In this document: in pieces, positions 1-64,000 of the stretch
How the letters are laid out: each line of letters opens with the position of its first letter
Position numbering within the stretch: the stretch's first letter is position 1
Source: Amoebophrya sp. A120
Lineage: Eukaryota > Protista > Dinoflagellata
Direction of reading: 5' to 3'
Length of the DNA: 64,000 nt
NCBI GenBank assembly: GCA_905178155.1
Contig: CAJINV010000005.1
Coordinates: 290,254 to 354,253, forward strand
Notes under the pieces: generated by a model
The model's database searches: none
Told to the model about the DNA's origin: nothing
Seen by the model: the letters and a program-made list of their open reading frames with translations, nothing else
Made by a program: the position numbers and the translations under genes

Positions 1-1566
1 AGTCGGGACGGCGACCAAAGCGCGGCGCTGCAGATAGCCGGCATGAAGTCCAGTCAGGTGCAAATGATTTTGGATCTGTTAGACGTGGACCCGCTGGACC
101 AACGAGGCGAGCAGTCCATGTCCGAGTTCTTCACGGCGCTAGAAGCGTGGCAGAGGCAGCACGTGCAGGCCATTGACGTGTTTGCGTTGCGGGTTCACTC
201 CGAAACGTTGCTGCGCAAGGTCCGGCTACTGGAGGATCTGGTGGCGTCTGTCTCGCGGGAGTACGAGCGATGTCTATCACCTTGCACAACATCCTCACAA
301 CCCGCTCCTGCTTGTGTGGTCGTACTTTCTCAACAGGGTCACAAACTGCACAACGTCCCCACCGCGCTTGCAAACCTGGCCTTAGCTTCTGCATCCTCTG
401 ATTGCATGATAAATTCCGCAAGTCGCGCAAACGTTTAATATCTTGCCCTACTGCGGACCAGTCCTCAATAGATAAGTGGGAGAGCAGCAGGAGGTTGTTG
501 TGCGTCTCCATACTGTCTGCCGCGGATGCACGAGGATTTGAAACACGCAAAGGAGAAGCTATATCCGGAACTCATCCGGCCAGAGTCAGGCCTAAAGTAT
601 GTCAAATAAAGCACTTAGCTGCACCGAGACCGTCTGAGAAAGTTACTGCAACCGCGTTCCTCTTCCATTTTTGAAAAAGTCGATCCATAGGACAAGACGA
701 AGATCAACATGATCAACATTCCAATGCGGTATAATTTGATAGAGTGCGAGATCGGGGAGTAGCGGAGCAACACGAATGGTCTCTAGATAAGAACATCGCT
801 TTAGTTAAACACACATCATGATATCAACCGTGCAGCGCTTTAGGCCTCTTGCATACCAGGGGGGCTATCTTGAAAACGCTGACCGCCCAGCGGATGCACC
901 GTGCCTTGGGCGAGACGCGGCGAAAACAGCTGCTGAAGAAGGCCGAGCAGGACCTAGAGCGGAGTCGGAAGGAAATCCGGGAGTCCGGTGCGGTCGAGGA
1001 GGAGTTGGGACACGTGTACCTCGCCAACCGGGACCTGCAGCGACGCAAATACGAAGAGGAAAACGCGGCGGAGAATGATCTCAGCTGCACGTTGGCGCCC
1101 GCGACCAATTTCCGCTTTCACGAGTGGGGGCGCCGGTCCCGCGCCTGCAAGGCGACGAAAAAACTCTCACAGGACTTCGCGGTCGCGCAGAAAAAAAACA
1201 AAAAGCTGAAGCAAGACGTATCAATGCCCGTTTTTGAATTTGTATACTATTAGGCACGCCATGAGATGCGAGCGTCAGACTTACTTTTTTTCGCAAAGCA
1301 GACGAGAGAAGAACATAGGTAGTGTACGATTAACACCAATCCAAGAGATGAAACTTCCTCCCATACATCAGCTCCAACGCGCACTCTACACGGCGTCCTT
1401 GCGCGAGCGAGAGATTCGCACGTCTCTCCGGTCCGAGCAGCGGGCGGCGAGTCAAACGCAGAAGAGTTTGCAGGCGAAGTCCGCAGTTCGAGAGACAAAC
1501 GGGGCCGACCAAACGCCCATCGATTCCGCACGGAGCGGGGTCTTTGCGGGCCTGTTTGGAAGCTAG
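1..1566 (+). CDS. 3' part of a spliced gene of unknown function (charged/coiled-coil-like C-terminus)
   Basis: ORFs 849-1253 and 1234-1566 join in frame via a GT-AG intron 1218-1347 (...KLKQD|MKLPP...). Upstream ORFs 43-438 and 402-674 are probable further exons with unresolved boundaries. Confidence 0.45.
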
Positions 1567-2799
1567 ACGCGGCGCGATGCTGGAGGAGACTTCGAAGAGG
1601 GCCAGTGAAGTCGCAGTAATATGCCGCTTTTCTGCTGGCGCGGTCCTGTTTCAGGGTATGCCGCACGGTTTTCTTTTCCTAACTTTTTTTCAAGATGTGG
1701 AGCAATCATCCAAGCAAGGAAAAGGACCCAAGCACAAGAACGTCGTTTTCCTTTATTTTCACCAGAAGTGTACAACAGTACAAAGAGATAGACTCGAGTT
1801 TTATTGATATCACATCAGAGAAAACAATGGAAGCTGCATCTGACAGAGCTTAAGCAACAGGTAACAGCAATGGATTTTACCATCTTCGCAACAGAATCAA
1901 AAAGACCAGCAGGCATACTACGCTGGCAGGGAAAGATTTCCACATCAACGCGATTGTGTAGCTTGAATCGAGCGTCGCAAGAAAAAGCTGCTAGAAGAAG
2001 CTTTCGGGTGACGGAATAAAGCGAAAGCTTAAACTAAGGGCGTGTCCAGAGGACCTAGGTTTCATACGGAATGGAAAGTCCAAACAAGCCGAAGAAAAAG
2101 CTAAATGTGAAAGCTTAAGTAGAATGTTGGCCTGTTGGTGTTTCTCGTTGTATGGGCCAAAGTGCACAGTTCAGAAGAGGATTTAGATTGCGTCCAACGA
2201 TAGTTCAAAATCATTTCTGCACAGAAAAGAGTGATATGCAGCAGAAAATAAAGAAAATCGGCATGTACTTACCAGATCCGGAGGCTCAGTATCATGTGTA
2301 GTCGTTTTATCCCGTGGACAAACTGACACCTCGTCCAATATCGTGCACCACAGCGTCTAGCAACACATACCAGCGTACAGATTCGTCCCATATTCGTTCT
2401 TCTGTCGTTTATTTGATCATCCATCGTACGAAACAGATTGAAAATCGTCGTTCGTTGTGACGCTTTTTCTTTATGTTTTCCTTTTCCCTCCAGATTTGTG
2501 TTTGGCTACCCCTTCCCCTTTCCCCACTACGCTTCCCCCGAGATGAAGTTGAGAGCTACCTTTTTTTTCTAGATCTTCCATCCTCTAGAGATGGGACGTT
2601 TCAGCATTGCCGAGATACTGTTCGTCCCCAGCCTCAAGACAGTTTTAGTTCTTTAGTGGAAAAATATTTTATACCAAGTACTTGTAACTTGTTCGCCTAT
2701 TTGTCTGTAGATCATGGCCATGGCCTGGGTTTTGCGTTTGTCTAGCACCTGTTGGTAACAACGACCAGTCAGGATATTTTCACGTCCAGGCAATCCAAA

Positions 2800-5700
2800 A
2801 TGACCAAGGTAACTAGAGGTCTGCTAGCGCTAATAGTGAACGCGGTACCATTCTGGTTGGATGATTCGTATGAGACGTCGTTCAACGGCAATATTATCTT
2901 CCTCACTTGTACAAGAAGTACTCTTTTCGTCAAGGCGTTTCAGTTCGTGAAACCCCAGAAGAGTCTTAACAAAGGAAGCCTCCGCCGAGACATCGTCGCA
3001 GGGAGTAGGAGAAATCTCGACAGATCCGATCGAACGCGAGGGAGTCCCACTGCCGTGGCAGGCAGCAAGAAGTCCGGGCAGCACCAACCGAGGGAAGATG
3101 CTACTGGAATCTCCTGGGTTGCACGAGTACAGGATCTCAGCTTTGCGGAGGAGGCACACCATGCGAAAGCTTCGGGTGATACCTGCGTGGGTTTCCAGCG
3201 GTGCAGCATTCCGGTAACGGGATGGGTGGACACTGGGAATGGCGGCTACAGCGGCGTCGAGGCCAAGCTCGACGAGGATTTATGTGTGTGCGGGTCCGGC
3301 GAGAGCTGCTTCCTGAAGGAGGGAGCCGAGTACGGGGCCTGCTTTGCAGATGTCGATCAGTGTAAGACATCGGTGAAGAATGGTGAGGTTTTCGAAGACT
3401 GGTGCACCGATCAAGGTTCGACGGGGTGTGATGGTGCGTGGTTGTGCCAGACCATCGAACAGTACAATGCGATCCTCACTACACCACCCAACAACGCGGG
3501 CGACACATATCTCTCAGAAAAGAGCACGTCACTGTGAACTGGTAATGCAGATGAGCCTGCTGATGAGCATGCTTAAGCTTGTGCAAATGCAAGTGCGATG
3601 CAGAGCCACAGGCCGAGCGGAGCTCTCTGTCCTGCTGCAAACGCAAAAAAGTGTGTCTTCGTCTAGAAACCACGCAGGAAGATTTTCTTCGACTCCTTTT
3701 TTCTTCTAAAAAGTAGAATACTTGCTGTTATGCAGATCATCGCGCAGACACATCTTCATGTTCATGGTGAGTGATTTTTTTGGCATGATATCGTGCCGGC
3801 CTTGGACCTGAACGTGCAGGTAGAGTGCGACGGTTGTGGTCCAGACGCCGCGGGGCTCGATTGCTACAATGCGTGTGGCACATGGCACTATTTGAATGAT
3901 TGTATTTTGTGCGACAATGTCGTAGTCGTATTGAAACAGCGTCTTGTTGCTTCCTTGCAGCTTTACAAAGTCTGGATGCAAATAAAAACAAGGGACACTA
4001 TCTAACATGCGACTAAATCGCTCCTATATTTTTCTCAACGTGCCTCACGGCTTTGCTACGTGACTACGAAGTGCGGCTACCATGCCATCAAGCACGGACT
4101 CGTTGTCGGCATGCTTGACATGCCCGATGTCCAGAGGAGCGGCGTGGGCGAAGCGCTCTCATACCAGACAAACTAGGAGAAGAACAATTCTTCTATGTGC
4201 TGAGACGATTTTCATTTAATGCGACTACGGCACTTCCCCACATCATACACCGCGGAGAATGCGACGGCTCAGTGTGCAGCAGGCAACCCCATAGAGAAGG
4301 CGACTTGACCGCCTGTAGCGCGTCGGCTCCAGCCGGATCGCCGAACAAGTATATCGGGGGTTGCTGCTTTTATGAGAAGGATGTAGGAATACGGGGACCG
4401 ACAGGAGGAGATCTTCAGACTGGATGTGACCACCTCCGGAGCGTGCAAGACGCGACCGGGCTGGCGGCGCTCGGGACGAATCCTGCGTCCACTGCAGCAG
4501 TGGATAACCTGCCATGGTCTCAGTGGGAATCGTACAAGAGGAACATCTGCATGGCCATCCCCACTGACTGCACGAGCGAGTGCAACGGCAAAGCCGGGTT
4601 GTGCGATTTCTGCAACCCGGGGGACGGTCGGCAGGGTGCCTGCTGCAAGAAGGGCGAGACCGACGAAACCGGCACTGACCCGGGCGGCGACAATGTCTGC
4701 AACCACCAAGAGTCGAGCGGCATGGTCTTTCTATCAAGTGTAAAAATGTCTGGGTCTGGAAACTTGTGACGCTGGGCGGCGTATCATGAGGAGGCCACAA
4801 GTTCTGGCTCAGCATGACAAGTTTCTGAGCTTCTTGGTGTTGCCTAATCTGCATGACAAACTGCGTTTCTGCATGACAGAAAAATGGGGGTCTTGGGTAA
4901 TGCGCATGACAAATTGAAGTGTCATGTGAGACAAGCATGACAAACTTGCATTCTTCCAGACCCAGACATTTTTACATTTGATACTTTCCGTTCGCGGACA
5001 ACATGCGGCAAAGCGCCACGCTGTGGAAGTACGAGTGCGTGGTCGTGCCTGAGCCCGCGGCAGTGGAGTGCGTCTGGGGCGACTGGAGTGCGACCGGAGA
5101 CTGTTCGGAGACCTGCAGCGGGTCGAGCGGGACACAAACTTACACGCGGTCTAAAGAGCCCGCTAGTGAAGCGTGCGCCGAGACTGAGACCGAAAGCCGG
5201 GCTTGCGTCGGCATCTCGGCGTGCGAGTCTTGTGTGGCCAGCTGGAATGTCACGGAGGAGGTGCTGGTGAGCCAGTGCGAGGGCAAAGGGGAAACTCTGA
5301 CGAGGAAGTACGAAGTTTCGGAGGGTGCGGCAGAGTGCCCGCACGTTTCAGGCGAGACACAGAGCATCCTCTGCCCAACGGACTGCACGGGGTCCTGGGA
5401 GGTACAAGGGGCCTGCACCGGTGCGGGCGAGACTCTGACGGAAATGTTCAACCGAGTAGAAGCAGAACCGGGCATGCATATAAATGGCACGGAGATCGCA
5501 GCGAGCTCGTGTGACCTACCCATAAATGGTACGACACAGGACAGTAGTACCGCGTGCCCGCTGCATACCTGTACCTGTGAGCACGGCGAAGCCGAAACAG
5601 GTTCGGACTGCATTGAAGATGGCGTGACTGTGGGGTGTGTGGTTGGCGGATGCAATAACGACGTGGCCGGCTACTACCACAACGATGGTGGTGAAGCAGG

Positions 5701-8700
5701 GAACAATTGTGTGGCTAATTCTTGCAAGTGCGATCACGGAACTGAGTTGGTTAGTGCTTTGCTGTGCGAGCAAAATGATGAGACAGTTGGATGTGTGGAT
5801 GGCGGCTGCCTTGACGGCTACTTCAACGTGGACATAGGCAATGGAGATGGCAGATTTGATTGCCAATTGAAAGAGTGTACCTGTGAGTTCGGTGAATCTG
5901 CTATAGGGTCCGAATGCCCAGAGAACGGCGCGATGCAGTGCCGTGACAATGAATGCGATTCTGGGTACCGGAACAATCCAACGGACGTACGGAAGGAGTG
6001 TGTCCCCAACACCTGCGCATGTGCCAACGGCGAGCCTCTCGTGGACGCTGTCTGTGAGTCACACGAAAACACGATCGGGTGCAGCGAAACTGGCTGCCAC
6101 GAGGGGTACCACCACGAAGAGATCGATGGAGGTGATGGGCGGGGCACCTGTGTAGAGAACCAATGCACCTGTGAAAATGGCTTTCCACTGACGGATCCTG
6201 CAGTTTGTACAGAGCACCAGAGTACGCCCGGCTGTGCTAGCTGCAAGGAGAGCGAGGGTTTCAAGCTGCATGCAGAGGATCACTCCTGCGTGCGTGACTG
6301 TGAGGGTTCGTGGAACGTCACGAACGGAGATTTTATGCATTGCAAATATGTCGCGGTCTGGAATGCTGCAACATGTCACGCTGAGTCAAGAGCGCACAAA
6401 TATCTGTGTTGCATGAACGCCAAAAGCCGCCAGCTTCTTGCTACTTGCGCAAAGGGCAAATGTCCCATGCGGGATAGGCATTGAGGAGTCGTCGTGAAGG
6501 TTGTGATGCTTCTGTGTGCATTCCACACCATTTGCGTTATACGCGAGATGCATGAAGACAGACGTTGCGTTCTTCCAGACCCCGACGTATGTGCATTTGA
6601 TAGATTTCGTGGCTATGCAATTATGCAGTGCAGTTGCAGGAAACGGAGAAGTGATTACCCGAGTGTACAGCGTTGTAAGGAGCGCAATTGGCGCCGCTGC
6701 CGAAGCTTGCGAAGCCGGTGATGGCACTCAAGAGACCATCACTTGTCCGACGGATTGCCAAGGCTTCTGGAATGACACAGAATTACTACCGGAGACGGTC
6801 TGCACAGGGGCGGGCGAGACGTTATCGCGTACCTTCACACGGACAGAAGCAGTAAATGGTCGGGATGAAAACAACTCGGAGATCGTGGCAGGAACGTGCA
6901 CCCTCCCAGCGGCCGGCGCAATAGAGAAGATTACGTGCCCGACGAACTGCACGGGTTTCTGGGACGTCGTAGAACTGGAACAAGAATGCACCGGGGCGGG
7001 CGAGACCTTTTCGCGTACCTTTACACGGACAGAAGCAGTAAATGGGGAGGATGTAAATGCCGCTGTGATCGCGGCAGCCACGTGTGACCTCCGTGCAAAT
7101 GGCACGACAGAGTCTATCACGTGCCCACTGCACAGCTGCATCTGCGCCCACGGTGAAGCCGAAACAGGCTCGCGCTGCAATGCGGACGGCGAAACGGTGG
7201 GGTGTGTGCAAGGGGAATGCAACAACGACGGCCAGTTGGGGCACTACCACAACGACCCTCGAGATACTGAAGGAAATAATTGTGTAACTAATTCTTGCAA
7301 GTGCGTCCACGGATCGGCGCTGGTGAGTGCGGATTTGTGCGAGGAAAACGGTGTGACGGATGGGTGTGACCCCCAACAAGTCTGCAACTCGGGGTATCAC
7401 TACGAGGAGATTGATGGAGGCGGTGGACGGGGCACCTGTGTAGAAAACCAATGCACGTGTGCAAACGGAAACTATGCTACCGGAGTCGAATGTCAAACCC
7501 ACGGCGAGCAAAAGTGCGTGGCGCCGTGCCACGAGGGCCATCACTTGAGCGGGGAGAACACCTGCGTCGTCAATACCTGTCGTTGCGCGCACGGCGTGCC
7601 CCTTACGGACGCAGCTTGCCTAGTGCATCAAAACACGATCGGGTGCACGCAGGATGGGTGCGACGAATGGTACCACCCAGTGCCTGCAACTGGTAACAAT
7701 GTTACTTGCGAAATAAACCAGTGTTTTTGCGATGCAGGCACACACAAAACCGGCGAGGGTTGCGCTGACGACGGTGGGACGGAGGGCTGCACTGATTGCG
7801 CCGACGAAGACTACCACAAAGTTGGCACGGAATGCCGGCTAAAGGAATGCACGTGCGCCAACGGTACTCCCGCCACGGGGTCCGTTTGTAGCGACCCCCC
7901 TCCGGAGAAGTGCAAAGAGTGCGCTAGCGGCTACCACAAAGAAGCAGACGACAGTTGTGTTGCGAATGAGTGCGCGTGCGACAACGGTTCTCCACTGACG
8001 GATCCTGGAATCTGTACAGAACACCAGAGCACGCCCGGCTGTGCCAGTTGCAGCAACGGATTCTATCTGCGAGAACAAGCCTGCGTGCGTGACTGTGTAG
8101 GGGCGTGGAACGTGTCGAACGATGTGTTCGCGACTGGGGAATTGTGCAGTGCAAGTAGAAACGGGCAAGTGTTCACGCGAGAGTACAGCGTCACAAGCAG
8201 CCCGGTCGGCGGCGGCGCAGCTGCTTGCGAAGAGGCGGATGGCGCTCAAGAGACCATCATTTGTCCGACCGACTGCGTGGGGTCATGGGACACGGACCCC
8301 GATGACGTAGTGGATACACGGTGCGCGGGGGACGGCGAGACGGTGACGGTCATGTACACCGTAACGACGTCAGCGGTAGATGGCCAGGGGGCTGACGGTA
8401 CCAGCTGCAAATTGTGAATCTGGGATGTCTGCTGAAAACAATGTGCATAACTAACCAAATAAGTTAGTCCTTTTTTGATGGGGATTGTTTTTCAGGAGAG
8501 CTCGCGATTTTGATATTGAGAGGCCTTGTTAGTTTGACACTCATGATGGTGCTGTCTCCGCCGGTACAATTGTTGTTTCCGGCATGAGAACAAAGGTATT
8601 TGCGCAGTCGGCCCTTAATACAGGATGTAATTTGTCATATGAGTGGTCTTGTAAGACACAGCAGAAATCCAGACCTCGACAGGTTTGCACTGCATAAGAG

Positions 8701-11700
8701 GGAGTGTGATCAACGCAGCCGAGTGTTCGCCCGCGGGCGACACAACGCAAGATATCACCTGCCCCACGGATTGCCAGGGTTCCTGGAATGACACTGAGTT
8801 ACTACAAAGCACGCTCTGCTCTGCCGGAGACGGAAAAGTAGTGACGCGAGTCTATACGCACGATCGGGCCGCACTGAATGGTGGGAATGACTGTGATTAC
8901 GTGAATGGGCATCAAGAAACCCTCACCTGCCCGACGAACTGCACGGGTTTCTGGGACGTCGTAGAACTGGAACAAGAATGCACGGGGGCGGGCGAGACGT
9001 TGTCGCGTACCTTCACCCGAACAGAAGCAGTAAATGGGGAGGATGTAAATGGCTACGAGATCCCGGCAAGCACGTGTGACCTCCCAGAGAACGACAAAGA
9101 AGAGGAGATTACGTGCCCAAGGAACTGCACGGGCCTCTGGGACGTCGAGCTTCCCGACCTGGAACAGAATTGCACGGGGGCGGGCGAGACGTTGTCGCGT
9201 ACCTTCACCCGAACAGAAGCAGTAAATGGGGAGGATGTAAATGGCTACGAGATCCCGGCAAGCACGTGTGACCTCCCAGAGAACGACAAAGAAGAGGAGA
9301 TTACGTGCCCAAGGAACTGCACGGGCCTCTGGGACGTCGAGCTTCCCGACCTGGAACAGAATTGCACGGGGGCGGGCGAGACGTTGTCGCGTACCTTCAC
9401 CCGAACAGAAGCAGTAAATGGGGAGGATGTAAATGGCTACGAGATCCCGGCAAGCACGTGTGACCTCCCAGAGAACGACAAAGAAGAGGAGATTACGTGC
9501 CCAAGGAACTGCACGGGCCTCTGGGACGTCGAGCTTCCCGACCTGGAACAGAATTGCACGGGGGCGGGCGAGACGTTGTCGCGTACCTTCACCCGAACAG
9601 AAGCAGTAAATGGGGAGGATGTAAATGGCTACGAGATCCCGGCAAGCACGTGTGACCTCCCAGAGAACGACAAAGAAGAGGAGATTACGTGCCCAAGGAA
9701 CTGCACGGGCCTCTGGGACGTCGAGCTTCCCGACCTGGAACAGAATTGCACGGGGGCGGGCGAGACGTTGTCGCGTACCTTCACCCGAACAGAAGCAGTA
9801 AATGGGGAGGATGTAAATGGCTACGAGATCCCGGCAAGCACGTGTGACCTCCCAGAGAACGACAAAGAAGAGGAGATTACGTGCCCAAGGAACTGCACGG
9901 GCCTCTGGGACGTCGAGCTTCCCGACCTGGAACAGAATTGCACGGGGGCGGGCGAGACGTTGTCGCGTACCTTCACCCGAACAGAAGCAGTAAATGGGGA
10001 GGATGTAAATGGCTACGAGATCCCGGCAAGCACGTGTGACCTCCCAGAGAACGACAAAGAAGAGGAGATTACGTGCCCAAGGAACTGCACGGGCCTCTGG
10101 GACGTCGAGCTTCCCGACCTGGAACAGAATTGCACGGGGGCGGGCGAGACGTTGTCGCGTACCTTCACCCGAACAGAAGCAGTAAATGGGGAGGATGTAA
10201 ATGGCTACGAGATCCCGGCAAGCACGTGTGACCTCCCAGAGAACGACAAAGAAGAGGAGATTACGTGCCCAAGGAACTGCACGGGCCTCTGGGACGTCGA
10301 GCTTCCCGACCTGGAACAGAATTGCACGGGGGCGGGCGAGACGTTGTCGCGTACCTTCACCCGAACAGAAGCAGTAAATGGGGAGGATGTAAATGCCGCT
10401 GTGATCGCGGCAGCCACGTGTGACCTCCCTGCAGATGGTGCGACAGATTCGATCACGTGCGCACTGCACAGCTGCACCTGCGCCAACGGCGTAGCCGAAA
10501 TAGGTTCACGCTGCGATGCGAACGGCACAACGGTGGGGTGCGTGGATGGGCAATGCCACAACCACGAGGACTCTGGCTACTACCACAACGATGATAGCGA
10601 AGGGAGGAATTGTGTAGCTAATTCTTGCAGGTGCGAACACGGAGCCGCCCTGGTTAGTGCAGAATTCTGCGAGGAAAACGGTGTGACGGCTGGATGCGCT
10701 GGCGGCGAGTGCAATCCTGGGTACCGGAACAACCTTACGGACGTAGGAAAACAGTGCGTCCCCAACACCTGTTTCTGCGCCCACGGCGAGCCTCTGATCG
10801 ACGCTGCTTGCGAGGTGCACGGAAGCACTTCTGGCTGCACGGAGAGTGGATGTTTCTTAGGGTACCACCCCGTGAATCAAAGTAACACGACAGCGACTAA
10901 TTTCACGTGCGAAATAAACCGCTGCTATTGCGACCAAGGGGCGGAGCATTACAAAACCGGCGCGGACTGCGCTGCCGACGGCACGACGCTGGGCTGCACG
11001 GAGTGCAGCGATGGTGATTACTACCTAGACGGCCATGAGTGCAAGTTGCGGGAGTGCACTTGCCCGGGTGGCGACGCGGCCACAGGTGCCGGTTGCGAGG
11101 AAAGCGGCAACACGGTCAAGTGCATTCGCTGCACAGCGGACGGATTCCACCTGAACGATACGAACAGCCTGTGCGAGCAGAACGAGTGCACCTGTGCAAA
11201 CGGGACTGCAGCGCTTAGGGAAGCTTGCACCGACGACGGGGCCAATATCTGCACTGATTGCCATTCTGGGTTCCATCTGAATGGCACTGCCTGCGAGGCA
11301 AACACCTGCGTTTGCGCAGACGGAGTTAAAGCGACCGGAGATGCGTGCACCGGCGACGGGGCCAATATCTGCATTGATTGCCATTCTGGGTTCCATCTGA
11401 ATGGCACTGCCTGCGAGGCAAACACCTGCGTTTGCGCAGACGGAGTTAAAGCGACCGGAGATGCGTGCACCGGCGACGGGGCCAATATCTGCATTGATTG
11501 CCATTCTGGGTTTCATCTGAATGGCACTGCCTGCGAGGCAAACACCTGCGTTTGCGCAGACGGAGTTAAAGCGACCGGAGATGCGTGCACCGGCGACGGG
11601 GCCAATATGTGCACTGATTGCCATTCTGGTTTTCATCTGAATGGCACTGCCTGCGAGGCAAACACCTGCGTTTGCGGAGACGGAGTTAAAGCGACCGGAG

Positions 11701-14700
11701 ATGCGTGCACCGACGACGGGGCCAATATCTGCATTGATTGCCATTCTGGGTTCCATCTGAATGGCACTGCCTGCGAGGCAAACTCCTGCGTTTGCGCAGA
11801 CGGAGTTAAAGCGACCGGAGATGCGTGCACCGGAGACGGGGCCAATATCTGCACTGATTGCCATTCTGGGTTCCATCTGAATGGCACTGCCTGCGATGCA
11901 AATGCCTGCGTTTGCGCAGACGGAGTTAAAGCGACCGGAGATGCGTGCACCGGCGACGGGGCCCATATCTGCACTGATTGCCATTCTGGGTTCCATCTGA
12001 ATGGCACTGCCTGCGAGGCAAATACCTGCGTTTGCGACAACGGCGTGGCTCTACAAGGCGCTCCCACCTGCGAGGCCGATGGTGTAACGCTCGGCTGTGA
12101 CACCTGTAACGACGGTTTCGAAAAGAGTGGGCTTTCTTGCGTGGCCGCTGGGGGAAACGCCACCACCGGTGAGAACGGCACGGAGCTGCCGGTTGCTGTG
12201 CGGGAGTTCGAAATGGACTTGAGCCTCAACGGCACCCTCTTCGCGGACATTGAGGAAGCCCTGCGGAGAGAGGAGCTTCGCAGCTCGGTGACGCGGGGGG
12301 TGCTGGACTTCCTTCTCGGCACCGGGGTCACGGGCCTTACCTTGGGGCAGTTCGAGACGGCGAACCTGACGGCTTTGAACGTCACCCGTGGGGATGATGA
12401 TGGCACAAACCACAGCAACACCACGCCGGCGGAAAACTCCGGCAGCAGCGGTGGGTCCGGCTCTGGAGCAGGGTCCTTTTTGCAGCATCAACTCGTGGTT
12501 CCCAGGTTGACGGCTCCGCGGAGGCCAAAAGTCGCACGCGGCCTCGTAGTAGGAGCCGCAACGAGGACGGCGCAAGAGATGGGGCGCCGCGGGCGCACGA
12601 AAAAGACAAGTTTTCTGGACACGCTTCATCTGCACACGGAGACAGTCGAAAAGTTGGTTGAGCAGCCTGGTGGCGACACCGACTTTGTGTATGTCGATGT
12701 TCTGGCCACATTCGGCATCCGGGCGCCGCAAGCAACGCTGCTGCTAGTGGACTATTGGTGTATCGATGTGGCAAGCGGAAAATCGTCATAGTGGAAGATA
12801 ATGAAAGAAATTATGTCACTCTCCTGCTTCATTAGACAGGAACACGATATCATTCCTGCTCCTGTAAAGGAGAGGCGTAATGAATCAAGAGCTGCTGCAA
12901 AAGTGGCTCTCGCTCATACTGTCGTTGTCAGTCGTAAGCTTCGTGATGAAAAACATGTTCTGACCGCGGAACAGTACAATAGATTTTTTATGCGACAGCA
13001 AAGCTGTAGGCCTGAACTGGAAAACAGCACAGCTTCCACTTCGCGAAATTCTCGTCTGAAACTTGCATAACGTGGCGCGGTGCTGACACCGTTCCGGCAG
13101 ACGGATCCGCTTTCGTGAGTGGAGACCAGGCACTCGGCGCTGCAATTGCGAGCGCCGTTAACGGCGCCCCGGGGTTGCTGGGCGTGCAAGTCGTGGGGAA
13201 CGCTACGATTCTGACGCCGGCTGGCACAACCACGACCACCACCACCACGCTCTTCGTGGAGGGACCCAACAAGTCCGTGACGCGCGGGTCCCGCGTCCAG
13301 CTGGCCTGTCCCGAGTGCGGCGACGAGGCGCCGGCCGCGCTGCACTGCTATCAGAAGTGCTCCTGGGCGTGGAATTCGCCGCATTGCGCGGAAGCCTGCC
13401 TCGTGCAGGGGGTTCCCGCGGGCGAAGACCCGAACGCGTACGAGGGCGCCTGTTGCGAGTACCGGGCAAAGTTTGCGGGTGCGCCGGAGGATGCGGTGGT
13501 GCCCGCCCCGGGGCAGATGGCGGCCGAGGCCACCACGGAGTGCCAGATCTTGGTGAATTTGGTGAACGCCACGCCCGCGCACGGCGTGACCGAGGCCTTC
13601 CTAAACAGCAACCAGGACGAGTACACCTGCGTGGCCATGCCGCGCTGGATCTCCGCGCGGCGCACGTGGCCGGCGGCCGACGCCTGCGAAGGGCAGTGCA
13701 CCGCGGAGGACCCGACTGGCGCCAACCGCACGCCGGGATGCTGCAAGAAGGGCGACGCGAACTTGTCCGCGGGCGACCCCTGCAGCCGGGTCGCGGACTT
13801 CCCCGTCGCGGACCGGATCGCGGACGCCGCGCTGTGGGAGTACGAGTGCGTGTTCGTGCCGCCGCACGTCGGTGACGAAACCATCACCACGATGCCGACG
13901 CCCAAGGGAGAGGTTAACATCATTGACTTCACCGGGACCACAACAACCGCAGCGCCCGGGGCCGGGGCGGAGCTCAAGAACGGCACCTCCAAAAATACCA
14001 CGTCCGGGGACGGCACTGACGCCGAGGAGGACGACGTGCAGGGCTGGGTGGCTGTGCTCATCATCGTTGGCGCCCTTCTGGTCTTTGCGCTCGGCGTGCT
14101 GGGCATCATATGCTTCTTCCCGCACGCAGACGACGGGGATGAGGATATGACTTCGGAAGGTGCGAACAAAGACGGCAAGAAGGAGCCTTTCGGCGACGCC
14201 TCCGCGGCGCGCCCGAGCAGGAGTAGCGACAGCGCCAAGGAGGGTGGTGCGGGGGCGAAGATAAAATCAGATACCGAGGAAGAAAAGGACGGACGGGAGA
14301 CGGATCAACTAAAGTCCCGGAACTCGTCCGATGCAGAAGAGAATGCTGACAAAGGTACCAAACTAAAATCGCAGGAGGACGAGGATTCGAAGCAGTCACA
14401 GAACGTCCACGACGGAGACGATGACGCAGCCAAGAATATCCTGAGTAAAAACTGATACCCATATTACCCCAGCGTCAAGCGGGGAAGAATTACCGGCGTC
14501 ACAAATCGAGAAGCTTTGGTAGACGCGCATGATGTTGGCAAGTTTCTGTCAGTTGTATCAAGTTTGTCACTTTTCATGGTTCGCAGGGACAGCCGCATCA
14601 CGTTTATCCCCATTAGAAATAGTAACAAAAAACGTCGACTCGTCGAAATTTCTCTCATTGCGATCATTCTGCGCATATTTATTACAAATGCTCCTGCTGT

Positions 14701-15892
14701 AGTCGATCATGCAGGTCCGCGTGACAAAGACAACTCTGGGGTGGTGAGGTTTTTACTTAGCATAAAGAAGTCGCAAGAGGACGAGGACATGACCGAGGGC
14801 GACGGGGGCGGCGAGGCCGTGGCCAAGGGGAAAAGCGGCCAGGAGAGTGCGGACATCCACCGGCCAGATTCGGTGGAGGGATTTCGGCTGGCCAACTCTA
14901 AGGACAAAATCCAGAGTAAGGAAATGCCGCAGAGTATCCTGAGAGAAAAGCTAATGCGCCATGCTTGTCGTGTGAAAGCAATCGAAAAAATATAAGTAAC
15001 CATATAGTATCTTGAGCACATATGTTCTGCTCGAACGTATTCGGATTGACGGCATTTGCACGACAAATATGAAGCGCGGCTAGCTTTTTTGCCTTCGATA
15101 CCGGGCAAGGAGAACGACATCCATTCCTTCGAAGGCGGCGGTGGCATGATCTCCAACTCGGCCATGACCCCCGGCGAGGTGGGCGGCACGACAGGACAGG
15201 CTGGCGCGGCGGGCTTCGCGGCCAGCGTATCCAAGGCGTTCGGCATGAAGGTGGATGAGCGCAAGTCCCTGGCTCAGGCGGTGATGGACGCTAAGCTCCA
15301 GGCGGCAACGGAGCCCCGAAAGTCGATGGCGCAAATGATTCAGGAGGAGCAGCAGGCAGCAAAGCAGGTGGTCGCAGAGTCCTCCGACGACGAAGCAAAG
15401 CGGGCCTTGTCGTTCGGGCACGGAGGACAGAGCGCCGACCACGTGATCTCGGTGCGCGACGGAGATCCGCCCGCGGGGGGCGCGAATCCCGCGCCGGCAG
15501 ACGGTGGCGCCGGAGATTCGGACCCGGCACAGCAGTTGCGCGGGGACACGAAGAAAAGCAAGAAGAACAAGAAAGACACGAGCAGGAGCAGGAGTCTCGT
15601 GCAAGCCGGGTCGCCCAACAACACGGACACGGACCAGCCGCCCGCGGAGATGAAAGAGAAAAAAGCTAAGAAAAATAAAGAAAACAAGGCGTCGCGGCGC
15701 AGCGCCCGGGGCGGGGGGGCCACTCCGACCGAAACCGCCTCCAGTGACGGCGCCGAGCAGGCCTCCATGGTAATCCGGGACAAGAAAAAGAAGAAGAACA
15801 AAAGCGGGCGAGCCACGTCGACCCCGGTGGACAGCGGCGAAAAAAGATTTAAGAAGAAGAGAAGTAAGATGCCTAGTATTATTGTCAAGTAG
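2800..15892 (+). CDS. Very large cysteine-rich type-I membrane/surface protein, paralog A (TSP1-like and EGF/furin-like Cys repeats, single TM, Lys-rich cytoplasmic tail)
   Basis: ORFs 2752, 3793, 4197, 5003, 6516, 8685, 13115, 14516 and 15056 can be joined. Junctions at 3508, 4732, 6334, 8399, 12761, 14437 and 14935 are in frame after element removal; the intron at ~3920-4210 is unresolved. CVWGDWSATGDCSETC TSP1-like motif, CxCxxG repeats, TM GWVAVLIIVGALLVFALGVLGIICFF. Confidence 0.8.
3508..3790. mobile_element. Degenerate introner
   Basis: Imperfect TIR TATCTCTCAGAAAAGAGCACGTCACTGTGAA / TTCATGGTGAGTGATTTTTTTGGCATGATA; TSD lost; element+5 = 288 nt, in frame; paralog C has no intron here. 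Confidence 0.6.
4732..4983. mobile_element. Introner/MITE-like element, family A
   Basis: TIR TATCAAGTGTAAAAATGTCTGGGTCTGGAA / TTCCAGACCCAGACATTTTTACATTTGATA; TSD CTTTC; removal gives MVFPFADN. Confidence 0.95.
6334..6602. mobile_element. Introner element, family A
   Basis: TATGCATTGCAAATATGTCGCGGTCTGGAA ... TTCCAGACCCCGACGTATGTGCATTTGATA; TSD GATTT; removal gives NGDFVAMQLC. Confidence 0.93.
8399..8696. mobile_element. Degenerate family A-like introner
   Basis: Right end CCAGACCTCGACAGGTTTGCACTGCATA, left end decayed (starts TAC); flanks GACGG / AGAGG; 8398-8700 is an in-frame GT-AG intron. Confidence 0.7.
8979..10395 (+). repeat. Coding tandem repeat, 192-bp unit (64 aa), ~7.4 apparently identical copies
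   Basis: TGTCGCGTAC recurs at 9001, 9193 ... 9961; unit CTGAGETLSRTFTRTEAVNGEDVNGYEIPASTCDLPENDKEEEITCPRNCTGLWDVELPDLEQN. Confidence 0.97.
11226..12036 (+). repeat. Coding tandem repeat, 120-bp unit (40 aa, 6 Cys), ~6.8 near-identical copies
   Basis: Unit CTGDGANICxDCHSGFHLNGTACEANTCVCADGVKATGDA with scattered substitutions. Confidence 0.97.
12761..13069. mobile_element. Degenerate introner
   Basis: Imperfect TIR TATCGATGTG...AGTGGAAG / CTTCCACT...ACTTGCATA; flanks TGGTG / ACGTG; element+5 restores frame (DYWWRGADT). Confidence 0.65.
14437..14764. mobile_element. Introner element, family B (older copy)
   Basis: TATCCTGAGTAAAAAC... / ACTCTGGGGTGGTGAGGTTTTTACTTAGCATA; TSD AAGAA; removal gives AAKKSQEDED. 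Confidence 0.88.
14935..15100. mobile_element. Introner element, family G (degenerate)
   Basis: TATCCTGAGAGAAAAGCTAATGCGC..TTGTCGTG / CACGACAA..GCGCGGCTAGCTTTTTTGCCTTCGATA; flanks CAGAG / CCGGG; element+5 = 171 nt, in frame. Confidence 0.75.
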
Positions 15893-17376
15893 AAAAAGGG
15901 ACGGATTGTACAACGGGAGTGTAAAAATTGTCCTTCATGAGAGAGGAAACCACGTAGTTGAGCTGTTTTCGCCAGTGGCGAACTTTTTTTGAGGCTGAAG
16001 AAAGGCCCGTAACTTTGTTTTGGGGTCATTATTGCAACCGATCTGAAATTAAAAATCTTCTAAAATTATCTTCCAATGTATTTGAGCGAAGTTTTTGTAT
16101 CAATGGTATTGCATCAACCATGAGGAAATTCTTCCTCATTTTTCCTCGTGACAATCATCATCTCAGAATTAGAAATAGGAAACCCATTCCCGTACCCAGA
16201 AAACAGAAAAGTTCAGCAACATCAGGAAGAGATGGAATAGATCACTGAACGAATGGAAATCCGTGGAACTGCTTCTGCGTGTCTGCATGACTTTTTTACT
16301 TCAGAGTTGTGCAAAATAAATCCCTGTTCTTTTGCCTGGCGAGTTTTATTAGTTAAGCAAACTTCTTTGATAGGCATTGCCAAGCAAACTAAAGAAGATG
16401 TATGTGTGTAATAAATACAGTCTAAGCCTCTTCGTGGTCGTGCAATCCTTCAATTCAGGTTTAGGTTCAAAACAGACAGCACGCGTTTTTTAGGACGGGG
16501 TACTGCCTGAAAACAGCCTCTTAATTTACTCGGTCCTTGTGCGCTTTGTTTTCTGCTGTAAATTCGGTTTAGGTGCTTCTACGATAGTTTGCGTACATTA
16601 GGAGTTGTTCTCCGCTTCTTCGTTCTGGCGTTGGTTGGAAACCACTTCGTCGTGAGGCAGGAATACTCGCTTCGTACCATAAATCATGCATGTCGGTTTT
16701 CGTTCTTTCCTAATCCTATCGTCGTGGTCCTAGTGAGCAGGAATTTATTGCTGCGTTGCTATGTGTATGTGTCTCTTTCTACACCGCCGTCGTATCGTTT
16801 TTCGTTCCGAGCAATGTCTCGTGCAGTACTTGCTTCTTTGCAGATATCAGCACAAAATACGAGCGATTTCTTTTCTCGCTGCATTTTCAAACAGGTTAGA
16901 CATTTGGACTCCCCTTCCCCTCAAGAATTATGATTTTTCCTGAATTCACTTCTTTCACATAGTTCTCGTTTTCCCCCGAAACAAAAGCCTATCACGAACC
17001 GCAATAGAAGTACTGTTTTGCGCATCAACCATAGCTGCAACTCATCGGGTTTGGGTCCGACTTCGGACTACCGACCGCGGAGGGCAGAAGGGAGCTGCTG
17101 TTCCCTTCGGCACGCTGCGGGAGCACAGTCATTACTTCGCATCCCCGTCGGACAAGATGTGGCTTGTATACTCCCGGTTTGTTGTTTTCTGAAACACAAT
17201 TCACTCACAAGGAAGACAACTCCGAAAGGCTATACGCACGGCCAATGCACCTTGAACAAGAATTCCCAGTTCGGGAATCGACTACTTACTTCTCATGGAT
17301 GTCATTTGTGAAGACAGCGTGGACGGAATGGAGGCGACACGGCAGTGAACCAGAGTGCAGAGGCGACGACTAGAAA

Positions 17377-20300
17377 ATGAATTTGCGCAAGACGAAGGTG
17401 AGCCCACCGAGTCCTCGTGACTTCTGCCACGGCCTGCAAAAATTCTGGATCGCCGGAGGGGTGCTATGTTTATCCACGACTTCCTCCGGAGTACACGGGT
17501 TTCAGTACTCTACTGCGCGCCAGAAGAGCGCGAGGAGCGCGAGGACTGCCACCGGCGCAAATGGAGGCAGTAGAGCCAAAACTGTCGCTGAAACGAAGGT
17601 GCGAAGCCCCACAAGACACAGCGGGGTAGCCCGAGAGAGCAGCACAACTGGGGCGATACTTTTGGAAAACGGAGGGCAAGACGACGAAACTGGTTATAAC
17701 CCTAGTAGAAAGTCGTGGTCAACAACATCTCAGTGGCACGGGGACGATCTGATAGATCGGAAAGCCGATAAGCAGGAAGATGAAGCGGACACGTTTTTGC
17801 AGGAGAAGCGGTTGGTTGTTTCAAGCAAGACTACTCCGGATCCGGTGAACGGGCCTTTCCCAACCGCGTCGGGGATAAGCGTGTCGTGCGAGGCCTCGAT
17901 TTTCGCGAAAGGCGACTGGCAATGGGAGACCGAGAAAGACTGCACAGAAGGCAACGCCAATTTGGAGACAAAACTTTTTTGCAACTTTGCTTGCGGTAAC
18001 TGGGAATATCTGAATGGTAAGTCGAAATGCGACTTCCATGAACCGACTCAGTGGCAAAGCCACGAGCTGCGGGCGTGCAAAGTGGAAGCCCCCGCCGACG
18101 CGCCGAATAAATACGAAGGCCACTGCTGCAAGTACCAAAACATAGAGAAGTCCGGCGAGGACATCCGAATGTTCATAAGCGACCATTCACCTGATCCTGA
18201 AAATGATGTTGACAATGGCTTCGAGTGTAGACGCCTCGGGCGAATTCAGGCAGAGATGCGAAAGCAGGGACAGGACACGCATTTTGGTGTCGCAACTGAA
18301 GTTGTCGATGGCGCTCGACAAGAATACAGCTGCGTTGCAGTGCCTCAGTCTTGCTTAGAATCAGAGGCAAGTGGGCCTGGTGGTACCGCCCCCTGCAGCG
18401 CAGCAGGTGCGTGCGACTTCTGCAGCACCGATTCCAGCCAAGGTGCTTGTTGCAAAAAAGGAGAGACGTACGAGGACGGCCACGTTTGCAACGATATCAA
18501 ATCTCAAAAGTGTTGCCGCTACTGCTTTTCGTGGCTTTGGATATCATGTATCGATTTTTGAAACAGGCGAAATTGATAATTTTTACTGATCTTAATAGCG
18601 GCCACCAAACAAGCATGTGTCAGTGTTTCGTAATTTCCAAAGGTGGTGGACCTGTGCAGCCGATTAGGAGCACGAACTCCGTCAGGGCGGTAGTTACACT
18701 TTTGGTTTTGATACACCACCAATCGCTGTCATTCGCCTTCGCAGACAAGATCGATGACGCCAATCTGCATTTCCACGAGTGTGTCTTCCTGCCGGGTGAA
18801 GAGCCAGTGCCAGCAGAGCCAGAGCCATTGAATTGCACGTGCGCGAACGGAAACGCCACCGACGCCTGCACATCTGACGCAGTCCAGTCATGTAAAGAAT
18901 CCGAATGCGATGAGAACTACAGATTTTGGGCTGGCTGGCCGGCAGACGCTAGTGTGGCGGTTCAAAACGGGTGCAGACCCACCTGCAGGGGTATTTCAGG
19001 CTGCGACGAACAGGACGCTGATGGTGCTTACTACGTGCGGCGGCCCGATGCCGCCGTGTGCCCACGCCTCTCGGACGAAGTTGCGTTGGGTGATACTTTC
19101 CCAGAGGACGCATGCAAAACAGCCTGCTGTCAGCTAGGTTGTAAGGAACCCTCAGCGGAACTAGCAGAGAGGTATTTGTTGTTTGAGCGCTATTTTCATA
19201 GAGATCATACTGCTCGTCCAGTTTTTACGACGGTTTTGCTGTGCGATGCATATAGGTTCTTTTTGAACAGAGCTTTAGTGTCTTATGTCTCAAAGAAATG
19301 CGAGTTTTTCTCTTTCTCTTTGGTATTGATACTCAATTCGAAACACGGAATAACTGCAACTCGAAATCACAAATAGGCTTGATTTGGGATCTATGGAGTG
19401 GAAGGCCATTCTTGCAAACGAGAACATGCCCCCGGGCATGCCAGAACAAGACGCCATCGGCCACGTCGGCGTGACTTGCAATACCGCGGCATGGCAGGGC
19501 GACGACCCAAAGTTCTATTGCGCAGCCGCCGGTAACGAGATACAGTTTACTGGCTGCGACCAGGAGGTGATTCCGCTGGTGACGCTGAGGTTCGAAATGA
19601 AGCTCAATTACACGACGACGGACGTCGGCGGTTCCTCCAGGACATTGGCGGACGTGCTTGACTTGGAGGCTTTCAAGACGGCGGTTAAAACTGGCGTAGC
19701 TGCCTTTCTGAACGATGCACTACTTGACGGCTCCTCCTTCACGGAGTCGATAACTGCCGACACAATCGAGATGGTAGAAATAACAGAGAAAGTAGTTGAA
19801 GGGGGGGACGCTGGTAGTGGTGGTGCCTCTTCCTTCTTGGTCGTGGGACGCACCGCCGAGAGTGCTGGACGAATAGACGAGGAGCAGCACGCACAAGCAC
19901 AGTCCGAAACGCCAGAATGTGGGTTGGACACGTTTGAGAGATGTACGCAGCCACAAGGGGGATATGTGCACGGTCCGGCCTGGCAATACGACTACAGCAA
20001 TCACACGGCAGTAGTTGCGGAGGACTGCAGCTGCCCGACAGGCACGAGTTGCTTCATAAAAGCTGCGGCTGAATACGGGGCGTGCTTTGCAAATCGCGCA
20101 CAGTGCATGTCGGAGGTGTCCCTGTCGGACTTCAAGACCTATTGCGAGGAGAACTTTGACCAGGAGTACCGCTCGGGGTGCGGGAGTCCGTGGTTGTGCC
20201 AAACTATTGACGAGTACAACGCCTGCCTGGACAATCCAAGCAATGCCGGCTGCAGCCAGAGCCCGCCCCCGCCCGCGCCGGCACTGGAGGCGGTTGCACC

Positions 20301-23300
20301 GGAAAACGAGGCTGTGGTACTGGTGACGTTTGGGGTGCGGTTCCAAAGCGCAGACGACAAAGCCCTACTCGAGGCGAATTGGAATACTACCAAGATGGAG
20401 CCACTGGGCATGGACCAAGTTGCGAAGGCCGCGGACCTCCACACAGCTGTGGTGGCTGCGGTCTCCGAGGAAACCAGCTCGGAGCTGACCGGGGTGGAAA
20501 TAAACCCCGATTCCACGACTCTGACGATCACGACATTAGCCGATGCCCCGGACTGTCTTTGCGCGAACGGCGACGTCGTGGCTGGATCCAAGTGCAGCGA
20601 GGACGCGCCGCAGAATTGCGACCCCGGAAAATGCGCTCTTCATTACGTGCACAAGCCAGGGTGGCCCAGCGCCGCCCAAAACGGTTGCTTTCCGACCTGC
20701 GGTCTCGTGGATGCTTGCACGCAACCGGGCAGTGGGGCGAATGAGGCGTACAAAGTTCAGCTGGACAGCAACGAGGAGTGTCCAGAACTGTCGGACTGCC
20801 AGGGAACCTGCTGCGTTGACGGCTGCAAGGCTCCAACCGATCTCGCCGTGTTGGGCACGTACTAGCATATTGAAATTTTGGTTTTTTCTGGCTCATTAGT
20901 CCTCCAATTTTGCAAGGATGTTCAATCAAGGCCACTAAAATATATGCGCTTTGCAATTCTCTTTCAAATTTTTCAATTTATCACGACTACTACAGGCTCA
21001 GCGAGATACTGGAAGGTTCTTGGGAAGCCTTACTGAGTTCGCCGAGTATGCGTCCCGGTGCGGTGGGGATCGGGAACGATTTATTCAGTTGCAACCTGAC
21101 CCATTTCGAGGGTACGCCCAAATTTCGGTGCGACGTTCCGGGGGAGGCGGTGAACGTGACGGGCTGTACGGCGACCACCACAACACCGCCGGTGCAGGTG
21201 GCACTCTATAAGGGTTTTGACCTGTATGTGACAGCCAGCGACGCCAGCATAGAATCAGAGGACGCGGACACGCAAGCGGCACTAGTGAGTTTTTTACAGC
21301 AATCGCTTGCAAAGTTCTTCACGGAACACGGAACGGAAGAGGGGATTGTTATCGACACGGACCAGATGGAAGGGTTGAGGGCTACGGTCAAGGAGAAGAA
21401 CGCAACCACCGAGGTGCTCTTTCTCGAGGTCACCTTTGCGCTCCGCGTTGACGAGGCGCAGGAGGCCAACGTCAGTAGCGTGTGGGATGCGGACGACGAT
21501 GCGCTGCCCGCTAAGTTAAAAGATATCTTAATTGATTCGGAGCAGAGTCGTGGATTGATGGCGGCAGCGAAAATTGCTAGCATCGAGAGAACAGTTGTGT
21601 GGGAGGTCGCGGGTTGCCGCGATTTCGAACGGGTGTGTCAAGAGAATCAATGCGGGTCGCAACTCGATCTCGATTCGGAACATGCAACGGAGTACTACAG
21701 CAAAATAAGTAGCCCGGAGAACGTGGCAGTCGTCAGGGGAAACTTAACTTCCGGAGAAGTTGTAGGGGCGGTCGTCACTGCCTGCTGCTATCCGCCCTCG
21801 GAGAGCGAAACCGTATGCGAAGCCACTACGAGTTCTACCACCACTACCACGACAACGACTACGACTGTCACAGAGATCCCCGCACTGACGGTGAGTGGCA
21901 ACCAAGACGTCACGCTGTCTTGCCCGGGCTGTGGCGACAAGGTCCCGCTGTATTGCTACGACGTCTGCGGCCAGACCTCCTGGGCCTGGGCGAACTGTGA
22001 GGACACACCCATGCAATGCATCGTAAGCGACAGAATCAATTACGTCGGCGCGTGTTGCAAATACGAGCGAGACAACAAGCGGTACGAGGAGCCCAACGCC
22101 AATTGGGATCAGAACACGAACTACGCGACGTCGAATCGGGCGGCCTGCAACGTTCTAGGCTCACTAGTAAACCACGGAGCAGACTACGGCGTGACGGATG
22201 CCTATCTAAACAGCCCCGCCCCACGAGATGACTATTCTTGTGTGGCGATGCCACGGTGGATATTGAAAATGTACGAAGCGGCGCATAACCCGTGCCGAGG
22301 CGTGCTGGCGACTTGCACGGAACCGGGGGTACGCTGTGACGATTGTCCGCGCGACGATACTGGCGCAGGTCGGGAAAGGGTCTGCTGCAAGAAGGGGGCC
22401 ACGGAGGGCCTCTGCGGTGACGCCGAGCGGCAGAACGTCCCGTTTCCTTTTGCCGATAAAATTGCCGACCCGACTTGGTATGAGCCCGAGTGCGTCTTGA
22501 TGCACACCACCACCACTACCACCACCACCACCAGCACCGCGGAAGAAACAGCGACAACGACGTCAGCGGGGAGTGGGGAAGGCGCGTCGACTACAGCTGC
22601 TCCACCAGGCACCTCGACGGAGAGCATTTCTGACGAAATGACCACGACAACCACCTCGACCACTGCTACTGCGGCCGCGGGAGATGAAGCCACCGACGAG
22701 GAGGGCATGATCATTCTCCTGGCCGTATCACGCGGAAAAAAGCTAGTCTAGCAGGTTACTTAGTTCGTTTGTGAAAAGTTTGCGAAGACAAAAATAGCAC
22801 AAGAAAATTTTGGATAATGTATCCATTCCGCGCGCGGCGCACGCTCGTTCGCGTGTTGCTTAGACGACGCAAGCGAGGATTTGTGCTGGTGCACTAAATT
22901 TTTCTACAAATAGGTCCAGTACAAGAAAAGTATGTTATGCGCGGCTAGCTTTTTTTTCTGCGGGATAGGCGGCGAGCGGCGTGGTGATTTTACTGCTGGG
23001 CGTGGTGGTGATTGCGTGGTTGTTCGTGCGGGCCGCGGCCGCGGCGGACGAGGAGGGCACCGAAACCGAGGGGGAGCCGGAGTCCATGCGGGAAAAGGCC
23101 AAGAAGATGACGCGGCCGAGCTTCGTGCAGGTGTTCAACATCCACGGTTCGGGAGACACGTCCGTGCATGTCTCGGACACGTCCGTGCACGAGAAGGCGC
23201 CAACGCAGGTGGAGGAGACGTTCGAGAGCGACAAAATGGGCAGCATGGCGGCGCGGAACACGGCATCCAAGAAGTCCTCCAATTTATCAAGTGCAAAAAT

Positions 23301-24981
23301 GTCTGGGTCTGGAAGATTGCAAGTTTGTCATGCTTGTCTGGCATGACTCGAGAATCTGTATTGCATAGGCACGAAAATGCCTTCTTACCTGTCATGCAAG
23401 AACGCAGTTTGCCATGCGGAATACGTAAGACATGGGAGCCAAAAAGTTTGTTATGCATAGATGCGTATTGCAGTGCGTCTACCATTCACTTTTGGCATTA
23501 CAAGTTGCCAGACCCAGACATATTTGCAATCCATACCAGGCCGCGGAATACGACGCGGACGGGAACCCGCTGAGCAGCAGCAAGGCCCCGGACTCGAAGA
23601 CGGGCTTCGTCGCCAGCAGCGGGGTCAACGACAAGGTGCCCGCGGGCGCCACGGACTTCCTGTCGCGGGTATCCCAGGCGGCGGCGGCCGCGCATCCCGA
23701 CAAGGCGCCGGCGGACGGCGGGCGGAAGTCCATGGCGCAACTGGTCCTGGAACAGGAACATCAGGGGACCACGTCGAACAAGAAAGAGAACAAAGATGCC
23801 ACCAACAACGAGTCGAGTCACGCCCGGAAGTCGATGGCGCAGTTGGTCATTGAGGAGCACGCCAAGCAGTCCACGGACGACGAAGAGGAGGACGTGCAGT
23901 CGTTCGCGCCCGGGCACGCCCCGCCCGCCGCGGCTTACCAGAGCGCCGCCACCGCTACCCCGATCCTCTCGCAGGGCAGCCGCATGAGCGACGGCGGGGG
24001 CGTCCAATCCCTGTCGGAAAAGAAGCACGACCCCTCGATTGACGATCCCATAGGCGAGCTGGTCAAAACCAAGGAAAAGCTACCTCGTCGAAAACTACCG
24101 CATGTCTTCAACAAACTGGGGCCTTCAATAATATTTCGGCTAAAGAGCCATGACCTGTTTATGCTTTTTCTATTGCTATTTTTTATTTTTTGCATTCAAT
24201 TATGTGCGGCGCAGTCGCACTAAGCGGCTGTGGGAAATTATATACGGGTTGCCACAGATCGTCATCGTCACCGGTCTTGTGTTATACTACCGCCTGCTCG
24301 CCCGTTCTGGCCGGGTGGTGAAAGATGGTAGATAGTACCGCTGAAGTTTTCTTATCCTGCTACTTGGTTCCCCTAATAGAATAAGCTTGGGCATGAGGAG
24401 CAAATGGTGGCTGCGGCGATCATCAAACTAGATTTGTTGACACTTTGATCATGTAAAAGGCCCCAGGAAAGCGAGAAGAGTAGTTTTCACGCGCATAACC
24501 GCCGGGGGAGAACGTGCAGGATACCATCGCGAACGTCACTACAAGCGCACAGCAAGCGTCCGCCAACGTCGCTGCGTCAGCCAAGTCCTCGCGCAAGTCC
24601 TCGCGCGAATCGGAGGAGTCGCACGACAATGATAGTCAGGGCAAGGAGAAAGGAAACCATAAAGTAGACGGAAAGCAGGAGAAGAAGAAGGATCCAGCCG
24701 CGCAGAAAAAGAAAAAGGACGCTGCTGCGTCCCATAACTTAACTCGGTTCGACGACGGAGAAAAAGATACCGACTCGGACAAGAAAGAAAAACAAGCAGA
24801 AAAGCACAAAGAGACTAAGGAGAAGCATAAAGACAAGGACAAAAAGAAGAGCAAAGACAAGGAACTGAAGGACAAAAAGAAAAAGGCCGCAGATGCGTCC
24901 GGCAAAAGTGGCCACTTGAAGCCGGCGCGACTGCCGAGCGTGATAACGAACAAAGGCCACTCGTCGGACGACCGTGAGTGA
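17377..24981 (+). CDS. Cysteine-rich type-I membrane protein, paralog B
   Basis: ORFs 17377, 18351, 19384, 20910, 22981, 23432 and 24514 join in frame. Shares GACCKKG/FPFADK/YECV modules with paralogs A and C. TM MIILLAASGVVILLLGVVVIAWLFV is reconstituted across the element at 22726. RKSMAQ tail motifs. Confidence 0.8.
18495..18713. mobile_element. Degenerate introner
   Basis: TATCAAATCTCAAAAGTGT / ACACTTTTGGTTTTGATA; flanks AACGA / CACCA; removal gives VCNDQSLSFAFAD. Confidence 0.78.
19173..19375. mobile_element. Degenerate introner now readable as a GT-AG intron
   Basis: TATTTGTTGTTTGAG / CTCGAAATCACAAATA; 19172-19376 is GT...AG and in frame. Confidence 0.6.
22726..22967. mobile_element. 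Introner element, family G
   Basis: TATCACGCGGAAAAAAGCTAG / CTAGCT(n)CTGCGGGATA; flanks GGCCG / GGCGG; splits the TM-coding sequence, in frame after removal. Confidence 0.85.
23285..23535. mobile_element. Introner element, family A (decayed TSD)
   Basis: Family A TIRs; flanks CAATT / CCAGG; element+5 nt restores frame. Confidence 0.9.
24081..24497. mobile_element. Degenerate introner
   Basis: TACCTCGTCGAAAACTAC / GTAGTTTTCACGCGCATA; flanks AAAGC / ACCGC; removal gives KEKPGENVQ. Confidence 0.68.
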
Positions 24982-26260
24982 AGCGCTTGGAGGGGCGCTA
25001 CGGCTTCTTGTCTTTTGCTAGATAGGTATAGATTTTTCATCACACCGCTATAAAAACACACTGTTTTTCTCGAAAAACAGATAAGTATAGGTCTTTGACA
25101 TTTTTTTTTACCACTTTTTTTTACCACTTTCTTACCGTATGCGGATAGCGCATTATCGTTCTTTGTACGGTACACTTTTACGATTTATCTCCCGCTCGGC
25201 TCAGCATGATATTGTTTCTGACCCATATTAATTGTAGAACGACTGAAAAAGCTGAAGCAAGCCGCAACAAGAACGAGCACGAGATCTCCCTTAGACATTG
25301 TCCCTCGCTGGAATTAAACCACTTTCCCCCAGAGAACGAGCACTGTTTAGTCATATGCTTTTGGTTTTATTAGGTCTACATGCTGCGCGTACGGCGTGTG
25401 GTTTGTGTGTTTCGTTGTCTGGTCGACGTGCTTTTGCTCGCAGAGCCGTCTTGCCCTTGTGTTTGTAGCTTCTCGGTCCTTGTTTATGATGAATGCACTG
25501 GACTACGGATATGCAACGCGTTTCTTTCTCGAGACCTTGCCCGCACTCCATCGGTTTCGTACCATCGTCCGTCTTCGTCCCACTACGTCGACTTTGCATA
25601 CGACAGGGTACGTGCAATTTTAGCATGATCGTTTTCATTCCTGCCTCGTCCTTTTCCAGAGTAATGTCGCGACATCGGTTTGCTTCGGTTGTATCTATCG
25701 GCGCCACGACCGGTTGTAACAACGTCGTTCTGTCGGTGCATCTCTCGTCATCGTTGCGTCCTACACTGTCGTGCAACCATGGTTCGGCTGTAGCGCAAAG
25801 CCGACTTTTCGTTTTGCGTGTTGGAAAACCAAAGTAGAAACTTTTGAAGTGTTTTCCCTACAACATTGATTTGAACAGGATAAAAAGGAGCGCACAGGCT
25901 CCCCTTAGCATCTTCCCCAATTGCAATTTGAGTTGATTACTTGCCCCCCAAGTAGCTGATGCTCTTGCCAAATTCATGTATTTGCCCTGATATTCAGAAC
26001 TAGAATTTGTAAAAATGTGAAATTTTCTTTGCTTTTTACTGTGCTTTCCCTATAAGTGACGAACAAAACAACAAGAAGTATCCGGCGAATCAGAGTACCT
26101 GCGTTCTTGCACTTGTGGCTCACCACAGCTACGACGTGTTTAATACCGTGATGCGCGTCGCCAGCAAACCGAGCATGCTGGAAGTCTTCATTGACGGGCG
26201 ACGCTGACAACTCTGATAGAAGCAATACGAAGGACGAATCTGTCGGGAAAAACGACAAAC

Positions 26261-29200
26261 ATGGAAGAATCACTCCACACCTGCTTCGGAGGCTTCACGG
26301 GTTCTTCGCCCGAGGCGCGCGTCAGCGGTTTGCCATCGGCGCAGGCGCAAGAGCCCCCGACTAGACAAGCAAGAGCCTGCATTTTTTACAGAATTTGTTC
26401 CAGTACGACTGGCGGTACTAGGCTAACAGCACCCGCCGTCGCTGTTCCACCCTCCACCGCTACCGGAACGGCGATTTTCAGCCGCGACAGACGATGTCAC
26501 AGGAAGCACGAGGAACCAACTGGAGGACCTTCATCGCGATCCTCGCTGTTGCAGCTCTCCCGAGCGGTCGTACTTTTTTTCAGCAGCGACAGTTATCTTC
26601 CCGTTGTATCCGGTTTTCAGTTCGTACCGCGAAAGGACCGCGGAGATAGGACGAGCCAGGGTACTTCTAAAAAGATGAGTGCACTGCAAAAGAAAATCGT
26701 AGCAAAGAGGAACACCACCTCCAAGCGTCGTGCTGGTCCTGGTTTTGGTACAGCTTTTATTCATACCGGACCCGGAACAACGGAAGCGACTGCAATAGCA
26801 CGGAGGACGACCAGTAGTTCGGGAGAACAAAAGAGTCGTGGTAGCCCCTCTACAACGAGAGAAGATTCAAGAGGAGGTTCTTCCACTACAGAGGCAGGTT
26901 CTCATCCTCGCAGACCAACTGCAACAGTATCTTCGGGGGCGAGTCATGATGATTTCGGGTTGATGTCAAAGTCAGAAGGTGAGCAAGACCTACGCCAAGA
27001 AGGGGATAATCTGTCTACAGACGACGAACAGGACGTGGTTCTCAGTCTGGTGCAAGAAGGTCAGCAAGAAGGATTACTTTCTGCGGAGCAGCGTAAAGAG
27101 AAAGACCGGCCTTCCGACGGCGCGACCGAAAGCCAGAGGAATAGAGGTCTTAGCAGCCGTGAGCGCAATAGTATAGTCGAAAAAGAAAAACGGCACGATT
27201 CTTCCTTGCCTCCGTTCATCTCGTCCGGAAATAAAAGCGGCACAGCTACTACTTCTGCTGACCTGGTGCACGACGACAGTGATGGGGCCAGTTTGTCGGA
27301 ACGGGGTAGCAGGAGTTATATGCAGCTGGACCTTGTGTCTCAGAAAAGAGATCAAACGACAGCGTCGACTTCAGGAGCCGCGGGGAGAGACGACGGAAAA
27401 TTCATGTCACGATCCCTTGCGGCTAGGGGTCTGGTAGAAGAAGTGAAACTACGGCGAGAAAAGAAAGCCATCATCTCGCAAGCAGAACTAGAAGAGCCGG
27501 GTGCGGCGCAAGACAAAAAGATTTTTCCCCACGACCTACGGAACGGAGACCCGCTTCAGGATGACTTTGACATAGACGAAGACGGCGCGGGCGGCGATGA
27601 TTATAGCACTTTGGAAGTCGAGGAACGACACGTCGAAGAGCAGAAGCGGCTCGTGTCTCCCGTCTCGTCCCGCCCTTCGGTGCCGGACAGCGACCATTTT
27701 TTAACGTCAAAGGATTTTTTCTTGCAAAGCAGGGAGGTGCAGCAGGAACCATGGTGGTGGCGGCCCCAGCCACAGCAAGAATCGCAAGCACAGTCCGAAG
27801 CGAAAGTATGTGGGTTGGACATTTTTGACAGATGTACGCAGCCACAAGGGGGATGGGAGGAGGATGAGGACTACGACTACAGCAGTTACAAGGCAGAAGT
27901 CACCACGGAATGCAGCTGCCCGACAGGCACGAGTTGCTTTTTGAAAGGCGGGGCCGAGTTCGGGGTGTGCTATGAAAATCGCGAACAGTGCATGTCGAAG
28001 ATGCCGGAATTCAAGGCCTATTGCGAGGTGAACTTTGACCCGAAGTACCACGAGGGGTGCGGGAGTCCGTGGTTGTGCCAAACTATTGACGAGTACAACG
28101 CCTGCCTGGAGAATCCAAACAAAGACGGCTGCAACCTGCCGGCATTGGATCTCAACGTGCAACTCGGCTGCCAAGCGGCGGACGGGAGCGATTGCACGAC
28201 AGCGGGCGGGGGGCCGTTAGACTGCTACAGTAAGTGTGGCCAGTATTGGCATTTGAACTACTCTACGATTTGCAAAAGGGTCCTGCTCGTCGGTAAAAAC
28301 AGCGAAGTAGCAGTTGTACTGGGTGAGCATGTTGACTTGTTTTTTTGCATTAGGTGGTCATGCTAGTTTAGTAGATTCTTACGCGGCTTCTTGCATGTTT
28401 ACTTTTATGGGGAAGTGCAAGTGTGTCGCAAACGCTTCAATGCGCGTCGCGTGCTCAGGGAACTTACTCTGACGCACAGATTTTTCGCCCGTGACGATGT
28501 GTGCCGACTGAGTCTGCGAGGTATGATGTTCTTACAAAGAAAATCAACAAAAAGCGTCCACGTTTCTCACGCTGGAAACTCAGCGAGAGCCACGTGGTCC
28601 TCGAACTACGCATGCTGTTGGCACGACGCAACAGGGACACTTTTGCCCACGATACACCGTGGAGAATGCGACGGCTCACGTTGTAGCAGGAGAGAAACCA
28701 CATTCAACGCCTGCAGCGCGTCGGCCCCCGTGGGTGCACCGAACAAGTACATCGGAGCCTGTTGCAAATACGATTCCGGTGCGGCTGCAATAATAAAAAT
28801 ACACACAGACGAGTATGGCACTACATATCAGACCGGCTGCGGCCATCTCGTCGACGTGCAAGCCGCCACGGGCTTGCCCACCCTCGGGACCGATCCGCAA
28901 GCCATGGGTGGGCTATCCGGGCAGCCGAATGTGTGCATGGCCATCCCTGATTCGTGCGAGTCGGAGTGCGGCGGGCACGGCGGGGTGTGCGAGTTCTGCA
29001 ACCCTGGGGACGGCACACAGGGCGCGTGCTGCAAGAAGTCCAAGACCGACGAGCAAAACACGCCGGAAGGAAATCCATGCAATGCTCAGTTCTCGAACGG
29101 CATGGTCTTTCCGTTCGCCGACAACATGCCTAACAATTCTGACCTGTGGAAGCACGAGTGCGTGGTGGTTCCCGGAATCATGTTGTATGAAAGTGGACAA

Positions 29201-31986
29201 CTCTACTACTTCGTCCCCGGTCCCCTTATTCGTGATGCAAAGTGCCAAAGAAGCCCATCTTTTTTTAGTACTTCTTTTTCGTGTTGCAACATGAAAACAA
29301 GTAGACGAAACAGCGATACATCAACAGCTCCGTCGAATTCCAATGTGGGCGCAGATTTCAATTTGTCATGCAGGAGGTTGGTCCGTCATGTTTCTAATTA
29401 CTTTCAAAGTTGTTAAAAATACTGTAGATGGCGATGGCTTGTTTCAGATGATGAGGGAGAGGGAGAAGTAGCTCTGCGCACTTGCATAAGTTGAGCACGA
29501 CGACGACAACCACCACCGCCACAGAGTTGCACACGTCGCGCACGCACGGAACCGAGATCGAAATTCGATGTCCCAACTGTGACAGTACACTGGGCCAGCC
29601 GCTGGACTGCTGGAGCGCTTGCGATCCCGCGCAGCTCGAGTGGAGTGCGTGGTGCCCGCAGAGCTGCCTGATCGCGGACCAGGAGTTCCGCGGGGCCTGC
29701 TGCCGATTTGACCAAAACGTCAAGGCGATCGATGGGTTTGCGCCGCGGGAGTGCCAGGTCCTGGGGGCCCTGGACTTCGCGCAGAAGCCGTTCGGAGCCT
29801 CGGTGGAAAACCAGTCCGTGCTGAGTGGCATCACGCAGAGCTACCTCGACCAGGACAAGACCTACCATTCCTGCGTGGCGATCCCGAAGTGGGTGTCCGA
29901 CAACCACGTGAAGGAGGGTTGCAATACCGTCTGTGCGGGCAGCTTCCCCGGCGTTTGCGCTGCGTGCACCGCGCGGCTGGAGGGCGCTGGGCTACTCGCC
30001 CCGGAAAACGAGATCATGGAAGCGGCGTGCTGTAAGAAGAACGACCCCGGCATGGCGGCGGACAACGTGTGCCACGGCGCAACGGCGTTTCCCTACGCGG
30101 ACCGGCTGGCAACTCCGGAGGCCCTGGACTACGAGTGTGTCTGGGTGCCTAAGACCACGGAAGATACTTACGCGACACCAGTGCAGACGGACCCCACCTC
30201 CACGACGGAAACACCATCGGGCGAGACGGGCGGGGGGACCGACTCCACTCCAACTCTACTCCAACACCCAGGTGGCAGTGGTAGTACAACCGCGGCCCCG
30301 ATGATAGTACCAGAGGACGGAGTATCAAATGTGAAAATGTCTGGGTCTGGAAGAGTCATGCTGTTTTTGCATGACACAGGAGGTCTGGCATGGAAGCTCT
30401 AGCATCACAGGTTTCGAGAAGCTTCCGCATGACAAACCCCCCACTTTGGTGACAGAAAGTGCGCAGCTTTTGCTACCTATGCATGAGGGACTTTTCTGTG
30501 TTCTGAAATGCGCATCGCAAGTTTGTCTTCTTCCAGACCCAGACACATTTGCAATCCATACGGAGAAGCCGACGAAGAAGCGCCAGTCGGCATGATCATC
30601 GGCGGCGCCGCGGCCATAATCATTCTCGTGCTCGCATTGATTTTCCTCGTGTTTTGCTGTTTGGCCAACCGGGACCACGACGACGACGACGACAGATATG
30701 GGAGTGTCACCAGGTAGTTCGAAATTGACAAAGTTGAAATCATTTGCAAAGCATAGATCGAAATCGACACCAGTTGGCGGACCCTCTATTTCTAAACGGC
30801 GCATGACAATAAATTTAGAACGCAACCAGAGCCTATTTGCGATGCTGCTAGGGGCAAAGAAGACTGCTGCTTTTGTCATGCTCCTTCGCACCTCCAGCAC
30901 CTCTACCTGTAAAAGAAACTATCAAGCTACTTAAACAATCGCCCTCATTCGCCTTTTCTCCCATACAGATCTTTTGTGTGTTGCGTTTTCTTGTGCACTA
31001 TTTTCAACTTGCTTCGCCGATTTCGAACCTGACGGTTCCATAGAGACCGGGAGTACGCGTCCGACATTCTTGATACGTCCATAGAGCCGTCTATCAATCT
31101 GAGCGAGGACGAGAAAGAGTCCGACCTACCGTCCCACAAGCACAAGAAGCACGTGCGCAGCAAGGACCACAACAAGCACAGTCACCAAAACTCCAGCACC
31201 ATGGGGGAGCCGGAAATAGGCGACTTGATGGAGTCCACGGAAGACATCTACGACGACACTTATAGTAAGAATAAGAAGTCCAAGACGCGGCAGAGCAGAA
31301 CGAATACGCAACCAGCGGGGACGATGAATAATTCCTCGCTGGAGAAAAAGGGGCTCCAGAACAACAATTCTTCCCTCGAGAAGAAAGGACTGACCACCGG
31401 CAGTCAGCAGGAAAGCAGCACCGCCGTGCCCATGGACAAACGGGCCACGTTCGAGGCGCCCTCCTCTGCGAGGGGGACCTTCACGGGCGGCAGCGGGTTT
31501 ACGGGCGGCAGCGGCTTCAACTCGCGGCAGCAGCCCAGCCAGATGACGGACTTCGGGCAGCGGCTGTCGCAGATGCAGGTCGGCCCGGGGCACGCGGCCG
31601 AGGCGCGGAAGTCGCTGGCGCAAACCATTCTGGCGGACATCAACCAGAGTCAGAACTCCTACGCGGAAGACATGGTGAAAAGCAAAAAAGCGAAAAAGAA
31701 CAAGAAGTCCAAAGACAAACAGGGGGACGGCGGGACCAGCAACTATACCAGTAGCAACATGAGCTACTCCGACACAGACGCGTCGAATACCAGTAGCGCG
31801 AGAAGTAGGAAGAAGAAAAAGGACAAAAAGGCGCGAGCATCCCAACGGCTGTCTCAGCTGCCCACGCGCGCGTCACAGAGTCCCGGCCGCATCGTATGCT
31901 TGGTGAATAAAGAAGCACACTGCACAAGCATAGGAGACTGTTCTTGCATCAGATTGATGATTTTGCATTTACGATTGCGTGATTGA
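26261..31986 (+). CDS. Cysteine-rich type-I membrane protein, paralog C
   Basis: ORFs 26261, 28391, 29482, 30508 and 31153. Same Cys modules as A and B, TM MIIGGAAAIIILVLALIFLVFCCL, RKSLAQ tail motif. Exact start and last exon uncertain. Confidence 0.75.
29186..29488. mobile_element. Degenerate introner
   Basis: TATGAAAGTG...CTACTTCGTCCC / GGGAGAAGTAG...CACTTGCATA; flanks TGTTG / AGTTG; removal gives GIMLSTTTT. Confidence 0.8.
30323..30560. mobile_element. Introner element, family A
   Basis: Family A TIRs; TSD CGGAG; removal gives EDGEADEEAP. Confidence 0.95.
30697..31042. mobile_element. Degenerate family E-like introner
   Basis: TATGGGAGTGTCA...TTCGAAATTGACAAAGTTGAAA / TTTCAACTT...GATTTCGAACCTGACGGTTCCATA; TSD lost; both 30697-31047 and GT-AG 30714-31043 restore frame. 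Confidence 0.7.
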
Positions 31987-33385
31987 TATGGGGGGGGGTT
32001 CGACGAGAAGTACGACTAAGTCAAGTTCGCCTCCGCTGTAGAAAAGCTTTCTGAAATGATGCTATATGTGGGAGTGAAGAATATGAGAAGCCTCCTCCTC
32101 TGCAGATCTGAATAAAGACACCACTTTTGTCATGGAAATGGGTCGACGAATTCTCCCCGCGGCGGGGAGAAACTGGTGTGGCAAGGTAGATTGTCTTCAT
32201 GACTTCTCACATGCTCTTGCGTGTGCTTCTTTCCTCTCCGATACCCCTCCGCCTTCATGAATATCTCGAGCCAGATCAACCAAGCAGCGAGAAAGAGTAA
32301 AAGAAATAAGTAGCGTTTATGCGATTTTTTAAAGCTCCACACAGCACGACTTTTTGTGCCCTACGTAGCTGTTTGCGCTTTGGAAAATAGAAAGATAGAT
32401 AAATAGATTATTCCATCGAATTTTTTCTCAATCATTCTCCACGCACCCTTTTTTAGCATTACTTTAGACATTTACGCTTGTATGTTTTCCCATCTTGTTT
32501 GAGTAGTGTGCTCATGTTTTTCGGAGAAGAAATTCAAGAATTTACGGTAGGAGAACGTGTCCTCAACCCCCAAGCTTACTATTGCTCCACCCCTTTAGAC
32601 CGATAGTTTTCGTTGTCGAATTATTTGTTCAACTCGCTTTCTGTCGCGTACGCTAGAAAAAGGCAAGTAGCATCAAAACCTGTTTCCACTTCTTTGGAGG
32701 GTTGCCCAGGCCTGTTTCCGGAATGGTATTTGGACAAAGCTAGGCGTTGTTCGTCTTTAACTGGAAAATTCGAAAACTCTCGGTTTCGTAATTCGTCCAC
32801 TGCCACGGAGTCTTCTTTCCTCCTGAATTACAACTCGTTTACTCGGTTTGTGTCTGCCAACATCAATTCGTGCTCTGCTCGGTTTGTTTCCTTTTGTCAG
32901 AAACAAGAAATACAAGTTGTAAGCCCCTTCGTGGTCCCGCCCAATCTGGCCGGTCTCGGTGTATGGTCTTCACAGTATTTTACTCGTGCGCTTATTTTTG
33001 TTTTCGTACAACCCGCTTTATTAGCTTTTCGTCCCGACAGACTACACCAACACCGATAGATATCATTTTCGTGCTTCTGGTGGAATATCGGTCGTTCACT
33101 AGCTTCAGTGATGCTCGGTAAAAATCTGTTCGCAATTCGTTTCAATTTCAAATAAATTACCAGTACGTTATTTTATCCCCCGTTTATCCACCTCTTGACC
33201 ACTGATAGACCGGTAGCTACAGTATGATTTTGGTCAAATCTTCGCGATCACATAGTTTCCCCCGCAACGTCGTCTTCGAGAACTCTAAGTAGAACCACTC
33301 GACGTTATCGACAAAAACATTGCAATACTAGACTGTCCCATCATCGATCCCGCCTTGGCACGACTAACAAAATATTATCGCGAGA

Positions 33386-36300
33386 ATGAACACCCCAACG
33401 CCCCCACCCCCGACCAGCACCGCCGAGGGCGTGAACCAGGCGATCTATGTCGCGCTGCGGATCCGTCCGTTCGTGCCCCGCGAAGCGGGGGAGGACCGGA
33501 TTTTGTTTTGCAAGAACGGGAAGTTGGAGCTGTTGAACCCGCAACTGAAGAAGCAGAAGCAAACCTTCGACGGGTTTGACGAATTGATGGACAGCTCCGT
33601 GGACAAGCAAGACGTGTATTACTTCGATCAGCAGAAGGTGTACGATACATTAGGGAAAAAAGTGTTCCGCACCGTGACCGACGGGTACTCCGCGGCGCTG
33701 TTTGCCTACGGGCAGACCGGCAGCGGGAAGACGACCACGGTGACGGGGCACTTAGATGTGAAGCACGACCACGGGCTGCTGCCCAGACTCCTCCAGGACC
33801 TCTTCGCGTTTCAGGAGCAGCAGGCGAAGCTGAATTTATCAACTGTAAAAATGTCTGGGTCTGGAAGAATTCATGTTTGTCATGCTTGTCTGTCATGACT
33901 CTTAAATCTGTCATGCACGTTACCCCAGAGCTCCGTTTTTCTGTGATGCAGAAGCAGTTTGTCATGCAGAATAGGCAACACCGACATAGGAGCTCAGAAA
34001 CTTGTCATGCTGAGCCAGAATCTGTGGCCTCATCATGAGACGCCACCCAGCATCACAAGTTTCCAGACCGAGACATTTTTACATTTGATAGAATTTGAGT
34101 GAGCACAAAATCCAATGCAGCGTGTTGGAGATCTACAACGAGCGGCTCCGCGACCTGCTGATCCCGAAGGACCAGGAGATCCGGGAAAAAATCGACATCC
34201 GGTCGCACCCGAGGTTAGGGAATTACATCCCGAATTTGACCATCGAAATCGTGAAAGACTTGAACGAGGCGAACCATTGCATGGAGTTCGCGCGCTTGAA
34301 TCAGACCGTCGCGTCCACGCAGATGAACGCGAAATCCAGTCGGGCACACACCGTGTTTTCCTTCAAGATGGAGAAGGTGGTGAAGTCCATCGGGCAAGGG
34401 ACAAGTGCAACGGAGATGTTGAACAGCAATTCAGCATCTACGACGACGTCCTCTACCCTACATTTCGTCGACTTAGCCGGGCGCGAGAACGAAAAGACGA
34501 CCTTGGCGCGGGGGGAGCGGCTGGTGGAATTAGGGTTCATCAACAAATCCTTATTCCACTTGTCCAACTGCATCCAAGCGCTGGGGCAATCCTCGAAGGG
34601 GAGCGGAAATTATCCGAAGATCAAGGGCACGATCGATATCGGGAAAGCGAACTACCGAAACTCGAAAATTACGATGCTGTTACAGGAAGCGCTGTCGGGA
34701 AACAGTCGGACGTTCATGGTCGGAACGCTGTCCCCCGCCGCGTCGGCGTTCGACGAAAACGCGGTGACCCTGCGGTTTGCGGCAACTTGTAAAAACATCA
34801 AAACGCTGTCGAGCAAGATTGAGGCGAAGGAATCGGACACGGTGGTGCAGCTGCAAACGGAAATTGAACGGCTAAAACAGCAGTTGGTCATCGCGCGGGA
34901 GGAACAAGACTTGGCCATACGTACTATCGGGGATTTTTGTTTTTTGGATCTTCTGCGTTTATTTCTCCAGTTTTGAAAATCGCGGTCATCTTTAATGTAC
35001 GAAGGTAGACTTCTTCTTCTAGTGCAACCTCAGATTTCTAGTGCTCTACAGACAAAAATATAAAACTGCTCCATTATGTCTTCCTCTTCGCCAGCCTTGA
35101 GAATTATCTTGTATCATGATCATAAGTTCAACAGTTTTCATCTTCGAACAAAATCCCCACAGAACGGCGGGAGCCCAGCGTCCACGAGACGCCGCAGGAG
35201 GTGCAGGAGCAGCTGGAGGCGGTGCAGGCCGCGCTCGCGGAGAAGACCAAGACGGCCCAGCAACTGTCGGAGGAAGCGGAAAGGTTGCGGAAGTACCGAC
35301 ACGCGATGATGATGCGACTGGGTGTCGCGAAAGTGCAGTTGCTGCACGAAAAGGAGAAACACGAACTTTTACCGTTACTGTCCAACGAGTCTTCCGATCC
35401 GCACCAGTGCGGAAAACTGCAGTACTCGTTTACCCACTTGAAAACTTGGTACTTCGGGGACAATTTCGACGCGGTCGTTTTAACGGCGAAGAAGAACGGC
35501 GAATACGAGGAAGCCGACACGGCGCCGACCTATTTCGCGTCCCACGCCATCTCGTCCGAGAAGCTGCCCAATTGCGCGGAGTTGATTGGCTTTCAGACCG
35601 CCCCGGTGCTGTGCAAAGTGGTTTGCACGCAAACCCGTGACGGGCCGCAATTGCAGGTGATGAAGCTGTGCGAGGATGGGGATAACGCGGCGGTTATCCT
35701 GAGTAAAAACGTACCCACACCAGAGTCAGGATGGGGATTTTGCAACACAAACCTAGGAGTTTTAGGACTCACGCATGACAAATTTCAGTCCGTAAAGTAG
35801 TGCAAGTTAGCAAGGAAAGCCGCGTCACAAATCGACCTTCTGATCCTGTTTACAGCATTACAAGTTCCCAAACACGATTGAAAATGCCTGTCATGGGGTT
35901 GCGCATCACAAATGTTCCTGTCATGGCAAATCTGCATGAAAACTCTGGGGTGGGGACGTTTTTACACAGGATAGCGGTGCTTTTGAATAACGAGGAATTG
36001 AAACAGAACCAGCTGTATCAAATGTAAAAATGTCTGGGTCTGGAAGGATCCAACTTGTCATGCTGATTTTGGATTCTAAAAAAATCTGCATTGCATGAGC
36101 AGCAAAGAGAGTCCAAATTTTGCAGCACGGAAAGGGCATTTGTCATGCGGGATAGGCATCAGAAAGCCCTCTCAAAATCTGTGATGCTAGGGCATGCGTC
36201 ACAGACTTGAGGAGTCATGCAAAATATGCATGACACACCCGGCAATCTTCCAGACCCAGACATTTTTACATTTGATAAGCTGTCCAGACCGCTGCAGCAG

Positions 36301-38715
36301 GGGGACAAGCTACTCTTCGGCCGGAGTTTCTGCTTCCGCTGCTACTTGCAAAACGCCGAGCCGACGGACGACGCACTGCACACGCCGCGAAACCGCCGGA
36401 CGCAGTTCAATACCTCAGATGAAGTGCTGAACGCGTTGCAGACCTTACTACCGAAACAGGACTTCGTCAATACCTTCAAGCTCCACCACGCGAAGCAATT
36501 CGTTTCCAACATGAAGTCACTCTCCATCGATCACGAAAAGAAGACGCGGAAGTTTCTCTACGAAGCGTGCAAACTGAAAGCCTTGGTTGAGGAGGCGAAC
36601 GAGATGACCACCGCGTTGCGGCCCTCCGACGGTTTGTTTATCGAGCTGGCGCACGCGGCGCCCATTGTCTACATGGGCTACCCGGACGCGTACGTCCCGT
36701 TACCCATCGTGCGGCTGGCGCGGCGGGTCGATCAGGATTGGAAGAAGTGGCGGTTGCGGAATTCCGGGCTGCAAAAGGCGAACAATTTGCATTTGTCGGA
36801 AAACCATCTGGCCGAAATGGATTTCGAGCACCACCACCACGAGGAACATCTGGACCAGGAGGACGAAACGCTGTTCGTGTGGAACGTGCCGAAGTTCCTG
36901 AACCGGTTGGAACTGATGCGCGACATCTACCACAGCTGGCAGCAGGGGCACGAGATCGTGGTCGATCTGAAAAACGACCCGTGGGTGGAGGCGGGGCCGG
37001 TGGAAATCGAGTTTTGGATGTCGAAGTACACGCGGGAAATGGAAAGTCAGAAGGAGGAAACGGAGCTGAAGGTGAAGCAACTGAGAAAGGAGAAGGACCA
37101 GTTGCTCGTGGAAAAAAATGAAAATGAAACGCAGAAAAAACAGCTTGAAAAACAGATCCAAGACTTGGAAGTCCAACTCTCCGCGGTGAAGGAGGTGCAC
37201 GACAAGCAGGCCGAGCAGCAGACGAGCGCTTTTTCCGAGCGGGAACTGCAATTGCGACAGGAAATCGCCCGGTTGAAGACGGAGCTGGAGCAGAAGATAA
37301 CCGACATCGCGAAAATCGAGCAGGCACATATGACCTGCTCAAACGTTACAATCTCAAACGTTACAATAGAACGTGAGTTTTGTATTGCATGATGAGCATG
37401 ACAGACTCGGACAGCATTCCACTTTCTGCAATACAAATTTCGCCAGATTGTAGTGCGGATTGGGACTCCAGAACTTGTCATGCGGAATCCTATGAGATTT
37501 GGCTAGGTCATGCACTTTTGCATCACAGATTTCCATACTCTATTGTAACGTTTGAGATTGTAACACCTGATCGGGTTATAGCACATCACGAGGAGCTGCT
37601 GGATTTGTCGAAGAAACAGAAATTGATGCAGGTGGAGGCGTATGCTTTGCAAACATGTCTGGGTCTGGAAGGATGCGAACTTGTGATGCCTGTTGCGGAT
37701 CGTACAAAAATCTGTGTTGCGTAACTTGCAAAAGGTGCCCACTCCTGGCCATGCTGAGAGGGCATGTGTCATGCAGAACAGGCATCACCCAGGGGCTGCA
37801 GATCCTGTGATGCTAGACCCTGCATTCCAGACTTGGTGGAGCTTGGATAAACTGCATCACAAATCTCGCAATCTTCCAGACCCAGACATTTTTGCATTTG
37901 ATAAGGCGGATATGGAAATCCGGAAGGTGAAAGACGAGATTAAAACCTCGGTTGTGAGGCAGAAAGAGTTCGACGAGAAACGGTTCTCGGAAGAGAAAAT
38001 GACCATGGAAAAGAAGTTTGAAATAGAACGGAAGCAACTGTACGAGCAGGGGGACGAACTGAGGCGGCAGTTGTCCGCGATGAAACAAACATCGGACGTA
38101 AAAGTTTCGCTGGAGCAGGAGAAATTGCAAACGTTGCAGAAGGAGCTGCAGGACCAAAGGGTGGCACTGTACGAGAAGATGGAAAAGGACAAGAAAATCC
38201 TGTTGCACGAGCACGAAACAATTTTGATATCCGAAAAACATAATTTCGAACGCGAAAAGACGGCCTTGCAGGCGGATTTGGATTCCCGGTTGAAAGAAAC
38301 ACAGGAAGATCTTGCGCGGTTGTTGGCGGAAGAGAGACAGAAAATGGAAAGGACGATTCAGCTGGAAAGAGAGGAATTTAGTCTGCAGCTGCAGAAACAG
38401 AGGGAGCTGTATGAGCAGATGCGGCGGGACCGGGATAGGATTCAATCCGAGCTAGAGCACGTCAGAAAGGACAAAGAAGCTTTGGAGGCATCTTTATTAG
38501 GGGATAAGGACCAGTCCGCCGCGCAGTTGAAGCGGTGCATGGAACTGAGTCTCGCGAACCAGAAACTGCTGGACCAGTTTTTTGTCGCGAAAAAAGGAAA
38601 TAACGCCAATAGCAACGAGCAACGGCCGAAGTCTCCAAGAAGTGGCGCGCCAAACATTGTGCAAATGACGGCGCCAGCGGGATCGAAGGGTAGCGCCGGC
38701 GGAGATAGGTTGTAG
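33386..38715 (+). CDS. Kinesin-3-like motor protein (N-terminal motor, FHA-like region, long coiled coil); 7 exons
   Basis: VALRIRP, P-loop GQTGSGKT, LEIYNE, NAKSSRAH, VDLAGRE, YRNSKITMLLQEALSGNSRT. FHA-like VLLNNEEL...LQQGDKLLFG is reconstituted across two elements. Predicted exons 33386-33836, 34096-34920, 35163-35694, 35979-36015, 36283-37328, 37586-37640, 37909-38715. Confidence 0.9.
33837..34090. mobile_element. Introner element, family A, within the kinesin motor domain
   Basis: Family A TIRs; TSD GAATT; interior is reverse-complement-similar to element 4732; removal gives KLNLSEHKIQC. Confidence 0.95.
35695..35973. mobile_element. Introner element, family B (279 bp)
   Basis: TIR TATCCTGAGTAAAAACGTACCCACACCAGAGT / ACTCTGGGGTGGGGACGTTTTTACACAGGATA; TSD GCGGT. 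Confidence 0.95.
36016..36277. mobile_element. Introner element, family A
   Basis: Perfect ~30-bp TIR; TSD AGCTG; interior similar to element 39549. Confidence 0.95.
37329..37580. mobile_element. Introner element, family C
   Basis: TIR of ~42 bp containing tandem CTCAAACGTTACAAT; TSD GCACA; removal gives EQAHHEELL. Confidence 0.93.
37641..37903. mobile_element. Introner element, family A
   Basis: Family A TIRs; TSD AGGCG; removal gives QVEADMEIRK. Confidence 0.95.
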
Positions 38716-39443
38716 ATCTTGCGAAGTGCGGTCTTTTTTACTACACTATGAGGTTGGTAGTTGCTTACAATTTCATTTCTGGATGGAGGTAGATGATGCA
38801 CCAGGTTCTAGGAATATACAAGTATCGCCTGTAGAACGTGCAGGCAAAACTAAAAATCGTTGGAAAGCAAGCGCTGTGATCGAATTCGAATTGGGAATTA
38901 TCTCTCATGATTTCTCGTAATATAGTCGGCAGGGCATGCCGGTAGACGCTGTAGCTTTTTCGATTGCTGGCGCTTGTGTCAACAAAACTCGCTTCGTGTT
39001 TTTTGATTCGCCAGTCCGCCGGTTTCTGAAGAATGTTTGTTTTAAAGAGGGACTTCTGGTTATTTGTGGGTCGGGTGCAGAGAAGCTGATCAAAGCTGAG
39101 AGAAATTTTGAGCGACCCAAAAAACGAGAAACAAAATGAGCCCTCGGAGCGAAGTAGAGCAACAATCAAAATGCGGAGCAAAGAGAGTTGAAGAAAGAGA
39201 GTTGTAACTTCAAACCACTTGTTCCAAACCATGGGCATGGAGAAAGCTTTTACTTTGTTGCTGTCGTGATTTCTCTTTCAACGAAACTAGAAGGTGTCCA
39301 GAAGTGAGGTTTCAAGGATGCGACGCCGCGTGTGAAGTTGAAGCACCGAGCCGACGAATCCTTTTTGCCTCTCGTCAGGGGACAGCACAGAGTCATTTTG
39401 TACTAGTATCGCGTACTAAACGCTGATTGAACTACAAGCAGCT

Positions 39444-40675
39444 ATGCCCTCTAATATGGCCGAAATGGACGAGCGTCTTCGCGATTCCGTGCGCGACCCG
39501 GCGGTGGACAAGTGGTTCAAGGCCAGGAAAGAGGAGCACTACAACACATATGGATTGCAAATATGTCTGGGTCTGGAAGAATGCAACTTGTGATGCTGAA
39601 TTTGGATTCCAAAAAAATCTGCATTGCCTGAGCAGCAAAGGGAATGCAATTTTTGCTACGCGGAGACGGCATTTGTCATGCGGAATAGGCATCGCGGAGC
39701 CCTCAAAAAATCTGTGATGCTAGGGCATGCATCACAGACATCATGGCCAATGCAAAACATGCATGACAAGTCTCAGAATCTTCCAGACCCAGACATTTTT
39801 ACATTTGACAACACAACCGGCCAGGCAATTCAGACCATTGAGGGCGACCTGAAAAAATTGCAGTTGAAGGGAATGAGTACAGTTTTTGACATTTTTACTG
39901 GATCCTCGTTCGGTTTGCTGTGATAGGGGAATCAAAATTGTGCGGGAAAGTCACAAAATAGGATAATTCATGCCCTGTCATCATGAACAGTACGTCCACA
40001 CTGAGAAACCCTTGTACTAAAATCATCAAGAACGGCACCCAAAAACGTCCACTAGGTCCAGTGGAGGGTGGTCTGTCCGAGGGTCTCGATTCCCCGCGGA
40101 AAGCGGCAATGCGGCTGATGCAGGCGACGGACATCGGTGAAGGACCGATGTTCCAGGGACCCCCGGCGCCGCAGCCCCCGCAGCAGAGGGGCGTGTTGGT
40201 ACAGGTATCAAAGGCAAAAATGTCTGGGTCTGGAAGATTCCGAGATTTGTCATGCTAGTCTGGCATGATTCTGAACTCTGTATTGCGTGGCCGCGAAGAG
40301 CTCCTCTTGCCTGTCATGCAAAAACGCAGTTTCTCATGCGGAGACGGAGTACGCAACTCAGATTCAGAACCACGGCAAAACTTGTCATGCTGGGCAGCGC
40401 ATTACAGTGTTTTCACTATTCCCTTCCTTGCATCACAAGTTTCCAGACCCAGAAATTTTTGCAGTTGATAACAGGATTCCGAAGACAAGTACGTAACTGC
40501 GGTGGGTGGCGACGGCGCGTCGCAGGAGTACGTGAAGTGCTACAAGGGCGAGCAACGAGTGAGCTGTGCGGTCTCCGATGAGGCGGCGGGGGGACGGAAA
40601 GTTTGCTCCTCTGGAGTGGGAGGTATAAGAACACGGTTTTGTGCACGTTCGATTGTATTAAATCTGCTCGTTTAA
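39444..40675 (+). CDS. Small spliced gene of unknown function (not visible as a single ORF)
   Basis: MPSNMAEMDERLRDSVRDPAVDKWFKARKEEHYNT|TGQAIQTIEGDLKKLQLKGM|SPVEGG...VLVQ|DSEDKYV... stays in frame after removing elements 39549 and 40206 and a GT-AG intron 39877-40055. 3' end uncertain. Confidence 0.6.
39549..39810. mobile_element. Introner element, family A
   Basis: Family A TIRs (right end GACA instead of GATA); TSD ACACA. Confidence 0.93.
40206..40470. mobile_element. Introner element, family A (yields a GT-AG register)
   Basis: Family A TIRs; TSD ACAGG; 40205-40474 reads GT...AG. Confidence 0.95.
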
Positions 40676-41187
40676 CTTTAAAAGGAGCCGCTCTAGTTTG
40701 AGCTAACGTGTATTGAAGAGGATCAACATGATTGACCACCTTAGCTGTCCGGATCTGCTTGTAGTGTATCTTCTTGTGCGCCGGCGACCGCTTTCGGATG
40801 AAGATCTGATGTGAGGCTAGAAAAGAGAGATCTGATGCTGCGATCCATTCTTCTCTTCGCGCCCACGCAGCTCCTTACATGGAAGAGGTGCAGTGGGTCT
40901 TTTGAGGTGAAGGTCCGTGTGCAAGATTGTCACGCTACTGCATCGGGAAGGTTCTTCCGATTGGAGGCACATGCAATTGCGATGTCTGATAATTAAGTAC
41001 TGACATTATTCAGTTAATTCTTTGCCGTGCGGCCAGATAATACACTACTACTTGAGCAGGCCGCAAAGTTCCGAGAAGGATCAGGTCCTTACCGCTTACA
41101 AATTTTGTCCACACACGCATCACATCAACTTTCCACATCGCATGTGGAGCAAGAAGAGCATCTAGAACAAAACACTATGCGGTCAAC

Positions 41188-44100
41188 ATGACGATTGAAC
41201 AATTGTTCTCCACAACAGAAGCTGCGGTCGTCGTCGCGTGCGGTGCCACCGCGACAGCTGACATGATAACGCCGTTGGCTTCGTCTACCACGACGTCTAG
41301 CGCAGCGGCGCTGCAAGGACAAGGAGAAAAAGAAGGCGTCGCGGAAAATAAAAAGGATGACAAATCTACTACTGCGCCCGCTCTCGCCTTGCGAGATGAC
41401 AAGCCGGGACATGACCAGTTTGATCAAATGGACTTGATGGAGCGAACGCTGGAGCACCAGGAAGTCTTTTCCCCTGTGGTTTCTAGAGACGAGGATATGA
41501 AGCTAGAGGTGGAAGTAGAAGCAAGATGTGTGGCTGTGGACCAACAAGAACCGACTGAAAAATCAAAGTCTGCATCTGCTGCTCCACCAACCGCTAGTAA
41601 AAACGTAGAGGACACCATAGCCTTGTCCTCCGACGAGCCAAGAAGTTGCAGTAGTACCACCTCGACGACAGCGACCTCGGTCGTTTCAAGCGAGCAGATC
41701 GCCGCGTTGCCAACATTGGGTAGTTCAACAGTGGAACAAAATAGTGGTACACCGTCTGTACTAGAGGAAGGGAACGAAACCACTGCACCTCCTGAGTCCG
41801 AAATTGCAGTAGAATCGGCACCAGCCTCAACCGACGAGGCAAAAATCAAACGCGAAGAGGGAGGATCGCAGCGAGGCCTCGTGAAAGCCATTTCCGCAGA
41901 TGATGATTTGAAGATGAAAAACGAGAACGAACCGAGCAGGAGCACAAACCTGACGGCATCGCTGAACAGTCCAAGATGCGCTACCGGGGAGACCGCAGCT
42001 GTGAATTCGCCAGAATCCACGACTTCGCAGGTCAACAGCTCCTCTGGCGAAATGTCGCAAACGATCGAGCCAGAGGATAACTTGGTTGCAGCACCAAAAA
42101 CCGAGAAGCCAAGCGTCACGGTGGAAAAAGCAGATGAAAATAAAACGAGTTTACTGTCTACTCCTGAAGACGCTCCTGCAGCTACCGAAGTCGCGAGAGA
42201 GACAGATACTGCTCCGAAGAAAACAACTTCTCCTTCTTCGGTACTGTCGGAAATGAACAAACCGTCAGACGTTGCCCCGGTTGTACTATCGTCAACTTCT
42301 ACTTCGGTGAGCTCCTCCTCCGCTTCACCGGAGCAAAGAACGAAACTCCCCGTGTCTACTAGCATCACGTCTGCACCAACAGCAACATCATCTACCGGCT
42401 CCCCAGACGTGACCAGGACAGACAGTTCGAGTTTCACCACGAATCACGATGCAAATGGCTGTGGCAGCAGCAAACCTCCTTCCGTGATGGATACGACGTC
42501 CAAAACGACCGTAGCACCCTCTAGCCCCGCGACGAGCGCGTCGGTGGCCTCCAGTCCGGAAGTCCCATCGTCCTCAGAGAAGAGGGTCGTGGCGGAATTA
42601 GCAAGCGGCACGGAATACGTGGGGGAGCGGAATGGTTCAGGAGAAGTGAAATCTTCCACGACCCCCGACGTGAAGGTTGAGCGTGCTTCGCTAGTACCAG
42701 CCGCCACTGCAACGAATGCACCGAGCGCCGCGAAAGCAGCTGGTACAACCACATTTGTAAAAACAAGTGCAACTGGCGTGCCCACTCCGACAAAACCGTC
42801 CACCGGTTCCTCGCCGGTGCCGAGCAGTTCACAGAAGGCGACGCCATCGAGTTGCAACACGCAGGTCACCAGCACCAGTGCCGTTGAGAGAGCTAAACCA
42901 AGTACAAGCTCGAGTGTTGTGACGACTGCCGCTGCCGCTGTTGCTAGTACGGTCGTTGGTGCAGCGAAGCCGGCGGGCGGCAGGGTCGTGGGGTTGAACC
43001 GCACTGCTGGGAGTAACGCTGCTGCCGCACAACCCGCTGGACCAAAAGCGGCTGGTAAGAAAATGGTTTCTGTGATTTCGTTCTGCCTGGTCATAATCAA
43101 TGATAGATAGATCTGGATGATCATCACGGTCGAATTATGGTACGGAAATGTACTGAGCTTTTTATGGACAAACTGTTGATTGATTGATTGTTACCAGAAA
43201 GTTAGAGTTAACCGAATATAAACGAATCAATTTGCAGCCCCACCAGGAGTGCCCGCGTCGGCCGCAACAGGGACGGGAGCACAGCTTGCTCCAAAGCGGG
43301 TTGGCCTCGCGACCCGCACCGTAAAGAAGATGGAGCCTGTATCCTGAGTAAAAACGTCCCCACACCAGAGTTGTAATGCAGATTTGCAAAGACAGGAAGA
43401 CTTGTAATGCGCATCCCCATGAGAGCCATTTCCAATCGTGTTTTGGGATTTGTGATGCTGTGAACAGGATGAGCAGATGAGTCTGTGACGCGGCTGCACT
43501 TGCTAACCTGCACTACACTGCATAGTGCAACTTGTCATGCGTGACTCACAAAACTCCTAGGTTTGTGTTGCAAAATCCCCATCCTGACTCTGGTGTGGGG
43601 ATGTTTTTACACAGGATAGCCTGCTTCCGGAGGGGGCGGCGGCCTCGGGTTGACCGACAGTCCCCAGCAAGGAAAGCCAGCCGCTCCTGCCTGTACGAAG
43701 CCCGGGTGCTGCGGAGGACCTTCGAACGGCTGCGGACCAACTGCTGCCAGCAACTCCTCCTCCTCTTCCTCTACCGAGCTCGCCACCCGGCCCCCACTGA
43801 AACCGTGCGACGGCATGAAGCGCGCTCCGGGGTCGGGACTCATGCCGCGCAGCTGCGGGCAGGGAGGCTGCACGAAATGCGGAATCCATGCGCCGGCCCG
43901 GGGTTTGCGGTCGGCCTGCGAACACGACGGGTTTGGCCAGCTGCATTTGCCGAAGGATGAGAAGGCGCTCACGGAGGAAAATTTACCGGAAAAGCTGGAT
44001 CGGAAACCGCACGACGAAAAATTGGGGCTGAAGTACCTATCTATCATGATGCTGTTTTCAAAATGAAAATGCGGAAAAACTGTCAGAAGTTGTGTTGCGT

Positions 44101-44761
44101 TCTCCCCCTTCATAGTATGATTTGCAGCTGCAGTACAACTAGAAGCAGATGAAGTTGTGTGCAAATCGAAACCAAGTTCCATAAAAATTTTCTTTGCAGA
44201 ACCACGGTGGCGAATCCGCAAGCTCTGCTGGATGAGAAACGCGACATGCCGTCGTTTGACCCTAAGTACGCAGAGCAGTACATGCTGTATGCGCAGCAGT
44301 ACGGGGCCTATTCCCAGCAATTTGCGATCTTTGCGCAGTACTTAATTTTCTGGTTGTGAGGTTTTTTTGTTTTTGACCGAGGATTTCTGTTTGGTGAAAA
44401 AATGCTTTCAACAAGCCATGAACATGATGGGTTGTTGACGAGACGGTAATGCAATCATCCCAAACTACCAAGGTATTGTGCACAGCAAGGCGCGGTCACC
44501 GCCGCTAAGGCACAGTACGAGGAGGCCAAGAAGCGGCAGCAAGAGGAACTGAAGAAAGTGCAGAAAAAAGCCGCTAAGAAGGGCAAGCCGATTCCTCCGG
44601 ATCCGACCGCACCGAAGCCCATGATGATCACGCCGTACCGGCACAACTGGCTGTTGTCCGGCAACTCGCAGGCCCAGCCCACCACCTGGTGGGAGCACCT
44701 GAAACAAGAAGCGGGGAGGCTGTTCGACCCGCGAAGCTGCAGTATCAATCCCTTCGGGTAA
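41188..44761 (+). CDS. Unknown protein: long Ser/Thr/Ala-rich low-complexity N-terminus, Cys-containing and YAQQY-rich C-terminal region
   Basis: ORF 41188-43110, then exons around 43240-43339, 43624-44032, 44200-44337 and 44473-44761, separated by GT-AG introns and the element at 43340. Confidence 0.65.
43340..43618. mobile_element. Introner element, family B (279 bp, inverted relative to 35695)
   Basis: Same TIRs; TSD GCCTG; interior is a close reverse complement of 35695-35973. Confidence 0.95.
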
Positions 44762-46309
44762 GTGGAAATAAAGAACTGTTTTCAGTGCAATTGTTGGCAC
44801 CGGAAAATAAATCGAACCTGTGAATAAATTTGAAACTTTGGTTGAATTATGGTAGTTCTAGTTGTTATTCAGCGCGAGTAGTGCGAGTAGGAATTTTTTC
44901 ATCGAATGCAAATTCGATTATGTGACGAGCTTGATTTTGATGTTTCTGACAGAAAGGTGTCAATTAGTGATGACGACTGTTGTTCTTCTTGTTAATACCG
45001 TTATTATTATGCGATAGAGTCGTTCGTTTTGCTTTTGTGCCGTCTGTGTACAAGCGTTATGCCTGACAGTAAGTCAAGCGACCGCGACTGCAAGTGAGAT
45101 GGCAGGCAAAAATCACAACTTTTCACTGAACTTCTCATGAGCTACTCAGTACTAACTTTCCAAGAAACTTCTACTACTTCTTGCCCAGTGAGCTGCTTTT
45201 GATATTTTCGCAGAAATACCCGATTCATAAAAGAATTAGTGTTGGCATCGTGAATACACCAAAATTGAAGATATGAAGAAGCTATGGTATGCTTGTATCG
45301 TGTCTAGACACTGTCGCTTTTCTGTTGGTTGAGAAAATTTTCTTGAGTTTTGTCCAATCAATGCAGACTCTGAAATAAATATTTGCCGATTTTCAAAAAA
45401 CTGAACTATTCTATTCGTTACTAGGTGTGCCTTAATGGGCGGAATTGAGCTACTCAAATTGTGAGCCTTTGACGCGAACTTTTTTTTCTGCTTAGGAAAA
45501 ACAAGACGTCAGTTTCTTGCTGAACTTTCTCACTTTTACTTTCCAATAGAAGTACTAGACTTCTAGATCTACTTCCTCAAGTGAGGCCGGCGACAGCCCG
45601 CGTACCGTCCAATCTACTGGTAAGGCTTCACTTGTTGGTTCGACTTGGTTCGTCCTGAATCGGCTTAGGTTGTCCTACTTCCTGCGCCGAACAATTCATT
45701 GCCTTTTCGTGAAACTCGAGCGTCTTCGTGTTTCGAGTGTGAGAGAAACGAAATCTGGAATTTGAATCAGCGCGCAAGAAAAACAAGAGAGGGACTTGCG
45801 CCGCCTTTGTGGTGCGATCGTTATGTCCGACTAGAAATCAGTCGCGCACAGCATTTTCGCCGAACAACTGCATGCAGGACGCTTTCTCATACTGCAAGAA
45901 CCTCCACCTACTTGCAGTCAGCTAAAAAACCCGAGACACATCAACCGCGATAAGAATTTCGTTTTTTTCTCAAGTAGCGTTTGCTGGTCATGGAAATCTT
46001 CGCTCCGGGAGAATGATGAAGAACGTGCCACCAGTGATTGCCCCGACCTGTAAAAGGTCGCAAGAACGCGGTGGTTCATTTTTGTGCGAGCGGATGGATG
46101 AAATGACTTCCGGCATCAAAGCCGCTACACCAGTTTTGCTGCAAGTACAACGACTGTCATGGCTGTTGAAGATTTTGCAGGAGCACCAGATAACGTAACG
46201 GACGGAAAGTAGAACAAGGTCGTCGGAAGGTCAAGAACACGTCTAAAACCACACCCCCCAGCACCTCTGCGACCTTCCGCCCTTTCTCCACAACCATTTT
46301 CCCACCAAC

Positions 46310-49300
46310 ATGCCACCACGGAGGAGTAAACGCGAGGGCAAGCGGGGGGCGAACCAGCAAAATCCCGATGACCCGGATGCGCCCAAGATCCACCCGGAGG
46401 TCCAGAAGGTCCTCGACTTCGAAGCGCTGTTGGAGGCGGAGGCGAAGAACGAGGTGGCCGCGAAGGTGCAGAAGGATCGTATTGGGAGGAAAAACCCCTC
46501 CTCCCCATATCAAAACGAAATTTCTGATGCTGGATTTGTGTACACCAATCCGAGCCGTCTTGCTGGAGAGCACTGCAGGCCCATACTAAGTGGCGAGTAG
46601 AGAGGTTTTGACCTAGGCACTTAGCATGAAAAACGTCAGCACTGTAGGCCCAACAGCATGACAAAGCGCATGCACAACGCGGCGGAGCCTGCGCAGTTGC
46701 CTTCTTGCAAGACAGACACGATTTGTGACCACAAATCAGCATCACAAATTTCCAAAAATATACCTTTTCAGAATGGGGAGGGGGGATTTTTCCTTTTGAT
46801 AGATCGGATCTTAAAGCGGTGCTTCGACGCGTTCGGGCACAATTTATGCGGCCCCGACCCGGTCTTGAACAGTACCAGCCTCGCGCTCGTCGTCGAAATT
46901 TTCTTCATCGCGAAAGAGCTCGGGTTCGATTTGGACTTCAACCCGAACGCGATCTGCGAGATCCCGAACAAGCTGGAGCAGATGCACGAGGAGCGGGACA
47001 ATCCGATGTTGGCTTCCATGCCCAAGGAGAAGTTAGGCCTTGTGACGGGGATCCACTTTGCGCTGCGCGGGGCCGCGAAGCGGCTGGAGAAGGAGCACCT
47101 GTGGGGCACCTTCACGGACCTGCTGCGGATGACCCATAGGAGAGATGCGGAGCTGTACCGGATCGTCTACTTCGACCTGCTGAAGTATGGAAGTGTCAGA
47201 ATCGAAATTGGCAAAATCGAAAAACTTGTGATGCACAAAATCGATGTCAGTTGGAGCCTCAGTTTCCAAGTGGCGCATGACAAATTTCGGAAGCACCCAA
47301 ATCCAGTTGTCATGCTGTTTGGACAGAGAAGACTCCTCCTGTCATGCTGCTCGGGCAGCACTTTGTATACCCCTAAGCAGCTCCTTTGCAATCGGTCTCA
47401 TTTGCCTGCCCCCCAATACAGGCCTTCGGTGTCCTACATTTTATGCATCGCAAATTTTTCGATTTTGTCGATTTCGATCCTGACACATCCATATGAAGGA
47501 CATCGTCGACGACATCGTGGACGAGGACGACGAGGAGGAGCGGAAATACCTGTGGATGTCCTGCTCGCCCTACCCCCAGGACCACCGCTGCCCCTACGTG
47601 ATCCGGTCCATGCTGGAGGAGGACGGGTGGACGGAGATGGCGGACTATTCCATGAAGCGAAAGTACCACCACGTGTACCGGCACGAACTCTCCTTAGACA
47701 CCGAGGACCCAGAGAAGGCGAAGAATTTGTTTAAATTGTCTCCTTTATCCTTCATCGACGTGTGCGTGCCGGAGAAGTGGAACCACTTCCATTTCCTACT
47801 CCCCAACAGCCACTACGAGGCGATGGCGCAGAAGCTGATCGACGACGAGTTCAAACGGAAGGGGAAGATTGACTTGACGGTGAAAAAGCCGAAAAACAAG
47901 AACGAGGAAAAGAAAATGGCGAAAGACAAGGCGGAAAAGGAGCAGATGGTGGCCATTATCAAAAGGAGAAAGCCCCCCTCCCCATATCGAAACGGAGATC
48001 TGTGATGCAGATTTGTGGTCACAAATCAGCTTTGCCATGCTAGAAGGGAGAAGATGCGAACTGTAGTGCCGGTTGGCGTGGAAAAGCCTTGCATCTTCAG
48101 CATGACAGGAGGCAGCTGGAAGTGGGAAACAGCATGACAAATCGCCTGCAGAGGAGGCCACAACTGCGGCTCTTGGCCTTCTACCATGACACCTCGATTG
48201 GTGTACTGAAATACAGCATCACAAATTGCGTTTTCGATATGGGGAGGGGGGATTTTTCCTGTTGATAGCCATGTTCGACAGTTCCGACACAGACGAGGAC
48301 GATTTCTTCGAGGACAAGGACATGGACCCGGAAACGCGGAAAACCGCCGAGGAGCGGGAAATCATGAACAACGAGTATCCCGTGTGAAAACGTCCCCACC
48401 CCATAGTCAAGTTGGGAAATCTGCAAGACAAATCAACAAACTTTCGCTGTTACGCATGGCAGCTTTGTGCTAGTAGCAATGTAATATTAATTCCGTTTCG
48501 CTAGTGCAGCAGCATCACAGATTCAGCATATTGCTCAGATTTGCGCATCACAAATTTCGAAACAGTACGAGAAAATGCGTCTCATAGGGCTCCGCATGAG
48601 AGATATTTTAAGAATGCAGATGTGCATAGCAACTATAATGGGGTGGGGACGTTTTTGCACAGGATAACGAGAACGTGTTAGATCTGATGCAACAGGACGA
48701 AACGATCATGGAGTCCGGGTTGCTCGGTCTCTCCCACGCGGAACTCCCCTGCTACGTGCTGTGGAACTTGTGCCGCTCGTTGCGCATCACGATGATCGGG
48801 CTGCGCCCGGGGGGTTGCATGGTCTTGATCTGGGGAACGACGCCGCTGCACGCGTCCTTCTTCTGGCTGAAGCAGCAACTGCAGCCGTTCTTCGACGACG
48901 TGAACTTGCTTTCCTCTCCCTTCCCCTCCATGGAGTCCCTCGTGGTCTGTTCCGGTTACAGCGGGCGGATTTCCCAGGTCGACCCCTTCTGCTACTTCCT
49001 GACCCGGCCGCACCGCGCGATGGGGATCGACGACATCCTGCTCTGGACCTTCGGCGACGGCAACAAGTCCATCGAGGAGATGTGGGACCGGGACCGAAGG
49101 GAAATCGAGGACCTGCTGATGGACTACAAAACGAAGATCGAAAAGCTGGAACGCTACACCATCGACATGGAAAAGGAGAAGGTGTTGCAGGAAATAGAGC
49201 GCATCAAGGAGGCCATGCGGGAAGCGGAGAGGGCAGCCAGGGAAGCAGAAGGGGCGGCGCAGGAAGCGGAAGCGGAGAAGAGTCCGAAAAAGAAGAAAAG

Positions 49301-51450
49301 TATATTTTAGATAATCGCTTGAATTGATGCGATGTAATACGACATTTATTTCTACTTGCACTTCGATTGCTTCTATCGCGTCCTCATACAGACAGGGATT
49401 CGCACTTTCCTCTTGATCATGAACTGGTGCTTTATTTTTTGAGTTTTGCTTTTACAACTCTAAAATCCTTCTATGCAGGTCCGCGCAAGAAGAAGCCCGG
49501 TGAAAAGGACGAGGGGGAGCTGAAGAAGAAAAAGACCGTCGAGAACATCGATGCGAAAGCGTCGCTGAAGCGGAAGAATTCCCGCGTGCGCCCGGGCGGC
49601 GGGGAGATGACGCGCGAGGTGCAGGAGGGCGAGAAGGTCCAGCGGAGAAGGAGGAAAACCGTGATCAAAGAAGGAATGAAGTCCGCGCAACTGGAGAAGT
49701 TGGTGAAGTTTCGGAATCGGGAGCCGGATGCCAAGGCCGGCGCGGAGGTCAACCACATCGTCATGACCGCCATGGACGACGCCAGTCCACGTATAATTTG
49801 TGATTTCTTTTGGGTTTTAGCGATGACGCTGTGAGATAGATTCTTGTCGCATGAGTGAACGTGAAGCTGCCTGAAGCAAAAGCATGAAGGGTAGGTGTGA
49901 ATGTGTCATAGCATACATAAAACAGAAAACCGTTCGCTCCGTGCGGCGGCTGCGGGCAGTGATCCTACGTGCATGACGATGACCGTGAGTCGCGAGCGCA
50001 TTGACCAGATCCAGAAGGACGTGATCGACAGTATGCGGCCAGAGCCCTTGTATCACACAGAAAAAAACTTGCAGGTCATATTTGTAATGAAAAAATAAGT
50101 AGATTAAAAAAACTGCATTGCATATCCTAAATAGCATGCTATGAGGCCGCCCATGACAGACTTTCCTGTGTACTTATTTATTTTTGCATTACAAATATGC
50201 CCTGCCAGCTTTTTTCTGTGGGATACCTTGTCGCCCATGCGCAAGCGCGAGTTCAACCCTTACCGGAACAAGTTGCGGAAGCTGATCGGGAAACGCGAAG
50301 ACGACATCAAACAGATGGGCGCGAAAGTACTTGACTTATTGACATTTGAACTTTGAACCGTATTGCAGCAGTTGATTTCGGACTGCAGTGCCCTTCTTTT
50401 CTATCTCGACCTGTTTTTCAACACGTAGCGAGTTTTTCTTCAAAATACAGGGCAGCATGCGCGGCGGCGCAGGGAGGCGGGGACGCGGCGGGGGCCAGGG
50501 CAGCATATGGATTGCAAAAATGTCTGGGTCGGGAGACTTGTGATGCTAAAATGTGGATGATGGAAACAGTTTCGAATGCAACCTAGCATGACAACTTTCC
50601 AGAACACTTTCTCATAGGCAATCCGCATGAGAAACTGCGTTCTTGCATGTATAAAAGAGGCTGGGACTTCTATTGGTTTTGCAATACAGATCGCCTAGGT
50701 ATGAAAAGCTAGCATTACAAGTTCCAAGCTTCCAGACCCAGACATTTTTGCATTCGATACAGCAGCGACGACGACGACGAATTCGGGGTGCTACCCGACG
50801 TGTCCCACGCCGAGCGCGGCGGCGGCGAGGAGGGCGACGAGGGCGAGGACGCCGACGGCGAGGAGCACAGTATGATCAAGATGGTGAACAAGAAGGGCAA
50901 GAAGAAGCACGGCAAGGACAACGCCTCCACCGAGTTCGACGGCGCGGACAGCTCTTTGCTGCTCCGCGGCCCCTCGCACAGCCGGTGGGACCGGCCCTGG
51001 CGCCGCGACGGCGTGCGCAACCCCGTGCCCGCGGACTTGAAGAACGGGCCCTCGACCGCGTCCCAGAAGCGGCCGGTGCACTTGGCGACGAGTCTGGGGG
51101 TGGGCAGCCTGGACCAGATCCGCGACACGGAACTGTTTGCCAAGTTCCAAGAGGAGCTGAACCCGGTCACCGCGTTCGGCGACAAGGACGAAATCTACGA
51201 ATTCCTGTCCAACTCCGCCAACTTCCTGCGCGACACGGGGGACACCAACGTGCGGCACGTGTACGAGGCCTGGACGCGGCAATACGACAAATGGAGGGAG
51301 AACAAGGGGCTGCCGCCGCGACAAAAATACCACATCGACCTGCCCTCCAGCACGAGCGGGTCGCGGTCCGGCACGGCCGCGTCCGGGAGTCGGCCGGCGC
51401 CTGGGCCGCCGGAGGGTGCGACCGGAGGCGGGGAAGGAGGAGGGGATTGA
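46310..51450 (+). CDS. Large spliced protein with a divergent FtsJ/RrmJ-like methyltransferase-fold segment and charged tail
   Basis: Frame is continuous across six elements (46480, 47186, 47957, 48376, 50051, 50506) and GT-AG introns (49300-49478, 49791-49925, ~50328-50450). Segment GLRPGGCMVLIW...FFDDVNLLSSP...MESLVVCSGY resembles the C-terminal half of FtsJ-type folds; product call tentative. Confidence 0.6.
46480..46801. mobile_element. Introner element, family D
   Basis: TATTGGGAGGAAAAACCCCTCCTCCCCAT / ATGGGGAGGGGGGATTTTTCCTTTTGATA; TSD GATCG. Confidence 0.92.
47186..47493. mobile_element. Introner element, family E
   Basis: ~50-bp TIR TATGGAAGTGTCAGAATCGAAATTGGCAAAATCGAAAAA / TTTTTCGATTTTGTCGATTTCGATCCTGACACATCCATA; TSD TGAAG. 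Confidence 0.94.
47957..48267. mobile_element. Introner element, family D
   Basis: TATCAAAAGGAGAAAGCCCCCCTCCCCATATCGAAA / TTTCGATATGGGGAGGGGGGATTTTTCCTGTTGATA; TSD GCCAT. Confidence 0.94.
48376..48666. mobile_element. Introner element, family B variant
   Basis: TATCCCGTGTGAAAACGTCCCCACCCCAT / ATGGGGTGGGGACGTTTTTGCACAGGATA; TSD ACGAG. Confidence 0.93.
50051..50225. mobile_element. Introner element, family G
   Basis: TATCACACAGAAAAAAACTTGC / GCCAGCTTTTTTCTGTGGGATA; TSD CCTTG; removal gives PEPLSPMRK. Confidence 0.88.
50506..50759. mobile_element. Introner element, family A
   Basis: Family A TIRs; TSD CAGCA; removal gives QGSSDDDDEF. Confidence 0.93.
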
Positions 51451-54123
51451 GGAGTATGGTTGGGTTCGTTGTCGTGGTTGTGTTGAACAGAAGGCTTTGA
51501 TGTTCCTGTGCACGGCAAGGTGCAAGGTGGACGAGCAACGTTGTTTGCAGCATGCATCTTCTGATGCTGTTGATGAAGCTGCTGCATTTGCTGAACTTCC
51601 CTTGAGAATAAAGAAGTTGCGTTTCTACTGCCATCTTGCGAGGATCATCGTGCCTCATTCGAAAAATAAAGCTGGCGGCTTCGACTGTGTGTCTTGCTCG
51701 GGCTGTTACAACGTTGCGAAATTTCGTTTTGTTCTCTACCGAGGAGAAGCCGTTATCAATGCTGAGAGAGAGATGTTGAGGGACTTTGTTGCTCAACCTC
51801 ATGAACCTCATTGGAGTCCATGTATTTCATACGCGAGAGACTGGCAGAAGCCCGCTGGCACTTGTGGACTGTTGGGCGCGGCGTGCTTTCAGTTGTGCGC
51901 TGGCCCTTGTGCTCGCCGCTGGTTCCGCCCGGCGCTTCTCTAGTTGGTGGCAGGGACCGGTGGCCGGTGGGGCTCGCCCAAAGGTACGCGGCTACTGCTT
52001 TCCGGAGACGGTCCTTCTGGCCGAGCTCATGGGGTGCAAGCATCAGCGCGGCAGGGGGCGCCGTCATCGAGGGGGGGACTTTTTCATTTTGATAGCGGGC
52101 AAGTTAGACTTCGGCCCGACGGAGTGGGTCGGGAATATGGCGGTGGCAGTCCGGGCCCCCCTCGCCCTCCTGGAGGTACGAACCGACGCGGCAGTCCTGG
52201 AGCTGGACCCCAGTGATGGCATCGGGTTCGTCAACGAGAAGGACCTGGCGGCGTTGCGCATCGGCGCCCGCATGTCCGCCCGCGCTTAATAAGTTCCTTT
52301 TGCTCGCGGGGGTGTGGTGCGTATGCGGCCGGGCATGCTCCCGAGTCGCGCGCCGCGCATAGCCGGCCCCCCCCGTTGACTCGCGCGCCTCCCGGCGCCC
52401 GGCGGTACTCCTGTCCCTACGCGCTGCAGCAGAGACGCTGGCACAGGGAAAGCCTCTGCCGCGCGAGGGCGTCCGGGGGGTGCGGCGAACCTTCCGGGGG
52501 CAGCTCCGCTGCGATGGCGGAGCGAACGCGGACAGGTTCCGCAAGATATTGGAGGAGGCCTCGGGCGATTTTATTGGCGCGGTGCTGCTTTGGTCGGCGC
52601 ACCTGATGCGAATCGCGGACGGACCCGGGGCGGGACAGGGTAGAGAACTTGTACCAGCTGCGCTGCCCCCCGTCCAACTTCCGGGCGAGAGGGGAGCCTG
52701 ACAGAGCAGCTCCGGACTTTGGCCCGGTCGTGGTCTCGAACCGCGACGGGCAGCGTGAACGGCTGCCGGGCCACCGTTTTTGGTATGTTCGCACCTGTGG
52801 CTAAGAGCGCTGGGCGTACCCCGCCCGCCAGTTTTGACGCCTATTGTCCGGATGGGCCGGCGCGCAGTTGTCGTAATGTGCGCGGCCACCAATCCCGTTG
52901 GCGCCTGCCTCTACAAGTATTGCCGCGGCCAGTTTGTTCGTCGGCTTCTCATGCAGCCGGCCCCCATTTGTGTTTTTCCGTGGAGAGACACAGCAATTGT
53001 GGCATGGGCGGCCGCGGCCCTAGCGCTTCCCTGCTTGCGCGATTGGGGTTTGCGCGTTCAGCAAAGATCTTGACTGGTTCAGCCACCTTGTGTGCGAGAC
53101 CAACGTTGCTTCTCCTGCCATTGTGTGCCCTGTGTTCCCCAGAGGTGATACTTCCGCAGAGAGACAACAAGCAGCCTGTGTTTCACTTTGGCATCAGTAG
53201 ATCGAGTGCAGCAACACTATTACGAAGCCACGAGTGATCGCTTTCGTACACATTGACGGCAAACGGTCGCCTTGTGTTATCCCGAGACGAGGACCAGAAC
53301 GCACTACGCAATGCCGTGCCCGACTTGCTTCGCAGCAGTCGCAGCGACCAGCGTTCCGACAATCAGCCCCGGCTCCGCCGGACGCATCGCCGCGTTCGAA
53401 AACGTCCGCGCCGACCTGGAGTCGGCCCGCATTGCCCAAGCCACGGCCGAGTTTGGCTCGCTCGCGAAACTGGTCGTCAACGAGCTGAAAAACGCACTGC
53501 AGGTGCACGGGCCAGCGGGTGACGTTCCTGGAGGTGCTGTGGCCAGCGGGGCTGGGCTGCTTGATCCCAGTCAGGCAATAGCACAGCACTCCGCATCTTT
53601 TCTACATGTCGCTCCTCCGCACGACTACAGCAACTTTTTGTGAATTTTTGCAGGTAAGCTCTGGCCGAGCAGGAAGAGTGAGATGATTCAGGCTGGTCCT
53701 TGACTTTGGTCTTCGGGGTCCGTGTGGCACGAATACTACAGCTATCTCGCCGAGCATCATTTGGCCCGCCTGAGTTGTCGACAAGCACACGGACAAGGAG
53801 CGAAAAGGGGTGGAGAGTATTCCACTTGTTTAAATTAATGAGCGAAACATATTGACTGTGACGAGTATATGTGGCTCGTCAGCTGTTTCGAAGCGGCTCT
53901 ACGTTGCGTGATCAATCTGCTTGAGGCGACGCGCGACAGTGCCACTCAGTTTTTCTTTCTCGTTGATTCATCGATCCGAGAAGCTGCGATACCGCTTCGA
54001 TCGACTCCATTGTTTCCAAAACTTATACAATTCTCTCTTGCGCTCGCAGCTGTCGTCGTCACTTAGAAGTAGTACCAGCTAAATTACTTAATAGACTACC
54101 ACGGTTTTCAGAACAGGCGAAAA

Positions 54124-55052
54124 ATGTCCTCCTCCGCGCCCGCAAAGGGCGAGGAGCCGAAGAAGGGCGCCCAGCTGAGTGAGGAGGATATCAGGGAGTT
54201 TAAGGAGATCTTCAACCTCGTTGACAGCGATGGATCCGGCGCGATCTCCACCGACGAACTGGGGCAGTTGGTGGAAAGCGTGGGTATAGATAGAAATAAA
54301 TGTGTGGCTTGTTAACATCCTGGACTTCTGATTACTTGTGATTTGAGTAGGGTTCTTGTTACAACTCTTGCATGCAGCAACGAACTGGAAATGGATGGCG
54401 TTATGTCCTCATGGTAAGGCTCCATCGCCCCACACACTTCTACATCAAAAACTCCAGGTATGAAGATGACCCACGCGGAGCTGCAGGAGATGTGCAACGA
54501 GCTGGATAGCGACCAGTCCGGAGAAATTGAAATTGACGAGTTTATTGCGATCCTCTGCAAGGACCTCGAGCTAGACTACACGGCAGACGAGATCCAAGCG
54601 GCCTTCAAGACGTTCGCAAGGAATGCGCCGAACGGGTATGGTTTGATGGGTAGTATGATGTTCTACTTCTACGTGAAGACCGGCATGAGAAACACATCTG
54701 AGAAATATTTTCACACTGAACCAACGACATGACAGGTTGATCAAGATGACAGACCTCGAGGAGGCGCTGAAGGTTTATCTGCGCGGCGTCAACCAAGCCG
54801 AAATAAACCAGTTGCTCAAGCAGTTCGAGGTACTACGCGTAGTTGCTTTTGCTACTAACTGCATCCTGTATAATAAATGCATAACATCGATCACATCTAT
54901 GGTTTTCATGCATACTCAAACATGACATTGACGAAAACAATCAAAATCAGGACTGCGTGGTGCACTTGAGTCAGGTGGTGGACTCAAATGGTATGCCGGT
55001 GCCTTTCTTTCGCTACCAAGACTACATCAACTTGATGATGAGAAGGAAATAA
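54124..55052 (+). CDS. Calmodulin/centrin-like EF-hand protein, 4 exons
   Basis: [22 protein letters not shown] and [16 protein letters not shown]-hands; three canonical GT-AG introns (first 54284-54457); C-lobe EF-hands degenerate; ends [12 protein letters not shown]. Confidence 0.88.
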
Positions 55053-55737
55053 TAAGCAGAAACTGCATGAAGATGAACAAAACGTACATATAGAAAACGT
55101 AGAAGATGAGACTCGAAACGCATTATTCAAATGCAAGATGCGGACAGAAAATGGAACAGCGTGATCTGCGTTGCGGGTGCGCGTCATTGATGCCAAAGAC
55201 AGAATGAACTTTCAAGGCCAAGAAATTTGCCTTGGAGGTTGTGTATGATGAAGAGGACGAACTGAAAGCAGTATTTTTATGGACGATAAGTAGAACGAGA
55301 TCGACCGCGGCTTGATGCTCCGTCCAGCTTTGCTGCACATTGGTGTAAGCGCAGACGCTTTATTGTGTTTGTGTTCTGAAAAAAGGACAGCTGGAGAATG
55401 CGCAGCTGCGGATTTGATATTGCTGACGCTGCGGGAAGACCGGCGCGCAAACACGTACGTAGATGAGACTCAGCTCAGTTGTAGAGGTGCAAATTTATTA
55501 CGACACCACGATAGGCGTTTCATAATTGCAAGACTTACCAATGATGTGAGTCCACTGCTTTGAACTTGGAGTTTGAAAGTAATCCTCATTGGCTAGCGAA
55601 ATAAAGATAAAATCTAGTGAAGAAAGAACAAAACTGCTGCAAGAACATCACATTCACATGGAAGCGGTTTCTCTTAGCACCAGATTCAACCCCCACAGAA
55701 ATTTTTGTATCAAGATTCAAACTCATACTCAGAAATC

Positions 55738-56502
55738 ATGTCAGCTGTCTTGCGCATGCGGCCGGAGAACAAGATCGACGAGTGTTTTCTGGTCGAACTG
55801 CAGGGCACCTTCGAGCTTTCCAAAGAGGAGCTGAAGGCCCGGAACGGCGACAACCGGCAGGGGCTGGAACTGGGCCTGTTTCGGGTCAAGGAGGACCTGA
55901 AGAAGGCGGAAATTCAGATGGGATCCAACACTTTGATCGGCAAAATCGAGCACCTGCCAAAACCCATGCTCATCGTCAGAAAGACCGGAAGAAAGGAGTA
56001 CTTGCTGCGCCCGCCGGGTGGAAAAGAAGTCCTGGTCGGCGATCTGACCACGGCCGCGAGCGGCGCGGGAACGTCCACCGCAATACGACCGTCGGTGCTG
56101 CCCGGTGGTAGTAGTGGCAATCCGAACGAGGGTACGGGGGATGTGGTGATGCAGACCAGCGCTACCGCAGCTGCAGCTGCTTCGTCAACGTCGCAGTTTG
56201 CGGCCAGCTTTCAGCAAATAAAGAATCACGAGGATGTTGGTGGTAAAAAGGTCGAGTTTGGAAACTTCGGCGTAAGCAATCCAACAGCTGCCGACAACGC
56301 GATCAGTAACGTGGCCAAACCGCTGGCAAAAAACTTGCAGATACGACAGCCGAGCAACATTGACTGCGTTTCGGAGATATTGGAAGTAGAGGCGGTAATC
56401 CGGAAAAAAGCGATCTTTAACACCAGGCCCAGTATCTACGTCCCCCCGGAGCTGGTGGTGCCAGACAAGGACTGGCATATGAAGAAGGGAAAGAAAAAGT
56501 AG
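55738..56502 (+). CDS. CTF8: Ctf8-like subunit of the Ctf18-RFC clamp loader, with a long low-complexity insertion
   Basis: FLVELQGTFE...LELGLF...IQMGSNTLIGKIEHLPKPMLIVRK...EVEAVIRKKAIFNTRP matches the Ctf8 pattern as I recall it (ELQG, LGxL, GKIxxLxKP, IxxKxxFxxRP). Intronless. Confidence 0.75.
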   Translation: MSAVLRMRPENKIDECFLVELQGTFELSKEELKARNGDNRQGLELGLFRVKEDLKKAEIQMGSNTLIGKIEHLPKPMLIVRKTGRKEYLLRPPGGKEVLVGDLTTAASGAGTSTAIRPSVLPGGSSGNPNEGTGDVVMQTSATAAAAASSTSQFAASFQQIKNHEDVGGKKVEFGNFGVSNPTAADNAISNVAKPLAKNLQIRQPSNIDCVSEILEVEAVIRKKAIFNTRPSIYVPPELVVPDKDWHMKKGKKK

Positions 56503-57276
56503 AGACGTAAAATGATCAAAGATAGGATTGCAGCTTCTGTGCCTGTGCTGGGGAGAAAAACATATCGATATTGATGTGTTGGCTTTTACGTACTTATTCA
56601 AAATTTTGCACGGAGAACGAGCAGGAGTTCACTAATGCAGCAGAACAATGCTACAGTGTGATTTCTGTCACACCAACGACCTGCAACTCCTGCAACAGTA
56701 GTTACATGCAACTCAGATGAGCATCTCGGTGTCGGTCTCGATAGTCGTGCAGACATTCATCTGAAGGTGAAGCGAAGTTGCTCCGCTTGCTAGTCTTGCA
56801 ACGACATACCGGAATTCGTTGCTCTGTCGGTATAGCTGCCACCCATGATCTCATCTTTATGTCGGTGTCATTTTTTCATATTCAGCATCCAAGCAAAACG
56901 AGCTTACGACAGCAAGAAGATCCTGGTGGTCGAGTATGAAAAGTCTGTCCTCTGTTTTTTCTGAGCGACCACGCTTTCGCCTTTTTTTGAGATGATGCAC
57001 AAGATCCGGTTTTTTTCGAGCGATACATTGAGAGCCTGCCAGGAAAATAAAAGCGCATCAGCTTTTTCAGTGCTACTTTTCATACTTATGAGGTGACACG
57101 TAAATTTTACGCAACATGCCACAGTACCCCCGCGACCGGTCGTATCGTGAGGGTTTTCATAGTGCGTAGTCAAGCAAAAGGAACACACTTGAACTTCTGC
57201 GAGATCAAAACAAAAAGGAGTCAACAAAAGACCTAGAGGTTCTGAGGTGGCACAACACCAACACGGTAGTATCCGC

Positions 57277-60200
57277 ATGTCGGCGGCATCGTCGCCCAAC
57301 CCGCGGGCGGCCGCGGGTCAGGCCCAGCAGGCGGTGAACCGGGTTGAGCAAATTGCGAACCAGCTGAATGTAAGTCCCTTCACGTTGAAAGTCGGGGCCG
57401 GGGCCGTCGCCGGGGCGGTGGTGTCGACCGCGGTGCTGGGAAAAAAGGCAAACTTCCCCGTAGAAGCGCCACCAAAAAACACGGCAGAAACGTTGCCAGT
57501 GTTCGAGGAAGGAGAGATCGTTTACACCGCGGACCCGGCGGCGGAAGTACTATTACACTTTGCTATTGGGCGACGCGTTCACTTCTGCAAAAATTATGCG
57601 AATTTATTCACAACTTATCGGAAGTTGTGGAAGTCCAAGTTCTCCTGCTTTCATGTACTTTACTTACACTGGACATTCGGAAAAAAGCATCGATCGACCT
57701 TTACTCAAATAAAAATTTCCTGCAGGTTAAACTCCACCCAGCCAAGGCCGGCCCTGCGTCGCTGCAAGCCGCCCCGGCGGAAACGATCATAGACATAATA
57801 GGCCGAATAGAAGCGAAGTCGCCGAATGTGCTCTGCCTATCCGTGGAGAGGCCCTGCCCGAAAAACGACGGACAAGGGGCACTCTCGCTGCCGCCAGAAA
57901 AGTGGACCAGTTGGACTTGGAAGGAGTTCATAGAAGACAGCAAGCTCGCGGCGAAGGCTTTTATGGAGCTTGGTATGGCGCATTTTGGGTCCGTAACCTG
58001 TTTTGGGGTGAACGCGCCGGAATGGCACCTATCGGCAATAGGATCGATCCTTGCCGGCGGAAAAGTAGCAGGGATCTACCCAAGTGACACGGTATACTTG
58101 ATTCATCACAAGAACGTCGTCCTTCTGTTGACGTTGTGTCTGACGCCGTTGCATGTTGAGCTACATGTTTTTGCAGTGTGCTTTTTTTACGATTTGCAAA
58201 GCCCGTAGCACTAGTACCAGCGTCGTAATCCCATATTGAAGTTGAAAAATAGACAAAGAGCAATGCATTTTCAGGTCGAGCACTGCATCTTCAAGAACAA
58301 GTGCGCCGGCGCCACCGTGGCAATAGTGGAAACCTGCGAGAAGGCGAAAATGGTTTTGGACAACATTGCGCAGCTGCCACGTATGAAGGCGGTGGTAGTG
58401 TTTGATCCTGAAGCGAAATTTGAGGAAGTAACCAGTGGTGCGGGCTGCAAATATATGCGTTGGGACACGATGATGAAGTGGGCAAAAACCCTGAAAAATC
58501 AAGACGCAGAGCTCAAACAGAGGATGAACAAGGTAGAGTACTACTTTCGAAGGCCGGATTTTGATCATGCGGAGTACTAGTTGTATTCAGATACACCACT
58601 TCTAGTAAACTACTAGTGACGCAGCTTGATTGCTCTCTACCGTTTGTGAAGAACAAGTATTGCTCGCTACTTCTGATTTGTATGAAGGTAAAAAGAAAGG
58701 GAAAGGTGCGGTCTCTCTAAGTTGATGAAACTACGAATGGGAAAAATATGATATCTTTGGTGCTACATCAGATCCGACCCGGCCACGCGATGAACGTGGT
58801 ATATACGAGCGGGACAACGGGAAATCCAAAAGGTGTCATGCTTTCGCAGGACAATAGCTGGAGCACGTGTGCCATCTTCCTCAAGCCAGTCACGCAGGAC
58901 CTGACCCCGCCACACCGAATTTTGTCCTACTTACCGCTACCACACGTCACCGGCTTCTTGGCCGACATCGCGCTGCCGATGTGGCTGGTATAAGATAACG
59001 GGGCTGTAATTTTACCTACTTATGCTGATCATGTGCCTGATCACTTGTGTTTGAGTTTTTCTCTGGTGTAACGAACATGATTCAGTGTGTCAGTAAAGAA
59101 TATGCTCTCGTCGAGGCGGCTTTTGCAGTCCTCCGCTTGTACGGGGCGTCAAGTATCAGGTGACAGCACAGCTCAGGAATGCTCCTAGCGCAGCGCCGGA
59201 GAGGGCTTGGATTTCAGCTTTATTATGAAAAAAACTATAGAACAACTTCTACTTTCAGACGGCCAACAGCCAGCCGACCTCGATCTATTTCGCGCGGCCG
59301 TATGACTTGAAAGAGTCCACGATCGGCTCGCGCCTCCTGACCGTGCGGCCCACGATCTTCGTGGCCGTGCCGCGCGTGTATGAAAAGATTGCGGAGAAGC
59401 TCAAAGCCGTTGCAGCCACTGTGACGGGCCCGATGAAGGCGATCAGCACCTGGGCAAAGGCGAAAAACAGCGAACACATGGGGATGCGACAGTTCGGGAA
59501 GGGAAACGGCGAGTACCCGGCGAATTTCACCCCGGCCAACTTTGTCATGGGCAAGGTCCGGCAAAAATTAGGGTTGGATCAGGCACAATGCTTGATATCC
59601 GGTGCGGCACCGATTACCATGGAGACCTTGGACTACTTTGGGAGTTTGGGTAAGTACAAAAAAATGTTCTAGGTGCTAGTTTTCTTCTTGGGCAGAACTG
59701 AGTAGTAAAAAGAAGGTGGACGCGATAAGTAGACACGACTTCCTTATCTTCTGGGGTTTCTTTAGTAGAACCAGTTTGTGTAATTTTCGTCTCGTACGCA
59801 GAGCCAGATCGAAAGCAGCACGAAAACAATTGCTCACACGACTTCTCAGGCCTGATGATTTTGGAACTGTACGGCATGTCGGAGTCCACGGGGCCGACCA
59901 CGCTGAACACCCTGCGCACCGTGAAGTGGGGCACCATCGGGTACGCTCCGCAGGGGGTGGAAGTGGGGGTGTTTAACACGATGGACCCGAAGAACCCGAT
60001 GCAGTGGGTAAAACCTATGGCGTTCTCAACTGTTAAGTACATTCTCAGCTGTTGCATGAATTTGCGATGCAAAAATGGCAAAAGTGAAATGGGTGGCCTT
60101 CCGTATTTTGCATGACAGGTTTGGTACAGATTCGCAGCTTGTTTGGCACTTCGAGAACTCGCCATGCGAAGCAGCTTGGCCGTGTCGATTTTGGTAGTAA

Positions 60201-61657
60201 ATTTGCATGACAAGTCATGTAAGAACAGTTGATAATGTAACATTTGAGAACGCCATAAAACCCTGCGCCGATTTGTCCGCGCCGAGCGAGTATCAAATGC
60301 AAATATGTCTAGGTCTGGAAGAGTGCAGATTTTTCTCATGCTGTTTTTGCATGCCTCAGAAGGTGTGGCATGGAGGCCTTAGCATCACAGGCATTCATAA
60401 GGTTCCGCAATGCCCAATGCGCATGACAAATGCCCCATTTTCGTGACAGAGAATGGGCAACTTTTGCTGCCTATGCATGAGAGGTTTGTGTGTGTTGCGA
60501 AATGCGCATGAGAAGTTTAACTCCTCCCAGACCCAGACATATTTGCATTTGATAGCGAGCAGGAGCAGGGAGAGCTGTGCTTTCGGGGTCGGCACATCAT
60601 GATGGGGTACCTGGCAAACCCAGATCTGGGGGAGGAGCACATGGCCGAGGTCAAGAAAAAGAACAAGGAGGCGCTGGTACCTGGGGGCTGGATGCTGTCC
60701 GGGGATAAGGCCTGCATGGATAAGGACGGTATAATTCATTCGAAGCTGTTGTACTTGCTTCTATTCGGCAGTAGAGGTGTTTCTTGTTGTTTATTGCGGT
60801 GGTAGGTTCTCCTTATTTCCATGATGTTTGCTGTTATTTCTTGGAAGATAGATATGGTCAAAAATCCAGGTTTTTTCCGCATCACGGGGCGATACAAGGA
60901 ATTGATTATCACTGCCGGGTATCAAATGCAACCATGTCTTGGTCTGGAAATCTGCTAGGTTCGTCATGCAGGTTTTCCATGCGGCTCCATGAGGTCTTGA
61001 ATGCAGGACTTAGCCACCTAGCATGACAGATTCTGTGTTTAGGGTCTCTGCCGGTTCTATCCTGCATGAGAAACTCCTGCTTAATTTGGTCAAAGAAAAT
61101 GGGCAAACCTCATTGAGATTCATGCAAGAGAGATTAGATTTTCGTGTGGGTGTGACTCACAGGGCCTCCTCGCATCACAAGTGTACACTCTTCCAGACCC
61201 GGATGCATTTGCAATGCATAGTTGGGGTGAAAACGTCGCCCCTGTCCCCATCGAGGACTGGCTGAAGTCGAATTACACCGCGATCTCCAATGTGATGATG
61301 GTCGGGGACAAGAAAAAGTACAATGTCATTCTTGTCACGCTGAAAACCAAGGGCGCCACGGGGGAGCTGCCGGGCGGGGACGAACTGGACGGGGAGGCGC
61401 TGAAAATCGCCCCCGGGGTCACATCCTTGGCGCAGGCCATGAAGGATGACCGGGTATTGAAGTACATCCAGGGCGCCGTGGATGCGGTAAACAAAGAACC
61501 CAAGATCGTCATCTCCAATGCCTGCAAGGTGCAGTTTTTCCGCATTCTCCCGAGGGATTTCTCTATCCAAACAGAGGAGTTCACGCCCACGTTAAAGCTG
61601 AAGCGGTCGGTCGCGGTGGAAATTTGGAAAGATTATATCGATCAGATGTACCAGTAA
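57277..61657 (+). CDS. Long-chain acyl-CoA synthetase (AMP-binding, bubblegum/ACSBG-like)
   Basis: YTSGTTGNPKGVMLS, LSYLPLPH, PTIFVAVPRVYEK, ISGAAP, ELYGMSESTGP, GELCFRGRHIMMGY, SGD, ITGRYKELIITAGGENVAPVPIE, EFTPTLKLKR. Six canonical introns plus elements 60016, 60291 and 60920. Confidence 0.93.
60016..60257. mobile_element. Introner element, family F
   Basis: TATGGCGTTCTCAACTGTTA / TAACATTTGAGAACGCCATA; TSD AAACC; removal gives WVKPCADLS. Confidence 0.93.
60291..60554. mobile_element. Introner element, family A
   Basis: Family A TIRs; TSD GCGAG; interior similar to element 30323; removal gives APSEQEQGELCFRG. Confidence 0.95.
60920..61220. mobile_element. Introner element, family A (decayed TSD)
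   Basis: Family A-like TIRs; flanks CCGGG / GTTGG; removal of 60920-61225 restores conserved ITAGGENV. Confidence 0.92.
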
Positions 61658-62520
61658 AGATTTTCCTGAGAGGACCACGCTACCGGGCGGCAACTAGGTA
61701 GTAGCTTAGTGGTGTAAAATCATACCTGCTCTACTACTCCATACGGAAAAGGAAGAGCGGTAGGTAACAGTTGTCCACAAGATAGCGTAATAGAAGCTCT
61801 CTCAAGTTCGTTGTCATGCATCGCCGCGTGTTTCTCACCGAAAGTGAATAAGGAAAGGCCAATAAGAATTTACACGGGATCAATATTCTCGAATGACAAA
61901 ATAAGTAAGTCTAATGAGTTCTTTTGAATAATATCGCAAACAAGATGAACAATACATCATATATACAACATATCTACTGCATCGGAGGAAGAGATGGTGT
62001 AAATAATCCACGAATTTTCCCGGGGACAAATAATGCATGTGGGAAATGCCACAATTTTGTGCTCCCCCTTCAAATTTTGAAGACTTCTCTACCATGCCTC
62101 CACATGCGAAAGCCTGGCGAAGCCACGTTTTCCCGTCAACCAGAAGATTTCTGCAACAATCGGCTATCATTTTTCGAAAGAAGAGAAGCAATTGCGCGAC
62201 AACTTTTTCAAAACTAAGGAGAAGCAAAGAAACAAACATAGCTTCACCCACTGTACGGAGCGAAGTCGTGACGCTTTCGGCGATGGGAAGTGGATTCTGT
62301 TTCTTACCACCTCGCAGCTGTTGTAATGGTGACCCGTGATCGGTTTACTTATCGTTATCACGACGTACTATCTACGTCTTCAAGGCGCCACCGTTTTCGG
62401 TTTGATGCCAGGGCCCTTGCGAAAGGCGAATGTTGACTCTTCTGTCTGCACTGCTAAATCTTCAAAATCCTTTCTCGGTCGTGATTTCTCCGGTCGGACT
62501 TGCTGTAATTCGGAGGTAAT

Positions 62521-63696
62521 GTTTTGTTTGATGATCGGGGGTGACTCGCAATGCCTCCCCTTGGAAGAATCTATCTGCTGCGCTTTTTGTGTTTTGTGGC
62601 TGCCACACCCTCGCGCCTAAAGTTCTCCGCTATTTTTTTTGAAAGGCGGCCACGTTCATCAAAGGCGTCTGGCTTTTCTTCCTCTGGTCGGTAGAGACGT
62701 GGCGAGTAATGTTATAGCTAACCTTCGCGCGCCCGTCTTGTTTTAGGGCTCTTTGCCGAAAGTTTTCGAGGCTTTCGCCTTGCGAAGTTCCAGGGAGGGA
62801 TTCCATTTGTGTCTCCTTCCCTCGGAAGGGGTGTGTCTCTGGGAATTCCGTCTTCATTTCGCCTTCCCTCGGAAGATCCATCCGTCCCTCTCGGAGTTAC
62901 ATTCCCGCTTCGCCTCCTCTCGGGAGACCCATTGCTCATGGGATTCCGTTTCCATTTCGCCTTCCTGGGGATGGTGTCAGTCTCGGGGGATTCCGTTTTG
63001 CCTTCCTGCGGAAGGTGTCTCGGGGGCCGCCATTTCGCCTTCCTTGCCCTCTGGTAGGTCTCTCCCTGGCGGAAGGACCGCTGCTTGATTGCCTCGTGGG
63101 GGAGTGTGAGTTGTTTATTTCCTGGCTGGCGCGAAGCTTTCGCCATCGACTCCAGATTGATGAATGGCCCGAGCTTATTGACACCTCCTGCGCGACGTGG
63201 GTGGTTCGGGGTTTTTCTGTGCCCGGGCTCGCCGAGGCGTTTTGGATTCGGCTTCGGAGCGCGCAGGTTTGCGGCTGTCCGGGGCTGTGCGCGTGTGCTT
63301 ACAGCTTTTGCGCCGGGGGCCCCGGGTTTTTTCTTTTGTGTCCCGGGGCCTCGTCACATCTACGCCCCGGGGCCCCGGAACATGCATGGCCCGTCGGAAG
63401 GCAGGCCAGCCTTCGGTAAAGGTAGGGAGGCGGGGGGCCCGAAGCACAGGCTGGCGCGTGCATGGTGAATAACGTTTGGCGGTGGAGGAGATAACGGGGC
63501 CCGCGCAGTGCTTCTCGCGGAAACGGGAAACGGGACACGCAACTTGATTCTAGGACCAAACCTGATTCCAGTCAACTTGATTCCAGAGTCCAACTTGATT
63601 CCATTTAACTTGATTCCGGTTACCAACTTGATTCCAACAATTTGACCAACTTGATTCCTTGGATGTCCGTTTTGTTTGATGATCGGGGGTGACTCG
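62521..63696 (+). repeat. 28-bp direct repeat bracketing a ~1.1-kb GC-rich, internally repetitive segment
   Basis: GTTTTGTTTGATGATCGGGGGTGACTCG at 62521 and 63669; internal CATTTCGCCTTCC occurs three times (~62856, ~62953, ~63031). Confidence 0.75.
63541..63658 (+). repeat. Cluster of ~7 AACTTGATTCC motifs with short variable spacers
   Basis: Copies near 63541, 63559, 63574, 63592, 63607, 63625 and 63648. Confidence 0.85.
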
Positions 63697-64000
63697 ATTT
63701 TGCTACCACTGGTGAGCAAAATGGAATTTTTTGACTGATAATTTGTCGTTCGGTCGCAGAATCCCTGCAGTCTTCTAGGTTTCCGTTGCTCGGAGGTGCG
63801 TGAGGCAGACGACAAATGCGCCCCAACGTCCAAAATGCAAAATGAAAATGGTTTTTATTACGACGCACTATCAATAGCATTCGTTTTCGTGACAGTGTAG
63901 GACTAGAAGCATTACGACAGAGTCAATGAGTAGCCCCTTCGGCTAGATACCCACGACAACGAATCACCGACGACCCCAGGTCATCGTGTTTGTAGTGTTT

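What the first reader, a model, noticed from the sequence alone, without database searches (positions are those of the whole stretch)
3508..61220. Multi-family TAT...ATA introner system: TIR elements with 5-bp TSDs acting as non-canonical introns
Seen: about 32 elements of 166-417 bp interrupt coding sequence in 8 genes. Nearly all start TAT and end ATA (a few decayed ends read TAC, ACA) with 20-50 bp inverted repeats, and 20 have a perfect 5-bp direct repeat that differs at every site. Removing element + one repeat copy restores the frame and conserved motifs (kinesin motor, acyl-CoA synthetase GELCFRG and TAGGEN). Most have no in-frame GT-AG register at the TSD boundaries. Known: TIR plus variable TSD is the signature of cut-and-paste DNA transposon derivatives (MITEs), and introner elements with inverted and direct repeats have been described in Amoebophrya. 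Inference: these are removed precisely (RNA splicing guided by the hairpin, or less likely DNA excision) by machinery that does not need GT-AG, since otherwise most genes here would be dead.
Basis: partly seen in the sequence, partly recalled or inferred. Interest (0 to 1): 0.95.

Follow-up and report, generated by a model that had tools for sequence, protein, structure and literature searches.

The report
Amoebophrya transposon introns, fixed cut position
These are the already published transposon-derived introns of the marine parasite Amoebophrya A120; transcript assemblies lack them cleanly without the usual GT-AG ends, and every informative junction fits one cut position, one base before and four bases after the element, which is likely read by a loosened spliceosome.

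Summary
Observation confirmed; the system is published. The window is Amoebophrya sp. A120. I find 35 TAY…ATA inverted-repeat elements (166–417 bp, 15% of the window), 20 with a perfect 5-bp TSD. They match the introner elements of Farhat et al. 2021. Contigs of a probable RNA run skip 11 of 12 elements in the tested stretch, each as element+5 nt; a DNA run holds them unbroken. What I did not find in print: where the TSD copies have diverged, all 11 junctions fit one register, 1 nt before TAT and 4 nt after ATA. Three fix it exactly (TT..AG, CT..CC, AT..GA). The inverted repeat thus supplies +2..+4 = TAY, like this genome's GTAY donors (15 of 18), while +1 and the acceptor dinucleotide are free. 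Elements lie in either orientation. Several spliced old copies have no predicted terminal hairpin, which weakens the hairpin-guided reading. Likeliest mechanism: a relaxed spliceosome that measures the acceptor from the element end (inferred). No transposase was found. The scan noted this register before on seven other windows of this genome.

The parts
   Evidence: splicing inferred from ORF
3508..3790 (+). old element, TSD 1/5, gene 1
   Evidence: inferred from ORF
3903..4247 (+). old element, TSD 2/5; same position as 28264 in the paralogous gene
4732..4983 (+). element, perfect TSD, family F1a; 87.5% antisense to 33837
6334..6602 (+). element, perfect TSD
8399..8696 (+). element starting TAC, TSD 2/5; GT..AG at register 4 only
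12761..13069 (+). element, skipped in RNA contig (314 nt; register 2-5)
14437..14764 (+). element, perfect TSD, skipped (333 nt)
14935..15100 (+). shortest element, skipped (171 nt; register 4-5)
15880..16156 (+). element with 3' end ATC, NOT skipped; holds the stop codon of gene 1
18495..18713 (+). element, skipped (224 nt; register 4-5)
22726..22967 (+). element, skipped (247 nt; register 4-5)
23285..23535 (+). element, skipped; register 4 exactly, intron 23284-23539, TT..AG
24081..24497 (+). longest element, starts TAC, skipped (422 nt; register 3-5)
28264..28654 (+). old element starting TAC, skipped; register 4 exactly, intron 28263-28658, CT..CC
29186..29488 (+). element, skipped (308 nt; register 1-5)
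30323..30560 (+). element, perfect TSD, family F1b antisense to 36016/37641; skip of 243 nt deduced from contig pieces
30697..31042 (+). old element, TSD 0/5; register 4 exactly, intron 30696-31046, AT..GA, deduced from contig pieces
33837..34090 (+). element in the kinesin motor domain, perfect TSD
   Evidence: absent from annotated P0001
35695..35973 (+). element in kinesin, family F2; 84.6% antisense to 43340
36016..36277 (+). element in kinesin, 31-bp perfect TIR, family F1b
37329..37580 (+). element in kinesin, perfect TSD
37641..37903 (+). element in kinesin, perfect TSD
39549..39810 (+). element ending ACA, perfect TSD
   Evidence: splicing inferred
40206..40470 (+). element, perfect TSD; GT..AG at register 4 only
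43340..43618 (+). element, family F2, perfect TSD
46480..46801 (+). element, family F3, perfect TSD
47186..47493 (+). element, 56-bp TIR, perfect TSD
47957..48267 (+). element, family F3, perfect TSD
48376..48666 (+). element, family F2, perfect TSD
50051..50225 (+). element, 52-bp TIR, perfect TSD
50506..50759 (+). element, perfect TSD
60016..60257 (+). element in acyl-CoA synthetase, perfect TSD
60291..60554 (+). element in acyl-CoA synthetase, upstream of GELCFRG
60920..61220 (+). element in TAGGEN of acyl-CoA synthetase, TSD 2/5; motif kept only for registers 3-5
33386..38715 (+). kinesin host gene; spliced model identical to A120 protein P0001 (1,250 aa)
2746..15892 (+). gene 1: ORF of 3,618 codons after removal of 8 elements; cysteine-rich repeats, no Pfam hit in the exon scanned
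57268..61657 (+). AMP-binding (acyl-CoA synthetase-like) host gene with 3 elements and 6 predicted GT-AG introns

Best explanation
These are Amoebophrya A120 introner elements: short non-coding inverted-repeat transposon copies with a 5-bp target duplication that are missing from transcript contigs as element plus 5 nt, cut 1 nt before the TAY start and 4 nt after the ATA end, most likely by the cell's own spliceosome with relaxed splice-site rules. Shown: anatomy, RNA-level absence for 11 elements, presence in DNA, the register at three junctions. Inferred: a cut-and-paste transposase, not found, inserted them in either orientation. Because the two ends are mirror images, the transcript always begins the element with UAY and ends it with AUA. 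N-UAY is read as the donor, matching the GUAY of ordinary A120 introns at +2..+4 with +1 left free. The acceptor is set by distance from the AUA end rather than by AG; a branch adenosine in that AUA (-7 or -5) is a guess. Four bases of the left TSD and one of the right stay in the mRNA, so the original coding sequence is restored and the insertion is nearly neutral. The terminal hairpin may help bring the ends together but is probably not required.
For: Organism and protein. RNA contigs: 9 of 9 element joints equal element+5 nt, alongside 2 GT-AG joints; two more deduced (checked). All 11 are compatible with register 4 and three with it alone; under independent uniform registers 0-5 the chance is 4.8e-5 for register 4 and about 1.4e-3 for any shared register (sum by hand). 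The register was written down in the same turn as the first lay, before its result (note). The only two GT..AG solutions among 35 elements fall at register 4. Ordinary donors are GTAY in 15 of 18. In Farhat 2021 Table S4 all nine commonest A120 non-canonical motifs have T at +2, and nearly all spliceosome proteins plus U2/U4/U5/U6 are reported for A120, with U1 snRNA undetected. Both orientations occur: (22:17, 9:11, 4:6 for three families among 143 strand-called copies). 5 of 11 skipped elements lack predicted terminal pairing.
Against: No direct evidence of spliceosome action: no lariat, branch point or knock-down. 27 different end-dinucleotide pairs among 35 elements are hard to reconcile with the normal second-step contacts (recalled knowledge). 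Ordinary introns here all end in AG with no fixed A at -7 (7 of 18), so two acceptor rules would have to coexist. Only three junctions fix the register exactly, from one run that the tool only guesses to be RNA, kept as contigs that drop rare forms. P0001 was annotated with RNA support and may not be independent of that run. TAY at +2..+4 could be only a transposase footprint: in 143 young copies the 5' and 3' ends are about equally conserved. Folding predictions on old copies are weak evidence.
Confidence: 0.6

Rival explanations
1. A second, non-spliceosomal pathway: an endonuclease and ligase read the terminal TIR stem and cut at a fixed geometry (1-nt 5' and 4-nt 3' overhang), as proposed for euglenid nonconventional introns.
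For: Fixed offsets from a stem, orientation independence and free end dinucleotides fit a structure-reading enzyme. Most young copies fold with strongly paired ends. U1 snRNA is undetected in A120. Euglenid introns pair +4..+6 with -8..-6 and are thought not to use the spliceosome (PMC4770533 passages).
Against: 12761, 24081, 28264, 29186 and 30323 are skipped with predicted terminal pairing of 0.03 or less. Element +2..+4 equals the ordinary donor, including the TAC variant. Farhat reports the same repeat organisation in 15% of canonical A120 introns, a continuum easier for one machine.
Confidence: 0.25
2. Spliceosomal, but the hairpin is the ruler: the stem hides the interior and positions both sites, and the UAY/AUA letters matter little.
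For: No asymmetry of end conservation in 143 young copies; TIR positions 11-15 (A-run/T-run) are well conserved at both ends.
Against: All 9 non-GT-AG joints reported by the RNA lay keep TAY and ATA although TSDs and TIR interiors have decayed. The one element with a changed terminal A is not skipped although its stem is predicted to pair; this is a single case at a gene end.
Confidence: 0.12
3. Programmed DNA excision, or RNA editing that creates GT-AG ends.
For: The elements look like cut-and-paste transposons, and contigs cannot exclude rare excised molecules.
Against: DNA run X1 covers 12600-20204 in one unbroken, difference-free contig across five elements at flat depth. The run that lacks the elements also lacks GT-AG introns. 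Farhat found possible editing at only 2-4% of intron boundaries.
Confidence: 0.03

Closest known systems
Introner elements / non-canonical introns of Amoebophrya sp. A120 (Farhat et al. 2021, PMC7789003)
   Same: Same organism; inverted repeats starting TAT, then about seven variable bases and an A-run; 5-bp direct repeats shown in their Fig. S19 legend; no GT-AG; RNA-supported removal; many families.
   Different: The text and legends I read call the splice sites variable relative to the hairpin, with IRs 1-5 nt from the sites and no clear dinucleotide signature. Here one register (1 nt / 4 nt), an invariant +2 T and insertion in both orientations are found. I could not see their figures.
Introners of Aureococcus, Symbiodinium and Polarella (bioRxiv 10.1101/2020.10.14.339549 passages; Gozashti et al. 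2025, PMC12130899 passages)
   Same: Non-autonomous TIR transposons whose TSD supplies part of the splice boundary at a consistent position; some Polarella classes work in both orientations. A120 is listed as introner-rich.
   Different: Those need G-starting donors (GT/GC/GA, TSDs such as GHNN) and so a restricted target site. Here +1 and the acceptor are free: G at +1 in 49 of 143, not above the flanks.
Euglenid nonconventional introns (PMC4770533)
   Same: Non-GT-AG ends at fixed offsets from an end-joining stem; MITE origin proposed; mechanism unknown.
   Different: Their stem is +4..+6 with -8..-6 (CAG/CTG) with purine/pyrimidine border rules. Here the TIR starts at +2 and ends at -5, and the T at +2 matches the spliceosomal donor.
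Fritillaria borealis MITE-derived introns (as summarised in PMC11282704)
   Same: TIR and TSD-bearing non-canonical introns; the title of the cited primary paper attributes them to an evolved U2 spliceosome.
   Different: Dominant ends there are AG-AC and AG-AT; here 27 end pairs among 35 elements, with only +2 T fixed.
IS3EU/GingerRoot DNA transposons (PMC10045372, PMC12730594)
   Same: TA..TA termini, TAYGG..CCRTA in fungal families; several ends here read TATGG. Gozashti 2025 reports an A120 TIR family with LTR-retrotransposon (Copia/Gypsy) homology.
   Different: TSDs there are usually 6 bp, here 5 bp; no transposase was found, so this is a lead only. hAT5 (5-bp TSD) is an alternative.

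Membership tests
Amoebophrya A120 introner elements (Farhat 2021) | Host genome is A120 | tested here: met
   Exon 34098-34919 is 100% identical to an A120 protein; the full model equals it
Amoebophrya A120 introner elements (Farhat 2021) | Terminal inverted repeat starting TAT, seven variable bases, then three or more A | tested here: met
   Profile of 62 ends from 31 elements: T61, A60, T59 at 1-3; A 44-57 at 11-15
Amoebophrya A120 introner elements (Farhat 2021) | Direct repeat of 3-5 nt at the exon/intron boundary | tested here: met
   20 of 35 perfect 5-mers; skips equal element+5 in 11 of 11
Amoebophrya A120 introner elements (Farhat 2021) | Removed from transcripts at non-GT-AG sites | tested here: met
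   11 of 12 elements in 12600-32599 skipped in run X3 (RNA is the tool's guess; its contigs also lack GT-AG introns)
Amoebophrya A120 introner elements (Farhat 2021) | Repeated, family-forming | tested here: met
   Up to 87.5% identity within the window; 20 window elements have relatives of 69-95% identity in 149 loci of one other assembly
U2-type spliceosomal intron | GT (or GC) donor and AG acceptor | tested here: not met
   2 of 35 elements; RNA-fixed ends TT..AG, CT..CC, AT..GA
U2-type spliceosomal intron | Donor identity at +2..+4 of this genome | tested here: met
   TAY in 35 of 35 elements against GTAY in 15 of 18 ordinary introns
U2-type spliceosomal intron | Lariat with branch adenosine; dependence on U2/U5/U6 | not testable with these tools
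   No raw reads of this strain were available (X10 laid only at a repeat)
MITE (non-autonomous TIR transposon) | TIRs, constant-length TSD, no coding capacity, subterminal repeats | tested here: met
   the two subterminal motifs occur 34 and 30 times inside elements against 1 and 2 outside
MITE (non-autonomous TIR transposon) | Cognate autonomous transposase | tested here: inconclusive
   No genome held. Three long copies (631-1,104 bp) have only chance-length or low-complexity ORFs; the longest has no Pfam hit
IS3EU/GingerRoot | TA..TA termini | tested here: met
IS3EU/GingerRoot | 6-bp TSD (usual) | tested here: not met
   5 bp by flanks and by RNA skip length
IS3EU/GingerRoot | IS3-like DDE transposase | not testable with these tools
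   No autonomous copy found
Euglenid nonconventional intron | Conserved pairing of +4..+6 with -8..-6, mostly CAG/CTG | tested here: not met
   Arms are complementary from +2 with -5, and begin TAY

The most novel reading that the evidence does not exclude
The apparently signal-less non-canonical introns of A120 (over 60% of its introns) follow one hidden code, N-UAY…AUA-NNNN, masked by TSD alignment ambiguity. A spliceosome without a detectable U1, which has given up +1G and the AG acceptor and measures the 3' site from the transposon's own end, lets any insertion, at any site and in either orientation, be removed without a scar. The bolder form is that a separate non-spliceosomal enzyme does it.
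Probability: 0.6. Interest if true: 0.75.

Novelty: already known. Interest (0 to 1): 0.45.

Why it matters
The open question left by Farhat et al. is how these introns are spliced. A fixed register turns 'variable splice sites' into a rule that can be tested directly (lariat sequencing, minigenes, re-annotation of about 40,000 non-canonical introns) and would explain why this transposon class spread so far: it needs no particular target sequence or orientation. If spliceosomal, it would be an extreme natural relaxation of the +1G and AG rules.

Tried and rejected
No genome was held, so no genome-wide census or transposase search was possible. No holder is on record as RNA. Raw-read run X10 laid only 86 partial reads at one repeat and looks like another strain; X7 covered 9 of 30 bins; neither was informative. 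A bias to G at intron +1 (17 of 35, p=0.036) was not repeated in 143 copies (49, p=0.17) and is rejected. A fixed branch A at -7 in ordinary introns was not seen (7 of 18); two of 17 candidate ordinary introns (near 39886 and 49281) were dropped for lack of a clean solution. End asymmetry among young copies is slight: first T changed in 0 of 143, last A in 4 of 143, and the finder required 4 of 6 terminal matches. The element+k frame control separates only k mod 3 (31 of 34 for k=2, 5, 8; 17-20 otherwise). A candidate at 30834-31083 was a chance TSD; the RNA contig points to 30697-31042. The TIR pattern had no match in viral contigs. Rfam gave no hit in the window. A look-up on short branch-to-acceptor distances in yeast failed and was not repeated, so that parallel is not used.
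Full report
Observation. An unbiased scan for flanking 5-bp direct repeats plus inverted ends returned 15 hits, all TAT…ATA. A relaxed scan gave 19 TAT..ATA pairs with a perfect TSD and a TIR, against 0-1 in each of 20 block shuffles. With an end profile, ORF continuity and the RNA joints the catalogue grew to 35 elements of 166-417 bp covering 15% of the window; 20 have perfect TSDs, all different. They fall into several families, with 65-88% identity between members, and related copies lie in both orientations within + strand genes. Two mirror-image subterminal motifs occur 34 and 30 times inside elements and 1 and 2 times outside.

Organism and host genes. A kinesin exon is 100% identical to a protein labelled Amoebophrya sp. 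A120. Removing five elements plus 5 nt each and one GT-AG intron reproduces that 1,250-aa protein exactly, and the junctions align with homologues from other Amoebophrya. The other hosts are three paralogous cysteine-rich genes, an AMP-binding enzyme and two genes without Pfam hits in the exons scanned; a Ctf8-like gene and an EF-hand gene carry no elements.

RNA versus DNA. Run X1, whose contigs keep GT-AG introns and so are DNA, holds 12600-20204 unbroken across five elements; it may be the source of the assembly, and 66 joint rows were not shown. Run X3, which the tool only guesses to be RNA, laid at 100% identity on 12650-29700, gave 11 joints: 2 GT-AG introns and 9 elements, each skipped as element+5 nt. 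Two more skips (243 and 351 nt) follow from contig piece coordinates (checked). Of 12 elements in the stretch, 11 are skipped. The exception, 15880-16156, ends ATC and contains the stop codon of gene 1. The other 23 elements were not tested by RNA: 5 are supported by P0001 and 18 only by frame.

Cut position. With a perfect TSD the junction can slide over six registers (r = bases of the left TSD kept). Diverged TSDs remove the ambiguity. Observed: 12761 r2-5, 14437 r0-5, 14935 r4-5, 18495 r4-5, 22726 r4-5, 23285 r4, 24081 r3-5, 28264 r4, 29186 r1-5, 30323 r0-5, 30697 r4. Only r=4 fits all; the chance under independent uniform registers is 4.8e-5 for r=4 and about 1.4e-3 for any common register. 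Independently, the only GT..AG solutions among 35 elements over 12 registers are two, both at r=4, and TAGGEN in the acyl-CoA synthetase needs r3-5. The intron is therefore N-TAY…ATA-NNNN. At r=4 the 35 elements show 27 different end pairs, all with T at +2. Eighteen ordinary introns (3 supported by RNA or P0001, 15 inferred from frame) begin GTAY in 15 cases and all end AG, so the element end reproduces donor positions +2..+4.

Larger sample. A TIR pattern matched 151 stretches in the metagenome collection, giving 149 loci (481 kb, overlapping) of one assembly whose strain I did not determine. They hold 361 distinct elements, 263 with perfect TSD. Of 246 with enough flank, 143 could be given a host strand by a codon model trained on the window. 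In these there is no orientation bias (22:17, 9:11, 4:6), no G excess at +1 (49 of 143), AG at the r=4 acceptor in 13 and GT..AG in 4. These copies are not RNA-verified and the strand calls are predictions. No transposase was seen in three long copies.

Mechanism. Insertion by a cut-and-paste transposase is inferred from TIRs and constant 5-bp TSDs. Removal at RNA level is shown for 11 elements. Orientation independence means the signals lie in the mirror-image ends or in the stem they form. Predicted pairing of the three terminal base pairs is 0.03 or less for 5 of the 11 skipped elements, while all keep TAY and ATA; this favours sequence at the ends over a required hairpin. I put a relaxed spliceosome at 0.6, a structure-reading non-spliceosomal enzyme at 0.25, a hairpin-ruled spliceosome at 0.12 and DNA excision or editing at 0.03. 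Against the favoured reading: there is no lariat evidence, ordinary introns keep a strict AG, and young copies show almost no 5'/3' asymmetry.

What is known. Farhat et al. 2021 (PMC7789003; I read passages, sections 11, 12 and 16, supplement passages and part 3 of 5, no figures) describe these elements in A120: over 60% non-canonical introns, inverted repeats starting TAT, direct repeats of 3-5 nt, 29,850 repeated introns, RNA-seq support, U1 snRNA undetected, mechanism open. They describe splice sites as variable relative to the hairpin, yet all nine commonest A120 motifs in their Table S4 have T at +2, as the rule predicts. Gozashti et al. 2025 (passages) add A120 introner families, one with TIRs and Copia/Gypsy homology. 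Passages of PMC11282704, PMC12005148, PMC11453091, PMC4770533, PMC10045372, PMC12730594 and bioRxiv 2020.10.14.339549 were read for comparison. Five searches showed no paper stating the 1-nt/4-nt register; subscription papers, figures and datasets were not visible. Seven earlier AI notes of this scan report the same register on other windows of this genome; I had it before that look-up and do not count them as evidence.

Verdict. Real, and already known as a system. The fixed register, the free +1 and acceptor, and orientation independence are a useful refinement that makes the splicing mechanism testable. Interest 0.45.

Noticed in passing
window:15880-16156: Element whose last A is changed (ATC) is retained in the RNA contig and supplies the stop codon of gene 1; a possible natural loss-of-splicing case or simply a 3'-end insertion.
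   Followed up: partly
window:3903-4247 and 28264-28654: Two paralogous genes carry an old element at the same position in the protein, so the insertion likely predates the tandem duplication; TSDs have decayed to 2 of 5 in both.
   Followed up: partly
window:2746-31983: Three tandem paralogous cysteine-rich genes with a hydrophobic stretch near the C-terminus; gene 1 has near-identical tandem repeats at about 8930-10400 (180-nt unit) and 11200-12030. No Pfam hit in the exons scanned.
   Followed up: no
window:52040-52094: Orphan 3' end resembling the family of 46480/47957, without a matching 5' end, in a GC-rich intergenic stretch.
   Followed up: no
window:2308: Strong element-like 5' end upstream of gene 1 without a TSD-matched partner.
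   Followed up: no
L072:5014-5985, L018:505-1608, L048:3862-4492: Long copies (972, 1,104, 631 bp) with perfect TSDs and family-like ends around unrelated interiors; no transposase evident.
   Followed up: partly
PMC7789003 Table S4: All nine commonest A25 non-canonical motifs start TT and all nine A120 motifs have T at +2, suggesting that the +2 T rule holds in both strains.
   Followed up: partly
window:54124-56499: EF-hand gene with three predicted GT-AG introns and an intronless Ctf8-like gene, both free of elements.
   Followed up: no
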